Assembly (NCBI RefSeq): GCF_964204865.1
Contig: NC_135252.1
Span: 14,818,001-14,882,000, forward strand
Length of the DNA: 64,000 bases
DNA from: Styela clava
Lineage: Eukaryota
Direction: 5' to 3'
Part shown: positions 1 through 64,000 of the stretch, one piece after another
Position numbering within the stretch: the stretch's first letter is position 1
Layout of the letters: each line of letters opens with the position of its first letter
Program-made: the position numbers and the translations under genes
The notes under the pieces: generated by a model
Database searches by the model: none
Told to the model about the DNA's origin: nothing
The model's input: only the letters and a program-made list of their open reading frames with translations

Positions 1-2497
1 TATCTTTGGTTCAAGCATTCATTTATGTACAATCGATCGTACTCAGTAGATATAATAGATGTACATTTTGGAAACATTACTGTTTCATGCTTAGCAAAAT
101 TTTAATTATGTTCGTTCCCTCTTGATTGTGATTGTAGAGTTGTTACTCAACGGACAACTCTTAAAGCACCATTCGACTGTGGGCCGTTGATGAAGCTTAT
201 CTTTCTTTTTTATACTCCAAAACTAACAAACGAATGTAATTAACTTTAAACGCTCTGAGTGTTGCAATCTATATAAAAAATAATTATGGTTTTGCTTGAC
301 TGTCATATATGAATGTAATTTCATCACAAACATTTTTGTATATGTCCATAAAGTTTGGTATTTGAACTTGAATATAGAATACATAATATTCATTTTGTAC
401 CCCAACCTTAAATAAGACGTCTGTCGTACAATGCGTCCGTCTTCTTTCAAAGATATTTACAATTCAATGGAGCTATATATCTTCATCTGATAATTTAGAT
501 AAAACAGAGGCATTGGTACGCATTATTCTATGTTTTTCCTTTTCATAATTTCCCTTTTTCATAGGATTTTTAAAATAGGTTTTAGAACTCTGGACTAAAA
601 CTGCAGAACAGGGTCACTAAATACAGAGTATGCTTATTTTTCCTCTTCGAATTTTTATTTCAAATAATCCCACAGAACTATGCAAAGTCGAGAAAACGAT
701 ACTCAATTTTGAATGCACACGAGTCAAACATCTATATTCAATGATTACAACTAGAAAATAAGCAAGAGTGAGGGCACTTTTCCACGTTTTATATAACCAA
801 CTTCATCAAACGATACAAATACCAATGAGAGCAACATTCTAGAAACCACTCAAGATTTTATATGGCTAAGAAAACTCACATTGTTCACGAAAATATGTAA
901 TTTGTTTATGAATACATTAACTCCGAATATCCAGAAAAACACTTGAAGGTGAAAATACTAAAATTACTAAACAACCCTTTCTGTTTCCTATTTTGCATTC
1001 AACTACTTTTCCAGAAGCTCGTTTAATTGTTTTGAGATTAGCATTGCAGAATAAGAGAACAGAATAAACGCAATTTGTGCAGAACGTGTGGCACGAATTG
1101 TCCGCGTGTAGTATTATTTAATTAGGCTACTTTCAAATCTCGGCTTATACCTTGTATTAAGCAACGGGATAAGCCGAAATATATGACGACATCAGTTATC
1201 CAATTATAGCGCCCATTAGATGCGGTAATTCAAAGAACAAATCACATCAAAACAATACGGAAAATTCATTGATAAAACGTGTTATGGAAAATCAAATTTC
1301 CAGATTTTGATTTTTTGGTTTCTAGCGTTAAATGTTATTCATATTCATATATTTTTTGAAAAGAAAATCAAGAATCATTTATGAAAGTTTGCTTGTAGCG
1401 AATCCATACACGATTGTTCTGTAGTAAAGTAACCTGCTAGCTTGATGAAGAATTGTAAGTGCAGGCTTATACCAGCTAGCTTGATGAAGTTCAAGTATAT
1501 TCCAAGAAAACGAATCAATGGCCACTAAATCCACAAAACTGAAATTCTCGCAAAATCGTCGTATAATTAAAGTTTATTTTGCAGAATAAATACTCGTAAT
1601 AAAACAATGACTCCTATATTAAGTACTATATTAAATGGGAGGGTTTTGGATTATCCAATTACGTTATTGTTTGCTCACAGTTTGTGAAATAGATTGGACT
1701 CTTGGGACCTTGTTTATTCATCCAGTATTATAACAAAATATTGCCATATGAGATTTGACGTTTTGTTTTCATTTGAGTGTTTTACTGATGCAAACCAGGC
1801 AGATTCACTACTACTTAATTATTTGCAACATCTCATATTTTTATGTTGATATCCGATCATAAGATCCCAGTGGCCTACATAATAAGTCACAAAGTAAGAT
1901 GCCATATGTGCGGACATAGCTCCAACTTTTTTTTGATGGGACAGTTACAATTAGCTAAAACTATTAAAAATTTATTTCTAGTAAACTTCTAGCTTACTTC
2001 GGTTACAACTGTTCATGAACTGAAAAGCGATTCAGTTATTTGTTGGCCATTGAATTCGATTTCTAAAAGAACTGAGTATGATTTTGAGAACCCCTAATTA
2101 GAGACAAATATACCATTGTCTAGTAATCTAGTTGTCTATTCTCATTTCGGTGACTACTGAAGAATCCTGTGGTTTAAGACTTCATTTAGCCCATATGGTA
2201 TGGACTTATCAATCGCAAACTTTACAATTCTCGGGCACTATAATTACTCATAACAACCAGACCGAAGTTTAAGCGAAACAATTATTACTGCACAATTCAA
2301 TGATAGCAGAGGACCTTCAACGTCATCCTGTGAAATATTTTTGTTATATTTTCGTCTGAGAAAAATTCATAACCAACATTAATCTCGACATATTATCAAA
2401 TCTTGTAAAAGTTGTGGACGATTTCAAAACACCATGGCGTTGTATCACTCGCCAAACATTTTCGGGATCATTCACATGTAACATTCACAATATTAAC

Positions 2498-5400
2498 CTA
2501 GCCATACATTTTTTGAACCATCTCACTTATCAGTGCTATACTTTCTTCACACTTATCTAGTCTCTCATTGAAATCTTTTAAGCGTGAAATTCTTTCCGAT
2601 CTGAATTTCAGTAATACGAGTAAAATTTCTTTAATCTCAAGCGGTAGTTCCATGTTCATCCAGTATCCTTCTTCTAAACTGAAATTTATATCCGGAAGTG
2701 GGCGTACTTCCGTGGTACCGTCGTCATTAAACCAAATGTCATAAACAGATGCAGAAATGATAATCCCAGGCCCTTTGCCACACTTTGCATTAAAATTTGC
2801 TTGATCTTTATAGTGCTCTTCCAAAGGCAAAGATAGAGGTATTAGTTTAACCACGTTCTCACGTTTTGCAAACAATTTTGGTGAGGGTTTTGTCTTCTCC
2901 CGTGATTTCTTTAAAATTCCCTTCACCTCAATCGTGGATTCCTCCTAAAATGCAGAACATTTTGCAATGAAAGGATTCATACTCCATCTACTGTGTATTA
3001 TTATAATATAACGATATATATTCCAAACCTCACCTCATCGGTACATGTATTGGTATCATCATCAACTTCCAAGTCAATGATGTCTTCTTCATTCGGTGAT
3101 TGGTTCTTGTTTGTTGATTTTTTTCTGTCCTAAAATATTTTAAATACAAGTATAAATATTATTTTAGATGAAATAAAAAAAAGTATTACATGATAAAATT
3201 TTCTGATTTTTAATCGCGTTGTACCCCCCAAAGTAATAAAAAAAAAGTGTTCATAAAAACTTTCACCTAATATTTCACTTATTTATTTCTTAGTGGTTTG
3301 AATATTATGATATTCTCCATGCTATAGTATATATGAAACGTTAGTCAAATGGTAAAAATTATTTAAATTCGTGATATTTCTACAAAATTTTTTATTGAGA
3401 CATTTACGCATCGATATACCCTTGTTTTTATCAGCCAAGTTTTGTATCTTCTATCCTTTTTTGCTGTTTCTTCATCTTCTTGCACCTTCTTTTGCCAATG
3501 AACTGATTTAACGGTTGAGAATTGGAGCTGAAATAAGGTATTGGCGCATGATTTAATGTACGCATGGAGTGGAGTGCAATAGACTTATAAAGTTGGTAAA
3601 GTTTAGAATTAAATCGCGATATGAAAAACTCGAGTCAGAAGTGTAGCGTGTTAGGTAAAAACAAAAATTAAGATGAATGACTGATTAAATTGAAACATTG
3701 GTGGAAGCTCAGATATCAAGATTCTTAAACGGATCATTGGTCTATGACTATGTAACTTTATTATTATTAAGTGGATGGTAAGCATCAAATAATTGTTGAA
3801 AAAGGGGGGTCAATTATCCAAAAAGAAGACGATCTGAAGAGTACGTCATCATATTTATGCCACAATGTGGGAGTATTTTAAAATTAATAATACCTTTTTT
3901 GTTAGATCGAAAGATAACTGAAAAGTTCGAAATAAAGTTCGTTGTATATCCGTGTACAGCTTCATCGCATCAAGTACTTCTTCTCCGCGAATTATTTCTA
4001 AGTCGACATAAGTCAAAGCATGAACGGCACATTCGCTAACGTTAACACCTTTTCTTCGTTTTGATTCGGGACCCCAAAATGTTGTTCCAAAGCTGTCGCA
4101 AGATTCTGTTATTGTAAAATGAAAAACCTGTAATTTTCACATAATAAAGAAGGCAGTTTTGTGGGTTTTCTTTGCTCTTTTTTTGATTGTATTCAAAAAT
4201 GATCACAACCAATGATTTTATCACAACCAATCGATCTATTATATATACTTTCTACGTTTTTCAAAATCTGCTAATCAGTGTTCACTATTAGCGCACTTTT
4301 TTGCGAAAATTGCGAAGCACTTTCGCAACTTTTTTTAGGGACTGCGAAATAGCACTTTTTTCCGATTTTGAAGAGAAATAGCACTTTTTTCCGATTTTGA
4401 ATGGAATAAAAATTCAAAGTTAACAAATATTTTCGAGTATTAAGTTGACAAATAAGTAACATACTAGTACTTTTGTAACTCAGTTCTGCATATCATAACG
4501 ATATTCACCGGAATTCTAACCTATGAGATGCAGACATAGCTTTTGCATTAACCGCAAAATTCTTGTTTATAATATGATTATTATACAAGCACAGCCGATT
4601 CCGCTTCTCCCGCAAAAAACGCTCCAAAATGACTATAAAAGTGTTAGTAACCTGTTATAGTCACTTTGGATGAATTGTGACCAAACTGCACGATTTTCAA
4701 ATCAGAGGAAACTTTTAGCAGCATGTCACAGATTTGCAAAATCAACAAATTCACAAAATACCATTAAGTGCCATTTTATTGTAATCACAATGTTGAAAGA
4801 ACGTGGCATTTTCCGGAATTTTGCGATATTTACACAACTATTTCTCATTGATATGCGAGGACGGGTGGGCAAAATTCAATATTTTTTTGAATCGAATATT
4901 TTTAAGGAGTACCAAATAAACAAGGTGAAAACATTAAAAAATCGGCAACAAAGCCTTTTTACTGGTTAATTCCGTTGTAATCGCTAATTGTTCTTGTCAC
5001 CGATCGTTTTGGCGGCGATATCCAGGTTTTGGGTAATCTATATTCCCGCCCTCTCTTTTTTACAAATATGAATTCTTGTGGGTCGGCGGACATCGAAGTT
5101 TTATATTTCGGGTTTACCCGTTCGTTCACATCGGAAACAGGTGTTGAAGACATTGAGGACTCAAATTAACATTTGCGTTGGCTTTAATATTACCTATCAA
5201 GATTTGTAAATTTACCGTCCCGATTTTATGCGAATGGTAATATTATTGTCCATACCGTGAGGCAGATATTTATTAAGCCGATAATTAACTTTCTCACGTA
5301 TTTCTATGGTGATAAACTTCGCAAATCTGAAATTGTGCCAATCCTGAATATTGATTTGAAATAGTGATCGAATAATTCGGCTATAAAGGCATTTCTGCGT

Positions 5401-8400
5401 GGTCATAAGACGAGATGACGTTAATGAACAGCACTTCTTTTACAGTATATTTTACGTATGCGACTTAATGCTGAAAAGATTGGGCTCGAGTGCCTAATAG
5501 AGGTCAGGCGCTAATTGTAACTAATTCCCCCAAGTTTCAACGTGTTTTCAACGAAACAATACCCCGGCGACAATTATAGCTAAAATGTTACCGAGCAATT
5601 CACAATTTTATTTATGGAATTTGCAAATTCACCAGTTTCTTGACGATTTTGATATTGTCACGCCCTAATTATTAGTGCAAAAAATACTCCCCTTATTCCG
5701 CGGCGGTTTGACGGGTTTTTTGTTCCATTCTTCAGAAAGTTCTGACACCGGGATATAAAATACTGAATCCGGAGGGTTGAATCCCTGTCCACTCACTGGT
5801 GATTTTCCGTTTTGAAATGCGTGAAACATTCTGTATTTAAAATTAAATGACGTTTCGCGGGCTAGAGTTCTCCCCGAAAATGATGTGTTCCAGACGTTAG
5901 TTAGACGATAGATAAAACATTAGATTAATAATGACGCCCCGTTTTCGAAAATACAAAGTTATATCGCAAAAATGTGTTATGATATATTTGGAATGAAACA
6001 TTATTTACGGTTAATTCAGATCATATTTTACTCTCCATGACACCCGGTATCCGAAAATACAGTTGTATCTCGAAAAATGTGTTTTGTTACATTTAAAATA
6101 AAACATTTTTGCGATTAATTTAGATCATATTTTACTTTTCACTACACCAGTTTCCGAAAATACAAGGTTATATTGCGAAAATGTGTTTTGTTACATTTAA
6201 AGTAAAACATTTTTGCGATTAATTTAGATCAAATTTTACCTTTCACGGCAACCCGTTTCAAAAAATACAAAGTTATATCACAAAAAAATGCGTTTTGTTT
6301 CATTTATTTTGCATTCCAATAAAATACATATTTCCCCTAATTAAGGTCGTCGATGAATCTGTTCCTGCCGTTCAAGCTCGACACACGTTTGGACGAGTGT
6401 GGGGCGTTTTTTGGTCGACGATAAATTAAAAAGTTGCCACATGTTATTTGTATAACGATAATAACTGAAAATTAAGATTTTATAATAGAAGTGAATTTGT
6501 CTCAAGATGGTATTTTACGATTCCTGCCCACAGAAAATAAACACGCTGACAGGCTTGGTTATAATTGATATTCGTTTAATTTATTTTACACTATTATTAA
6601 ACGCGCCACACCAATTGCGACCATATAAATTGCAGTCGCATCGGTATGGACTGTATGTTTTTGGCGCTCTCACATTAATAATAATTTTCAACAAAACAAT
6701 ACCCCGACGGTCATTAAAGCTGAATTCGTTACCGAATAATCCCCATTTTTATTTACGGAATTTGCAATTTCAAGATCTCACTTGACGATTTTGATGATGT
6801 CATGCCCTAATTTTTACTGCTTAAATGCCTCAAAATACAACAAATGTAATCATTTTCGACGATAACAGGCGCAACAATTCGTAAACGAGCCGTTATAACG
6901 AAATTCGCGATTGATTTTACCTCTCTCTTGTTTACAATTTTAACATCCTGCCGGCCATGTATGGTCGAATAAAATGTTCACATATTCGAAACATGACTTG
7001 GCCAAGGATGGAAGGGATCACACTAAAGTGCTAATAGAAAGTACATACGCGAGGGTATGATATTAATATCGAGAATATTTGTGAGCATATCACAGGACGG
7101 AAATATTTTGCACCCGGCTGTTTGTTGGCAGAACAACGATACGCTAAAGTCAATTGAAGTATTTATTTATTATTTCACTTGCGAACATCGAGGTTTTGGC
7201 GGAATTGTACGATCATGTTGTCTTTCTTAAATAATAACTTTTTCAATAAATGTTCATTTTACTTTTGCGTCTTTATTATATGTCGGGTTTTCATTTATTT
7301 TAAATTCGAAATTGTCCGAAATACTCCAACAGGTGTTTAGGTACAATAATAATAGTACTTACCAAAGTACTTACCAGGGAAGTTTAATACACACGATGTG
7401 TAAAGGGCGTCGTAACTCCCGTTTATTAATTATAAATTTTTTTACATTTTGCCCAAAAAACAACGGCAGTCATCTCACGTAACTCTCGCGACCAAATCTT
7501 TTTTGTTTTGTATGGCATGTCTTGGCGACGAATTTATTGCCGACTGAATTTTAATTGTGTTTTAGGATAAGTTATTTTCTGTTTGTTGGTTTCTAAACTT
7601 TACAAACTTGGGTAGCAATTACTATTAATGTGAGATTTGTGCATATGAACGATTGAATATCGTGACTGGATGTCTATGGTGGCCCATCGTTGTCACGCGT
7701 AAAATTGAAAATAAAAAATAAAATAAAAAACCAAAAATAAAAAAATTGTTGTGAAAANNNNNNNNNNNNNNNNNNNNNNNNNNNNNNNNNNNNNNNNNNN
7801 NNNNNNNNNNNNNNNNNNNNNNNNNNNNNNNNNNNNNNNNNNNNNNNNNNNNNNNNNNNNNNNNNNNNNNNNNNNNNNNNNNNNNNNNNNNNNNNNNAAG
7901 GTTGACAACGATGGTCCGCCTCGTGGCCCATCGTTGTCACGCGTTTTTATTTTTAGAAAATTTGCTTCTGCTTGGGACCAACGTTGTCAGGCATAATCCT
8001 ACGCGCACAATGTTCTATAAATTCTCCATGCTACAAGTTCAACAAGAAGTAATATATTTATAATAATGATAAGAGAATATAGAATTGAATACGAAAATTC
8101 GGAAAATTTGTTTTTACGTGTATAAGGTAATTTAATTGGAGAATGCTGCTTAACTACTCAGTTGGACAGACTGGACATTCGCGATGCCGGTACCGTACCG
8201 TCTTACCAAATACCGGTAGTCGGTTATAGTCGCTTTGCGTCTAACCGTACCGCTAGCCATACAATCACTCATGAAAGAATGGGAGATACGGATAGTCTCG
8301 TAGAATATAGACTACTGAAACACTCTCTGCGCCTGCCCCATACCGTACAGTCGTAACGTACCGATCCAGACAAATGATAAGTCGCCTGTGCTCAACCATT

Positions 8401-11400
8401 TATTTCAATCCATACCTCGATCCTAGTAGAATATAGTGAGTCGAGGTATGGATTGAAATAAATGGTTGAGCACGGGCGATTTATCATTTGTCTGGATCGG
8501 TACGTTACGGCTGTACGGTATGGGGCAGGCGCAGAGAGTGTTTCAGTAGACTATATTCTACGAGACTATCCGTATCTCCCATTCTTTCACGAGTGATTGC
8601 ATGGGTACCGGTACGGTCAGACGGTACCGTACCGGCATCGCACGAGTGTCTGAGCAGTTAAGCAGCATTTTCCAAGTAAATTACCTTCTACACGTAAAAA
8701 AAAATTTCGTATCCAATTCTATATTCTCTTATCCTTATTATAAATATATTGCTTGTGGTTGAACTTGTACCATGGAGAATTTATAGAACATTTTCATGTT
8801 GAATTTATTGGATATTGCTCATGAAAATCAGTAGTGAGTTAGAAACCCAGGAAACACATTTGTGCGTGTAGGATTAAGCCTGACAACGTTGGTCCCAAGC
8901 AGCATCAAATTTTCCAAAAATAAAAACGCGTGACAACGATGGGCCACGAGGCGGTCAGCAGCATTACAAAGAGTGCTATTTATGAATGCTGAAAGTACAT
9001 GACATTACTAAACATTTTGCCAATATATGATGTTTTCTGCTCGATTCAAACTAACTCCCACGCAAACCAAGGCATGTTGACATTTAAAAATTACTTGTCT
9101 TTGGGTAAGCTCTGAAATAGTATAATATAAATGTAAATGAGAAATTAGGTCACGCTAGCTCACGAAACGGGAAGATTTTCAAAGTGATCTTGTGTAATAT
9201 TTGGGAGAAAAAAGTTTGAAAAGAAAGTAGGTCGACCTATCTCCAAAAACAAGGGAGTATCCTGCTTACTATTTCGGAGGGAACGTAGGTTAACCTATCT
9301 TTTAAAACAGCGGGTGGCGGCGACTTTCAAAGTGGTTCAAAATCACAAATTAATAATTATCAGATTAAGTTTAGGGATAAATCGAAAAGTTAAATTTCCA
9401 GCGCACCTCACCCTAATTAGTTGATTGCTATTTATATTTGGGGGGGGGGGGGGTATTTTGCACGGGATTTGTATAAACGATCCACCCTGTAACTAATATG
9501 GTTTCCAGCCTGCCTCGTGTCTGTTAGATGGAAGGAGTAACAAATGTGAAAGTCTTTGCTGTTTACGCGAGTAAGCAACTGACACCGTGATACATTGCAT
9601 GAAAGTTTTGTCCGCTGCAGGTGTTAGCAGATGTCATTTTGTTGCCGATTCGCTTGTTTTAATTAAACATGAATTCGCCTGAAGGAAACTCAGTTAACGA
9701 AAAGGCTTCTCTTTAATTCATAATATTAACCGGAGGAGCGCTTTTTCGAGTATCTATGCCGTTTTAAATGGGTTATATGAAAGGTTAGGGCACCTAACTT
9801 GTTAAAATCGGCAAAAGCACTTTCGCACTTTTTTTTTCGACTGCGAAGCACTTTCGCACTCATAATTTGCTTAGAGTTAACACTGCTGCTAATGCTACTA
9901 ACCAACAAGACTGACAATTTGGTCATCTTGAATAATTTCCAGTGATCCTGATATAACAAAATATATGTATTCAATCTCCTCTCCCTTGTCAATGAGTAAA
10001 TCTCCAGGTGCAATATGGATTCTTTCCATTCTCGATGCGATATGTCTTGAACTAGTTTCAGACAAAACCTTGAACGCTGGTTGCGTTGTCATAACATGTC
10101 GGTGCAAATATACGCTGGCGTCGAGACGCATGTGCTCTGGTAGCCAGTCCAACACCTAGTTTTGGAGTAAGAAAAATAAAAGCACATGTTGACAACAAAC
10201 AATGCTCAATTATATATTTATAGAGTTCAAATGACTATAGTGAGATATGAAAATTGTCCAGTTAGCAACAACGTAGTAAGGAGATCTAAAGGATTTGTAG
10301 CCACTGTTAAGCTACTGAAATTTTAAAATTATGCTTCTGCTTACTCTCATGCTTTACTCCTAATCATATATCTTACTTATATATATTCGTTATTCTAACA
10401 TATCACTCCTATCTATATAAGACCAAAGATTTAAGCAACGTGAAATAGTACAAAATTATAGACATATATATTTCGAAAATTAGAGAGGTACTCCATCGCA
10501 CCTTTTTTTCACTTATTCCGTGCGTGGCTTTCCATGTAAAATACGCATAATCGTGCATTGAATCTTGCAAATGTTTTGGAAGTTGAAACAACTCCGAAAA
10601 TTTTACAATGGATGACATCGTCTCATTCAACTGCTCTTTTGTCGCACCAATGTTTTCCATAGCTGTTGTTACGTTACCAAGAATAGTTGCATATAAAAGG
10701 CCTGGTTAAAAAAGGTAAAATTTTGTTGTGAGGAAACAGTTTCATCAAAACAATACGGCCCCTTTTCGTGGTAAAATTGTGCATTTAGCACCAGAGAAAA
10801 TTTCAATTGAATAGAGTATAACAATCTGTAAATCGACACAAGTCTCCAAATTGACTTAAATTCGAATCTCAACTTTGAGTTGAAATGAAGTGATACTCAT
10901 AAAAGCCCACTCCAAAGACTATTTACATTCTATGTAAACAATAATCTCGACTCCAATTCCCGATCTCGAAGCATCTGAAATAAGTACCGACTTTGAGAAG
11001 ATGACTTTGAAACATTGACTTTCAGCAATGGAGAAGTTCTAAAATCTGGAACTAGGACATTAATATTGGGCACGCAATACTGTGAAAAAATCCTGTGTTT
11101 GAGATTGCTACTTTTACTATCCGCCAGATGATGCTATCGTACCGTATCATGGAACGTGAAAAGGACTGGATTCCCTGACTGACGTCACTCACGAATCGTG
11201 TGCCTGTGGCATATTTTGTAGCAATTATACATGACTTACATCCTACTAATAGAATGAATATGCAGAAAATCTGTTCGTTGTGCGTTTCTCCATATATGTT
11301 ACCAAATCCCTGAGAAATCACGGCCGTCATTGTGAAATATAGACATGATGAGTAAATACTTTGAAGTGGTGGACCTCCTGCTAACACATCTGAAATTCAA

Positions 11401-14400
11401 AATTATTTTAGGATAACAATGATCGCGCGTTGTGATAAATATTTATATATATAAAGTGGTAAAGATGATAAATAAGATTTTAACAAATGTGACACAAGGG
11501 GACACCCTATGTTATCTGTGTCGTATAGTGACAGTCACTGAGACCCGTGTATTTATAGGTAAGTAGGTGGTGCAGACGTCGCACTGGATATCTTGTCTAG
11601 CCAATGATGATGAAGAAGAATTCGATGAATAAGCTCGTTAAATCACGAATATTATTTATTAGTTTTATATTACCCTGCGACGAATCCCAATAATATTCAT
11701 TTTTCATTTGTTCTCCAAGTCGTACTAGCCAATTTTTAGGAACTTTCGGTCTAACCGGTGCTTGAGTTTTTTGTTTCTCAGCCCACGCCGTTGTTAAATT
11801 CTCAGCAATGTCTCTGTTCTGATTTCGTAACGGTGGTTCAACCGCTAATTCTGTTTCAATAAATATACCATTTCTATCTTTAAATATGTCATTCCAATTG
11901 AACAAGTTTCGGCTTTGATCATTTTCGATATGATTTAATCTTGGGTTAGGTGTTGTTGATAAAAGGACTAGCTCTCTCTGAGTTGTTAATCCCGGTTGCG
12001 TCGCTGTAATAGTAGACTGTGTAGCATCGATACTTTTTATATAATTCGCTGCATCTATAAGAGCGATATTGTACCATCCACAACCCATCCAATGACAGAG
12101 CAATAGGATAAGGCTCATCTGTAGAAATGATATATACACGTTCAATTCAATAATTCCAACATTGAAAAACATAACTTGTGGAATGTTACAAAAATTAAAC
12201 CATGCGGTACGTTATAAATATTTTTAGCTACAGTCAAATGAAGATAGAGGGCGCTGATGGTGCATATAAAAGGGAAAATCATCATATTAAAATGAACAAC
12301 ACAATGTTCAATCGCTCGTTTTCACGAAACTACCATTTGAGCGAAAGTACTGAATACATAAAATGTGAAATGTGATAGAAAATGCACTTGAAAATTTTCT
12401 TGACGTGAAAATTAGGATGAATTACATCATTACTAAAATTGATGCGCAAACAATCAATAACAGTTTATAAACAATCAAAATAAACCTGTTATTCTGGTAT
12501 TGTTGGTAAATCTAATCTCATTAACAAATACGTGACGAAGCATGAGTTATTCTAGTAATTATTAGGTTTTATTTGATTTTATCACCTTGTGTATCCATAT
12601 TAGGAATCTGCCGTCAGCAATTTATTACAATTATAGTGTTTGTGCAAAGATACTACATTTAAACTATATTGGATATTTACTCGAGTATATAAACAAAATC
12701 GTTTGTATTGTAATAAATAAATTATTGCTATTATAAGGAATTTAACTTATTACCAGTACAATAAGCGATGCATATGCATGTGCCAGGTATCGGTCTAGAT
12801 CACGAGCAATACGAAACAATCGAAATAATCGGAAAACTTTCATTGCTCCCAATAATTGTGCATTTGCCTGGAAAATAAACAATAAATAAAATGATAGCAA
12901 TTTTTGAATTCTAAATTTAGGACTTATAAAACCCATTATGATATTTTGGGACGAAATTTGACACCTGATGAAAATATCTGACGAGTTACAAAATTGCTGA
13001 TTCACGTAACAATAGATAAATCAAACTTTTAATAAAATGTACGACAGATTACTCTATTGTTGTCATTATGATGTCAATAAAAAACGTTGATGGAATGATC
13101 CCCCGACCAAAGTTGGTCCATTGCTAAGTTAATTCAGGTTCTGTGTATTATTTATGGGTCATACTTTTTCTGATAATATCGATTTCTTAATTTTAGACGA
13201 GTAATTTGTAGTAGTTTATAGCATAATTTACCACGCCTTAGTACGTCAGCATTAGACAATTTATAGAATATATTATAGAATTAGTGAACGAATTCTAAAA
13301 AATTCCTGGGCTATCAAATTTCAAATTGCGACCAATTCTGGCTTATAAGTGTCTTTCTACGTTGTATCGAACTAGATACTCAATTATACTGACCTTCATA
13401 ACCACAGATATTTATAGCAATACCAGGTAAGTATAGTATTAGAGTTCTTATGAATATTTCCATGTAAGGGAAAATCCAATTGTCCATCAGAGAGTGGGAG
13501 TAATATCTCAATACGAGTTTGCTAAGTCTCAAATTTCATCTCCCCAATTTAACACCAAAATATATCCCAAGGAACGATCGTTCTATTTTTAAAACTGCCT
13601 ACATGTTATCGCCTGGTCAGTTTATTAAAAGAGACTTAATATTAGATTTAAAATTACGGGGTTTTTAGTTTAGTTGTAAAGAAATAAAATGAATGAAGGA
13701 ATGACCTGTTATTTTAGATGATGAGTCTGGTATACATATAATGATGACACATTATTGAAATTTTGATCTGTATTACAAAAGCTGTGATGTCTAAATATTG
13801 CGTTAGAACGTGTGACACAAAGAAGTTTGACAAATATAAATGGGCTTTGTTTTGCTATTCTCCTGACATTAATGTGATTCAGAATGACAAGTTTCAAACG
13901 CTCGAATAACTTACGTCTTTCTGTGAAGTTGAATTATTGTTCAATTATCGCGTTATATCAGAAATAATTATTTTAAAATGACAAATAAAAAAGATAATTT
14001 TTATCACCCCAATACACTTCATAGTACATATGAAAATTAACTTCTTCATTTGTTATGTTTTGCTCTGGGATATGGACATTGACGATTTAAGCATAACAAG
14101 CTATTTTGTGGACGAGATCTGTATTTTTTTTTAATTAGGTTTTCATGCACATAGTCATGTCCTACCTAATTTTTAACCACTATGTGTATGCATAGTCATA
14201 AGAACCAAAAAATGAGACTTAATTTGTTATTGCAGAAACGAATAAGATTAACAATTTGAAAAATATTTACTAATTTGTGGAATATCGTTCAAATAATCAA
14301 TTTTTTATATGAGACCGATTAGAAATCTCACAACAGTAAATTGGAAAGTTGAACAGATTGGTACGTTTGCAATATATAAATACACCTGCTTACCTCAATA

Positions 14401-17400
14401 TCTCCAAATAATAAAGTGATCGCGTCATAAGGTATGCATGTCATCAAGTCCAACAAAAACCACGATTTCAAGTACTTTATTCTAATTGTTTTCAAATCTG
14501 TCACAATTTCACCTAAAAATAAAACAGCAAATGCTTTCTCGTGAATGTGAATTCTCTACATACAATTTATCACAATAGTGACAGTTGAAATTTTAAAGAG
14601 GCCGATGTTATATCACACTTTTGAACATGTCTTGATGAAAAGGGATATTGATTAACAAAAACACAAAAAATGCTACTGGTGCTAACGCCTATTATAACTG
14701 AATTTTCAATATAAATTGAACAATTGGGCCCATTCAGCATGGTAAGATCATAACAAATTTCTATACCATTATTTTTTATGTGACAGGGAAAGTGGTTTTA
14801 TACATTTTGTTGTTTAAGAACAATAATCATACATTTCGCAGTTACCCGCTACAGTTAAGATGACCTCAATATTTAGGAAGTAACATTTGGTGAGAAAAAG
14901 GTAACTAAACTGGGAAAAGTAAGTGCACGGAGACAATAATAAAAAAAAATCGTCCATCATAATTCATCACATAAATTAGTTAGAGCATAGATCAATTTTT
15001 CATATATGAACTTTGCCCCAGATACGTTTCTGGAATGAATTTTATCATGCAATGTCGAACGAATGCTATAAATAGATATGTCTTGTCATTCAAATTAGAA
15101 ATACCAACTAGAATAAAAGTCAAAGAAAAACGGAAGCAACCGGAAACGTCAACCCACCAGGTGTTATACGCACAACGTGACTAAATTGTTTTCAATTTTA
15201 CAAGAATTTCCCATAAGTCTAGCCGGGACATACATGTATAATAACGTTCTTAAATTGTGTCAGTTCAATCGAATGTGAATTGGATTAAAAATAAACACAA
15301 CACAATTTTGAATTTGTACCTACCTAGTCAATGAAAAGCTGATATATATATAGAGAGAGAGAGTACGATCGTGGCATTGTATGAAATAAAAACACATTTT
15401 ACAAATTTTCAATTTTATAAATTTCACAATGTGCAAGCTATGTTACCACAGAGATAGATATAATTCTGCCTTACTAATGAAAAAGTGTCTCTAGTAAAAA
15501 TTTCTGGATTCAAAACAATTCGTGATCGCTCGGCAACATCGCATGTATTTCGCTTTTCTTTCATTCAAGCGAATATAGTTCATAGGACTTCTTTGGATAT
15601 AACTCGCATGTAAAATAATTTTTATTTGATTTGAAAGCATCATAAAATGAAGATTGCCAAGATTTTAATTGATTTATAACAAAAAAATAAATAAGGAACA
15701 ATGATAAATTTGTTTCCTGTCTCGTTTGGTGTCATTAGTTGAAGGAATTACTACCGAGTTACGTCATAAGTGTGCAATTTATATTTTCAGAGTTGTCACG
15801 CATTACAGTCAATCATTTATTCTATAAATTATTTGTATAATTAGAATTTGGATCTGAAGAGAAATTCATTGTTACGGAATTAAACCATCTTTAGTCTCAG
15901 TTTGCCGTTTCTCAAAATTGTAATAAGAATAAAAAATGCAATCTTACAAAACTGGCATGATTTTACCTGGAGATTAATTTAAAGTAACGGCACAAGACAC
16001 ATTCAAATTGCTTGTAAAAGTATTCCGGCATACTATATTAAGATTGTAAGTTGGAACCTTATACAGTCTATTTAAAGTTGCCACGGCTATAAGTCATGCC
16101 GTAAATCCAGACTGGGTTTAAGCCTTCCTCCACCAGAGTCATGTCTTCCACTGGCTGGCGTATTGGGGGAGTTGCCAACACATGCCGTCTCTTGTGATCG
16201 AACTCTAAGCTTTATTGCAATGTTACTTGTTTTGTGTGGCCTTATTATGAGTTCACTTAATCAATAAGGCAATCAAGATATAATTTATATATTTATTTGT
16301 TATAGTCAGCACGTGAGCCAATTGTCTATGACCCTTTACGGTTGATAATTAGCCGAAAGTGAAAGTAATATCATCGTCGAGTGGTAAAGTTCGAAGCGTT
16401 CTACGTCACATTCGCGTGTCAGGACGATAAACAGCAGAATTGAGAAATTTTTGACAACAATGACTTGAGAAATCTAAGTGTTTTGATTGACGTCACGTTG
16501 ATTTGATATTTCCTGTCGGCTCGTGACTAACAATGTGATTAATATATTTCGCCATCGCCTCTTCAAATTCAATTTGAAATATTATTTTGAGAAGATTAAT
16601 GTTATTCACACTATCACCTTGAAGTACGATTGATTTATTGAAATTAAACGAGTAAGTTTAGTTTATTACTTCGATATTCGCGTATTTAGTGGATTAGAAA
16701 TGAACATTTTGAATGTTTATTATGGTGGGTACAATTAAGTCCAAAAAACTAATAGTAGATTGTCATTCCCCAACAAGTGGTAATTGGAAAACATAAAGTC
16801 ACGAAAAGACATTTGAAATCAAAGGTTTTTGTTCTAGCTAGTGATAACCAATTTGGAATTTAGAGCTCTGAAACCTTGACCTTTTAATCCGCCGATCGCT
16901 TTTAAATATTAATAATAAATATGATTTGATGATTGCACATTTTATATTGTATTTGATTTATTCGTGGAAAACGGTGCTTTTTGATTTTGATAACCTCTCC
17001 TTGTACCGAAACTAATTTACAGAGATAACTCAAAACACAATGAAAATCACATTGTTTCGAAAATATCAATGTTGTTATTTTCTTTGTTGAAACAAAGGAA
17101 ATTCACAAGAACAAAAACACCACCATTGATCAAATGACAAGATTAATGAAAACGGTCACGTTCTTATTAAAATAAATTGCTTAATTCGACAATTTTGGTT
17201 TTGGTCTTTGTGAATCACCAATTTTCTGGAAGCTAAAGCGTTTATATCTCTTCGTGTATGCGTAAAACCACATCACTCAAACTGTGAGGCGGGAAAATAT
17301 AAATAGTATTGGCTTTTGTTGGAACTCTTGATCAGGACACAAATGAATTTAAACCTATTTGCGCGGGATTATATATTACAGATACCTGACGCATATAGTG

Positions 17401-19491
17401 CTGGTGACTACTTTTAATCATTTATCCTTTAGATATACCTATTGCGTATGCAATATTTTGAAACGTTCCAACAGACTATACGCTTGTTCGAACCGTCAAA
17501 CGTAAGATAACATGTAATTGTTTTCACAAAATTGATAAAGAGAAAAAATAACGAGAATATTCTCTGGGCTTCTATAGTAAAATAACGAGTTTCTTATGTA
17601 ACAAAATGTAATGTAAAAGGTATGGATAAGAGTATAATAGTCACCAATGCTAAAATAGAATATTACCTTCCGATCCTGCCCTGGTAGTGTAAAAATTGAC
17701 GGTGACGTCAAGGATAAAAAATACATCAACCAGACTATCGACGATCAACCAGTTTTTGCTTTAGAAATAAATTAATAAAAATAAATAATATAATACTTTT
17801 TAAAAACGCTTCAGCATATTGCCACATTTTTTAAATGAAATCCAATTTTTAGTTAGGTAGGCAGGAAGGACGATTCACCAAATTCACCACAACTCAAAAG
17901 GCACATTGAAGTCGTTTACGGTAACTAATTTGGTTAGAGCTATGTGTACTTAGAATAAAAATTGGTAAAAAGGTAATCCAAACTGTACTGCAAATGTTAA
18001 AACTATTATTATTATTTGACAATTGACTATTGTCACGTAATCATCGTTTGTCTCGAGTTTAATCTTCTTCTTATTCAGCAAAAACATTAGATGTCAGTCA
18101 CGAGGAAATGGTAATGCAATTATTTTGCCTCATCACGTTTTCCCATAATATATTACTGCGACCATATTTCTTCGGGAATTTTTAAAATTTAGACTTTTTC
18201 GGTCCGAAATCACAGTATGTCTGGCGTGGGACATACATATGCAGGACTTAATGTGGTTGTCCATCTTTCGCCCATGCTAGAATTTATATAATACACGAAA
18301 CGTCGAATAACGAGACAAAATCAAATTAATACAAATGCGGATGAAGGATCTTACATCATCAAAGTAGTCGGGTCATCTCAAAAATAACGTTATCAATCAT
18401 CTCTGTAACCCGTAAAGGTCAAACAGTAAAATGAAATGAAAACTTTCCAGAATATATAATTTGAAACAGTTATTAATATAAACAATTTGTCGACAATAAT
18501 ATCAAATTATTCCAAGCTGCGATACAAATGTATTCTTATTCTCAGTCTAACAGACATAAACGATTTTAACACCTAAAATTTCCTGATACTATTCAGGTGT
18601 AATAAATTGGAAAGTCTATTCTGAACAGGTAAAGTTCTAGTTCCTTTATAAGCATGGCAGTTCAATACATATTAAGTGGCTTCTTCTCAAAGATATAAAA
18701 AATGGTAAGAACAAAAAAATGTGTAAATTTGAGTGGAAAAACAGCATTTACTAATATTCCATAATACCTTCTGTTCTTTATGTGAAATGCGGCAACCAGT
18801 GGAACCACGATAGCAGTATAGTACGTCAATGTTAGAACCACCCAGTCCCATGAAGTCTTAAAATCGCTGTAGTGCAAGATAATATTTGTATCTCTTTCTG
18901 GTCGTTCTCGTTTCGTCAGATCTTCTACCTCCTCTAAAAAGTTTAAGTTATCTATGTAGTAAGCTTTGCATTTTCAAGTAGGCTACTCCGAGTATAATCG
19001 TCTTTGCTAAATTTTCTGATGAGTGGGTTTTTAGTATTTTTTGAAAGAAGTTTGAGGGTTTTAACTGAATATTTAAATTGTTTTTATACGATTATTTATA
19101 TCTTTCTATGTCATCATTTTACGCTTGTTTATTAATGGGTACGAGTTTAAATTTTAAAAGTTAGTTTAAAACGTTTGGTACTAAAGTACCAAAAAAACTT
19201 GATTATTAGCGTAAGCTAATGAAAGTTCCAATTATAAAAAAAAATGACGATTACTCAAATATCTCGCCAAGTAAAATATATTTGACTGTGTATAACTAGT
19301 TTATTTTTTATCCTAATTTTTTATTTTATTTTTTCTATTCTTCAATCCATTCTACAATGCGTGAGAATTATCTATAAAATAATTGACTATTACCTATGAT
19401 TCATTGCCTTACCGGTTTCATTATTTTTAGTCAGCAATTTTCCGAATTTTTCTAAATTTTGCGTCTTGATTCCGCTTCCTGATGACGCCAT
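2498..19491 (-). CDS. eag: EAG/KCNH-family (Kv10-like) voltage-gated channel alpha subunit, divergent; 13 exons: 19413-19491, 18768-18951, 17667-17758, 14394-14512, 12754-12867, 11674-12118, 11240-11389, 10502-10701, 9903-10155, 3894-4105, 3420-3527, 3034-3129, 2498-2944 (2499 nt, ~832 aa)
   Basis: Manual splicing with GT..AG sites and matching phases gives one open frame. S1 IILHYSDFKTSWDWVVLTLTYYTAIVVP; S2 WLIVDSLVDVFFILDVTVNFYTT; S3 YLKSWFLLDLMTCIPYD; S4 MKVFRLFRLFRIARDLDRY; S5 LLCHWMGCGWYNIA; pore YSSCLYFTMTAVISQGFGNI; S6 LLYATILGNVTT. These are followed by a C-linker, a CNBH domain (HIAPGDLLIDKGEEIEYIYFVISGSLEII...VHALTYVDLEII...LSFDL) and a C-terminal coiled-coil-like segment. S1/S6 motifs are closest to the EAG subfamily. 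The first exon and start codon are the least certain parts. Confidence 0.92.
3894..4105 (-). CDS. KCNH exon 10 (second half of cyclic-nucleotide-binding homology domain); absent from the ORF track
   Basis: Acceptor ACAG| then (E)SCDSFGTTFWGPESKRRKGVNVSECAVHALTYVDLEIIRGEEVLDAMKLYTDIQRTLFRTFQLSFDLTKK, then |GTATT donor. The phase matches the donor at 9902. Matches the KCNH pattern 'G.GD.FG...V.ALTY.DL..I'. Confidence 0.9.
5555..6820. repeat. Diverged ~130-bp direct repeat pair (~5555-5680 and ~6693-6820) flanking a minisatellite
   Basis: AAACAATACCCCG...GTTACCGA...TTTATTTA.GGAATTTGCAA...CTTGACGATTTTGAT..TGTCA.GCCCTAATT occurs twice in the same orientation. Confidence 0.75.
5935..6310. repeat. 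Tandem repeat, ~104-bp unit, ~3.5 copies
   Basis: Unit core (G/A)AAAATACA...AAAATGTGTTTTGTTACATTTAAA.TAAAACATTTTTGCGATTAATTTAGATCA.ATTTTAC recurs at about 5948, 6053, 6157 and 6262. Confidence 0.9.
7758..7897. other. Assembly gap (140 N)
   Basis: Run of N; the motif GGCCCATCGTTGTCACGCGT occurs on both sides of it. Confidence 1.
7916..8954. repeat. ~1-kb imperfect palindrome (foldback/MITE-like element), arms ~500 bp, loop ~8421-8441
   Basis: The left arm CCGCCTCGTGGCCCATCGTTGTCACGCGTTTTTATTTT...TCAATCCATACCTCGA is the reverse complement of the right arm TCGAGGTATGGATTGA...AAAATAAAAACGCGTGACAACGATGGGCCACGAGGCGG. The right arm carries a ~60-bp insertion near 8795-8855. Confidence 0.95.
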
Positions 19492-22400
19492 ATCCTTATT
19501 TCTTGTTATGCCACAACCACAAATGGCTAGTTTCTCTGAATGTAATGACTTAACGAGAGGTAATATTGTTATATACTTTATTTTTTTATTACGCAACAGT
19601 TGTGTGTATTTCTTGGGCGAGAAAAACGAGTAAATCCAGTATAATTCGCAGTTGGGTATTTGTTACGCATGACTGTGCCATTAATTTCCGTCAACTAAAC
19701 TCAACAATTGAAAATGCATAAAAGTATTCGCTAATCCCACCTCGCCAGGCAAAATCCTCAACAGGTGGGTTGCGATATCAGTAACATTGATATAAAGACT
19801 TATTATGAACTGAATTATAGCATTTAATACTACCATTTACAACGTTTCATATAAAATATACAAAGGTTTGTATTAGAAACGTAAGTATGCACGATAATGC
19901 ATGGTATGAAAACTTTAGTATGTGAAGCCACAGCAACCACACATTATTGATGGTATGTGACAAAGATGGTCATGCCTCGCTGTGGAGAAACAAACAATCG
20001 ACACGGTCAAATTTTTAAAGCAGTGATTTAGTATTATTTGAAATATGTCGAAAAAGCTGTCTCTAAACTTCTTATCCGATAATGTACAAAACGCAATTAC
20101 GCAAACCACAGAACTTAACTCCTGTAATCTCGTTTAATCCACGAAAATATTAAAATCCACAGTTATCGGTTTATTCGTGGATTTACTTGAGCCGGTAGTT
20201 ATACAACAAAGGTTCAATCGACAAGTCGAAACGAGCACATATTTAACTATTCAAATGGACTTTCAGCTTTTACATAGGCCTCAAATAGCTGCCCAATTCT
20301 AGATGATAAAAACGCCAATTTTTAATTCAATTTTACCTACAGACTAGCATGGTAATAATTTGGTAATGTATTTTTCTTTGAGAAGTAATGTTATTCAGGG
20401 TATGGTGCCAATAACCTTCATTGGAAATACCATATTTACTTCGGATTCTCGCGTGTCACATATGTTCTAGGGGTCCGATTTTTGACCGTTTGAGAAATAA
20501 AAATATATGTGTAAATAGCCATTGTGTTATTTTTTATATTCTGAGTTTTTTTATCTACTATTTTTTTTTTTTTTTTGTAATTAGAACCATGTAAGTCTCG
20601 AAAAATTGCATTTTTTTAAAGAGGAATTTTAACGTCACTGATTCAAACCAGCGGTAAGATCAATTATATGATGCCTGCAATTTTTCTGGGAATCACAGAT
20701 CACAATCTTTTGAACAGTGACGAAATTAACGTGAAAAAATGACTAAAATTATCCCATGCGTCAGTAGAATTACGTTGGTTTATTCGTACGTCAGCACGCA
20801 ATGATATGTCAAGTTGACAAAAATGAACATTTATAAATTGTTACGACGAATTTATGTATTTAACGTTCATTTCGTGTGACACTGCGTAGCTACGTCAATT
20901 TTCTTCAAAACTTCAATTTACGAAATTTCAATCAAATACAGGCGTGGCAGAAGAAGAAGCATTTGGTTTAATGCGTAAATTAATTAGTCATTTAGTATAA
21001 CATTTCTCGAAAGAATATTTCACCTAAGGTTATTCTTTGATAATTTGAGATATATTTATTTATTTACTGTTTTAGTATTTATCTATTTATTTATATAAAT
21101 ATAACGTCTAATGTTTTGTTAACGGTATAATTTCCGGAAAATCAAGTTAGTGATGTCATTCCCAAAACGGAACTGCTGACAAAGTCCAGGGGGTTAAGAT
21201 TACGAAGCAAAATCTTTGCACTTGTGGAAAAGATCAAAAGTTTTTGCTTACATAAAATAGATAACATCCAATAATTTTATGATGTTCCCAAAAATAGACG
21301 AGAAGTGTATCTTAAAATTGAAGTAATTTCTTATCAGCAACAAATTGTTTATTTTTAGATGTCAATTTGATTTCCGAATTATGTCGAATCAGAGATGCTT
21401 GATCAAAGTTTGATATTAAATTGTACACGATGCAAATCTATAGATTTAGGGCAGTATCAAGTATGAACATACACGTCAAGTTATATCGCATAGGCGCGTG
21501 ATATTCTCAGGCCACGTTCGGTGTGGTATAATTTTTAAATTGGCGAATCAATGATAAAATAGCTAGATTGTAATTTATATCGTGGCTACAAGATTTACAT
21601 CAAACTAAATAAATATACATGACCTTGCGAGTTATTAAATTAAAAACAAACATGATGCGGGATGTTCAACATGTATGATTATTTATTTATTTTTTGCGAA
21701 GATGTGAGGCGTTGTCAATTTTCCACGTCGAATTTTTTATTTTGAAATTTGAAGTAGAAATATTTTTTTGAATGAATTTAAATTACGAAATAATGAATGA
21801 ACTGGAAAAAGTTCAATCTTGTCTCATTCAAAATAAATTCTGCTTTTAAAAGATAACAACCAGCATCGTGACCAGGTAATGAGAGTCTTGATTTGACACT
21901 CGGCATCATACTCTCTTTTGTGGTTAAAAATTGCTTTCTAAGAACTTGCGAAATATATAAAAATTTCATCCAACAAATTTCCCTGTGCCCTTCGGTAGCC
22001 GGGGTCGTTCAGCATGTCACGATTAACACATTGGCTAAAAATAGTTCAAATCGTGACAATTGAACCAAATATATCGGACTGATGTAAATTTGTTCTTCTA
22101 TTGTTCGCTTTTTTATTTTTTATTTTATCTGTCGCGTTTTTCAAATAAATGTTTCATGTATCAAAATATTATGTAATACAGATTATATATATAATGCTTG
22201 TTTTTTCCTTTTTAGAAAGCCTATTGTTTACAGTCAAAATGAGAGAAGACCTGTAAATTGTACTAGAATTCTGTAGTACTGTAAATTTTATGCTTCTAAC
22301 AATCCCTTTCTTCGATAAAAAGAATTACCCCCCCCCCCCCCCTAAGAACCTCACCCTGGCAACAAATCATGTTCTTGATATATTTAAACTTTTTAATCTA

Positions 22401-23143
22401 AGTTAACAATGAACAAGTTATATTAATAATTTATCATTTTAAACGTGCCGCAATGACAGCATTGTGATTTTAAAAAAACATCCTATTGACAAAATTATGC
22501 CGAATTCTGGTTTCAGTATTAACAACAAGCGTTGCCTACATACAATAAAACAACTTTGCATTTACGTTCAAGATATATTTGTGACAAGAAATAAAGAAGA
22601 AATGCAATGTGCAAAAAAAATTACCTTATATGAATTAACATAAAATATCATGACGTATTATATTATTCACCTTTTACATGGTACAGAAAGGTAGAAATCA
22701 GTGTTTCACGAAGCAATCATTTCCGTTAGGCAAAAATTATGACATCATAAGCGCTCACTCAAAGATAACGAAACTAAATCAAGGCAAAGTCTATGAAGAA
22801 ATAATGAAATATAAAGAAATTACCAACTATTATTAGGCGATGGTATCAAACGCGTCAGCGAATGTCTTTGGGAGACTTGAGCAATTTATTTATGTTTAAA
22901 TTAAATTGAATAAAATACCTGATGCCTGATTCAACTATTTTAAAACTGAAACTGCAACATCTGTCGATATGATATTATAAAATATATAATTTTTGTAATT
23001 TATTAGTCAAGATAAGGTCGGGAAATTTTCTGATTTATTCTATAAATATCGCTTCAAGTTTTATAAAAACAAATATAAATGATAAAAATCGAAACTCATA
23101 TCACGTATTTTGAACTGTATAAATTTTCTAGAAAAAAATCAAA

Positions 23144-24034
23144 TCAAAATCTAGGTAAATAGCAATGACATGCCACATCAACTTGTATCAGTTTTTCGTA
23201 GCACCCATAATTGGTACACTTGTCGAACGAAGGAATATACGATTTTCTGTAGATGACTGAAACGACAACAGGAATTGGCTTTGACACGCCATTCCACGTA
23301 TGTAGTCCAGTGTTTAGATCGATGCATCCTTTGCAAAGACAAGAAGCTTCAGTTATCACTTGCGGAAATCTAAAACAGAAAAATACACATATATTGGGAG
23401 GTAATCTTTGAACTTGAAAAAATGTACTCATTAATTTGATTCCCAATGAATTTTCTTAATTTGACCCCAGAAGTTGAAAATTCCTAAACTTATTTCGATC
23501 TGGCCTTTAACATATATGCCAACACAGATGATGTGTGATCATAGTATTTGTTCTGATTTATTGTTGATTGATCACTTTGTCCATTCTTTGAACACGTTAT
23601 ACCAACCTTGTTTCGTCGTAATGAGAACAATAATCCCACGGTGAGATACTCCTAAGATTTTCCTTCTTGACCCATTTCGGAAGATTTTCTCTGCAACTGG
23701 ATCTCGGTCTGCATCCGAGTGAACTTCCTACTTGATTATCCATTGTAATCAGTCTAGCCTGGAACACCTCAAACGGTTTAGCATAGGATGGTGCATCAGA
23801 ATATTTCTTGTAATATTTAATTCGTGGTCTCACTTTACCGTTCATCCTTATATTTGTTGGATTGTGAGCTACGCGTTGGCAAATACTTTTCAAATTTTGT
23901 GTCCTGAACATGTTACATTGCGACAGTATTGATGAATGAACTGGGACTTTACCCTTCGTGTATCTCTCAGTATAAACAATATTTCCTTGCATAAAACATG
24001 AAAACCCGAGGACTAAATGAATGAATTGATTCAT
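23144..24034 (-). CDS. IL17: IL-17-like cytokine 1; exons 23607-24034, 23144-23369 (217 aa)
   Basis: Signal-peptide-like MNQFIHLVLGFSCFMQG; RSISPWDYCSHYDETR|FPQVITEASCLCKGC...VACHC. These are IL-17 family hallmarks (RSxSPW, RxP, CxCxGC, terminal CxC). Phase-2 GT..AG intron. Confidence 0.93.
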
Positions 24035-24379
24035 TATATTTACGTTATTCTGAAACATGAAAAAGTATTTAAGTCTGAAAATATTTTACAAAAAGTTGAT
24101 AATATGATAAAACAACAAGAATAATACTCCTCCCAAAAATAAAAATCGAATAGGCCTTCATGAAAAAGGGATCACTAGGGATAACTTACAACAACTATTT
24201 GAGAACATATATATTCACAAATTGCACATTTATCAATCAGTAATCTGCGATTAAAAACGTATCGAAAAGTCACAATATCTGAAGCTGTAGTAATAAATAT
24301 ACTCTCAACAAAACTTTTAGTTTATGGAACAATTTTCGTCACCTATTGCTACAAACTCTCTGCATCATCTTCGCTTGGA

Positions 24380-24388
24380 TTTTATATA
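24380..24388 (-). promoter_or_regulatory. Putative TATA box of IL17-like 1, with a short noncoding first exon (donor near 24342, acceptor at 24050)
   Basis: TATATAAAA on the minus strand ~40 nt upstream of an AG|GTGACG donor; TTTCAG acceptor 15 nt before the ATG. Confidence 0.4.
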
Positions 24389-25464
24389 CGGATCAAGGAG
24401 TGCAAACAAAGTCGATCAAAAGATGGGTGGTTCGGCAAATGAGACCGCAAAATTTCGTCGATAACCTTGTAGTATAAGACTTGTTTTAATACAAACTAGG
24501 AAACTCTTCTCGGTGAACAGCACTGAATTTTATTGACAGTTCGACAAACTGACAATAATCGAATAAAAGCTAATAACTAGCATTAATTTTTTTTACCACA
24601 AAATGTTATTCAAGACAAATCCAGTTGATTTAGTCTACCTTTAATCTCCGTCCAGTATGGTAAAACAATGAAGATTTGTTCTTATAGCAATAAAACTCGT
24701 GGGTGTATTATAACTTCTATCTATAATTTTAATGTTAACTAAGTATAGGACTGATAGCCTAATTACATATTTCCAGAATTTATATAATTATTATTTAATC
24801 TGCATATTAACTAATGAACGGATAAATTAGCGCTACCGCAACAAAGAACTTCAAAATAAAGTACGTAATAAGGAACAAATTAAGATTGTGATTGCAGCAA
24901 CAGAAATGTTAATGACATGGCAGATTTTGAACAAAGTGGGATTCAATGATGGTTGTCTCCAAATTTAAACTTTGAATAATTTTCTCTTGTCTTCGCACGC
25001 GACGGTAATTGGTATATATATTAAGTAATTATTTTGTGAGTTTTTAGGAATAAAGCAAGGAGCTCAAATACATAATTATATGTATCAAACAAGTTTATTT
25101 TTATGTACTGATTACTTTGTAAATCTATTGAAACCCAGTACAAACACATGCAGATACTCACATATATATATTAAACAACTTTCCATGAGAAGATAATAAG
25201 AAATTTGCAATAAATAGGAGTAAATCAAGTTAAAGATACTGTACTAAAATACCAGTGTTTTTATTCACCACAAACTAATCATTTAAATGTTCTGAGTGAA
25301 TGAACGCGACTTTTGAGGAAAATGCAGCCAGTCCGAAGCTGCTTTATCTCTCCATGCACCAACGAGTAAAACAATGCTTTCGCACAAAATCTCCAACAAA
25401 ATATCAATGTTGGAATTCCGCGCTGGATAAACATGGGCATAATGTCAACTTAATTTGTAATACT

Positions 25465-25875
25465 TATTGGACACGAAGTGGACATAACGATCGTTCCAAC
25501 ATTATGTTGGTCTTGTTGTTGTTGTTGTTGTTCTTTGACACTTTTTGGACATCTAGTGGAAAATATAAAAAAAACGCTTTTCTCTTTCATTACTGGACCG
25601 ATTGCTTCGAAATTTTTACAGGTTAAAGATGAAGTTTTTCTCCAGAAAGCTATTACTTTTATTTAGTTCAAATATTTCTGTTAGCTCTGTGAGATTTTTT
25701 TTGTTTGCTATGACGTCATTAAACGTTCTGCGGACATCGGACGCCATTTTGTGTTCTACTGTACTGCTTCGCTTGGTGTGAATATATTTGTAGACTGTGA
25801 TCTGACGGTACGGTTAACCGTACTGTACTGCGAACAGACGTGTCCATATATTTGGGCGTAGCTCTCTTGTCCTAA
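25465..25875 (+). mobile_element. DINE-1/Helentron-associated-like short interspersed repeat (copy 1)
   Basis: Subterminal inverted motif GGACACG...CGTGTCC, an internal (TTG)n microsatellite and a 3' end CTCTCTTGT. The core (CCGATTGCTTCGAAATTTT...AGAAAGCTATTACTTTTATTTA...ATGACGTCAT...CGTGTCCATATATTTG) is shared with ~43413-43645. Confidence 0.5.
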
Positions 25876-27118
25876 TTTCATATGTGAGAAGTCTATTATG
25901 GATGTTACCACGAACTTAGGCGGTATACCTACAGGTTAGTATACATCAGCATCCTTTGAGTTACTTTGAAGAGGCAATTTAAAAATAATTACTATAATTT
26001 GCCAGAAAAATATACTAATTAGTAAACCCGTTGCGACATTATGCTTTTCATCATCGAGAGATAATTTGAATGGCACATTATTGAGTTATAAGGCAAGGCA
26101 GAGCACTGGTTTGTCACAAAATCCTGAAACAGAAATTTAACGATGATTTTCTACAAAATATTCAAGCATGTTGTACAATCAGTATACAATTTGGAAGCCA
26201 AACAAACGATTCACTTCAAAAAGTCAGTCACCATGATGTAACTTACAACGCAAATGGTCAACAACTCCAGCACACGAACGGATGAATGTTTACAACATTG
26301 GAAATTATAGATGACAAGTTTTATTGAATATAAATTGAAATTTGCTTGAAAATACAAAAACGTGATAATATTCCCCAGATTAAATGAACAAGGTAATGAT
26401 TTAACAAGAAGATAATCCCTCTTATAATTGATCTTGTAACGCCATCCAACAGAATTAGCCGCGCGTAATAATGAAATAGTGTAAAAATTGGAGCGTATCA
26501 GAACATAAATGCAGAGGGCGATGCTGGTTCAGCTTTATACAAAACTTTCAACTGACTGCCTGATAAACGATATTGCGGTTGTGACTTGTGAAAACCGATA
26601 ATGTTTAGGTAGACATAGTCTTGTTTAGTTTATTGAAATCGAACAAAGTTGGATCGGAGCAGATTCTAATCCAAGATGACCAATAAGATGCAACAATACT
26701 GCAATAAACACGGGACCATGTAAAATGAAATTGATACTGGACTAAAAGTTCCGTTAGACTACGCGCATGTCGTCTCTGACTATTCACATGGACAAGAAAA
26801 GTTTACAACTTGGGCATTGAATATCCTAGTATTTGGGTTGATATAGAGATGTCCATGCAAATAAATTCTGGTCGAGAGCACTAGATTCTTAATTCTACAC
26901 GGCTAATATGGGCAGACTACCTCAATAAACAATTGACTATCGTACAATAGAATTTATCGCGAATAAAAAAGTAAAATTAAAACGTGCCGAAAGGGAAAGC
27001 ATATTCACCGTGGTCAGTCCATCTGTAATTTCATCGGGGAACTGTTTCAGGTAAAATACTGTATCTAACTAAGTTAAATATATTTGTACTTTTTGTTTTC
27101 TAACGTTAAGTATCCATA

Positions 27119-28148
27119 ATGTACGCCCCAGATTATCTTCTCATTATATCCCTCTGTTGGTCAAGTTCGTTTGGAAAATTGTTACTACCAAAATTTAATG
27201 AGCGCATGTGTGAACAGTTCAAGACCGAAAAACTCAGAAATGCTTGTCAGCGAACTTACGGGAGTACCCATCATGCTCAGTTACAAAGTCATGCATACAT
27301 GAAATCAATGAAGGATCTATTTAAAGAGTATGAGGTTGGAAAATTCATGCTATCTGATCTTTCTACAAAACTTACGTCACACCGTCACCAACTCAGTATA
27401 CAACGAAATGATGCAGACAACGGGGTAGGCGTTTCTCTGAGGTGTCGAACAAATACTCCGTGTCCCATACCTCCAAACATTCCCCAAAATAAAGAAAACC
27501 TACGTAGCAGTGCTCCCTGGGACTACTGTTTACACTTTAAAGCTACACGGTAAGTGACTTAAAATTATTTCAGACTAGATATTCTGAATTCGAATTTTCC
27601 ATATCTACAGACATAATCATTTTAAGTTTTTAAGTCTAGTTTAAATCAAATGAAACCTACTACTTTGACTCGGATTTTCACATAGAATAAGAAATTGTTT
27701 TGTTAATCATGAGCTGCTGGCCTCATCTACTAACGCCTTGTCCGGAGCGTAATAGGTAAGGTAGGCAATACCTGAACATGAAAATTCCCCTCTTTTCTAA
27801 TTCAAAAGTGGCCCCAGAAGATAATTAAGATAAGCTAGTCACCAAAATTTGATTTATTTGCATCCAGCTGCCACGTCATTCCATATCTTTCAGATTTTAT
27901 TCTCTTTTTTAAGATTTCCGCAGTGGCTCAATGAAGCAGCATGTCTGTGTAAAGGATGCATTGATTTCAATACCGGACAACATGACAGAAACGTTGTATC
28001 TAAACCTGTTACAGTCATGATAACTGTTATCATGCGTTCACGTGCCATAAGCTCGTTTGCGGAGTGTACAAATCTTACTTGCTGGGAAAAGCAAATTAGT
28101 GTAGATGTTGGATGCCATTGTCATATACCAACATGGCCGGAACACTAA
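27119..28148 (+). CDS. IL17: IL-17-like cytokine 2; exons 27119-27549, 27914-28148 (221 aa)
   Basis: Signal peptide MYAPDYLLIISLCWSSSFG; KENLRSSAPWDYCLHFKATR|FPQWLNEAACLCKGC...VGCHC; phase-2 intron. Confidence 0.93.
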
Positions 28149-28461
28149 ATAAATGGAACCTGACATGGCAAAATTTATTTTGAACTCTGCTGTCTCATCT
28201 ATTTGATATTCTTGGTAATCGTCATGGTATTTCAAATGTATATTAATAAACACTAATTGAAAATTTGTTGTACAAGTGCTTTTTTATTAGATGTCGAGGC
28301 CTGACATGTGCATCATTATTATCATTACAATCGCACGGCATAAACAAATTAACGGTACTTGCTCTGATTCGTTTAAAAAGAAAAAATTGTATGAGAACCG
28401 TACATATCACTTTATCTATAAAACATTTCATTCGTAGAATGAGGAAGTATAACGTCTGAAT

Positions 28462-30349
28462 CAGTGCTCGTTAACCGGGTGTATAGTGGGCTACACCCCA
28501 GGGTGTACCAGAAAGTTCAGGGGGCGTACCACTTCAATAGGGTTTACCGTTTCGAATGTTGTAAGCTACACACTCAACACATGATATGCTAATTAAATAC
28601 GCTAAAATTGGCAATGGTATGTGATATCTATCTAACTAACCTACACGTGTCAATTTATACATAATCTATGTCTGGTATTTTCTGATATCTGCTTATCATG
28701 ATTTTAAAGTCACGATATCCTTTCGTAACAGTTCGATAATTTCTTAGCGGTACTTCTGTGAGACTGGGACTGACACTGGAGTTCATCCAGGTTGGCACTG
28801 GAAGAAGTAGTCTAATAAGCTGAGAATGTGATTATGGCGTGATTGTTTCGGCCATCTACATCAACATTTCGTTTTTTTTTATCACGCATGTATAAAGTCT
28901 TGCGCTCAGGCGGACATCGCTGTTTGTTTAAGTTTTTTTTTTCGCGGAACTGCGCGTTCTGTTCGACAAACTCGAAAGCTACTGTGCGATCATCGGCGAA
29001 GAGACGCTGAGGAAAGTTATAGGAACTATTTTGCAGCCCAAATTTCCAAATTAGCTTCATTTTGATTATTATCTCGTATCGTCTTTGAATTTTGATCGTC
29101 CTTATCGCCAACGTAAAATAAAAAGTGAACAATATCTTTGCCACTAGTTTCGGGGTTCGTTGTATTATTCTGTCGTGCCTACGTTATTTTCCGTTAAAAA
29201 AACACATAACGCATTATAAACGCAAAACACATTATAACGCAAATATAACACTCAATTTTAACGTCTTTGTCTGGTAGCGAAAAGTGTGTGCAGTGTGTGT
29301 TTGTCAGAAATACGCAAGTGCTTTCTACTGTCCGAGCGTTTAATTCAGCAACGCGCCATGTTCAGGTCACGTGTTACCAGACATTAGAACAGTAAACTGC
29401 AAATATAACGCTCAATTTTGAGGTCTTTGTCTGTTAGCGAAAGATGTGTGTGCAGATTCTCGTGTGTTCTTCAGAAATCCGCAAATGCGTTTTGCTGTCG
29501 ATACGATATTCGAATATTTTGTCCAGCTCTATCCTAAACTTGATTTTATGTATTTTGTAAATTCTAACGTGAATCGGAACTTGGCTGGTGTTCAAGTTTT
29601 GTAAAAACGTTTGCGGCCGCAATGAATTTCCCCATCTGAAAGTGACCCGCGATATCTTGATACATCATACGGCTGATACTATTGCTATCTGTTATATGTA
29701 TTGGCGGATAGGCATAATCTTAAGTTTTATGGCTCATTTATCAGTAAGTTTTCGAATAAATATTTAAGCATGTCGGAGCGAAAGTATACCTTCTAATTCT
29801 AATAGATTCGCCCGGTGTTTGCGACAATGCAGTGGCGGCAATAATTAAAGCCTTTCAGCTCTGACGGTAGACGCAAATTCTCTCGCGATTTTGCATGCAA
29901 TTAATACGTTGTTAGTGCTCATAATTAATATGTTAAAACTTTGCATGGCAGTCTAAAAATGGATATAGTAGCATAAAGGACTTCCATACCGCGTTTTTTT
30001 GTGGCATTGTTCTCCGCCCCAAAGAACGGGATTTTGTTGGTGGTACGCGGCTGGAGTAAAATACACAAAATGGTTTGTTGTCAGTAAAAGGTTGAAACCA
30101 CTGCTCTAATGAAAGGGGCACTGGAAACAAGAGTATTACTTCGCTTTGCACAAATGCCCGACGGAATCCAAGAGCAACGTTCACATTATCTAAATATCGA
30201 ACTATTGCGTCGACATAAACATATATATATAACATCTGAACAATTAATGAGTTGTTTTACGTATTAAAAATGTAGGATGGGCGGGATGTACCAGACTTTG
30301 AGAAAGGGTTGAAAGGGTGTACTATTAAAAAAAAAGTTGACGAGCACTG
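28462..30349. mobile_element. ~1.9-kb hAT-like non-autonomous element (degenerate), containing a second hAT-like end at ~30086-30103
   Basis: TIR CAGTGCTCGTTAAC (28462) and GTTGACGAGCACTG (ends 30349), with GGGTGTAC-type subterminal motifs. The TSD is not conserved (GTCTGAAT vs GCTAATGC). Internal AAAAGGTTGAAACCACTG resembles another hAT terminus. An internal direct repeat lies at ~29243 and ~29401. Confidence 0.65.
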
Positions 30350-33300
30350 GCTAATGCATTGTCTCAGCTAAGAGTGAGAAAAATAAAAGTTTTTTTTTAA
30401 AGACGCCAACACATTTATTTTTCGTTTTTTTTTGTGATACCGCTAAGTTATAAAAGGCTTTCACAATATGAGATGATGTAGTTTGTCTGCTGAAGAATCG
30501 TGTGATATTGTTAGATGTCTGGACGGTTGTTTTGTAGGTTATGGGTATATAATATAGCATTTTGTGCCAGAGAAATGAAAACATTGAAAATGAATAGAAT
30601 GACAGTGAAGGAATCAGGAGTCGGCAAACGTAATTTACATTCCGAGCAAGTTAATCGATTGACTTCTACGTAGACTCGTGAGGTACAATACCGATGTACT
30701 AATCGATGAATATTCATACCTTATACGATCTTTCTTCGAATACCGGTTTTTTTGCTCGCAGCAGTTTGATATCATTCTACGAGATCTTTTTTCAATTTAA
30801 CCAATAACATAAACAACCAAATTATCACTTGACGTATCTTGCTAATTAAAAAATTGTAAATATAAACAGAATAACAAAATCAAACATTTTTTGAATTTAC
30901 AAACCTGATTAATATCTGTTATTTATAATATTGTAAGGTGTGTTCATCAACAAATAAAATAGTTTGAATGTGTTCAATACAAAAAATTGTATTTAGGCAC
31001 CGACCGAACAGCGGCTTTTTAGTTCTATTGCAAGATATTGTTAAGTTGGCTGGCCTCAACAGCATAAAGCTTACATTTACTTAATGCTATACAAGTACTC
31101 AAAGCCGACTTTGAGACATCTAACTATTATTACTAATTGTTTTTATCAAGTAAATCGAGCTACCGTGAAATGTTAATTTGTAGATATAAACCGAGATGGT
31201 AATCGTCGATTGAACGTGTGAAATTTGTAACACGGATGTACTGCGGAGGTTTTGTCATACACAAGTAGACAGGGCCGTCTGTATGTCGTAAACAAGCTAT
31301 CAATTGCAGTTTTATTTTTAATTAAATTTGAATCGTTTCATTTGCGATTCGTATACCATAAAGTATATACCATAGTTAAAATTTATACTTGTACATAGAG
31401 AAGTGTAAAGTTTACAAGGCATGTTTTAAAAAACATTATCCAGAATTGTGTATGGAAGAAAGAAAGGTACAAGAGCACCAGAGTACGAAACCCATCACCA
31501 ACGACATTGTCAAAAAGCAGGTAAAATATTTCTTTTCGTTTTGTAATATTTATGACGTCGGATATGTCAAATCTGACCACCGCTCTAAAATGAATATCAC
31601 ATGGAAAAGTCTAACATAACTTGTCAAAAACGTGCGAATGACCTCTTTGTGAACTCGACGTGGCTATCACCTGGCAACTCGGGAATTGATTTATAAGAAG
31701 TATTGAATAGGGAAATTACATTTTCATGGCAAATGCAAATGTCAGAAGAGGTATGTCTGATTGCGCCAACCATTTTCTATTTTAAGAAACATATCATAAT
31801 TGTACTTTGTATGCAAGAACCGTGTAACGCTCCCCAAATCGTGACCATATTGTTCTGAACTATGTCATTGCACCCACGTTACTTCCTTTAAATACATAAA
31901 TAACAGGAGTAGTTTGAACGATATCGTTTGGCAATTCTACATAACCTTTAATGAGGCATTCAAGACAATTCCCGTCTAGACAAAGTATACAAGTCAACAT
32001 GCAATACTTCCATTCTTCATAATAAAATAAGGTACATTTCATTGGCATGTCCGGCGATTTGGTTAGTGATTAATTGGTATTTAGTTTGAATAGTACCACA
32101 AGCAGTTAGTATTTTCACAGTGAGAATGCCTTAAATTACTTAATTTGGATATTGCTACCGTATTTTATGTGCATTTTAAACCAATTACTTATGTTTTACG
32201 TTAACGTGGTCGTGAAATCGAGAATGTTCTATCGCATTTATTACGTCAATAATAGTAAAAACTGTCTGGTCCGAAAAAACATCACAGACAATGATGACGA
32301 AAATAGATACATCGTTAACTTTGACCCCAGAAAAAGGTGGCGCCTCTAGACGTTTGTCTACTCATAATCCAAGTTCGATAGTTGTATTAAATCAAGAGAA
32401 TGCTTTTCAATTTAGTACTTTTTAATTACCATCGAGGGTGTAATATAATCATAGATCATAAAATAAATACGAATAGTTGTGTGTTTGCGTGTGGAAGAAA
32501 TATTATTGCTCATAGATAGACAGTGTTCATCAATGAAGAGCGTCGGGTAAACCATCGATATGAATATGAATTACGATCAAGCAATTTGTAAACACTAATA
32601 TTTTTTTAAACTGCATCTCATTATGACTGACTAAAAATTACTACAACTCAAATCAGAAATCATAACAAGTGGAAGTGATGTTGTCTACAACTGCACTTAT
32701 TATTCGAAAACTTTTTGAATTCTAGTTTATTGTGATGCCTCCATGAGTGCTATTTTTATGCGTTTATCATTTTTTATGTCACGACAATTTCTCAATCGTG
32801 CCGTTGAAGCAGATTCTACACCATTTCCTTGGTATGTTTTAATTTTTTGTGATTAAAAAAATAGTATAGTTAGTATAATTTTCGTACGGTCATCACAAAT
32901 ACTTTTGGATGTCAATGAGCATTGGTGGTCATTGCGAATCATTTCAGGTAATTTCTGTTCATGATATCATGAGAAAATATTTAAAGTTGAAAGTAGGTTT
33001 CAATCATCGAAATTAGGTGGAATTGTACTAGTTACATAAGCCATCGACAAAAAGTGAAATGGGAACTAAATTAGACAAAACTGGTTAGCATATTAAGATG
33101 ACAGAATTAAGAATTAATCGCTTGATACACCAGAATTTCATCAATTACGTCAAAAACGGAAGTAAATAGAGAAAGTACAATTGGTGTCGTACCGGAAAAG
33201 AATAAAACGACAAGATTTGATTGTCGAAGATACAAATGCCGTGAAACTCCGCCAGGGAATGGCTTCAGCATCTGTAATGAGAAAACAGAATAGAAAAACG

Positions 33301-35074
33301 TCGATGTTCTCTGGAAGGCTACACTTATGCTGTGATCATTGCTCAGATGGCAAGTTGATATAAATGGAATGAAGAACTCTGGGTAATTCGAAAATGTAAA
33401 TATTCATGATTGTAGCCTGTGTACGATATCCATATTAAAAATTCATGGAAGATTTTCTTGTCTATTTACATTCCTTTCTGCATAAACGTTTGTATGTCTC
33501 AGACGTCGGGACTACGCCGAAGAGGAACCATATTTTTTTTAATTATTCGGATTATACCGCGTTAAAGGCTAAAATTTATCGAATTAAGCCATGTTAATAA
33601 CATAGTTAGACACTTATTGTCAAGTAAGATTTTTTTCTCGCACAGTTTAAACATGTAGACTGATTTCACGACCATTGGATTTCCGCAGGAATTACTTGAT
33701 AATGAATTTAAGCCACTCGAGATATTTCTTTGCGCTGTCACGAATACTCGAAAAATACCGACGTTTTGGAATCCGAGGTAATTAATCAACGTATAATAAA
33801 TTAGTATGACGTGTGGCAAACGTACGTATATTTCAATTAAATCAAATATGATTTCTGGAAAAGCAATTACTATCTTGTACATTTTTGGCGCTTAAATACT
33901 TAGTTGTGGTTAGTTAGTGGATTCAATTAAATTCTGAACTTACTCTTTACTCACATTTGCAAGACAATACATTTTCTTACAAAAAATTGCATATGTATGG
34001 TTTGTATATAGGTAACAATATCTAGATAAAAAACAATTTCTAGATCTAGAAATTTTCGTTTCCAAAGTGGGCTCATAAAAATATCTGGCTCAAATATAAT
34101 TAGTATATAATACGTTTAGGTACGTCAACACGGAAAGTAAAAACTGTGAGTTTCACTTATTAAAAAATTGTTTGTCGTATAATTGAGGTCGAACAAAGAA
34201 AAAGTGATAATTTCACCACATGACTAAACAATCCGTGATGTTTGGTATTGTTTTACCCCAGGTTCCTGCTTCGTTGTTTACGCAATGTATTTTCTGATCG
34301 TGTTGCGGTTGCGTACAATCATCAAATGAAGTTAATTATTCGTATCCGAAACATGAGCAAATAAATTCTCACGAAAACTGGTGGACATTGCAATAGTGAG
34401 GTTTACCAGGTCGGTTGAAGGTGAATTGTTTATATTATCTTGGCTTGAGGAATATCTGACGACAAGTACAAACGAGAAAACGCTAATAATATTTATGGAG
34501 TAATGCTAACAAAATAGAGCGAAGTCAGAAACGTGCGACTCAAAGTATTAAAATACACTATAAATGTGTCTTAAATAATGATTTTAATCGTTATATATAG
34601 ATAGAACATAATCAAAATCGTTGCACTTGGCCAAATACAGCTTTGCGCAATTTTCAGATGAGTTTGCGTGCAAATGCTAACCCGCTTATAGATTTTTTAT
34701 CATCCAGAACTCGAATCGACGGATAATAATTAGAAGAGTTTGCACACTTAGCGTAGAGTAATTTTTACGCAGAATACACAATACACCCCATTGATCAGAA
34801 TTAGTATTTACGAGAACGAAAGAGTTGAAATTTATTAGATTTTTTTATAAAATATTTGTAAACCCCAACTATATCGAATTTTTTTTTGCTGCGAAAAAAA
34901 TATTGATCAATTTTACTAATTTTTAAAGTTTGAGGTTCAACAACTTAACCAATAATTGAGTGTTTTTGTAAAAAAAAAAACTCATGCAAAATGACCTTTA
35001 TAAGCAAAAATTATATTATCTTCCAGCGAAAGTTTCGGGATAGTTCGACGTGCTTCTGCTGTTATTGCACCAAG

Positions 35075-36538
35075 ATGATTCAATTAAAATACGTCGGCAT
35101 CTTATTGGTAACAATATTAGTTCTCGCAAGATCAGAAGGCGATAGAATTCGAAGATCCTATGCACCGAATTGGAACATGTGGCGCGGAATTATCAACCAA
35201 CCTTACATGTACCCATTGAACTACCAGTATGCCTACCCAATAATACAACGTGTGCACCCTACAATTTCTACGAAAAGGGTAACAACGGAGCAGATCACGA
35301 GTCAGCCAACGACACCCACCATAGCCAATACCATAAGCACTACTACAACAATAGAACCTACTACAACAGCAGAACCTACCACAACGAATACAACGACAAC
35401 TGTTACAAATGACTCCCAGAATGAATTTGAACGCAGTTTTACTTTAACGCCAACTGCCAACAACAGTAATATTTTGCAAAAGTGTAAAAACGTTCGATTC
35501 AAGTCTCTCAGAGATTCTTGCATAAGAGTAGCACAAAATCCAATTCTTAAAGGTATGGACGACGTAAAGGGATATATAGGAGAAGAAGAAAACAATCAAC
35601 CGACTCTGCTTATAACGAGAGGATTCTCATTTCTCAAGCCAACGCTTGGGACACAAACAATATGCAATGAACCAGAAACCTGCCCCGATTATACAGTGGA
35701 CGACAGACCAACTCGGAAAAATCTATTAAGTTTATCGCCGTGGGTCATGTGTCGCGAATATGACCCGAATAGGTAAGAATGGTGGAGTCTGAACTTTTTG
35801 TTGTAGTATTTATTTTATTAGCGTTAAAACTATTAAAATACTACTTATTGGTGGATGAATATCATTAATATGATATGAACTGGTAGCGGTTTTTAAATCA
35901 TGTATCAGTCAAATTATAACAGTAACATAATATAAAAATAGCTAGTCGCCGTCAATTGATTCGTGAAATATGTAAGTAATAATGAAATACTGTGGTCAAA
36001 TTTATTGAATTAATTTGTTTGACGTAAAATGTGCACAGAAATCTTTTTGGCCAAACGTGACTTAACGATGAAGCCACAGGGTGCCATGTACATAGTTACC
36101 TATAAATATTCTACGCGTGCTCAGTAGTTCCTTGTTTTCCTGGGGGTTCGTTATTTGGTTTCCGTAAAGTGCGTGGATTTCATAAGCTGGACTTGATCTC
36201 TTATTACGTACATTGAATGAATAGTTTTCGCTGTGGGGATATTGTAGAATATACTTATCGAAACAATGTAATTATAATGAAATTGTGATTTTTGTTATAG
36301 ATTCCCGCAATGGATTAACGTGGCAAAATGTCTTTGTGGAGGTTGCATTAACTACCGGACTGGACAAGAAGAAGTCGGTGACGTGGTGTCCCAAGAATTG
36401 AGAGTGGACATTAATGTTCTCAAAAAAGACATTTTGACCCGAACATTTGGTCAATGCACACGTAAAACTTGCCGAGAGGAGGTACAAAGTGTAGCGATAG
36501 GATGTCATTGCGCATTAGCTGATTTACGTGTAAAGTGA
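35075..36538 (+). CDS. IL17: IL-17-like cytokine 3 with mucin-like Thr-rich N-terminal extension; exons 35075-35772, 36301-36538 (311 aa)
   Basis: Signal peptide MIQLKYVGILLVTILVLARS, then RIRR and a T/P-rich tract; LLSLSPWVMCREYDPNR|FPQWINVAKCLCGGC...IGCHC. Confidence 0.93.
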
Positions 36539-37475
36539 ATATTCGACATAAGAAATTAAGAATCAAGTTCTTCCCACTTACGTGATATTTTTATTTTATT
36601 ATTGATATGTTTTTTGTATTACTTTTCGTAATATTTAAATTTTCCTAATGCTAAAATTCTATTGTCCATTGTTTCCATGTATTTATGATCTCTGCTGACT
36701 AAAGAATTCAAGCGATATTCGAGTGAGAGTTTAATCTCTAGTGTTTCTATTTGGTGCTATAACAAAATTGTTTTTTTAGATCAAATTTATCATTAATCAC
36801 AACTTAAGATACAAAGTGTAAAAAATTATTATTAATATTATTCGAGACACCTAATTTACCACGCACAATAAACCTTGGTCCCCCACCGTTTATTCGTGAC
36901 CTAATATGTCCCATTATAAAACAATTAATCCCAGATTGAATTAATGCATTAGATTTGTGTAATCGTGGATTTTCTTCGATTTTAAATAAATTTATCATTT
37001 TACGCAGGTGTAACTCAAACGAGTCGAGACAGCCTGGCCTCTGTTTTGCGAATTCCAAAACGGGACATTTGATTGATTATTTCATTTTACTGAAATAGCT
37101 TTCGTGACTCGAAGTTACACAATGCTAAAATAAGACAACACAAAAGCATAAAACGATCCACTTAGCAGCATTTACTATTTGATGCCATTTAGTGTCGATT
37201 GTTCGTATCATTATTATGCGAGGACTAGCATTTTAGGATAAGGACACTTTTGGCGTTCATAACATGCATCAGTATAATACTTGAATAATATAATTTAATA
37301 CCTGAATTATAAACTGTAATTAAATGGTTATATAATATATGACATGTTTATTATACTACAGAAAAAGTTACTACAAAATTCTTATCGTATTGCATTGTGT
37401 CTAAATTGTTTTGTTTTGCTTTTTGTAGATAATTAATAATATAATATAATAAATACAAACTAAACGACGAATACT

Positions 37476-38931
37476 ATGAAATGTATTCTAATATTAAATC
37501 TGATGCTCTATTGGCTAATCACCATTGTTACGGGAAAATGTATTTCTACACCGGAGGGAACGAAATGCACGCCGGATACAACAATATACAATCCACTGAA
37601 TGGACCGCCCGGTGGTCTTTTTGACAAAAGAGAGCAGCAACCAATGAAGGCAACTCCTCACCATGAACAGCTATATAAGCAGTGCCTTGATATTCGGAAC
37701 CGGGATATGCGTAGTGCCTGTATAAGAATATCTAAGAATCCCATTCTAAAAAATATGGGAAACGGCACAAAAGGTGTTATAGACGACAGAGAATTGACTT
37801 TTCCATTTATTATCGGTCGAGGATTACACTTCCAATTTATTTCGGAACACGTGGTTCAAAACGTTTGTGATCAAAAAATGAATTGCCCAGATGGAGAAGA
37901 GTTGAAGAGAACTGATGATAATATGTCTAGTTTGTCTCCGTGGAAATATTGTATGCAGTACGATTCTTTAAGGTATGTACGCGTTTCATTATAACAACAA
38001 TTTTCTGGACTGAACCGTGTAATACCGGACATGTGGTATTTGTCGTCGAATGAATTGAAAATGATACGATACAATTGTACATCATAGGAATGGCGGGTTT
38101 ACTGCATTAGATCAGTAAAAAATAATAAAAAAAAACAGCACTCCACATCATGTTATACTCTAATAGCCACACCCTTAATTGATATGGCGTTGGGTTACCC
38201 GAAGTATGAATTATACCTTGAATATTCTAAAGTTTAGTTCAAAAATTCACATCGAAAAAAAAGGTTAAATAAAGAGTAAATATTTTATTTTACCGACTTC
38301 AATTTGATGAGGTAGATAAATACATATGCAAAGTTTGAAGCGATGTGCGTTTAATGTTGTTTAATTGGCTGCGTTAGGAACGCCCACATATTAATTATTT
38401 ATAACAAATATGCTATCTGCTCCTCATTGTCTATTTTTCGGTAAAATACGGAATCCGCGAAAACTTTGATTTTCTTATTATAACCTAGTACAGAAATAAA
38501 TCCCCCGACACTCTTAAATTAGTAATAAGTAAGTAACTGAAAGTAATAATACGCGGATCTTTTTGACTGCTGATATTTATCTCTGGTAATACCTTGTACA
38601 TATATTATGAATACACGGTATTCATCACACGGTATCGTGTGTGAAGTATTTCTTACATTCATAAAATAATTTTACTATCTTTTGCTATTTCAGGTATCCC
38701 CAGTGGATAAATGTCGCTCAGTGCTTATGTAGCGGATGCTTACATCCATTCACTGGAGCTGAAATTCATGGCAACGTTCTATCCAAGGAAATTCACGTTG
38801 AGATAAATGTTCTTCGAAAATTCTCGTTAAAGCATCCATTCAGCAAGTGTAATCGAAAAATCTGCGAAGAAACGACTCAAAAAATACCAATCGGATGTCA
38901 TTGCCAAATTGCCAATGTTCAGAATGTATAA
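37476..38931 (+). CDS. IL17: IL-17-like cytokine 4; exons 37476-37972, 38694-38931 (244 aa)
   Basis: Signal peptide MKCILILNLMLYWLITIVTG; MSSLSPWKYCMQYDSLR|YPQWINVAQCLCSGCLHPFTG...FSKCNRKICEETTQKIPIGCHCQIANVQNV*. Exon 2 is not in the ORF track and was translated manually. Confidence 0.93.
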
Positions 38932-41595
38932 AGTAGATGAAAAAAATTCGATTGTAGTAGAAGACGAAAGATAGTTGGTTGACGAACGACATCTAAACGT
39001 CAATGGTGAAATTATCTGAGATCCCTCCGATTATGCGTCACTGAATAGGATGTTGACGAGTTCAAGGAGAAATAATCAAACTCCAATAGCCCAAAATATT
39101 TTGTTTCAAGACCAGAATTTTACCTGATAAAATAATTTATTTCACGTAATCATTGATGAACCGAGACCGTTTTTAAATATAATCGTTTCAAAGTAAATTA
39201 GCAGATGCTGAGAAATTTATGGTATCTCATTTTGTTACGACGTAACAACATGAAAGTCCTAATGAATTAGACAGTGTGGGCAGCATCAATACATCTTAAA
39301 GCTTCAATAATATTTTTTTTGTGAAAATTAAATGAAAAATCAAGACAACTACCTATTATGTGTTCTGAAATATCCTAAAAAGAGATCTATTATACCAAAA
39401 GTGCAAAGTTGCATCGGTGCTTGCGAAGTTGGAAGACTATCCCATCGATGTCTGTTTATCTTCGAGTCACAACACACAAAACGTCAAACTATCCGATTCT
39501 AACGATTTTTTACTTTTATACTATTTCCATGTTAACTTGTTAAGGATATATTATTTGCTTGAAACGTTGTTTCAACTTTATATACTTATATTTATTATCG
39601 TGTTATTATATTTTGGTGAACTTTTATTTTATACCAAATATCTAAGGCAAGATATTATAATTTTATGTCCAATAGAATCTATTTATTTGATCAACACTGC
39701 CGATATATTAAAATATCTTTAAACAGAAGCTACATTTGATTTGTCAAATTCTCGTGAGTTGTGCCAGTTCAGTCGACTATATATCAATGCAGAACTACAT
39801 GACTTTGAATAAAAAAATTCTTCTACTTCGAAGCAGTGTTTCGCTTGCTTCCTAGCTATCGTATCGTAGTTAGCTGTAAATGAGTGAGAATTATTGCGAC
39901 TCTGAGCCAAGTTTGGTTATCTGGGGAAGTGAACATTGCTTAGCTGAAAGTAACTGACGCAATCTTGTCATCCGTCATATTGTTAGCCACATACTCAATG
40001 ATCGACGAAATAATGGTGGCAGAATTGAATTATATTAACGTATATAACCACATCGTAACTCACATTAAGAAAAAAAATTTGGTCAATCCATTCACCGTCA
40101 TAGAACTCGTGAAGTACTTTTTCACATTAATCAGAATCCTACGACGAACACATTGATTCTAAAATTATTGTATTATTTACCCTATATGCAAGTTGCTTGA
40201 TCATGATACAAAAAAATTTCACCTCATTGTCGCATAATTGACTCTGTGCGTCGGTCATAGACTCATAGGTCTAATTTGTAGAAGGCGAAAACTTACATCT
40301 CGACGTTTCAGATCATTTCATGTAACACCTGAAACGTTCTATAGCCGCACAACAGTAAGAAAAGTGTGGGCGAGTCTCATGGAACATATTTAGAGAAATG
40401 GGAATTATTATAACTACTGCACATTGTGTGATACCTACAATAAGAGCAATGAATACGGAAAATACTGTCAGATTGCATTCTTGGCGTCCCCGTGTGAATG
40501 GAACGATACTATTGAAATAAACCACATTTCATCCTCATCGCAACAGCGCCTTCCAGTGTTAAAAGTTTTGTCAAAATGACTTTCACACATGCACACAATG
40601 GCATGATTGTTTACATATTTCAGATATGTTTTTCACTCTCTTAATCATAATTATAGATACCGCGTGAATGCGTAACCCAATGAATTGTATATATTTATAA
40701 TAATATTAATACCAAATTTTCAATCTAGCAGTTCCGAAATAGAAAAAAGAAAATTTAAACTAAAATGAAGGGTAAAAACAACATTAGTACATGAATGGCA
40801 TATGTTTTGACTCAAAAATTTTTATTTTGTTCATACTATGAATTTGAAATAAAACAGATTCTCAATATATTCCTCTGAAAATATGTTCATTTGTACCTCA
40901 GTCCTTACGACTTCGCCTGACCACCAGAGAACGACGAACGAGGACGCGGAACCGCCACAGGGTGCGCAACTTATAATTTTGTAGACGTCATCGCACACAA
41001 AAAACGTGAAGCCCACAGAAATATTGTAAATGAAAAAAAGAAGGAGCCTCCCGTCTTTTTATGAACACTAAAAATTTCAATAAAATGGTCCATTAGTTGA
41101 TGGGGAAGGCAATTCTTTCACAACAAGAAGAAGAAATGAAATTCTTACAAAAATAACAACAACATAATCATAATAATACCAAAGCGATTCACTTTTCATG
41201 GTTAATAATTTAACATATATACACTTACTATGTAGTCTCTTATATTATATTAATATATATCAGTGTATATATTATGCATATCGTGCAAACTGTCTCAAGC
41301 ACACACTTCATCTAAATTATACTGACCCTGCAACAACGAACCAGACGTACTATGTAACCGCGTTTGATCTCTATAACCAACGTGCCTGAGGGTAGCTTCG
41401 CGGAAATTTTTGAATCATTTCACTTTGTATTCGTTCGATCTGAAATTTAGAATAAGTTTTCGAAATACCAGGATGTATACGGCTGTGTATTAGTGTATTG
41501 ATAGTGTATATTATTCTGAGTTTTGTATTTCAACAAACAAATTACTTTCTTATTTTCGTACGTAGATTATATTATTTAAAACAAATCTAATAAGG

Positions 41596-42842
41596 ATGAC
41601 ATTCGCGAGTTTGTGGTTGGTAGTTATACTTCTAATTAATGTGATTAGTGTCGGGGCTGCCCAAGAAAAGAAAGGATCCACCAGCAAACTACGAACGATT
41701 CCAAAACGAATGCATTTCCAAGTCAGATCTCAATGTAAACTATTCAAAACTTGGAAAATGAAACAGCTTTGTAATCAAGTTGCATCTGATCCCAATATCG
41801 TGAAAATGGGCCGTAAAGTACGAGCATTTGTTAAAAATAACGATGAGAAAAGGTTCAGCAAAAGGATGCGTAAATTATCATCAAACGCTAGAGCTCTTAC
41901 TATTCCCACTCCTCCAGTAGATGGATTTACTATGCCTTCTATTTCTCGGACGTTATCATCAAATACTGGATTTCAATGTACGAAATCCTGTCCAAGTTAT
42001 AGTTCACTTTTGTCGGGAAAAACTCCAATTCAAAGAAGCTTTTCACCTTGGGAGTCATGCGCCCACTACGATCCTCTAAGGTAAGTTTCCTTTTAGAGAA
42101 TGATTTTGAACACAAAATTCTACGTTGAGGGAAAGAATTGATATTGCCACTTACAACATAATAGTATTAGATCCTGTTTAAAATAATTCACTACATTTGC
42201 TCAATTACTTTTATAGAGTAACTCACCATTTACAATTGTACTGAGTAATTTGTACCCAAAAAACAAACCCATGCCATTTCGAACACATTCTAGAGAGTCA
42301 AAAATTTGGGGAGAGCGTCTTAGATTCCTAAAACTTTTGGATCATACACAAATAGAAGTTCAAGATTACAAGTGTTAAATAAATTTTCTTCATTTTCATG
42401 AAGGAAATTAACATATTTATGACTTCTGTTTTTAGGTCACCCTGGAATATAAATGATTTTACATGATGAATAAACTATACATGATTTTTATGATTGAAAG
42501 GAATATTTATCGATAAACCCGTAAACAAAACCTATATCGGTTGTTCCGCAGTATCGGTGTATCTGACAAATAGATTTCTATCTACCTCATTTCTTAATTT
42601 TACTCTGCAGATTTCCTCAATGGCTGAAGCTTGGGTTTTGCTCTTGTAAAGGATGCATAAATCCAGAAACTAAAAATGAAGATATGTCATTCGTGTCGGA
42701 ACCAATCACCGTAAACATCACCGTGTTGAAACGAAAGCCAGGCGTTTCATTTAGTGAATGTAAGAATCCGAATGTGGGATGTGAAAAAGCATTACTAGAA
42801 GTTACTCTAGGTTGCACATGTGTATTACCAAAAGGAACATAA
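41596..42842 (+). CDS. IL17: IL-17-like cytokine 5 (basic N-terminal region); exons 41596-42080, 42611-42842 (238 aa)
   Basis: Signal peptide MTFASLWLVVILLINVISVGAA; QRSFSPWESCAHYDPLR|FPQWLKLGFCSCKGCINPET...FSECKNPNVGCEKALLEVTLGCTCVLPKGT*. Exon 2 was translated manually. Confidence 0.93.
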
Positions 42843-43329
42843 AGACATTTAATTCTTTAATGAACAATGCATTAATCACGTGGAATATGTTATCAACAAG
42901 TGTCCATTATGCTCCTAATTTTTAGTCTAACCTGTAAGTCTCGCTTTCTAAAATATAATAAACTAAATTGGCTTGCAAAAAATATGTTATTCATTGAAAT
43001 AAATAAAAGTACCGAAGTGGCAATGTGAATTTTGCTATTTAAAGAAAAAATAACGATATATTTGTAGCAAAAATAAATCTGTCAATAATGCAGTGGCTGG
43101 AAATCTTGGCTATTCTGTAACAGAAGTTGCCGTGAACTTTGAGATCATGGGGAATAGATAGGCTTTATTATTTGTCAGGCAGTAGCTGCTTCACATGTTG
43201 AAGCATGATTTAGGAAAGGCTAACAACTCGAACTTTCTAGAATATCTAAAGTATATAGAATATCTATTACGATTTAAAAATAAAACGCATTCAACAGCCT
43301 ACTGTATCCAAAACTTCTAGTTAGACACG

Positions 43330-43645
43330 GAGTGTAAATATGGACCGTTTTGTTTAATATTATTATTTTGTTGTTTTAGGTCAAATTCTTTTTCGTGTTG
43401 TTTTTATGAAAATAATCGTTACGAGGCCAATTGCTTTGAAATTTTCAGTGGCTAAAGATTGTGTTTTTGTTAGAAAGCTATTACTTTTATTTATACCAAA
43501 AGTTTTTTTTAGTCTCCATGACATTCGTTTTGTGTGTGCGATGACGTCATCACTGTGGCGGTTCCCGTCAGGTGAAGTCGTGAAAACCGCATACTACTTC
43601 GTTGTGGCTTTCGTGTCCATATATTTGAGCATCGTTTACTTGTTT
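43330..43645 (+). mobile_element. DINE-1/Helentron-associated-like short interspersed repeat (copy 2)
   Basis: Shares CCAATTGCTTTGAAATTTT...AGAAAGCTATTACTTTTATTTA...ATGACGTCAT...CGTGTCCATATATTTG...CTTGT with ~25585-25875. The left boundary is approximate. Confidence 0.5.
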
Positions 43646-44542
43646 AACAGAATATCGAAAACGCAACAGTTACTGTTTTTCCTTTCTCCTACAATTTGTC
43701 AGTGAGATGATGATTGAATAAACATTACTATTTCACTTTTCAATTGGTTCAGAAAATTTACGATGACCGAACTTATTTGCAATCGGGAATTCCTTTCGAG
43801 AATAAGTATCGATGCGTCAATGGATATTTCATCGTCTTCTTCCGTTTGATCTAAGCGCCAAGTGATTCATTGCGAACACGAGCGCTCGAATATAGAAACA
43901 TTGATAGAAAATGAGAAATATAACACGCTAAATATAGAAATCGAAAAAAATAAATTTTCACAATGCCTTTGTGACGCAACTCGGCTGGTACATCATGTTA
44001 ACTCTCAAGACAATATTAACCATCAACTCATTTGTACACTGGCGGAGCTCACCATATATAAACGCGATTTACGTAAGATTTTTAACAAGAATTATAAATC
44101 CGTACTGGAAGAGCAAGAAATGACATTTTAAGGGACATCAAACAACTTATTGTACTAGATTGCCGAAGATAAAAACCACAGGTATCCACCAAAGAAGCGT
44201 ATAGCAGACAAAACCATACTGTTCACAGCCCGAGGGAACATGTGCTTTAATTCAAGTTTTTGTCTATATCCAGCTGCACTATAAATACCGCTAAGTTGTC
44301 GCAAACATTCGACGATGCGAAAGAACAACATATAATTAAAAATATGTTACCAAAATACTGGAGGAGGAAAAGTAATGTATAGCAAATCGGTTTTACCAGT
44401 TTACCAGATTGACAAGAAAAGCAGCAGAATTTGCTACAGGATATTATTAGTTTAACAAGAGTATGGGTTACATGGCGTTGCTAATCCGAGCAAAAATCGA
44501 GCTGGTTGCAGTGACACATTGAGAACAGGACTAACTCTACAG

Positions 44543-45218
44543 CAGGGGTCTCCAACTCAAAACATGTCGCGGGCCACTTTTTGAAATTGATTGGCCACGC
44601 GGGCCGCAAATCAAGAAATTAAGTACAAAAATGAGTATCAAAATGTATTGTGTTGAAATTACACTTGAATCTTACAGCAAACGAGACATGAAACATATTC
44701 ATGTACTTGTGTTGGATATTTGGTTCCGATGTTTGGCCTTTATTTTAGTTTGCTAGTCTTAATTAAGACAGCATGCAAATGCTCGTCCGTTAGTCGTGTG
44801 CGGAGGGCTAACTTTCATAGTTAAAATAAAAATTATCGCAAATGTAAGAACTGCCAAACATCGCAGCAGGTATGCAACGTGAATGTGCAATTAGCTTCGC
44901 AAACTATTCTTCGGGCATAATGAACTGACCGAAACTCGTTTATTTCGTCACAAGGAACATGCGAAATGAAATTATTGTATTCATTATTGAAATGTAACAA
45001 TAGAATAAAACATGAACGTGGTAAAGTGGAATAACAATGGAAAATTCTTGCTCCACTTATTACAGTTTGTCGGACCGGATTCTTGATGATAAATGACACG
45101 ATAAAAGTTTACATCGTACTATTTTAGTTTATGTGGGAAAATCCCAATCATGACGCGGGCCGCAAAAAATGCCTGGCGAACCGCATGCGGCCCGCGGGCC
45201 GCGTGTTGGAGACCCCCG
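44543..45218 (-). mobile_element. 676-bp hAT/Charlie-like deletion derivative with a transposase C-terminal remnant
   Basis: TIRs CAGGGGTCTCCAAC and GTTGGAGACCCCCG; perfect 8-bp TSD CTCTACAG (44535-44542, 45219-45226); GCGGGCC(G/A)C subterminal repeats. A minus-strand remnant reads FGSSYICDNF...RTRLTDEHLHAVL, resembling the hAT C-terminal dimerisation region. Confidence 0.9.
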
Positions 45219-46373
45219 CTCTACAGTCTCAATATCGAGTCAAGCACAATCCAGGTTACGTTATTTTCGAAAGTCGAAATGTGTATGATGGCATTCATAT
45301 TCCATTCCGTTTAATAATTGTATATAAACTCTATATATGATAAAATACTTGAAAATTTCATGTTATTGGGTTTATATTTTCAATCTGGATTTAAGTTAAA
45401 ACAATAGATGAAAAAGACAAAAAGACGAGGACCAATGTTATCATTCGGGTCGGGATTTAGAGTGAAGAATGTTGCATAAAAATGCATTTCAAGTGAGATG
45501 AATTTTGTTGAGAATCGAGAAATATGCGATGTCACACGTCCTCAAGGATTATCAGCGCCATGATTTGAATCCAACATTAGATGCAATTTGTAAGTTTCTA
45601 AAAATAAAAATTATTTGTATCTTTGAAAATACAGATACTGAAAATAGTTACGTAGAAGGGAATATGGCCTGAACTATTTACCTATTCAATGATATATATA
45701 TATATTATATATATATAATATAATATTATTAATAGAGGACAAAATTCAGTCGTCAAAAATTTCATAAAACAGAAGATTTCGGTTAAAAACTTACTACGTA
45801 TACAACAAAAAATACACAAACGTTGTCAGGGACAGAAAGATATAAAATAAAAATAAGCAGTTTTGTAAACTCAGAGGCAGTATTAATTAGAATTATTCAT
45901 GGCTTTTGCGATTGTTGACTGAAGCATAATGTACATTAATCACAGGAGAAATGCACGATGAATCATATAATCACCAAGTGCTTTTCAAATTTGGAACGTT
46001 CGGAGCAATATTAGATCAAATATTACGAATAAAGCCTGCAGCGGAATATATGTCGTTATACTGTCATCATTCTGTTATTGGAACAACAAAATAAATGATG
46101 TATAGTGCAAATTTCTATGTGATTCATGAACTAGAACCAATAACCTGTTCTGCATTGCGTAACGATATGAAATTTACAGTTTCAAACCACTTTTTCGTGA
46201 GTTACAAAAACATAAGTTTAATCATAAGAACGCATTTCATCATATCTGCTAACAATTAACGAGTAATTCGTCACAACGCCTCGCAAGGTGAATAATAGCC
46301 AAACATGACTGTGCTAAAATATTTTAGCAATGTGGTGTCATGACGACAATGTTGATTTTTGAAAAAAAACATT

Positions 46374-46380
46374 TATAAAA
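46374..46380 (+). promoter_or_regulatory. Putative TATA box of IL17-like 6
   Basis: TATAAAAGG ~185 nt upstream of the ATG at 46560; the AT-rich background limits significance. Confidence 0.3.
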
Positions 46381-46559
46381 GGCAGTGACAAAAAATCTCT
46401 TACAAACTGGCTAAGTTTACTTTACAACAGGGCAAAAACCCGAGTTATACAATTTAAAATTGATTTATTTTTCACGAAAAGGTTATATTTATATTATATA
46501 GAATTGGATATTTTACGTTCCGTACTTGCAACTAGCAGTCAATTAACGGAATCAAAAGC

Positions 46560-47811
46560 ATGAGCAATTTGATATCACTGTTATGTATCTTGCTATTTTC
46601 AATTAAAATTGGAACATCACAACCAACACATGAATCGAACCACCAACACAACGACACAACACATGAATCGAATCAAGTCGATACAGAGAACTTCGTGCTT
46701 ACAGCTACAACAGCAAAGCCAGAAGAGGAGACAACGTTATCTATTTTGGAACAATTTCGCAGAGCTCTTCCAACTGTTCCAACTGCCAAGCCTGCTAAGA
46801 TTCCTCGAATTCCGGCCCACAAAGGAATAATTAAAAAGTGCAAATTGCTCCCAACGTACAGACTTCGAGAATCCTGCAAATCAATAGCGGAGAATGGGCT
46901 TATATACAGTATGGAGAAAAATGTTTTAGCATTTGTAAACAGAACCGAAGAAAAAGAATTTTACAAGAAAGAATCGGTCACTGGGGAAAGATCATTATCA
47001 TTTGGCATTGCTCTTCCGGGAGAGCAGAACTGTGATGCGACATGTCCTTCTGGAAAAGAATGGTCGACTGCCACTGAAAAGCATGAACGCAGTTTTTCAC
47101 CATGGGGATATTGTGATAACTACGACCCAGATAGGTAAATACAATTTCATTTACTCAATACATCCAAGTTAATACTATTACTATCGGAAATTGATCAATA
47201 TCCAGGTCAAGAGAGTTGAAATTTATTTGACGGCGATTGGTTTGCGGTTTGTTTTTCAATATAGCGCCGCGTTCTAATACTAATTCCAACTCTTAAGCTG
47301 CAGACACGGTCAAAAATTTAGACCTCTACGCGAAAGAATTTACCACGGAATAGCATTTGCAACGACAGCGTTTAAATTGTCTTAATTTTTTGAAACGCAA
47401 AATCTAATCTAAAATTATTCGTGCCTGTTTAGAAGTTCTGTTCATTGTTTATCAAAACTGTAAACAAAATTATAAAATAGCCATCAAAACAATTGTACCC
47501 TATTACGCAAAACATGCAAAATAATAAAAAAATTTGATTCGTGACATATATACCATTTAACTGAATAAATGCATATTTTCAGACTTCCACAGTGGATATC
47601 TTATGCTAAATGTAAATGCAAAGGATGTATGGATCCCAACACGCTTGAAGAAAATCTCAGCTACAGTTCAATAGAACTAAAGACGGCTATTCCGGTTTTA
47701 AGAAAAGAGCAAGAAGTGATGGATTTTCAAGACTGTACGAACAAAAAATGCAAAGAAAGTGTCGTTGAAATCGTTATCGGTTGTTATTGCTTTTTGCCAT
47801 TTATATCCTAA
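46560..47811 (+). CDS. IL17: IL-17-like cytokine 6; exons 46560-47134, 47583-47811 (267 aa)
   Basis: Signal peptide MSNLISLLCILLFSIKIGTS; THESN repeated twice and a T/P-rich linker; ERSFSPWGYCDNYDPDR|LPQWISYAKCKCKGC...IGCYC. Confidence 0.93.
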
Positions 47812-48948
47812 CTCAACTTTGTCTGAATTGTTGATAGCTGAGGCTTGTTACTGTAAACACATTCAATTTTTGGTGAAATGAGAAAAAAAATTATTTATTG
47901 TCGCCTGCATGAAAAACTTGCATCTGCATTTTCTCCGCCCTATCGAGAGTTTCATAAACACTACGATAAACTAAGTAAACGCTCTCGTACAGCATTCCCA
48001 CTCCAAATTTGTTTGTAAGATTTGACATTTGATTCGTGTTCATTCAAAAAAAAATAGCCGTAATTTTAGGGCTGAAAATACCAAATCAAGCTTACGCAGA
48101 ATAGCATGTTGAGTGTAAACAGCCAAATGCAGATTTACTTAACGCAAACTTGATTTCTCAGTCAGTTCCATATTTTAGTCCATAGTATCAGAAATACGAT
48201 AAATCTGTTATACATAAGATATAGATGCTAATGGACATTTTCACAAATTCGTGTATTCAACGGACTGCAAAGTTAATATTTGTTTGTATATTATGTTGTT
48301 TGCTTCTGGTATATCATGACGAATACTATCCAACAAACTTGCATCTTTGTACCAGTGTTGATCATATTTAGATATTCAAATTATATATACGATAATAAAA
48401 AAACAGAATGCACGATAAGACCTTTCTCAACGAAATGTAGGATGCAGAATACAACAATCTCATTACACCTTTTCATTCTACAAATGCATCACAGTCATCG
48501 TTCAGGTGAATTTTGTCGAGTCTCGGGCCAACCGGTATCCGATGTTTTGGTATCCGCATATTGGTCACAGGGTCATATCCAAAACCCATTGTGTGACAGT
48601 AATTGCTTTCAACTTTTCTACCGGTAATCGAGCCTTGCTTCGAATAATAAAAAAAGTGAATTTGGTTGAATACTTCAATTGAATGGGTATCTAGTCTTTA
48701 GCAAGTGGAACTGAATCCTAATATTACACAAATCTTATGTAAATTATGCCACAAACATTAAAGCGTGATACTAGTCTTCGGACACCTATCCATTTTATAG
48801 ACTTGAATGCATTTATTATGAGCTTGTCATAGAACAGTTTCGAATTGACTGCTCTAAACTTTGTATAGGAGTTTATTGAAAATACAAGACCGTGAAGTAG
48901 GCTACTGTTATTCATTAGGCTTTACTGAGATTGTCAAGTCATCGTGGT

Positions 48949-50860
48949 CTATTCGAATGAAAACCTTCTACAATGACACCCGATAGGAATCTCAATGACT
49001 TTCAGCTCGCAATCTCCTGTCTTAGAATCACAACTCGAGAACGTTATCGATGCAGATTTTCTCATTATCACTGATTCTTCCGTTGTCAATAGTTCAGATG
49101 CTAAGCTAAAATCTTCGTTACCGGTAGCAATATTAATGCATCCTTGGCAGAGACATCGGGCAAACAAAATCTTTTCCGGGAATCTAATAAAAATAAATGG
49201 AAACTTTTAAGATTTCGTGTTTTTAAAAAAATAATATGCTGTCTAGTTATGATACTTGTGATAATGTAATAATAATAATAAAATTTGTGTGATAAATATA
49301 CCGCTTACAAGCAAAAATGCTAAAATTGAGGTAGTTTATGAAGTATAGCATAGAAACTGAAAGGTTATTACGTATAAACGATATCGACTTACATGTTCCC
49401 AAAATTGAGAACAATTTATTCCAAATGTTAACAAACAAGATAATAACCTGAGTGGGTCATAGTCGACGTAGTAATCCCAAGGAGAAATGCTCATTTGATG
49501 TTTCTCTTTTCCCAATAAACTCAGATCACACGTTGGTCTTCCTAAAATTTGAATTTTTGAATGCTTTTATTGATAATCATAATAAAAATATTCGAAAACA
49601 ATTTGAAGATAAAAAAAGACAAAGCTAATCTCAAATGATATATCAATATTTGAACCCAATATTTCGAATAGACAAATGTTGTTCTTTGGACGTATTATCT
49701 TTAAATTATTTTTACTGAAACGTTTATTTTAACTAAGACTGTTTAGGGTGGATTATCACATGTTGAAGCGTTTTGGCATATGAAAAAAAACGATGAAAAC
49801 ATAAATTTTCAATTTTAAACTCTTTCATCTTTATATTAAAATACTTTAGTAAATATCACTCTAAAACTTTGACCAGAAAACCAGTTTGAAAGCATTTATT
49901 TTTGGTCATTTTTTCAAATAAAACTTCTCTAAATTTCAACATTTGCCTTTTTGTCTGAAAAACCTCGTATTCACATATAATAGGTTTGAGAATGAGGATG
50001 GAAAGATATATGTCAGTTCACCAGACTTTAAATTGGCAGTCATAAACTTTGCAACATATCACCAAATTCAATACAATATGGATTTAAATTCGAAATACTA
50101 CTCATGTAGCATCGTTACTCCGATGTTATTTACCTGCAGGTTTGCCCAATTTCACGGGTATTCCGGGAAAAATCGCTTCTAGATTCTCTATTCTAGCAGG
50201 AATCTTCTCTATCATCGTGATTGTAGTCGGCGGTGGTGTTTCAGAAACTACCAACATTCCTCGCGAACCGTCGTCCCTACCTGGTTGAATCGAATTATAA
50301 TGCCAAGAATTTTCTTCTGGCCTTTCAATGCGTAGATCGTTTCGCCCTTTTCCAGTGATCCTATCATACAAAGGATTTGTTTGTTCATTCTCATCACTAA
50401 TATTCGTATTCTCTGACAAAACTTCAGATTCGCGGACGCGAAGATTTTGTATTGCGGGATATTCGATTTCGTATTCGATTTCCACTATGTCATTTCCATT
50501 ATAGTCACACGGTCTTTCCACATTCTTTATAGCGGTATCCTCACTTAACACTCCAGTTATGGGGTTGTGAATATTTTGTATTCCGGGTTTTTCAATTTCA
50601 TCTTCGCTTTCCACTGGCAATACCGGGTCATGATCATATGACTCAATTAACTCACTCTTGAAATGCGGACTTAATGAAATATATCGACAGGCCTGACGCA
50701 GTTTTCTGTCCACGAACATTTTGCACTTTTTCCTTATTTCCGAACTCCCTAATTTCTTATAACCTTTGACAGAAGAAAATCGATTTACAGAACACCAACA
50801 GACTGAAAATAGCGTCAGTAATAACACCAAACGAACAAAATAAAAATATTTCTTCACCAT
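48949..50860 (-). CDS. IL17: IL-17-like cytokine 7 with a long acidic repeat insertion; exons 50134-50860, 49448-49541, 48949-49183 (351 aa)
   Basis: Signal peptide MVKKYFYFVRLVLLLTLFSVCWC. An extra 94-nt exon encodes (G)RPTCDLSLLGKEKHQMSISPWDYYVDYDPL(R). The last exon reads FPEKILFARCLCQGC...IGCHC. All splice phases match. Confidence 0.9.
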
Positions 50861-53088
50861 TTCTGTTTGAGGTTATATCCAACTATTTCACAATAGACAC
50901 GAGATTACCCATTAGAATCAGTTCTGCGTTTCGAAATCGTAAAATCTTGAAGATTATGTTGTTTACGGCATTTGCGTCACGCTGGCCACCCTTTCCCCCG
51001 ATCACAGCAAAGCGTGACGGCGAAGCTTCCATGCGTAAATCACTACTTATAAAATGCTTAGTCCTGGTGGCATCATCAAATCCATCGCCTGTTCCAAAAT
51101 AAATTTTCTCAATGTCTCGCGTAGTTTCATTAGTATGATATCGAGTTGAACAAGTATAAACCGCTAGATAAAAATATATTTGGACTGAAATTAACTATAA
51201 TTTCAACTGAAGGGCGAGAAAGATAAACATTGAGTAAAATTGTATGCAATCAGATCTTCAAATCATTGACAAAATTAGTAATCACTGAAAGCTTATTGGC
51301 GACACCGAGTGACTAAACTTCGTTGAAGAATGCAAAGGTCAACTATTACGAAATCTTTAAATCCATTTTCTGAACGCTTCGCAAAGAAGATCGGTACAAT
51401 CACAAGACTTACATATATCAGATTATTTTTAGACAAAACAAAATCGACGGAAAGTGCACGAACCGCGAATTTGGAATTTGAAAGCCAAATCTACTTTACG
51501 TAAAGATAGTATATAGAAGTAACACGTTTACGCCGTTAACTTGGTAGTCTGCGTAAAAATAAACAAACGAATTATAAGGCCATTAATGAACGAAACATTA
51601 ACGTAAAGTAATTGCAAGATATTTACTGCTGTCACGACTTTCTATCCTTAATAGTATGAGTAATAAAAAAGAGTGATTTTCGAAACGTTAGATATTTTAT
51701 TCTTGCTCACAAGATTTATAATTAATCCACGTTTAATTTTAATATGAAGGATTTTTATATGAAATTATCTCAAATCTAAGAAAAACAATTAGTTTTCATG
51801 ATATTCAACTTATAAATAATTACTTGTCCAGACATATCATATCACTTCGACTTTTCTAGGCAAACGAGTTGGTATTGAATATGCTGGATAATTTTGTTCA
51901 GACCAATGTGAAAGTCAAGTAAAAAAAAATCATCGAGTTTGTTTGTCAAACTGGTGATCATTGTGGATTAAATTTGAAGCACAGATACTTTGAAAATGTT
52001 TCAAGGCGTGGTCGTGAAATTCTAACCAAAATCGTATAGTAATATTACATATGATGTTGTTGCAGTTCAGTTTCATTGCTTCTCCTCGTCCTTCATGGTA
52101 TCAATACAGTATTGCATTTTCTCTGTGAAATACCATTATTATATTTCATTTTCGCAATTTATTTTTTTATCGAAATGTCGGACTCGGTCAACTGTTTTTC
52201 TGAAAACATCTATTTGTTTCTATGTTCGTCATAAGCCTATCAGACACTGATGCATCACACATGTCTCCCAACTATCCTTCTAGCATAAATACTCGTCGAG
52301 TAATGCAACATTCAGTATTCGGATTGGACAAGGAATTGTTTTGGTAAAGCAGTATTACGAACAAATTTTATTATTATTTGTACCACCGCGCAGTATCTAA
52401 ACAATATATATATCTCATCTATGCCTCCAGTACTTCATGTCCAATGCTCTCATGCCACAAAACACGACTTCGACGTAAATCTAAGTAAGTCAATAAATTT
52501 AAAATGCAAACAACGACTTATATTTTTTCATTGTTATTCCTAATCTGCTTTTTTGTACCTAAATTCGCAAAAAAACACGAACGAAACAGTTGAAGCACGC
52601 TGTGGTATTTTATTTAATTACTGAAATCAACGAACTTGGAAAAATAATAATTTACTGAACTATATAACCAAAGTCAAAAAATATCATAAATATGAAAAAG
52701 CAAAAGTAAAAATAAATTATTTTGGACATAACATAAACACAAATGCAGGGCATTCATAAATGCGGAATATTGTGCGCATAATCAGAAAATAAATAATAAA
52801 TATCGGACGTACAGTGGGCTTATGAAAAGTTCATTCGCAAAAATGGTTTGTGCTTTAGAAGGAGTAACTTGTGGCCAGTCGTGGAAATTGGCCAATCGCT
52901 CTTCAGTCTTACAATGGCAATTTTGCCTCTGGGCAAGAACAAGATACGTGATATAGTTACGAGGATACCAATGCCCACCAAAGAAATTTACGACATTACT
53001 TAATTAGATTCTGTTCCTCGCTTTCACTCGTCTTCCACTGAATGAAACAACGATTCTTCGAATATGCTCATTCCAGTTGCAAGGTCGT

Positions 53089-55764
53089 TCAGGGACTAAG
53101 CTCAACTGGAATTGCACAATGACAACCAACCGCAATATCCTCGTCGGAAGCGTAGCACGTACTATCGGTGCATTGACGAAATGATGAATGAGTAGAATTC
53201 ATGCGAAGAAATCTGACTTTAACTTTAATTTCTTTTGAAACAAAAGCTTTATTTTCTTTTCCTGAGCGTTGGTCTATACACCCCTTGCACATACATCTTG
53301 CGACAGGAATCCACTGGGGATACCTAAATGGTTGGAACAAAAGTAGGGATTAGAATTAAACAATGAAATAGAACGAAGATGGTGTTTTAGGATACGATAT
53401 ACACTATTAATTGCGTAATATCATCTCACACATTTTCCAAATGGCATAAAATACACATTAATTACCGCATCTCACGTTTTACAAAGATTGCGTTAGTGAT
53501 GCAACTTTTACTCTTTAGAAATTGACCTTCTGACCGAAAAACGATATAAATGACGTCACAATGCCCTTATGTATAAATATATTATGACGTGTAGCATTTA
53601 TATAGAAATATATTCATTGTATATATAAACCAATTATGCAATATGCAAATGGGACACTCTAACACACCAAAATTGCAAATTTATATTGAATTGACTATTC
53701 ATTACTTGAACTTGATGAGTGATTTATAATTTTATTCATGTAAGTAATGAGAAAAGGCCAAATCAATTTTTGAAATAATCGACGGATCTGATTCCATAAT
53801 TTACGTGCAGAAGCTAATGATCAACGCAAAACGAAACCTGATATTTGCTAGTTCAGAAGTCTTATTACATTGAGCCAAGATGTTTGATTAAACGACCCTT
53901 GTATACGAAACTAATATGTTAGGCAAGTTGAATCCATGATTTCGGTGTATTCTCATGCCAAATTTAAATGAAATGATGTAGATTTTACGTTAAAATTTCG
54001 GGATATTTAGTCATGGTAATGCTATAGAATATATGTATTGTTAATTCGAAATGGGAAAGAGTATTAATGAACAAAACGAAGGAAATACAATATCGTTTAA
54101 TGAATTCGTATATAAATGTAATTGTGAAAGGTTAAAAATGCATAATCCGGATGTTGTACATTTGTATATTTTAGTTCGTAAGTGCGCTATTGATTGACCG
54201 TATTAGTTGAACATGTTTCATCCGTGGCCTACGCTTTGTTTAATTTTTGTGTACTCATTCGATAAACTTAGAAAAATCATCATTTTATGATGCTTCGGAA
54301 TTCGACACGTTTGTTTGCATAAAATGTCAACAATTACTTTGATATTTTAATTTTTGTTCCGATATGCAAATTAAAAATTTGAAATTAGAAATTATATTTC
54401 GTGCATATAATAAAAATGAATTAAATTCAAAAGAATATGAAAGCGAGGAATATTTTCGATTATATTATTGGAATTATTTTAGTCTAAACATATCACGTTT
54501 TTCTTTATTAATTTCGATATACGTTGTTTTTTTCTGTGGATTTTAATATTTACGAAATACTTATGGGCGTTTCTGGAGACAGCGAGGCCGTAATACACCA
54601 TGCCAACTTCCAAAAGTTTACTTCTTGGAACAAATCTGACGTAAAGTTATAATTTTTCGGGGCAATACATTACGTACATTCATCCAATTATCTAGTTTAA
54701 GGCTTCCGATATCGCTTACAATGAGCAGATTCAACGACAAAATTGTTGATAAAATGGCTTCGAAGACAGACATTTTATTGTTAAAGTATCGTAAATAAAA
54801 TCAGGGATTTTATCAAAATGCTGATTGTTAAAAAAACGTTGTTTAGCTGCGATAGCGTTTTACGGCATATGACGTGATTTTTTTTATTCAAAAAGTATTT
54901 TACCGTTTTCCAATCTCAACTTTGGAGGTGTGGCCCCATATTACCGACACCCATTTTTGTAGGACCATGACTATGCATTGTAAAATTGTTTGATGATCGG
55001 TAATGCTAATCTTAATAGAGATTTAAACTGCCTGTGACATAACCATTGACATTTGTCGTAAATATGCTGCGTACGAGGTACGTGCATATCTTAAAGAGTA
55101 ATCACATGTCCCTCCTTGCATTGAAATACAAACTAGTGTCTATAAATAAACGTACTTTCCTAAAAACAGAGTTAGGTACCATGGTAAAGATTCAATACAA
55201 CATTGATATGGTATCACATTGTTGTAAAAATAAAACTGACTTCTAAAAATAATATTAAACGTGTATTTACCTTTGTACGTCAAAATCTGGCATCATTTTC
55301 CAAGGGGATAAACTTCTATCGTGAGGTTGTACGTACGGGGTTTGATGTGAATAATCCGGACATTTTAACCCTTGTTGTCCTTCCAGAGGTATATCGCTCT
55401 TTGTTATCTGAGTCGTCCACGGCAGTTGTTTGAGATGTCCACGAACTTTTTCTTTCATTGACACAATAATAGGATTTTCAGCAATTCTCTCACACAATTG
55501 TCTTAATCTTGGCGTTGGAAAGTATTCACACTGTCTCAATAAACCTTCGTGATTTTTGACATCTGGTCGTGATCTCAACAAACTTTCCCTGGTAGTATAT
55601 TCTGGCATCGTAATAGTTGATTGAGTGTTCTGTATTTGAAAGTGTGATTCTGGGTAGAGAATACTTTTGGCAGAAACTGAATTTTTCAGTATGTGCACTA
55701 ACATCCACAATATACCCAATCTCAATACTCTAATCACGTTCATGACACTTCGCGTTCTAGACAT
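53089..55764 (-). CDS. IL17: IL-17-like cytokine 8; exons 55271-55764, 53089-53323 (242 aa; alternative ATG at 55743)
   Basis: Hydrophobic signal VLRLGILWMLVHILKNSVSA; DRSLSPWKMMPDFDVQR|YPQWIPVARCMCKGC...VGCHC; 1.95-kb phase-2 intron. Confidence 0.93.
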
Positions 55765-58700
55765 CCTGAGGGCAACGAGGTGAAATAAATGATTTACACA
55801 GATGTTCGTATAGTGTTGCCACTTTTTCTCTTTCGCTGCGCCGTGAAGAAACGCAAATAGTTAAAATTTCGTGGACTGGTAACGTTTTGTAGCTTTCGGC
55901 GCGAGAAAAAGGCGGAAAAAAGAGAAACTGAAAGAACTAAAATTGACCTCAAATAAATTAATGTCGTGAATCTACAGGAAATATTGGCGTGTCTTCGATA
56001 CCATCACAATCACTCATATAAAATTTTATTATGAAAATATTTTCGGTATTTATCGTGAGCCAATTATGTTTAAATCATACATGTTGTCATAATGAAACTA
56101 TACCCTCAGTAGTTTATATGTTGAAACTATTTTCTATGAGTTTGATATATAAACCTTTGAATCTTTTGGGCAATAAATATTTCAATATGATCGGTAATTC
56201 CCTAACCTCGAAGCGTTATGACATCAAGTTAAATGGTATCTACAACTAGCTATCCTTACAACGCTATTTTAGTCACAATTTACAGTACCAACTAGTTAAG
56301 ATGTTATCGCCTAATCAAGTTTGTTTCGACAATTTCGTTTCTATTTCTGTACTGCATATAATGAAATACTATGTTGGTCGACGACAATCTTAGAAAACCA
56401 TAATTAGGTCGAGAGTTGCTTGTGTTCATATGTATCATTTATTCAGACAGTTTACACATGCTAAAAGTTTATATTTTGTATAATAAGTGATTCTTTTATC
56501 CTCTTGGTGCGACGATAAGCTAACGGCGTGATCAAAATTGCAAGTTCCAACGGGTGACAAAATGGGCAAAAATAGAAATAACGTTTGAAAGAACAGCGTA
56601 TACCATGTTATAACCGTATGGTACGGGAGTAATGACAAATAAATGCATCTCGACAATTGTAGATCGTTTAGCAATCATTTCATGACGTAATGGCCGAATA
56701 AGTCGATATACAGAACCACATATCATAAAAATAGAATCTTTCACCGTGATCTGATTTTGGTGTTTAAACATTACTTCCGATTCAATTACCCTATCTATCA
56801 AATTGCTGCCTCCGTATCTGAACGTAAAATCAACTGATTACGTTAACTTAATTTTCCCCACAAAGACCTACTTTATTAAAGGCAAGTTCGCCGAAAATTG
56901 ACGGCGTCCCTCGCCATTGTCTGGAAAATATTACAAATATTACTCAAACATTTTATTACGCAATCCAATAAAAGGAATGTTCTGCATTTTCGTTCACGAT
57001 AAGATTTTCAATTAAAAAATTGTCGAATAAAATAATAACAACATTGATATGTTTAATTAGAACAACGAAACTTCATGACGAAAATGGTGTAAATTTCTTT
57101 CGAATATCATCACGTAGCGCGAGGCATACCCGAGAGTGCGATTTATTAAAATTTGAAGTTATAAAATTCCATCATTTCAATAGATTAAATATGCTATAAT
57201 TGCGAATTTATTGAATAATATAGGATATTTACCCTGAATAAAATTGCACAATACGAATCTACAATGCCAATTCTTTTACTATAAAAATTGATTACAGGAC
57301 GTTTCGCGACACTTACTCGAAGCGACAATTGAATTTTGAAATGGCTGAAACTATTCATTATTTAATTTGACTCAATATGTGGTATTTAACTAATTAACGA
57401 AGAATACGATTCCCGGAGTATTGGGTCGAACGTCACAACTGCGATAATCAAGGCACGCTTTGCGTCAAGAAATATTCAAATCCGGTAAGAACATGTTATC
57501 TAATCACAACAGCGCATTATTATCAAAATATAAAGAATGGGGAGATAATTTGGTAATTATATTTATATTGTTTTGTATTTCACGACAAAAGAAAAAATCA
57601 TATAGATATACCTTGCATTCAAGAAATTGCGTATTTACAGTTTATAAAAAATGTTGATTTTACCATTACATCAAACTGACTGTACATTCTCTCCATTTAA
57701 TCTAAAAATATGCGGTAGAAATACATGTAATTAAAAAAGCGACAAGCATGAAAATGTTTCGGGAATCCAGTTAAGCTTACTATTCTGACAATTGACCAAG
57801 TCGAATTGTTCGCTGACTCCTGTATATTGAAACACATTTGAAAGTAGATAGTATGGCCTGATTTTCAGTGCAATGGTCCAGCAGCAACAACTTGGGAGGT
57901 CTCGGAATCGATCCGCATGCGCGTATGTCGTCGATTAATCCAAAATACTAGAAAGCATAATATACCTATGAACATAGCGACTTGCATGTATACTTGAAAA
58001 TGTACATTAAGGGATATTTTGACATAAGATGCATGTCAAAAAGACGTAGCAGTAAACTATAAAATACCATCGGGAATATGTAACACAACAGGTTCAATCA
58101 GAAATATTTTCTGTGTACACCGAAAAGTACATATATATATATATATAAATATATACAATGTATACTCATTTCTATGAGTTTTTGAAGATTACTGGGTGAA
58201 AAGAAATATTATATATGGCTGGATAATAATCAAGTTGATGTCAACGTACATTGCTCAGATTTGCGTTCCGTAGTCAGAGTGCGTAACAAAATTTATCAAA
58301 CGGAAAATTGTCCTTCACGTGGACGAGGTATGTCACATTTTCTTACATTATAAACATCAATAGGAAGATCATAGCCTTTTATTTGGCCGATTTGGCCAAT
58401 TCGTGTCAGGTATTACTACAAAGTTGTATTCTCCTTTCAAAAAGTCTGAATTAAACTTTATTATATATACTGTAAAGTGAAGATTACATTTTACTGGTGG
58501 CAGTGACACTTCAAAAAATAGGCAGTTACAAACGAAAATTATAGTTGGTTAGCGCTTTGAAGCATTAAGCACCTGTTGGGTTCAAAAATAGTTAAGAAAT
58601 CGATCTCGCACGTGTTACCTACTGGTATGTCACAAAGGTTAGGACAGAGCTGTCACATGGAAATACAAAAACGAAATTGTTCACTGTCAACGATGCAAAA

Positions 58701-61700
58701 ATACAATGTTTGTCGTCTATCATCAAAAAAAAAAAAGAATGCATAGATAATCGACAAGTTTTTTTAAAAATCTTGATGTTCTGACGAAGAACATCATCTA
58801 AATCATTAATAATTATAAACATTAATTTTTTCATGAAAATAAACATTCGTTGTATCATATTATTTTACATAAAAGTAATAATCAAGCTCTACAAGAAATT
58901 CAGAACCACCATTTTGTTTCCAGATATTTCGCCCCCTTCTTGACGTACTTGTGTAAGTACATAATTGGCTGTACTACATAGAATTTACATGTATCGAATA
59001 AGAGATATAATCATACTAAATGAGCAAAATGGAGGAAATACCAAGCGAAATTTATGCTCTGCACGAAATCTCGATTTAAAAATATTTTGATTAGAAATTT
59101 TTCTCTGTAGAAGTCATCAAAAAACCTCATCTGAAAGTTCTAATACCAACTTTTAATGAGGCTACAACTCGCTATATTAAAGCTGTAAGATAATCCGGAT
59201 TAGGATTCCGATGGGATTGCAGGTATTAAAGAGAAGTATATTTGTATTTTATTGAACTGTTGTGCTTGTATATATGAATAGTTTTTATCCCACAAGTTGC
59301 ATTATCAGAATATATAAGACCGCTGAATATGCTCAAACCCTAGACATTTTAATTCAATCTAATTCAAAGTCAGAAGAAAAACCACAAAAATGTCCGGAAT
59401 ATCCAAAATTTTCCGAATTGCAATTACCTAACTTCAATACACTTTAATTTCACACAAAAGCAATCGACTATTGATGTAGTTTGTGATACTTAGTGTGAAG
59501 CACTTCCTAAGTTAATCTGTTTGTAATTTGAATATTTCACTTTTGCGTTAACTAACTCATTTACCTTATTAGAGAAGCGACTAATTGAGCTAAACGTTGT
59601 CGAGAGCGTCACTTGTTCATTCATTTTTCAAAGAACCGAGACAAACCGACACTATTGCCTATATATATTGAAAGCAATTGTATTAAATTGATACCAACTC
59701 GATCACAATTTTTTACCGTGAAAGTCATCCCTAATGTTACAACCGACGTTTTTTTTTCGATTTTCGGATTAAATTTTTCAGATGCGTAATTGAAATAACA
59801 ATATTCTGTATAGGTATTTATAATACATGAGCGCTATATTCGTCAAATATTCCAATCTATCAAACACTTCAATATGCATACGGCACTACTTCGTTATGTT
59901 AGTTCGGCATTGTTTTCGAGCCGTCCAGGCCAACAACGACTACAAGCGGGTGCGCACAACTCCATAAATTGCTACCAAATAGTTCGATTACCAGGTCGGC
60001 TAGGGCAGCTGACATTCTCACTCACAGAAAGCCGGCCGTATATGTACGTACATATGTCTTAATACCAGATAACGTGAACTGTTTGTAGTGGTGGTAGAGT
60101 GCCCGATTGTGTTCTTAGTTTTGTTGAAAAATTCACTTAGTTCCAACTCAGGTCAAAATGATTTTCAAAGTTCATGCACTGCGAAGATTTCCTAATCTAT
60201 TCGCAGAAATAAATCCGCAATGATCAAGCAGTCCAATGAGAATTCATTTGGTATAAGTGCAAATTCCTATGCATGTGGAATTCTCGAACTCAACACATTA
60301 ACTAAATCAAATATATATATCACGCTATTGGCATTCAATTCGTAAATAGTGTGAATCCAATTCTATTTCTCCGCAAGTGTGTTAAATTGTTATTAGGCCT
60401 GTAAGTTTAACCGATCGACCATACTGTGAAGTTTCATATCAGACTCGCTGTCTTTCCGTGTTGACTTTAAAATCTTTGCTGCAAAACTCACATAGGTATG
60501 AAATATATTTTTCTGGAGAGCGAGCGAAACCTCTATGAGAGTTTGGATCACAAAATATTTTACGATCTCGTTCCTCGACATAAAATCACCAAAAATGACT
60601 ATGATAGAATTCCAGACATGCTTGTTCACTTCAACAAATTGGTTCTTGGCTTGTTTCTCTCACGTCAGTGATATCTACGGGAAGTTACAGAAACCTCAGA
60701 ATATTTTTATTTTCTTTAAAGTTCGTTTGAAAACTGAAATGTGTAGGGTATGGTGGTTAAAACTATTTAAATGCTTGCGTGAGTCAAAGAAGGCAATACA
60801 GCATGTGAGCTGTAGCTGTTTTTATCCCAATTTCCTGCATTTGATCCCGCTTGCTTTACAATATACTGGCTTAATGATGCTCACACATTCAATGCCTTCA
60901 ATATTAAACTAATCACTTATCCCCTATCAGCCATGGATTTGATAATTGAATTGATAATTCTTTCAGTAAAAATAGTTGTTCAAGGGTGATGCAACTCTTG
61001 CTACCTGTATCTAAAGTATAAAATGATTTTCAACGGGGAACTATTTGTGATACTATGATACTTGCTTCTCTCTAACTACTGAATTTATTGTGTGGTATAG
61101 TAATACAAGTGCTCCGAAAGCATGTGGTGTAACAATTTTTGCTTATGTCCTTCCTGACTCCCACCTGACTATGTCATCCAAAAAATACATCACTCTTGTT
61201 TTTCTTTTAATCGTGTTCACTATACTATATCGAATACTTTATGTAATTTGAGCAATCACAATAAACCTAAACATGTTTTCATGTGAGCTTCTATTAATAC
61301 AAGTCGGTTGACTAATATTAAAAAAATATTCCGGGACATATTTTTTATTTCTGGATTGTCATCGTCACTTCACGTAGCTTATCAAAAAATATTCAATAGC
61401 CTACTTATTAAATGCATACGAACGAAGCTTTATGAATGACAGTATAGATAGATAAATAGTTTATTTGAATACTCCATAATATACACGAATATAAAATGAA
61501 GAATTCTGGAGGGCAAGCAAAACCTTTAAAAAAGTTTAAAACATTAGAGATATCATGTGCCCACCCACCAGCACACAGGTAATTGCTGTGGAGCTCGTGC
61601 TCAGCGAAAGTTGTTAGGGGTCCGGGGAGACCATGTTACCGGTACTGTATAATATTTGATAATACAGCTGTGTCTCGGATCATTCGGTATTTCAATTCAC

Positions 61701-62724
61701 GTTGAGACTTGGACATGAATCATCATCGTCACAGGACATGGAAAAGCTATAGTGCAGTACCGGTACAGATACTGGTAAGTTGCCGTGCCGTTCCACAGTT
61801 TAGGCTTAATTCATGATATGATTTTGGAGGGAGGGGTTTTTCGTATAAAGCGGTACCCAGAATGCAATGTATTCATATACTTTGAAAACCGAATGAGACC
61901 GTCACGTTCTTCCAAATCTCATGGATTGCGACAGTTACAGGTGCAACTCAAGAGCTTTACCTGCTCCGCCTACCATTTCATACAATCTGATCTTTTGAGC
62001 AAGCAAATACTCATTTTTTTGTTAATAGTTGAATGAATATTGTTATCTTATGCATTTTGCCCCTCAAATTAGTTAGTTACGTAATCAGTACGTCATTGCC
62101 GCTCATCGAACTTGATCACCCGACGCAATATTGCATATTTCACTATGAGTTTGATTATACAATAAACACAAATAAATGATCTAAAAAAAATGGGCTGAGG
62201 AGGATTTGTGAACGAGTAATATTGCTAATATATTTTACAATAAAACGTGATTTTGAAACATAACTAACATACAATCAAAAAAATATATATACATAGTTAC
62301 AGGATAAAATTAATTTCGCACTACTTGACAAAATTCATTTTATTATCTAACATCATTAATATGATGTAATATTTAAAATGTTTGTCAATACGCAAATCCT
62401 AATTTTTGAAAAGTTATAAACGTTCAAAATAATCAATTTTTCGAATTCATTTTTTGTTCTGTCGATAAGGAGGCGCGAACCTCCAGTATGTAAGAATAAC
62501 TTTACTCTAAGACGCCAGGGTTCCAATAATTACACCGAATATTTCAATCCAGTATTCCAACATCGCCACTTAAACTACACTTTTAAGATGATGGTTCTGA
62601 CATTATAATATCTTTGAGGGCGTAAAGAGGAACGTAATCTGGTACCGTACTTTATTGAAAAACAAAAATAGGCCTTGAATAATGCAATAAATAAAATGTA
62701 ATAAAATCTTTCAGTCATCTAATG

Positions 62725-63095
62725 CAGGCGTATCCAACCTTTTTTGTGTCGCGGGCCACTTTCACATGTGGAAACTCATTGCGGGTCGCAAACTTAAATA
62801 TATATATCAGTTCTGATTTACGTTAGAATTTGCGCGTCGCTTCACAAAGGCTTGGATTGCACAAGGCTATTGCGAATATTTGAACACAATATGCACGCGA
62901 TTTTACGCAGTGACTAAATGTGAGAAATTTTATTTAGCGCAAAAAATCCAGTAGAGAAGATATTGTAGAGTACATTTTTTTTATTTTCACGGTGGCGATA
63001 AGTATGATCAAAGCCTACACTAGGGGTGGCCAAGCTGCATTCGACCGCGATCAACTAAAATCTTTGAAATGGCTCGCGATCGACTGGTCGGTATT
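62725..63095. mobile_element. hAT/Charlie-like element ends (62725 and ~63020); partner ends not found in the window
   Basis: CAGGCGTATCCAAC...TGTCGCGGGCCACTTT...GCGGGTCGCAAA resembles the left end of the element at 44543. TAGGGGTGGCCAA...CGCGATC repeats at ~63020 resemble a second hAT-like terminus. Confidence 0.55.
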
Positions 63096-64000
63096 GAAGT
63101 CACACATGCAGATAACTGCACACACGCATACATAAAATTTCACCACTGCCAAGAAGCTTGGTTCTGAGGGCGCACTCTTGATGGAATCGTCACAAAAAAA
63201 TTGTAATTTTTACGTTCCATTTAATTTGATTATGTAATTGTACTCGGAGTAAATGTTTCATCATTTATTTGAGATTTATTCAAATCATATAGAATTCAGA
63301 TATGAGGCCCGCCTAATTTTTAGTCGTAAGTGTTGAAAATTCTTCAAAAAACTTTGCCAAGTACACATGTATTATCACACTACGGTTGGAGCGAGACAAT
63401 AACTTCCGCGTACCTCCTTTACCGACGAACGTGTACGCAGTTCCGCATTACTCGGAAGTTATTAAAGGGTCGTCCGTCGGTCAAGGGCAAAGCACCCTTT
63501 GCATTTGTTACGTGTAATATGCTCTATCTCACCGGTTTGCACAGACTCAAATAATTTATGTGTGTATCGTATTTTGCGCATGTACAGTACTGTATTCTTC
63601 CTATAGCAATAAACTTTACAGGCGCTGCATGAAACTAGTTCAAGGCAATTTTGCGGGGTATTATATATTAAATTCACTCAATGACTCCGTTTTACGCAGA
63701 TAAGCCACTAATTACGTAAAATAGTTGACTGTGAATATAATCAAATAATCACCAGCAATTCATAAAACAATGAGGGCGGGATGGAAATGCATTCCCGGGA
63801 GTTGTCGACCAAAATCCAGGATAAAAGGTCGGGGAAACATCAATCAAATTTCAATTGACATCGGCGAAGACCTCAATGAAATGGCGGAATTTTGCTAAGT
63901 GTAGTTTTTTGCAGGTGCCAGAATTTAAAACTGTAGTAGTGGGGTTCAACATTGCTAATGGCTAAATGCGGATATCAGGATACCGGTACGTTAGCCACTA

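What the first reader, a model, noticed from the sequence alone, without database searches (positions are those of the whole stretch)
11298..11345. KCNH channel with a non-canonical selectivity filter (AVISQGFGN)
KCNH channels carry xLTSVGFGN. Here the codons GTG ATT TCT CAG GGA TTT GGT AAC give V-I-S-Q-G-F-G-N, so Thr is replaced by Ile and the filter Val by Gln. Val to Gln needs at least two nucleotide changes, so a single sequencing error is unlikely, and the rest of the gene is intact. S6 also has ATILGN, with Leu at the position equivalent to hERG F656. Inference: altered ion selectivity or inactivation, or a silent/modulatory subunit.
Basis: partly seen in the sequence, partly recalled or inferred. 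Interest (0 to 1): 0.75.

Follow-up and report, generated by a model that had tools for sequence, protein, structure and literature searches.

The report
Sea-squirt EAG channel, altered pore filter
A sea-squirt relative of EAG potassium channels really carries glutamine where the pore's conserved valine should be, a swap that made a test potassium channel pass sodium as well, so this natural channel may excite cells instead of calming them.

Summary
On the minus strand, exon 7 (11240-11389) of a 13-exon gene encodes ...YFTMTAVISQGFGN.... Gln365 (CAG, + strand 11310-11312) aligns with hERG V625 and Ile363 with T623. In S6, Leu396 aligns with F656.

The gene is intact and matches Styela clava RefSeq protein XP_039267571.2 at 100% in every exon. 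An older assembly's protein and spliced transcript contigs from two studies show the same codon. The only difference in the pore exon is synonymous.

It is not a one-off. Ciona intestinalis and Clavelina lepadiformis have orthologues with VISAGFGN and the same S6 Leu. The three form a 100/100 clade inside the Eag subfamily. All lack the PAS domain and have a long S5-P loop, but keep the S4 charges, C-linker/CNBHD and C-terminal helix. Styela also has canonical TSVGFGN paralogues.

Function is inferred. The same substitutions made experimentally give non-selective, still voltage-gated cation channels (Shaker V443Q and V443A, Kv2.1 V378A), and hERG V625A is less K+-selective. Natural precedents at this position are UNC-58 and TWIK1.

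My best reading is a depolarisation-activated, poorly K+-selective cation channel. No paper describing it was found. It is a new variant of a known kind, and oocyte recording would test it directly.

The parts
11298..11321 (-). Filter motif V362-I-S-Q-G-F-G-N369 (numbering of P0381/P0159)
   Evidence: Sequence read directly. Aligned to TSLTSVGFGN of KCNH1/2/5 structures.
11310..11312 (-). Gln365 codon CAG, at the position of hERG V625, Shaker V443 and KcsA V76 (the x of TxGYG)
   Evidence: 8io4_A offset 599+i. Same codon in RNA contigs X5 and X8 and in five Styela clava protein entries.
11316..11318 (-). Ile363 codon, at the position of hERG T623
   Evidence: Ile is shared by Ciona and Clavelina orthologues.
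10679..10681 (-). Leu396 codon in S6, at the position of hERG F656. Tyr392 (the Y652 position) is kept.
   Evidence: 8io4_A 650-712 to query 1-63. Leu is shared by all three ascidian orthologues, whereas canonical Eag has Phe.
19413..19491 (-). Coding exon 1 (aa 1-26 plus 1 base), ATG at 19491
   Evidence: tblastn of P0381, 100%. Junction arithmetic with GT-AG.
18768..18933 (-). Exon 2 (short N-terminus and S1). No PAS domain precedes it.
17667..17758 (-). Exon 3 (S2)
14394..14512 (-). Exon 4 (S2-S3)
   Evidence: RNA contig joint 12866/14393.
12754..12867 (-). Exon 5 (S4: K162, R165, R168, R171, R174, then Asp where canonical Eag has Lys)
   Evidence: Invariant columns in alignment A1.
11674..12118 (-). 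Exon 6 (S5 plus a long extracellular S5-P loop, about 70-110 aa longer than canonical Eag)
11240..11389 (-). Exon 7 (pore helix, filter, start of S6)
   Evidence: RNA joints with GT-AG on both sides in X5 and X8. Also.
10502..10701 (-). Exon 8 (S6 and C-linker)
9903..10155 (-). Exon 9 (C-linker end and first half of the CNBHD)
   Evidence: Pfam cNMP_binding E 2.2e-5 on the exon. Also.
3894..4105 (-). Exon 10 (second half of the CNBHD), after a 5,797-nt intron
3420..3527 (-). Exon 11
3034..3129 (-). Exon 12
2498..2944 (-). Exon 13 with stop. Holds a clade-conserved C-terminal segment and a terminal helix (aa 780-825, about 2504-2641) that aligns with the C-terminal coiled coil of Eag channels.
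   Evidence: Helix 780-825 in the (low-confidence) model.

Best explanation
SHOWN. This is the expressed, intact Styela clava member of an ascidian-wide orthologue group, also found in Ciona intestinalis and Clavelina lepadiformis. The group branches inside the Eag (KCNH1/5, Kv10) subfamily beside the ordinary ascidian Eag gene.

The group keeps:
- the voltage sensor, with five S4 basic residues and the S2/S3 acidic residues invariant;
- G-F-G-N;
- the S6 Tyr;
- the C-linker, the CNBHD and a C-terminal helix.

The group has:
- lost the N-terminal PAS/eag domain;
- gained a long S5-P loop;
- changed three pore positions: T623>Ile, F656>Leu, and the filter Val to Ala (Ciona, Clavelina) or Gln (Styela).

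INFERRED. The protein still tetramerises and opens on depolarisation. Because the filter Val is replaced, the carbonyl cage at sites S2/S3 is destabilised and the pore no longer excludes Na+. It would then act as a depolarisation-activated, weakly selective monovalent cation channel with little C-type inactivation. Its opening would depolarise or hold a plateau rather than repolarise.

Once selectivity was given up in the ascidian lineage, the position may have been free to drift between Ala and Gln. Each of these residues has separately been shown to abolish K+ selectivity in Shaker.
For: - Sequence and alignment to KCNH structures.
- Reality of the codon: two assemblies' proteins. Spliced transcript contigs from two studies remove five GT-AG introns; in X5 all five joints lie in one 3,491-nt contig.
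- Orthologues: all 5 Styela entries have SQGFGN, all 6 full-length Clavelina entries (one from an independent annotation) have SAGFGN, all 3 Ciona entries have SAGFGN, and all have S6 ...ILGN.
- Careful ML tree of 24 rows: ascidian clade 100/100; inside the Eag clade 100/100; Styela sister to Clavelina+Ciona 99/98, which matches my recollection of ascidian phylogeny.
- Voltage sensor: invariant K162, R165, R168, R171, R174, D89, D93, D99, D134, D142.
- No PAS domain: Pfam on P0159, P0158 and P0155 finds none, against PAS_9 at 2e-16 in canonical Styela Eag. tblastn finds no PAS exon on the gene's strand in the window.
- Experiments on the same position in other channels:
  - Shaker V443Q (D-SPARK) is a voltage-gated non-selective cation channel (PMC3622882 section 4 and Table 1).
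  - Shaker V443A and Kv2.1 V378A are non-selective but still voltage-gated (PMC4621747 passages).
- Natural precedents at this position:
  - UNC-58, with TCGYG, is Na+-permeable and depolarising (PMC11513965 abstract and section 8).
  - TWIK1 T118 gives Na+ permeation under low K+ or low pH, and T118I abolishes it (PMC12658365 section 15).
Against: - No electrophysiology exists for this protein or its orthologues, so everything functional is by analogy.
- The closest experiments are in Shaker-type pores. In the KCNH family only V>A has been looked at, and the passage says selectivity is 'reduced', not lost.
- The three co-varying changes (L>V, T>I, F>L) could be compensatory and restore a K+-selective filter.
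- Some K+-selective channels tolerate a non-Val/Ile residue here under normal conditions; TWIK1 is K+-selective at normal K+ and pH.
- The AlphaFold model was too poor (mean pLDDT 50, filter residues 365-369 under 50) to say anything about filter geometry.
- Polymorphism is not strongly skewed to synonymous sites. Of 15 exon variants scored one by one, 8 were synonymous and 7 non-synonymous. The non-synonymous ones lie in exon 4, the S5-P loop (exon 6) and the start of the C-linker (exon 8), none in the pore exon.
- Expression level and tissue are unknown.
Confidence: 0.55

Rival explanations
1. It is still a K+-selective delayed rectifier. The accompanying changes (Val for Leu622, Ile for T623, Leu for F656, and pore-helix Ala/Cys) re-pack the space behind the filter, so that Ala or Gln is tolerated. 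The substitution then mainly removes C-type inactivation or changes pharmacology and gating kinetics.
For: - The T>I and F>L changes are fixed in all three orthologues together with the Val replacement, as expected for co-adaptation.
- hERG V625A still carries measurable current, and its best documented effect is loss of inactivation (PMC4564290).
- TWIK1, with a polar Thr at this position, is K+-selective at normal K+ and pH (PMC12658365 section 15).
Against: - Both residues seen in nature here (Ala, Gln) abolish selectivity in Shaker. Ala also does so in Kv2.1 and lowers selectivity in hERG.
- Apart from the ascidian group, the KCNH-type GFGN pores among the 379 proteins gathered here have Val or Ile at this position.
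Confidence: 0.25
2. It is a silent or modulatory subunit. It is not functional as a homotetramer, and it co-assembles with the canonical ascidian Eag (P0329, locus L002) and tunes its selectivity, gating or trafficking, as Kv5/6/8/9 do for Kv2.
For: - Styela keeps a canonical Eag with TSVGFGN and a PAS domain.
- The divergent protein keeps a C-terminal helix that aligns with the Eag coiled coil.
- It sits on a very long branch, stem 3.25 substitutions per column, as silent subunits often do.
- Kv2.1 V378A is partly mitigated by wild-type subunits (PMC4621747).
Against: - Identity to canonical Styela Eag is only 35-46% over the core, and BLASTP returned no significant alignment over the C-terminal helix region.
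- Loss of the PAS domain removes an Eag inter-subunit contact (recalled from the KCNH structures, not tested here).
- No co-expression data exist.
Confidence: 0.13
3. It is an assembly or sequencing artefact, or a decaying pseudogene.
For: - The branch is long and the filter is non-canonical.
- A 5.8-kb intron holds an assembly gap (N run 7758-7897).
Against: - Two assemblies and transcript contigs from two studies agree on the codon.
- There are 13 exons with clean GT-AG junctions and no stop.
- Orthologues are kept in three ascidian species that, from memory, belong to three different orders, with the sensor, pore scaffold and CNBHD conserved.
Confidence: 0.02

Closest known systems
Eag-subfamily KCNH channels (KCNH1/Kv10.1, KCNH5/Kv10.2, Drosophila eag)
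   Same: - Best PDB sequence matches for the pore and S6/C-linker exons.
- Groups inside the Eag clade at 100/100.
- Same S1-S6 layout, S4 charges, G-F-G-N, S6 Tyr, C-linker, CNBHD and C-terminal helix.
   Different: - No PAS/eag domain.
- S5-P loop about 70-110 aa longer.
- Last S4 basic residue is Asp.
- Filter Val is Gln (Ala in other ascidians).
- T623-equivalent is Ile and F656-equivalent is Leu.
Engineered or disease mutants of the filter Val: Shaker V443Q (D-SPARK), Shaker V443A, Kv2.1 V378A, hERG V625A
   Same: Same residue position and the same two replacement residues that nature uses in the ascidian group. The mutants stay voltage-gated.
   Different: - Those are single changes in otherwise canonical channels, and are man-made or pathogenic.
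- Here the change is natural, kept in orthologues of three ascidian species, and accompanied by other pore changes.
- Only V625A lies in the KCNH family.
UNC-58 (C. elegans K2P, TCGYG) and TWIK1 (TTGYG)
   Same: A natural replacement at the x position of TxGYG in a K+ channel family member, giving Na+ permeability. UNC-58 depolarises cells.
   Different: They belong to a different family (two-pore-domain leak channels, not voltage-gated). Only one of two pore loops is altered, and the residues are Cys or Thr, not Gln or Ala.
HCN channels
   Same: Members of the same CNBD-channel superfamily that have become weakly selective Na+/K+ channels while keeping a GYG-type filter (PMC9614928, search listing and start of abstract only; the rest recalled).
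   Different: HCN channels open on hyperpolarisation, have CIGYG, and are a separate branch. The ascidian protein is placed within Eag, not with HCN.

Membership tests
KCNH / EAG family, Eag subfamily | Sequence and phylogenetic placement with Eag rather than Elk or Erg | tested here: met
   Careful ML tree of 24 rows: Eag clade including the ascidian group at 100/100. Position within Eag is unresolved. Only one Erg row was included and branches are long. An AU test does not reject a tunicate-only origin (p 0.35).
KCNH / EAG family, Eag subfamily | Six-TM voltage-gated core with a charged S4 | tested here: met
   Pfam Ion_trans E 1.7e-26 on P0159. K162, R165, R168, R171, R174 and the S2/S3 Asp residues are invariant in A1.
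KCNH / EAG family, Eag subfamily | Pore signature (S/T)-(V/I)-G-F-G-N | tested here: not met
   S-Q-G-F-G-N; G-F-G-N is kept and Val is replaced. Of 396 motif matches in the 379 proteins gathered, 370 are S/T-V/I-GFGN, 6 are SAGFGN (all from the ascidian group) and 1 is SQGFGN.
KCNH / EAG family, Eag subfamily | C-linker plus cyclic-nucleotide-binding homology domain | tested here: met
   The S6/C-linker exon matches KCNH1 at E 8.3e-10. Pfam cNMP_binding scores 25.8 bits on P0159, just under the 27.5 cut-off, and 27.5 bits on the Clavelina orthologue. It aligns through the beta-roll with canonical Eag.
KCNH / EAG family, Eag subfamily | N-terminal eag/PAS domain | tested here: not met
   - No PAS family at E<=0.01 in P0159, P0158 or P0155. 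Canonical Styela Eag has PAS_9 at 2.1e-16.
- Only 44-85 residues precede S1 in the orthologues whose N-terminus is modelled.
- No PAS exon on the gene's strand in the window.
- The X5 contig leaves about 350 nt 5' of exon 4, against 337 nt for coding exons 1-3.
KCNH / EAG family, Eag subfamily | K+-selective, depolarisation-activated current | not testable with these tools
   Needs electrophysiology. Mutant data on the same position argue against high K+ selectivity.
Silent (modulatory) Kv subunits | No current alone; co-assembly with a conducting relative | not testable with these tools
   Only circumstantial evidence: a canonical Eag paralogue is present and a C-terminal helix is kept.

The most novel reading that the evidence does not exclude
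Ascidians carry an old, conserved, Eag-derived channel that opens on depolarisation but passes Na+ as well as K+. It would be a natural counterpart of the engineered Shaker V443Q 'D-SPARK', and the first KCNH-family member whose opening depolarises rather than repolarises the cell. In this reading the filter position drifts between Ala and Gln because K+ selectivity was abandoned in the ascidian ancestor.
Probability: 0.5. Interest if true: 0.75.

Novelty: new variant of a known kind. Interest (0 to 1): 0.6.

Why it matters
K+ channel filters are among the most conserved motifs known. Natural departures are rare and have repeatedly pointed to channels with unexpected physiology, such as HCN, TWIK1 and UNC-58.

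[quoted passage not shown] It has done so in a voltage-gated KCNH channel that was kept in three ascidian lineages while a canonical Eag gene was retained alongside.

If the prediction holds, it would add a depolarising member to a family thought to be purely repolarising. It would also give a natural test case for how residues behind the filter set selectivity and inactivation, and a new player in the excitability of the closest invertebrate relatives of vertebrates.

The question is directly testable with standard oocyte recordings and reciprocal point mutants.

Tried and rejected
- Sequencing error or pseudogene: rejected.
- A lone Styela oddity: rejected, because orthologues in Ciona and Clavelina also lack the Val.
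- An alternative canonical pore exon in the same gene: none found. The own-genome search gave one match at this locus, and tblastn of the full protein gave one pore exon in the window.
- A hidden PAS exon upstream: none on the gene's strand. The only weak tblastn hit (E 0.26) lies on the other strand at 27272-27427.
- Structure prediction on the 8-row alignment gave mean pLDDT 50 and pTM 0.27, with filter residues 365-369 under 50. I judged it too poor and ran no fold search.
- The search for homologous proteins cannot take single exons usefully because of its length window. The exon went to the search of protein representatives instead. Its best 150 of 425 hits held no SQGFGN, and the Styela protein itself was not among them although it is in the larger collection. 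I cannot say why.
- Ancestral state of the position (Ala or Gln): not decidable with three species. The unnamed 101-aa fragments P0007 and P0156 (VTSAGFGN) could not be placed.
- Reads: X9 (organism B) and the raw Hi-C run X11 did not cover the pore exon. There is therefore no raw-read or sister-taxon check of the codon, and rare RNA editing at CAG cannot be excluded from contigs.
- Literature:
  - Heginbotham 1994 (PMC1275813) is not held, so it is cited only through others.
  - 'SQGFG' occurs in 2 papers, neither on channels.
  - The six-motif search listed 20 of 125 papers, none on channels.
  - The V443Q-type search returned 2 papers, 1 relevant.
  - In the Kv evolution preprint 10.1101/2025.09.21.677649 I read section 11 part 1 and all 6 'tunicate' passages. 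It mentions no tunicate Eag duplicate. Its Table 1 is an image and its Data S13-15 are supplements that I could not see, and they may list these genes.
  - Okamura et al. 2005 on Ciona channel genes is recalled only and was not seen.
Full report
WHAT IS THERE.

The finding lies on the minus strand. The + strand at 11298-11321 reverse-complements to GTG ATT TCT CAG GGA TTT GGT AAC, which reads V-I-S-Q-G-F-G-N. The surrounding exon translates to a 49-residue pore helix, filter and start of S6. Its best matches among solved structures are KCNH1 (E 4.6e-9), KCNH2 and KCNH5, and the alignment puts 'tavisqgfgn' on 'TSLTSVGFGN'. Against full-length hERG (8io4_A) the ungapped match of query 4-49 to residues 603-648 makes Ile=T623, Ser=S624 and Gln=V625. 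The next exon reads LLYATILGNVTT. Its match to 8io4_A 650-712 makes Tyr=Y652 and Leu=F656.

THE GENE.

A representative search with the pore exon, followed by searches with the public proteins it found, led to Styela clava RefSeq proteins. The window's exons are 100% identical to P0381 (XP_039267571.2, 826 aa).

All twelve junctions have a single GT-AG solution consistent with the protein numbering. This gives 13 coding exons from 19491 to 2498 with no internal stop. I did not build or search a joined model of my own. Exons were searched separately, and the full-length comparisons used the public proteins.

P0159, from an older assembly, differs at 11 residues, none in the pore exon.

Runs X5 and X8, from two studies, are labelled only 'RNA?'. 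Their contigs lack introns, so they are transcripts. In X5 five GT-AG joints between 9903 and 14514 lie in one 3,491-nt contig. In X8 four of them do. Their only difference in the pore exon is 11331 T>G, a synonymous Thr codon change. Runs X9 and X11 gave no depth over the pore exon.

RELATIVES.

The own genome (377 Mb) holds two further KCNH-type pore exons. Both are canonical TSVGFGN: L002 is Eag-like and matches P0329, and L003 is the other.

The filter and S6 motifs in the orthologue entries are:

| Species | Entries checked | Filter | S6 |
|---|---|---|---|
| Styela clava | 5 of 5 | VISQGFGN | LLYATILGN |
| Clavelina lepadiformis | 6 of 6 full-length (one from an independent annotation) | VISAGFGN | LLYAAILGN |
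| Ciona intestinalis | 3 of 3 | VISAGFGN | LLYAAILGN |
| Unnamed 101-aa fragments | 2 | VTSAGFGN | not covered |

In a careful ML tree of 24 proteins the three ascidian proteins form a 100/100 clade on a very long stem (3.25). The clade sits inside the Eag subfamily clade (100/100) and apart from canonical ascidian Eag, which groups with vertebrate KCNH1/5 (83/90). Styela is sister to Clavelina+Ciona (99/98), which matches my recollection of ascidian phylogeny. Where the clade attaches within Eag is unresolved. An AU test does not reject a single tunicate clade of canonical plus divergent genes (delta lnL 2.5, p 0.35), so a tunicate-lineage duplication followed by fast divergence is compatible. 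Caveats: branches are long, only one Erg row was included, and the group for the AU test was named after the tree had been seen.

ANATOMY OF THE CLADE.

Kept:
- S1-S6.
- Five S4 basic residues and the S2/S3 acidic residues, all invariant across the eight aligned proteins.
- G-F-G-N and the S6 Tyr.
- The C-linker and the CNBHD. Pfam cNMP_binding is at or just under the cut-off, and the domain aligns well with Eag.
- A C-terminal helix that aligns with the Eag coiled coil.

Changed:
- No PAS/eag domain. None is found in P0159, P0158 or P0155, whereas canonical Styela Eag has PAS_9 at 2e-16. No PAS exon lies on the gene's strand in the window. The X5 contig has room only for coding exons 1-3 upstream of exon 4.
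- The S5-P loop is about 70-110 aa longer.
- Asp replaces the last S4 Lys.
- Filter neighbourhood: L>V, T>I, V>A/Q.
- S6: F>L.

HOW RARE IS THE RESIDUE.

They gave 396 motif matches. Of these, 370 are (S/T)(V/I)GFGN, 6 are SAGFGN (all from the ascidian group) and 1 is SQGFGN. Most of the remaining matches come from four-repeat channel-like proteins or are chance matches outside the pore.

WHAT IT PROBABLY DOES.

The replaced residue is the x of TxGYG. From established K+ channel structure (general knowledge), its carbonyl lines sites S2/S3 and its side chain packs behind the filter. Experiments on this position:
- Shaker V443Q, the identical change, is the voltage-gated non-selective cation channel 'D-SPARK' (PMC3622882, section 4 and Table 1).
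- Shaker V443A and Kv2.1 V378A are non-selective among monovalent cations yet still voltage-gated (PMC4621747, passages; also PMC12658365 section 17).

Natural cases at the same position:
- UNC-58 (TCGYG) is Na+-permeable and depolarising (PMC11513965, abstract and section 8).
- TWIK1 T118 gives conditional Na+ permeation, which T118I abolishes (PMC12658365 section 15).

With an intact voltage sensor, my best reading (0.55) is a depolarisation-activated, weakly selective cation channel with little C-type inactivation.

Rivals:
- A still K+-selective channel in which the co-varying changes compensate (0.25).
- A silent or modulatory partner of canonical Eag (0.13).
- An artefact or pseudogene (0.02).

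Evidence against my reading:
- There is no functional data for this protein.
- In KCNH only V>A has been tested, and the passage says selectivity is reduced, not lost.
- Compensation is plausible.
- Polymorphism in the laid exons is 8 synonymous to 7 non-synonymous when scored singly, only modest evidence of constraint. The pore exon carries only the one synonymous change.
- The structure model was too poor to use.

NOVELTY.

The gene models exist in RefSeq under automatic names (KCNH5-like, KCNH1-like, eag-like, or 'uncharacterized' in Clavelina). I found no paper on this clade or its filter:
- 'SQGFG' occurs in 2 unrelated papers.
- The motif search listed 20 of 125 papers, none on channels.
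- Two ascidian/Eag searches found nothing relevant in their listings.
[quoted passage not shown] In the parts I read (section 11 part 1 and all six 'tunicate' passages) it mentions no tunicate Eag duplicate.

Its tables and supplements, and subscription-journal papers, were not visible.

I file it as a new variant of a known kind: an Eag-subfamily offshoot that fails two family hallmarks (PAS domain, filter Val) and probably works like the known Val-mutant cation channels.

Noticed in passing
window 23147-24058 (-) and 27119-28148 (+): Two divergently oriented genes with an Interleukin-17 domain. Pfam IL17 scores E 6.2e-12 on 23147-23455 and E 1.3e-14 on 27849-28148. Each has an upstream exon-like ORF ending in ...NLRS(I/S)(S/A)PWDYC....
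   Followed up: partly
window 4106-9902: Intron 9 of the channel gene is 5,797 nt, against 89-3,154 nt for the other introns, and holds the only N run of the window (7758-7897). I confirmed only the intron bounds. Reads pile up and end at 9850-9890, as at a repeat edge.
   Followed up: partly
G000:C1:11646188-11646331 (L002) and G000:C2:18949145-18949285 (L003): These are the only other KCNH-type pore exons found in the genome, and both are canonical TSVGFGN. L002 matches canonical Styela Eag (P0329). The subfamily of L003 (Erg or Elk) was not determined, and a fourth KCNH gene was not detected with this 49-aa query.
   Followed up: partly
window 9850-14600 (run X9): A large run labelled as a different organism (B) holds short DNA contigs 90-99% like the window, introns included. 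It shares several variants with X8 and X11. It could be a close relative, a mixed sample or a mislabel; this was not resolved.
   Followed up: no
window exons 6, 8 and 13: The proteins of the two Styela clava assemblies differ at 11 of 826 residues: 4 in the S5-P loop, 3 at the start of the C-linker and 4 in the C-terminal exon.
   Followed up: partly
proteins P0012, P0022, P0048 (hits): Proteins of more than 2,000 aa with four matched stretches each, probably four-repeat K-channel-like proteins. Individual repeats carry TAGYGD, TTGFGD, SAGFGD or STGFGD, so non-Val residues at this filter position also occur within single repeats of other channels.
   Followed up: no
I did not look at it. If it is real, filter remodelling in CNBD-family channels may be a wider ascidian theme.
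   Followed up: no

What the first reader, a model, noticed from the sequence alone, without database searches (positions are those of the whole stretch)
23850..55560. Novel conserved N-terminal C-x11-C helical module present in all eight IL-17-like proteins
Upstream of the IL-17 domain every paralogue carries the same motif, consensus H..I/L..C..F....LR..C.RIA.NP.I..M...VR. Copies: CNMFRTQNLKSICQRVAHNP (1), CEQFKTEKLRNACQRTY (2), CKNVRFKSLRDSCIRVAQNP (3), CLDIRNRDMRSACIRISKNP (4), CKLFKTWKMKQLCNQVASDP (5), CKLLPTYRLRESCKSIAENG (6), CKMFVDRKLRQACRYISLSP (7), CEYFPTPRLRQLCERIAENP (8). The 11-residue spacing is invariant while the flanks are unalignable and vary by more than 100 aa. I do not know this module from vertebrate IL-17A-F. 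Inference: it is a disulfide-stapled, basic, amphipathic helical hairpin. It could act as a pro-domain, an oligomerisation or heparan-binding module, or a membrane-active effector fused to the cytokine, defining a two-domain IL-17 subfamily.
Basis: partly seen in the sequence, partly recalled or inferred. Interest (0 to 1): 0.9.

Follow-up and report, generated by a model that had tools for sequence, protein, structure and literature searches.

The report
Helical N-terminal cap on sea-squirt IL-17s
Eight neighbouring IL-17 cytokine genes of the sea squirt Styela clava share a conserved two-cysteine helical segment ahead of the cytokine domain; it is predicted to fold back onto the cytokine core, which makes it a lineage-specific variant of a known cytokine family and not a new kind of protein.

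Summary
The window is Styela clava chromosome DNA with eight intact IL-17 genes, seven of two exons and g7 of three. Each first exon carries a C-x11-C segment, consensus h...C..F...+LR..C..IA.NPh...M...hR.

A profile of it finds nine places in the 377-Mb genome, all IL-17 genes, out of at least 32 IL-17 knot exons. So it marks a subfamily, not all IL-17s. An exhaustive search of 1.84 billion proteins gave 31 hits: 30 IL-17-like sequences and one repeat artefact. The named ones are all S. clava. The unnamed ones interleave as orthologues of single paralogues.

Pfam, PDB sequences and fold searches do not recognise the segment. AlphaFold2 predicts helix-loop-helix at pLDDT about 90, in the whole protein and alone. 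A controlled complex prediction docks it on the core (0.68, best control 0.16). The docking surface, mapped by alignment, overlaps receptor-binding region I of human IL-17A.

It co-occurs with a core loop cysteine pair (10/10 against 0/18) and has no conserved furin site. My reading is an integral docked cap, not a fused effector.

Ciona IL-17-2 also has C-x11-C. Other ascidian IL-17s have a different N-terminal region with a furin-type site.

The scan had already noted other IL-17-like clusters in this genome. Verdict: new variant of a known kind, moderate interest.

The parts
23807..23953 (-). C-x11-C module of gene 1
27173..27319 (+). C-x11-C module of gene 2 (degenerate after the second Cys)
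35447..35593 (+). C-x11-C module of gene 3
37647..37793 (+). C-x11-C module of gene 4
41698..41844 (+). C-x11-C module of gene 5. This is the copy that was modelled: residues 35-83 of P0033.
46803..46949 (+). C-x11-C module of gene 6
50615..50761 (-). C-x11-C module of gene 7 (degenerate after the second Cys)
55420..55566 (-). C-x11-C module of gene 8
23607..24058 (-). Gene 1, exon 1: signal peptide, module, linker, C...C, SPW motif. The start codon is uncertain.
23144..23369 (-). Gene 1, IL-17 knot exon
27119..27549 (+). Gene 2, exon 1 (NCBI protein P0004, named 'interleukin-17C-like')
27914..28148 (+). Gene 2, IL-17 knot exon
35075..35772 (+). Gene 3, exon 1 (NCBI protein P0007). A Thr/Pro-rich stretch precedes the module.
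36301..36538 (+). Gene 3, IL-17 knot exon
37476..37972 (+). Gene 4, exon 1
38694..38931 (+). Gene 4, IL-17 knot exon (P0028 covers it)
41596..42080 (+). Gene 5, exon 1 (NCBI protein P0033)
42611..42842 (+). Gene 5, IL-17 knot exon
46560..47134 (+). Gene 6, exon 1 (NCBI protein P0006)
47583..47811 (+). Gene 6, IL-17 knot exon
50132..50860 (-). Gene 7, exon 1: module followed by a long acidic insert (NCBI protein P0003). The exon end is approximate.
49447..49548 (-). Gene 7, middle exon with the Cys and SPW motif. Coordinates are approximate.
48949..49183 (-). Gene 7, IL-17 knot exon
55271..55764 (-). Gene 8, exon 1 (NCBI protein P0001, 100% identical)
53089..53323 (-). Gene 8, IL-17 knot exon

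Best explanation
The segment is a lineage-specific N-terminal 'cap' of a subfamily of ascidian IL-17 cytokines. It is about 35 residues long and folds as helix-loop-helix. The first Cys closes helix 1. The second Cys lies in helix 2, which ends at a conserved N-P.

I read it as staying in the secreted protein and folding back onto the IL-17 core. Its conserved hydrophobic face is h9, F16, L21, I28, A29, P32, h33, M37 and h41 of the module. That face packs on three parts of the core: the start of strand 1 (the subfamily-specific [FY]PQW motif), strand 3, and the lengthened strand 3-4 loop, which in this subfamily alone carries a Cys pair preceded by a conserved Phe.

Mapped by alignment onto human IL-17A, this surface overlaps 'region I'. 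That is the pocket around Tyr62 and Phe110 where an alpha-helical peptide of IL-17RA binds, and where IL-17F places its own N-terminal Phe-Phe motif.

The cap would therefore stabilise the incomplete (T2-type) knot, and it would shape or gate receptor binding. It would take the place of the strand-0 N-terminal extension of vertebrate IL-17A/F.

Shown here: conservation, restriction to the subfamily, absence from known families, co-occurrence with the core features.

Predicted, not measured: the helix-loop-helix fold and the docking.

Inferred: retention in the mature protein, the C-C staple inside the module, and the effect on the receptor.
For: 1. Conservation and specificity. There are 9 hits in the genome, all in IL-17 genes. 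The exhaustive profile search gave 31 hits in 1.84e9 representatives. All but one repeat artefact have the module followed by the SPW motif of IL-17 where the sequence reaches that far, or are truncated copies (P0023, P0028).
2. Age. Unnamed sequences group with single S. clava paralogues: g8 with P0002 and P0015, g2 with P0024, g1 with P0010 and P0014, all on starred branches.
3. Fold. AlphaFold2 on full-length g5 gives H41-47, a loop, H53-63 and H66-70 at pLDDT 89-92. Residues 99-124 are disordered and the core is above 90. The 49-residue module alone gives the same elements at pLDDT about 90.
4. Docking. The module (residues 36-98) against two copies of the core (122-238) scored ipSAE 0.68, with the best of 3 controls at 0.16. 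The runs shared at least 78% of contacts and the partner pLDDT was at least 64. On microbes, the tool's mark was reached by 51 of 78 solved complexes and 2 of 108 mismatched pairs. The tool warns that the counts hold only roughly here, because this job is not a pair of single chains and the protein is eukaryotic.
5. Interface. Module residues 43, 50, 54-55, 59, 62-63, 65-67, 71 and 75-76 are the conserved columns of the alignment. The core side is 163-169, 196-201, 208-215, 219, 221 and 226.
6. Co-variation. The loop Cys pair and a loop about 10 residues longer occur in 10 of 10 module genes and 0 of 18 non-module S. clava paralogues.
7. No conserved RxK/RR site lies between module and core. 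The sister subfamily has one.
8. Mapping to IL-17A uses the alignment and the region I description in PMC4869123.
9. For the internal staple: Cys47 is not in the predicted interface. Ciona IL-17-2 has C-x11-C but no loop Cys pair.
Against: - No coordinates or PAE were available, so Cys-Cys distances were never measured.
- The complex test used ESMFold2 on cut fragments of one polypeptide. That is outside its calibration and shows model confidence only.
- The co-occurrence with the loop Cys pair is a single phylogenetic event. It fits the rival pairing, in which the module cysteines bond to the loop cysteines, equally well.
- The linker is long and disordered, and it holds dibasic sites in some paralogues (g5, the C10 copy, g1, g6). 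Cleavage cannot be excluded.
Confidence: 0.55

Rival explanations
1. The segment is a pro-domain. It helps the knot fold or keeps the cytokine latent, and a convertase or another protease removes it in the disordered linker, as in neurotrophins, Spätzle and TGF-beta.
For: - The linker between module and core is disordered: residues 99-124 have pLDDT below 50.
- Some paralogues have dibasic runs there.
- Sister ascidian IL-17s have an N-terminal region followed by RxKR|S directly before the CP motif: S. clava loci L029, L033, L034, L035 and L043, and Ciona IL-17-1, IL-17-3 and 203738.
- Docking over the receptor pocket would suit latency.
Against: - No convertase site is conserved across the eight genes or their homologues.
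- The module is not detectably related to the furin-type N-terminal region: hhalign probability is 1.1%.
- The core features that co-vary with it suggest a permanent partner.
Confidence: 0.2
2. The two module cysteines do not bond to each other. Each bonds to one cysteine of the strand 3-4 loop, in the same or the other chain. This tethers the N-terminal extension covalently, as Cys10-Cys106 does in human IL-17A.
For: - The module and the loop Cys pair co-occur perfectly, 10/10 against 0/18.
- In human IL-17A, the loop Cys106 is linked to Cys10 of the N-terminal peptide (PMC4869123).
- Loop residues 208-215 and 219 and module Cys59 are in the predicted interface.
Against: - Cys47 is absent from the predicted interface, and no Cys-Cys pair is among the 25 most confident contacts.
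- The isolated module folds confidently without the core.
- Ciona IL-17-2 has C-x11-C with no loop Cys, though its homology is unproven.
Confidence: 0.3
3. The segment is an independent basic amphipathic effector or matrix-binding element (antimicrobial, membrane-active or heparan-binding) that is tethered to the cytokine or released from it.
For: - Net charge is 0 to +8, and +1 to +7 in the eight window copies.
- A conserved Arg (module position 22) lies outside the predicted interface.
- The weak, non-significant fold neighbours are disulfide-stapled helical hairpin peptides and saposin.
Against: - The conserved positions are hydrophobic and are predicted to be buried against the core.
- The charge is not conserved: it is 0 to +1 in the g8 group.
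- The module never occurs outside IL-17 genes.
- The fold matches are at chance level: E above 4 and Z below 2.8.
Confidence: 0.07

Closest known systems
N-terminal extension of human IL-17A and IL-17F (strand 0, Cys10-Cys106, Phe-Phe motif of IL-17F)
   Same: - It lies between the signal peptide and the knot.
- It contacts the region around Tyr62, Arg101 and Phe110 (region I).
- In IL-17A it is linked to the strand 3-4 loop by a cysteine. The ascidian loop also carries cysteines.
   Different: - There is no sequence match: PDB alignments of P0001 start at residue 148, or 126 for IL-25, which is well after the module.
- The vertebrate element is a beta strand plus a disordered peptide. This one is a confidently predicted helix-loop-helix with two cysteines.
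Ciona intestinalis IL-17-2 (NP_001123346.1, sequence in S1 Dataset of PMC4517768)
   Same: It has C-x11-C shortly after the signal peptide. The second Cys is followed by R-S-I. There is no furin site before the CP motif. It is an ascidian IL-17 of the same CLCxGC knot type.
   Different: Only a few positions agree when aligned by eye. It has no strand 3-4 loop Cys pair. It was not among the hits at E up to 0.001 in the exhaustive search. Homology is possible but not shown.
Furin-type N-terminal region of other ascidian IL-17s (Ciona IL-17-1, IL-17-3 and 203738; S. clava clusters on C5, C2 and C19)
   Same: It is a Cys-containing, helix-prone region N-terminal of the same CP...SPW...knot architecture in the same genomes.
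   Different: The motif is different (FRK.C..VF..DY.KWSEKMLAD..F..LEV). It is followed by RxKR|S. The knot exon has no loop Cys pair. hhalign probability against the module is 1.1%.
Helical ligands of IL-17A region I: the IL-17RA peptide 27-LDDSWI and the HAP peptide antagonist (PMC4869123)
   Same: An amphipathic alpha helix docks on the pocket formed by the start of strand 1, the end of strand 3 and the start of strand 4. The predicted site of the module maps to this pocket.
   Different: Those ligands act in trans (a receptor, a synthetic peptide). Here the helix belongs to the cytokine chain itself. The mapping rests on an alignment and a predicted complex.
Disulfide-stapled helical hairpins (alpha-hairpinins such as Tk-hefu, nigellin and vicilin leader peptides; twin Cx9C CHCH domains)
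   Same: Two short helices joined by a loop, with cysteines that could staple them.
   Different: Those families need two CxxxC or two Cx9C motifs and two disulfides. This segment has one C-x11-C. Structural matches are at chance level.

Membership tests
IL-17 cytokine family (Pfam PF06083) | Profile match above the curated cut-off | tested here: met
   Scores are 63-72 bits against a cut-off of 24 for P0033, P0001, P0005, P0006, P0007 and P0022. All eight knot exons are over the cut-off in the genome search.
IL-17 cytokine family (Pfam PF06083) | Knot cysteines C-x4-C ... C-x-C on strands 2 and 4 | tested here: met
   C.C..C ... C.C is present in all eight knot exons.
IL-17 cytokine family (Pfam PF06083) | IL-17 fold | tested here: met
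   In the AlphaFold2 model the core has pLDDT above 90. Foldseek top hits are IL-17A, IL-17F and IL-25 at E 1e-8 to 2e-7, with target TM 0.6-0.8.
IL-17 cytokine family (Pfam PF06083) | Disulfide-linked or obligate homodimer that signals through IL-17 receptors | not tested
   The dimer was assumed when setting up.
Vertebrate-type IL-17 N-terminal extension | Sequence similarity of the module to the N-termini of solved IL-17A, IL-17F or IL-25 | tested here: not met
   phmmer alignments begin after the module. The module profile finds no IL-17 chain in the PDB at E up to 10.
Vertebrate-type IL-17 N-terminal extension | Similarity to the N-terminal regions of vertebrate IL-17B, C and D | tested here: inconclusive
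   No vertebrate protein reached E 0.001 in the exhaustive profile search. No direct profile comparison could be run, because no tool returned those sequences.
Convertase-processed pro-domain (neurotrophin, Spätzle or TGF-beta type) | Conserved RxK/RR site between the N-terminal region and the mature domain | tested here: not met
   No such site is conserved across the nine S. clava genes or their homologues. It is present in the other ascidian subfamily.
Alpha-hairpinin / CHCH helical hairpins | Two CxxxC or two Cx9C motifs that form two disulfides | tested here: not met
   The module has only two cysteines, 11 residues apart. Fold matches have E above 4 and Z below 2.8.

The most novel reading that the evidence does not exclude
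The cap is an uncleaved, built-in gate on the receptor-binding pocket. It occupies region I of its own cytokine and must be displaced, or is read by a matching receptor. Ascidians would then run two regulatory designs side by side: furin-processed pro-IL-17s and capped IL-17s. That would extend to IL-17 the pro-domain logic of its neurotrophin and Spätzle relatives.
Probability: 0.15. Interest if true: 0.7.

Novelty: new variant of a known kind. Interest (0 to 1): 0.4.

Why it matters
IL-17 research treats the ligand as a C-terminal knot domain and says little about what precedes it. Here a chordate sister group of the vertebrates has kept, through several speciations, a folded N-terminal element. 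That element is predicted to sit on the surface that vertebrate IL-17A uses for its receptor.

If this is confirmed, it gives a natural example of how N-terminal extensions tune or gate IL-17 signalling, and a handle for pairing the many ascidian IL-17 ligands with their few receptors. It is also a natural counterpart of the helical peptide antagonists designed against human IL-17A.

It is not a new class of molecule, and nothing here has been measured at the bench.

Tried and rejected
- Word-indexed homologue searches found only S. clava proteins and one unnamed sequence, so they gave no taxonomic range.
- The cluster look-up gave no names for ten non-Styela hits.
- The ESM Atlas search with the module gave no usable hit.
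- Pfam on the exon-1 ORFs gave only sub-threshold noise: TEP1_N, Tcf25, Nuf2, Med13_C and Il13Ra_Ig.
- The PDB sequence search with the module profile gave only chance matches: cerebellin, uL30 and DEK, at E 0.04 to 0.3.
- Fold searches with the isolated module found nothing above chance.
- The profile comparison of the module with the furin-type N-terminal region gave probability 1.1%, so common origin is not supported.
- P0016 is a 1402-residue repetitive protein that matches only profile positions 96-108, twenty times. I rejected it as an artefact.
- The knot-exon tree could not resolve whether the module genes form one clade. It needs 2 changes, and the starred branches allow 1.
Full-length proteins used were NCBI models returned by searches, and everything else was handled exon by exon by reference.
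- The Ciona sequences were read in a paper's supplement and compared by eye only.

Full report
**What the window is.** GC content is about 33% throughout. One of them is 100% identical to an NCBI protein of the ascidian Styela clava (P0001). Others match S. clava proteins P0003, P0004 (named 'interleukin-17C-like'), P0006, P0007 and P0033. The window is G000:C3:14818001-14882000. A single N run lies at 7758-7897, outside the finding, and was left alone.

**Gene structure.**
- Each gene has a first exon that encodes a signal peptide, a variable stretch, the C-x11-C segment, a linker, a C..CP element and the R-S-x-S-P-W motif.
- A last exon encodes the rest of the IL-17 knot.
- Gene 7 has an extra middle exon.
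- The seven genes checked use GT-AG with a phase-2 intron that splits the same Arg codon; the g7 junctions were not checked.
- Exactly eight IL-17 knot exons lie in the window.
- The NCBI full-length models score 63-72 bits on Pfam IL17, against a cut-off of 24. The match covers only the last 85 or so residues.
- phmmer against PDB sequences finds IL-17A, IL-17F and IL-25. The alignments start at residue 148 of P0001, or 126 for IL-25, which is after the module at 79-115.

**The observation.** The C-x11-C coordinates are as. The alignment gives the consensus h...C..F...+LR..C..IA.NPh...M...hR, and only the two cysteines are invariant. A profile of the eight, searched over the whole genome in six frames, scores the eight at E 4e-22 to 3e-17. 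It finds a ninth copy on C10 at E 3.5e-15. Nothing else scores better than E 0.58. The ninth copy is also an IL-17 gene, a close relative of gene 5.

**It marks a subfamily.** The same genome has at least 32 IL-17 knot exons in several clusters. This agrees with earlier scan notes of a large IL-17 expansion in this genome. Only nine carry the module.

Many of the others have a different first exon. It has the motif FRK.C..VF..DY.KWSEKMLAD..F..LEV, then RxKR|S directly before the CP element. A profile-profile comparison finds no relation between that region and the module: probability 1.1%.

The knot exons of the module genes differ from the rest in two ways. They have a C-x4-6-C pair in a strand 3-4 loop that is about ten residues longer: 10 of 10 module genes against 0 of 18 others. 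Most also have an [FY]PQW motif at the start of strand 1.

A tree of the knot exons alone clusters the module genes but does not resolve them as one clade.

**Range.** An exhaustive HMMER search with a profile running from the module to the end of exon 1 gave 31 hits at E up to 0.001 among 1.84 billion representatives.
- One is a repetitive artefact.
- The others all have the C-x11-C segment (one has x13), followed by the SPW motif where the sequence reaches that far, or are truncated copies such as P0023 and P0028.
- The named ones are all S. clava. The rest come from unnamed Logan or ENA assemblies.
- In a tree they interleave with the S. clava paralogues as orthologues of g8, g2 and g1 on starred branches, and group with g3 with weaker support. 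The paralogues are therefore older than the splits between these species.
- No vertebrate, amphioxus or Ciona protein reached the threshold.

**Ciona, read by eye.** The S1 dataset of PMC4517768 prints the Ciona intestinalis IL-17s.
- IL-17-2 has C-x11-C shortly after its signal peptide. It has no furin site and no loop Cys pair. Only a few other positions agree with the module, so homology is possible but unproven.
- IL-17-1 has C-x9-C and then RHKR|S.
- IL-17-3 and model 203738 have C-x5-C, a region like the S. clava furin-type motif, and R[TE]KR|S before CP.
- Cysteine-containing N-terminal regions are therefore common in ascidian IL-17s. The papers I read discuss only the knot domain, and a search for IL-17 with furin or prodomain found nothing relevant.

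**Structure.** AlphaFold2 on gene 5 (P0033), with a 54-row alignment built from exon-level references and returned proteins, gave:
- a confident IL-17 core;
- a disordered linker at residues 99-124;
- for the module, helix 41-47 ending at Cys47, a five-residue loop, helix 53-63 containing Cys59, and helix 66-70, at pLDDT 89-92.

Foldseek confirms the IL-17 fold. The 49-residue module alone gave the same elements at pLDDT about 90. This suggests a self-contained small fold. Fold searches with it found nothing above chance. The best rows are disulfide-stapled hairpin peptides and saposin A, at E above 4 and Z below 2.8.

**Docking.** I asked whether the module (36-98) binds two copies of the core (122-238).
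- The score was 0.68, against 0.16 for the best of three controls.
- The runs shared at least 78% of contacts, and the partner pLDDT was at least 64.
- On microbes, the tool's mark was reached by 51 of 78 solved complexes and 2 of 108 mismatched pairs.
- The tool warns that the counts hold only roughly here, since this job is not a pair of single chains and the protein is eukaryotic.
- The module residues in the interface (43, 50, 54-55, 59, 62-63, 65-67, 71, 75-76) are the conserved columns of the family alignment.
- The core residues are 163-169 (FPQWLKL), 196-201 (strand 3), 208-215 and 219 (the loop with the Cys pair and the conserved Phe209, which touches Phe50), 221 and 226.
- Cys47 is not in the interface.

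**Mapping to human IL-17A.** By the alignment, F163 corresponds to Tyr62, V200-L201 to Val98-Leu99, and C219 roughly to Phe110. PMC4869123 describes region I of the IL-17RA site as a pocket lined by Tyr62, Pro59, Arg101 and Phe110. That pocket takes an alpha-helical receptor peptide or the helix of the HAP antagonist, and in IL-17F it holds the cytokine's own N-terminal Phe-Phe motif. The same paper states that Cys106 of the 3-4 loop is bonded to Cys10 of the N-terminal peptide. The predicted seat of the module therefore overlaps the receptor-binding region I. This step is inference from an alignment and a prediction.

**Reading.** The best-supported account is an integral N-terminal cap that docks on the core, is held by a disulfide, and shapes or gates receptor binding (confidence 0.55).
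- Whether the two cysteines bond to each other or to the loop pair is open. I favour the internal staple at about 60:40. The reasons are that Cys47 lies outside the interface, the module folds alone, and Ciona IL-17-2 lacks loop cysteines.
- A cleaved pro-domain stays possible (0.2), because the linker is disordered and the sister subfamily is furin-type.
- A free antimicrobial or heparan-binding effector is unlikely (0.07).

**Verdict.** This is a new variant of a known kind. Interest is moderate, because the element is conserved, undescribed in the papers I could search, and predicted to sit on a functionally important surface. Nothing has been measured, and the family itself is well known.

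Noticed in passing
L029:1185-1442(+), L035:1185-1442(+), L043:1090-1374(+), L033:1788-2072(-), L034:2038-2328(-) (S. clava chromosomes C5, C2, C19): Another S. clava IL-17 subfamily has a conserved N-terminal region (FRK.C..VF..DY.KWSEKMLAD..F..LEV) followed by RxKR|S directly before the CP motif. Ciona IL-17-1, IL-17-3 and model 203738 show the same layout. This looks like a furin-processed pro-IL-17, which the papers I searched do not discuss.
   Followed up: partly
window 35075-35450 (gene 3) and 46620-46800 (gene 6): Long Thr/Pro-rich, mucin-like stretches lie between the signal peptide and the module in some paralogues and in several unnamed orthologues (P0013, P0018, P0019). This explains the length differences of more than 100 residues.
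   Followed up: no
window 50126-50620 (gene 7, - strand): Gene 7 carries an acidic insert of about 190 residues between the module and the IL-17 domain, has an extra exon, and has an odd number of cysteines. The NCBI protein P0003 differs from the window translation at several residues, probably as an allele.
   Followed up: no
L031, L036, L038, L039, L042 (chromosomes C2, C8, C10): A very divergent IL-17 group has C-A-C-T-H-C or similar in place of C-L-C-x-G-C. It is separated by a long, fully supported branch in the knot-exon tree.
   Followed up: no
L033 (C2:14565588-14565779): An IL-17 knot exon with two in-frame stops (one TGA, one TAA). It is probably a pseudogene.
   Followed up: no
window 7758-7897: A run of 140 N, either an assembly gap or masked. 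It lies outside the finding and was not touched.
   Followed up: no

What the first reader, a model, noticed from the sequence alone, without database searches (positions are those of the whole stretch)
23144..55764. Tandem cluster of eight intact, highly diverged IL-17-like cytokine genes
Seen in the sequence: eight genes in ~33 kb, all with a signal peptide, SPW (or APW) motif, CxCxGC and terminal CxC, an identical phase-2 intron inside the Arg codon of 'R|F/Y/L-P', and open frames with no stops. Established: these motifs define the IL-17 cystine-knot family, which is expanded in several invertebrate lineages. Inference: this is a lineage-specific, diversified cytokine locus kept intact by selection. 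The ORF track splits every gene and misses three exons, so automated annotation could under-call it.
Basis: partly seen in the sequence, partly recalled or inferred. Interest (0 to 1): 0.85.

Follow-up and report, generated by a model that had tools for sequence, protein, structure and literature searches.

The report
Eight-gene IL-17 cytokine cluster, sea squirt
This stretch of the sea squirt Styela clava genome holds eight real, intact and old copies of genes for the immune signalling protein IL-17; all eight are already in the public annotation, so this is a sound but fairly ordinary family expansion.

Summary
Window 23144-55764 contains exactly eight IL-17 genes: g1 on the minus strand, g2-g6 on plus, g7-g8 on minus. 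Every last exon hits Pfam IL17 (PF06083) at 46-53 bits against a cut-off of 24. All eight share a phase-2 intron inside an Arg codon. Spliced RNA contigs from three studies confirm the introns of g6 and g7. They also show one more intron in g7, which therefore has three exons and is intact at 351 aa.

An AlphaFold model of the g5 product matches human IL-17A/F (VIA-align Z 9.2, rmsd 2.6 Å over 92 residues). A homodimer is predicted at 0.63, against 0.00 for the best control.

The organism is Styela clava. All eight genes already have RefSeq models. Three are named IL-17B/C/D-like and five "uncharacterized". The g1 and g4 models are cut short at the N-terminus.

The genome has at least 32 IL-17-domain exons. 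The scan has already reported another IL-17 cluster in this same genome.

The eight genes, plus one on another chromosome, form a subfamily. It is marked by an extra cysteine pair in the β3-β4 loop and by a conserved N-terminal helical region with two invariant cysteines, which matches no Pfam family or PDB fold. Synonymous sites are saturated between all paralogs, so the copies are old and kept by selection.

Verdict: new members of a known kind, of modest interest.

The parts
23144..24058 (-). g1, IL-17 gene. Exon 1 runs 24058 (or the inner Met at 24034) to 23607, intron 23606-23370 (237 nt), exon 2 23369-23144 including the stop.
   Evidence: Last exon hits PF06083 at 48.1 bits. Splice sites AG|GT..AG|A. 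RefSeq 'interleukin-17B-like', 203 aa, 100% identical and starting at an inner Met.
27119..28148 (+). g2, IL-17 gene with APW in place of SPW. Exon 1 27119-27549, intron 27550-27913 (364 nt), exon 2 27914-28148.
   Evidence: PF06083 at 53.2 bits. Donor CG|GT, so the split Arg codon is CGA. Equals RefSeq XP_039268281.1 'interleukin-17C-like', 221 aa.
35075..36538 (+). g3, IL-17 gene with a long Thr/Pro-rich N-terminal insert. Exon 1 35075-35772, intron 35773-36300 (528 nt), exon 2 36301-36538. The ORF is open from 34991, but the signal peptide begins at the Met at 35075.
   Evidence: PF06083 at 50.4 bits. Equals RefSeq LOC120343373, 311 aa.
37476..38931 (+). g4, IL-17 gene. Exon 1 37476-37972, intron 37973-38693 (721 nt), exon 2 38694-38931.
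   Evidence: PF06083 at 46.4 bits. RefSeq XP_039268648.1 'interleukin-17D-like' has only 110 aa and starts at 37878. The open frame continues 134 codons upstream to a Met with a hydrophobic leader and the N-terminal Cys motif.
41596..42842 (+). g5, IL-17 gene. Exon 1 41596-42080, intron 42081-42610 (530 nt), exon 2 42611-42842.
   Evidence: PF06083 at 52 bits. Equals RefSeq LOC120343317, 238 aa (P0001). AF2 model pLDDT 87.3. IL-17A/F fold match. Homodimer score 0.63 against 0.00 for the best control.
46560..47811 (+). g6, IL-17 gene. Exon 1 46560-47134, intron 47135-47582 (448 nt), exon 2 47583-47811.
   Evidence: PF06083 at 49.5 bits. The junction is seen in spliced contigs of 4 of 4 runs from 3 studies. 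Equals RefSeq LOC120343102, 267 aa.
48949..50860 (-). g7, three-exon IL-17 gene with a long acidic insert. Exon 1 50860-50134, intron 50133-49542 (592 nt), exon 2 49541-49448, intron 49447-49184 (264 nt), exon 3 49183-48949.
   Evidence: PF06083 at 51.4 bits. The 264-nt intron is seen in 4 of 4 runs and the 592-nt intron in 2 runs. The frame is open for 351 codons. Equals RefSeq LOC120343101, 351 aa, 97-99% identical.
53089..55764 (-). g8, IL-17 gene. Exon 1 55764 (or the inner Met at 55743) to 55271, intron 55270-53324 (1947 nt), exon 2 53323-53089.
   Evidence: PF06083 at 50.7 bits. Equals RefSeq LOC120342569, 242 aa.
47812..48948 (.). Convergent 3' untranslated regions of g6 and g7.
   Evidence: RNA contigs cover the whole interval between the two stop codons. 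One contig runs from g6 into g7 (table 8). This shows coverage, not a single transcript.

Best explanation
The window carries eight functional genes of the interleukin-17 family in the ascidian Styela clava. With one more gene on another chromosome (C10), they form an old, diversified subfamily.

Each gene encodes these parts in order:
- a signal peptide;
- a variable spacer;
- a conserved helical N-terminal region braced by two invariant cysteines (C-x10-C-x-R-[IV]-x3-P);
- a Cys-containing linker;
- the IL-17 domain.

The IL-17 domain begins ...RSxSPW..D-P-x-R in the upstream exon and continues in the last exon.

The knot is the incomplete two-disulfide type typical of tunicates and vertebrates. 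The four knot cysteines align with those of human IL-17A. Ser (Ala in g2) stands at the first of the two positions that are cysteines in other invertebrates and Ser at the second.

Inferred steps: the proteins are secreted, form parallel homodimers (perhaps also heterodimers) through the beta-sheets of the IL-17 domain, and signal through SEFIR-domain IL-17 receptors, which the genome also encodes. By analogy with Ciona and sea urchin IL-17s, the likely setting is mucosal or haemocyte immune responses.

Shown here: gene structures, family membership, predicted fold, splicing and expression of g6 and g7, the age of the duplicates, and purifying selection.

Inferred only: secretion, receptor binding and an immune role.
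For: - Family: Pfam IL17 at 46-53 bits (cut-off 24) on all eight last exons, covering profile positions 15-80 of 81. A profile of the eight last exons finds human IL-17A (E 1.3e-7), IL-25 and IL-17F in the PDB, and the knot cysteines and the conserved Ser align.
- Fold: AF2 model of the g5 product has pLDDT 87.3 and pTM 0.72. Foldseek gives IL-17A at E 2.3e-8, probability 1.00. VIA-align gives Z 9.2, rmsd 2.6 Å, 92 aligned residues, 35% identity.
- Dimer: homodimer ipSAE 0.63 against a best control of 0.00. The three runs agree in at least 48% of their contacts and partner pLDDT is at least 58. The interface lies on residues 138-150, 180-196 and 228-236.
- Transcripts: spliced RNA contigs give the exact junctions of g6 and g7.
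- Selection: dS is saturated or above 1.6 for all paralog pairs while dN is 0.22-0.69 in the last exon. dN/dS is about 0.13 for g5 against its C10 paralog. SNPs run 14 synonymous to 5 non-synonymous.
- Receptor side: seven SEFIR-domain exon hits in the same genome.
- Literature: tunicate and vertebrate IL-17s all lack cysteines 1/4 of the knot (PMC11087794). Ciona IL-17 genes respond to LPS (cited in PMC8353272). Sea urchin IL-17 genes lie in similar tandem arrays and act in the gut epithelium (PMC5457136).
Against: - No experiment or expression series links these genes to immune challenge.
- Transcripts were checked only for g6 and g7, because one read-laying run was allowed. The runs' status as RNA is a guess by the tool, although spliced contigs argue for it.
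- Signal peptides were judged by hydropathy only.
- The RefSeq models for g1 and g4 lack the leader.
- g7 has an odd number of cysteines in its mature part. g7 and g8 lack the Cys after SPW that the other six have.
- The dimer pass may reflect the model's memory of solved IL-17 dimers.
- The long helical N-terminal region has no counterpart in solved IL-17 structures, so the mode of action could differ.
Confidence: 0.85

Rival explanations
1. The genes are true IL-17-fold ligands but have been recruited to a non-immune role, such as a hormone-like, developmental or neurotrophin-like signal. The conserved helical N-terminal region would act as a functional or pro-domain. The crustacean female sex hormone, which carries an IL-17 domain, would be a precedent.
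For: - A conserved N-terminal helical region with two invariant cysteines is modelled with pLDDT about 97 inside the full-length protein. It has no Pfam family and no PDB fold (best Z 3.1).
- The ESM Atlas features of that region point weakly to Spaetzle/NGF-type clusters, at 0.77, which is below the tool's noise level.
- g6 and g7 are transcribed in runs from three studies, and no run is known to involve challenge.
- IL-17-domain hormones exist in crustaceans (PMC10604874).
Against: - No consistent dibasic processing site lies between the N-terminal region and the IL-17 domain.
- The Atlas score is within chance.
- Large, fast-diverging tandem families are the usual pattern of immune ligands (PMC5457136, PMC8353272).
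- The conditions of the sequencing runs are unknown.
Confidence: 0.12
2. Several of the eight copies are silent or decaying duplicates, and only a few are working genes.
For: - Transcripts were confirmed only for g6 and g7.
- RefSeq models of g1 and g4 are N-terminally truncated.
- g7 and g8 have lost cysteines that the others keep.
Against: - All eight frames are open over 217-351 codons although synonymous sites are saturated between copies.
- All splice sites are canonical.
- All seven last-exon cysteines and the two N-motif cysteines are invariant.
- All eight have RefSeq gene models.
Confidence: 0.05
3. The proteins belong to another cystine-knot family (neurotrophin, Spaetzle, coagulogen, TGF-beta-like) and only resemble IL-17.
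For: IL-17 and neurotrophin knots are related folds (PMC11087794). There is a weak Atlas lead to Spaetzle/NGF for the N-terminal part.
Against: - Pfam reports only IL17 above its cut-off.
- PDB sequence and fold searches return only IL-17A, IL-17F and IL-25.
- The closest named proteins are vertebrate IL-17C, lamprey IL-17B/D and amphioxus IL-17D.
Confidence: 0.01

Closest known systems
Vertebrate IL-17 family: human IL-17A/F/IL-25 structures, with IL-17C as the nearest vertebrate sequence group
   Same: - PF06083 domain and the same beta-strand fold (Z about 9, 35-38% identity over about 88 residues).
- The same four knot cysteines, with Ser at the two lost knot positions.
- A predicted parallel homodimer.
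- The RSxSPW...D-P-x-R-[YF]-P...C..GC...GCxC signature.
- IL-17C proteins also show the CLCxGC form.
   Different: - An extra Cys pair in the β3-β4 loop (SFxxC-x4-6-C), where IL-17A has one Cys.
- A 100-270-residue N-terminal extension with a conserved, disulfide-braced helical region that is absent from solved IL-17 structures.
- Nine paralogs instead of one.
- Orthology to IL-17C is only weakly supported: 90/89 on a 77-column tree.
Ciona intestinalis/robusta IL-17 genes (CiIL17-1 to -3; 6-7 counted by PMC8353272)
   Same: They are tunicate IL-17s with the incomplete, olfactores-type knot. They are reported to be induced by LPS (cited in PMC8353272 and PMC11087794).
   Different: Styela clava has at least 32 IL-17-domain exons genome-wide against the 3-7 reported for Ciona. 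No Ciona sequence was compared directly here.
Sea urchin SpIL17 tandem arrays (eight SpIL17-1 genes in 59.8 kb; PMC5457136)
   Same: A tandem array of about eight IL-17 genes in tens of kilobases, with one to three exons per gene, inside a family of about 35 genes split into subfamilies.
   Different: - The urchin genes keep the full six-Cys knot.
- The first exon of the SpIL17-1 genes encodes only two residues, and the domain is not split by the Arg-codon intron.
- Copies within the urchin array are close paralogs, whereas the Styela copies are anciently diverged (dS saturated).
Other IL-17 clusters in the same Styela clava genome (C5:15.02-15.08 Mb, C3:2.19-2.23 Mb, C2:18.35-18.38 Mb; earlier scan notes s1-822883 and s1-813323)
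   Same: The same family. In nearly all loci the same phase-2 intron splits the Arg codon, and CLCxGC and GCTC are shared.
   Different: The other subfamilies lack the two loop cysteines and score 53 bits or less against a profile of this window's last exons. The window genes and the C10 paralog score 91-126 bits.

Membership tests
Interleukin-17 family (Pfam PF06083) | A profile match above Pfam's gathering score | tested here: met
   All eight last exons score 46.4-53.2 bits against a cut-off of 24 and cover profile positions 15-80 of 81. The upstream exon holds the SPW part but is too short to score alone.
Interleukin-17 family (Pfam PF06083) | Four conserved knot cysteines (C-x4-C on strand 2, C-x-C on strand 4) aligned with those of IL-17A | tested here: met
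   C11, C16, C68 and C70 of the last exon are invariant in all eight. They align with the cysteines of the AKC, LGC and GCTC motifs of human IL-17A.
Interleukin-17 family, olfactores (tunicate and vertebrate) 'T2' knot type | The two other knot positions are Ser, not Cys | tested here: met
   SPW in seven genes and APW in g2. Ser30 of the last exon is invariant and aligns with the Ser of NSVPI in IL-17A. The type is defined in PMC11087794.
Interleukin-17 family | IL-17 three-dimensional fold | tested here: met
   For the g5 product only. AF2 pLDDT 87.3. Foldseek probability 1.00, E 2.3e-8 to IL-17A. VIA-align Z 9.2, rmsd 2.6 Å, 92 residues.
Interleukin-17 family | Secreted: an N-terminal signal peptide | tested here: inconclusive
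   All eight have a hydrophobic stretch within the first 25 residues, with a 10-residue Kyte-Doolittle mean of 1.96-3.40. No dedicated predictor was at hand. The RefSeq models of g1 and g4 start downstream of the leader.
Interleukin-17 family | Dimeric ligand | tested here: met
   Homodimer of g5 residues 25-238: ipSAE 0.63, best of 3 controls 0.00. The mark was reached by 21 of 30 proteins solved as pairs of one chain and 0 of 23 solved as single chains. The three runs agree in at least 48% of their contacts and partner pLDDT is at least 58. This is a prediction only and may come from memory of solved IL-17 dimers.
Interleukin-17 family | Binds an IL-17 receptor (FN3 ectodomain plus SEFIR) and signals through CIKS/Act1 | not testable with these tools
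   The genome has seven SEFIR-domain exon hits above the cut-off, so receptors or adapters exist. Binding was not tested.
Interleukin-17 family | Induced by microbial challenge or inflammation | not tested
   Only the presence of spliced g6 and g7 transcripts in three studies of unknown condition was shown.

The most novel reading that the evidence does not exclude
The eight window genes and their C10 paralog form a tunicate IL-17 subfamily, possibly co-orthologous to vertebrate IL-17C. Its members have gained a new, conserved N-terminal helical module braced by a disulfide, which packs on the IL-17 domain, together with an extra loop disulfide. Under this reading the module is not a cleaved leftover. 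It would tune receptor choice or keep the ligand latent, which would give a mode of IL-17 regulation not known in vertebrates.
Probability: 0.2. Interest if true: 0.55.

Novelty: new member of a known kind. Interest (0 to 1): 0.33.

Why it matters
[quoted passage not shown] Styela clava, an invasive fouling ascidian, has at least 32 IL-17-domain exons in several clusters. No paper in the searched library describes this expansion.

This shows that large IL-17 expansions, known from sea urchins and molluscs, also occur inside the chordates. It also offers a set of old, strongly diverged paralogs for asking how IL-17 ligands and receptors diversify.

The conserved N-terminal helical region is a concrete, testable structural novelty. 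Beyond that the finding is a correct reading of genes that are already annotated.

Tried and rejected
I could not view annotated neighbours or the source species of the unnamed 'Logan' relatives P0004, P0008, P0009, P0011, P0014, P0015, P0019 and P0027.
- Word-based protein searches found only the gene's own product and one paralog, because the paralogs share too few 5-residue words. The exhaustive HMMER search was needed.
- Exon-1 peptides have no Pfam family.
- The N-terminal helical part folded alone has pLDDT 73 and no PDB match, best Z 3.1.
- The ESM Atlas gave only sub-noise Spaetzle/NGF leads at 0.77. I treat these as no evidence.
- dN/dS between paralogs cannot be computed for most pairs, because dS is saturated.
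- A frameshift or pseudogene reading of g7 was rejected after RNA contigs showed the extra intron.
- Four ORFs of 100 aa or more, three between g2 and g3 and one downstream of the cluster, have no Pfam family.
- Paper searches for IL-17 in Styela or for an ascidian expansion found nothing relevant.
- Two 30-nt loose ends of RNA contigs upstream of g6 are not in the window.
- Searches were done exon by exon by reference, or with database proteins (P ids) that equal the spliced products. One script concatenated g7's exons internally, only to count its length and stops.
- The N run at 7758-7897 was left untouched.

Full report
**What is there.** A six-frame motif scan finds CxCxGC exactly eight times in the 64-kb window. 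Each is paired on the same strand with an upstream SPW, or APW in g2. Reading the junctions shows that the upstream exon always ends ...D-P/x-x-(A/C)G|GT. The last exon always begins after ...AG| with A or G and then F/Y/L-P. The intron therefore sits after the second base of an Arg codon in all eight genes.

The genes are:

| Gene | Span | Strand |
|---|---|---|
| g1 | 23144-24058 | - |
| g2 | 27119-28148 | + |
| g3 | 35075-36538 | + |
| g4 | 37476-38931 | + |
| g5 | 41596-42842 | + |
| g6 | 46560-47811 | + |
| g7 | 48949-50860 | - |
| g8 | 53089-55764 | - |

This is a cluster of mixed orientation, not a strict head-to-tail array.

**Family membership.** Translated by reference, every last exon hits Pfam IL17 (PF06083) at 46-53 bits against a cut-off of 24, over profile positions 15-80 of 81. 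The first exons hit nothing.

A profile of the eight last exons finds human IL-17A (E 1.3e-7), IL-25 and IL-17F among solved structures. The alignment places C11, C16, C68 and C70 on the four knot cysteines of IL-17A. It places the invariant Ser30 on the Ser of IL-17A's NSVPI. Together with SPW, this is the incomplete two-disulfide knot that PMC11087794 describes as the only type in tunicates and vertebrates.

**Organism and annotation.** The g5 exon-1 peptide is 100% identical to an NCBI protein of Styela clava: LOC120343317, 238 aa, which is exactly exon 1 plus exon 2. An exhaustive HMMER search, tblastn back to the window, and cluster look-ups show RefSeq models for all eight genes:

| Gene | RefSeq model | Length |
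|---|---|---|
| g1 | interleukin-17B-like (starts at an inner Met) | 203 aa |
| g2 | interleukin-17C-like | 221 aa |
| g3 | LOC120343373 | 311 aa |
| g4 | interleukin-17D-like (truncated) | 110 aa |
| g5 | LOC120343317 | 238 aa |
| g6 | LOC120343102 | 267 aa |
| g7 | LOC120343101 | 351 aa |
| g8 | LOC120342569 | 242 aa |

**Transcripts.** Thirteen public runs hold parts of 41500-51000. Nine of them hold 23-38% of the sampled words.

I laid contigs of four runs from three studies on 45300-51200. They give these joints:
- g6: a GT..AG joint that skips exactly the predicted 448 nt, in 4 of 4 runs.
- g7: a joint that skips the predicted 264 nt, in 4 of 4 runs.
- g7: a further joint that skips 592 nt (50133-49542), in 2 runs.

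The last joint resolves the frame break between g7's signal-peptide ORF and its SPW piece. The three-exon model has 351 codons and no internal stop, and it equals the RefSeq model.

The tool only guesses that these runs are RNA, but intron-less contigs with canonical ends argue for it. Only one read-laying run was allowed, so g1-g5 and g8 were not checked.

**Structure.** I built an alignment of 76 relatives. The AlphaFold model of the g5 product has pLDDT 87.3 and pTM 0.72. Residues 141-238 match IL-17A and IL-17F:
- Foldseek gives E 2.3e-8, probability 1.00.
- VIA-align gives Z 9.2, rmsd 2.6 Å, 92 residues, 35% identity.

A homodimer of residues 25-238 scores 0.63 against 0.00 for the best of three controls. 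The mark was reached by 21 of 30 proteins solved as pairs of one chain and 0 of 23 solved as single chains. The runs agree in at least 48% of their contacts and partner pLDDT is at least 58. The interface lies on the beta-strands of the IL-17 domain. This supports IL-17-like dimerisation, but it may be from memory of solved IL-17 dimers.

**The N-terminal region.** All eight genes, and their relatives, share a motif with two invariant cysteines, C-x10-C-x-R-[IV]-x3-P. In the full-length model it forms four helices at pLDDT about 97.
- It has no Pfam family.
- Folded alone, it has pLDDT 73 and no PDB match, best Z 3.1.
- The Atlas leads to Spaetzle/NGF clusters, at 0.77, are below noise.
- No consistent dibasic site separates it from the IL-17 domain.

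This region is the one feature not explained by known IL-17 structures.

**Genome context and history.** PF06083 hits at least 32 exons in the genome, all above the cut-off:
- eight in this window;
- five at C3:2.19-2.23 Mb;
- ten on C5;
- three at C2:18.35-18.38 Mb;
- six scattered.

A profile of the window's last exons scores the eight at 105-126 bits and one C10 gene (LOC120339463) at 91 bits. All the others score 53 bits or less. The subfamily mark is an extra Cys pair in the β3-β4 loop.

The phase-2 intron in the Arg codon is present in nearly all the other loci too. It is therefore a family-wide inherited feature and not special to this cluster.

I built a tree on 77 columns, which is weak. 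It groups the window genes, the C10 paralog, unnamed relatives, a Clavelina protein and vertebrate IL-17C proteins at 90/89, apart from the other Styela subfamilies. Three pairings are well supported: g1 with P0015 and then g2; g3 with g4; and g5 with the C10 gene.

Synonymous sites are saturated between all paralog pairs. dN is 0.22-0.69 in the last exon, and dN/dS is about 0.13 for g5 against the C10 gene. SNPs among the transcripts are 14 synonymous to 5 non-synonymous. Open frames of 217-351 codons at this age imply purifying selection.

Seven SEFIR-domain exon hits show that the receptor or adapter side is present.

**Comparison and novelty.** IL-17 expansions in tandem arrays are well known in sea urchins, where eight SpIL17-1 genes lie in 59.8 kb (PMC5457136), and in molluscs (PMC8353272). 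The same survey lists 7 and 6 in its two count columns for Ciona. No paper in the searched library treats Styela IL-17.

The scan itself has already reported a ten-gene IL-17 cluster, with about 39 genes genome-wide, on another piece of this genome. It has also reported a three-gene IL-17-fold family.

I therefore file this as new members of a known kind. The finding is real, correctly read and already annotated. It has a modest extra in the conserved N-terminal module and the size of the tunicate expansion.

**Limits.**
- No self-joined spliced protein was sent to any search tool.
- The N run at 7758-7897 was not touched.

Noticed in passing
window 45451-46058 (+): In one run, an RNA contig joins 45589 to 45946 with GT..AG ends, about 600 nt upstream of the g6 start codon. 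In another run, a contig runs unspliced from 45810 into g6. This may be a 5'UTR intron or an alternative start of g6, or a separate non-coding transcript.
   Followed up: no
window 45912 and 46396: In two runs, RNA contigs match up to these places and then continue for 255 nt into sequence that is not in the window. This could be a haplotype difference, splicing to a distant exon, or chimeric contigs.
   Followed up: partly
window 46767: One run carries a 9-nt in-frame insertion within g6 exon 1, in the variable spacer before the N-terminal motif. This shows length polymorphism in that region.
   Followed up: no
G000 C2:18349755-18376570 and C8:15868988 (L018, L023, L025, L026): This is a very divergent IL-17 subfamily with CCxCxxC in place of CLCxGC. 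It lacks the Arg-codon intron and sits on a long branch of 3.2 changes per column.
   Followed up: partly
G000 C5:15021399 and C5:15028962 (L028, L027): Two IL-17 genes end in a long Arg/Lys-rich C-terminal tail after the GCxC motif. The window genes have no such tail.
   Followed up: no
window 7758-7897: A run of 140 N, either an assembly gap or masked sequence, lies outside the finding.
   Followed up: no
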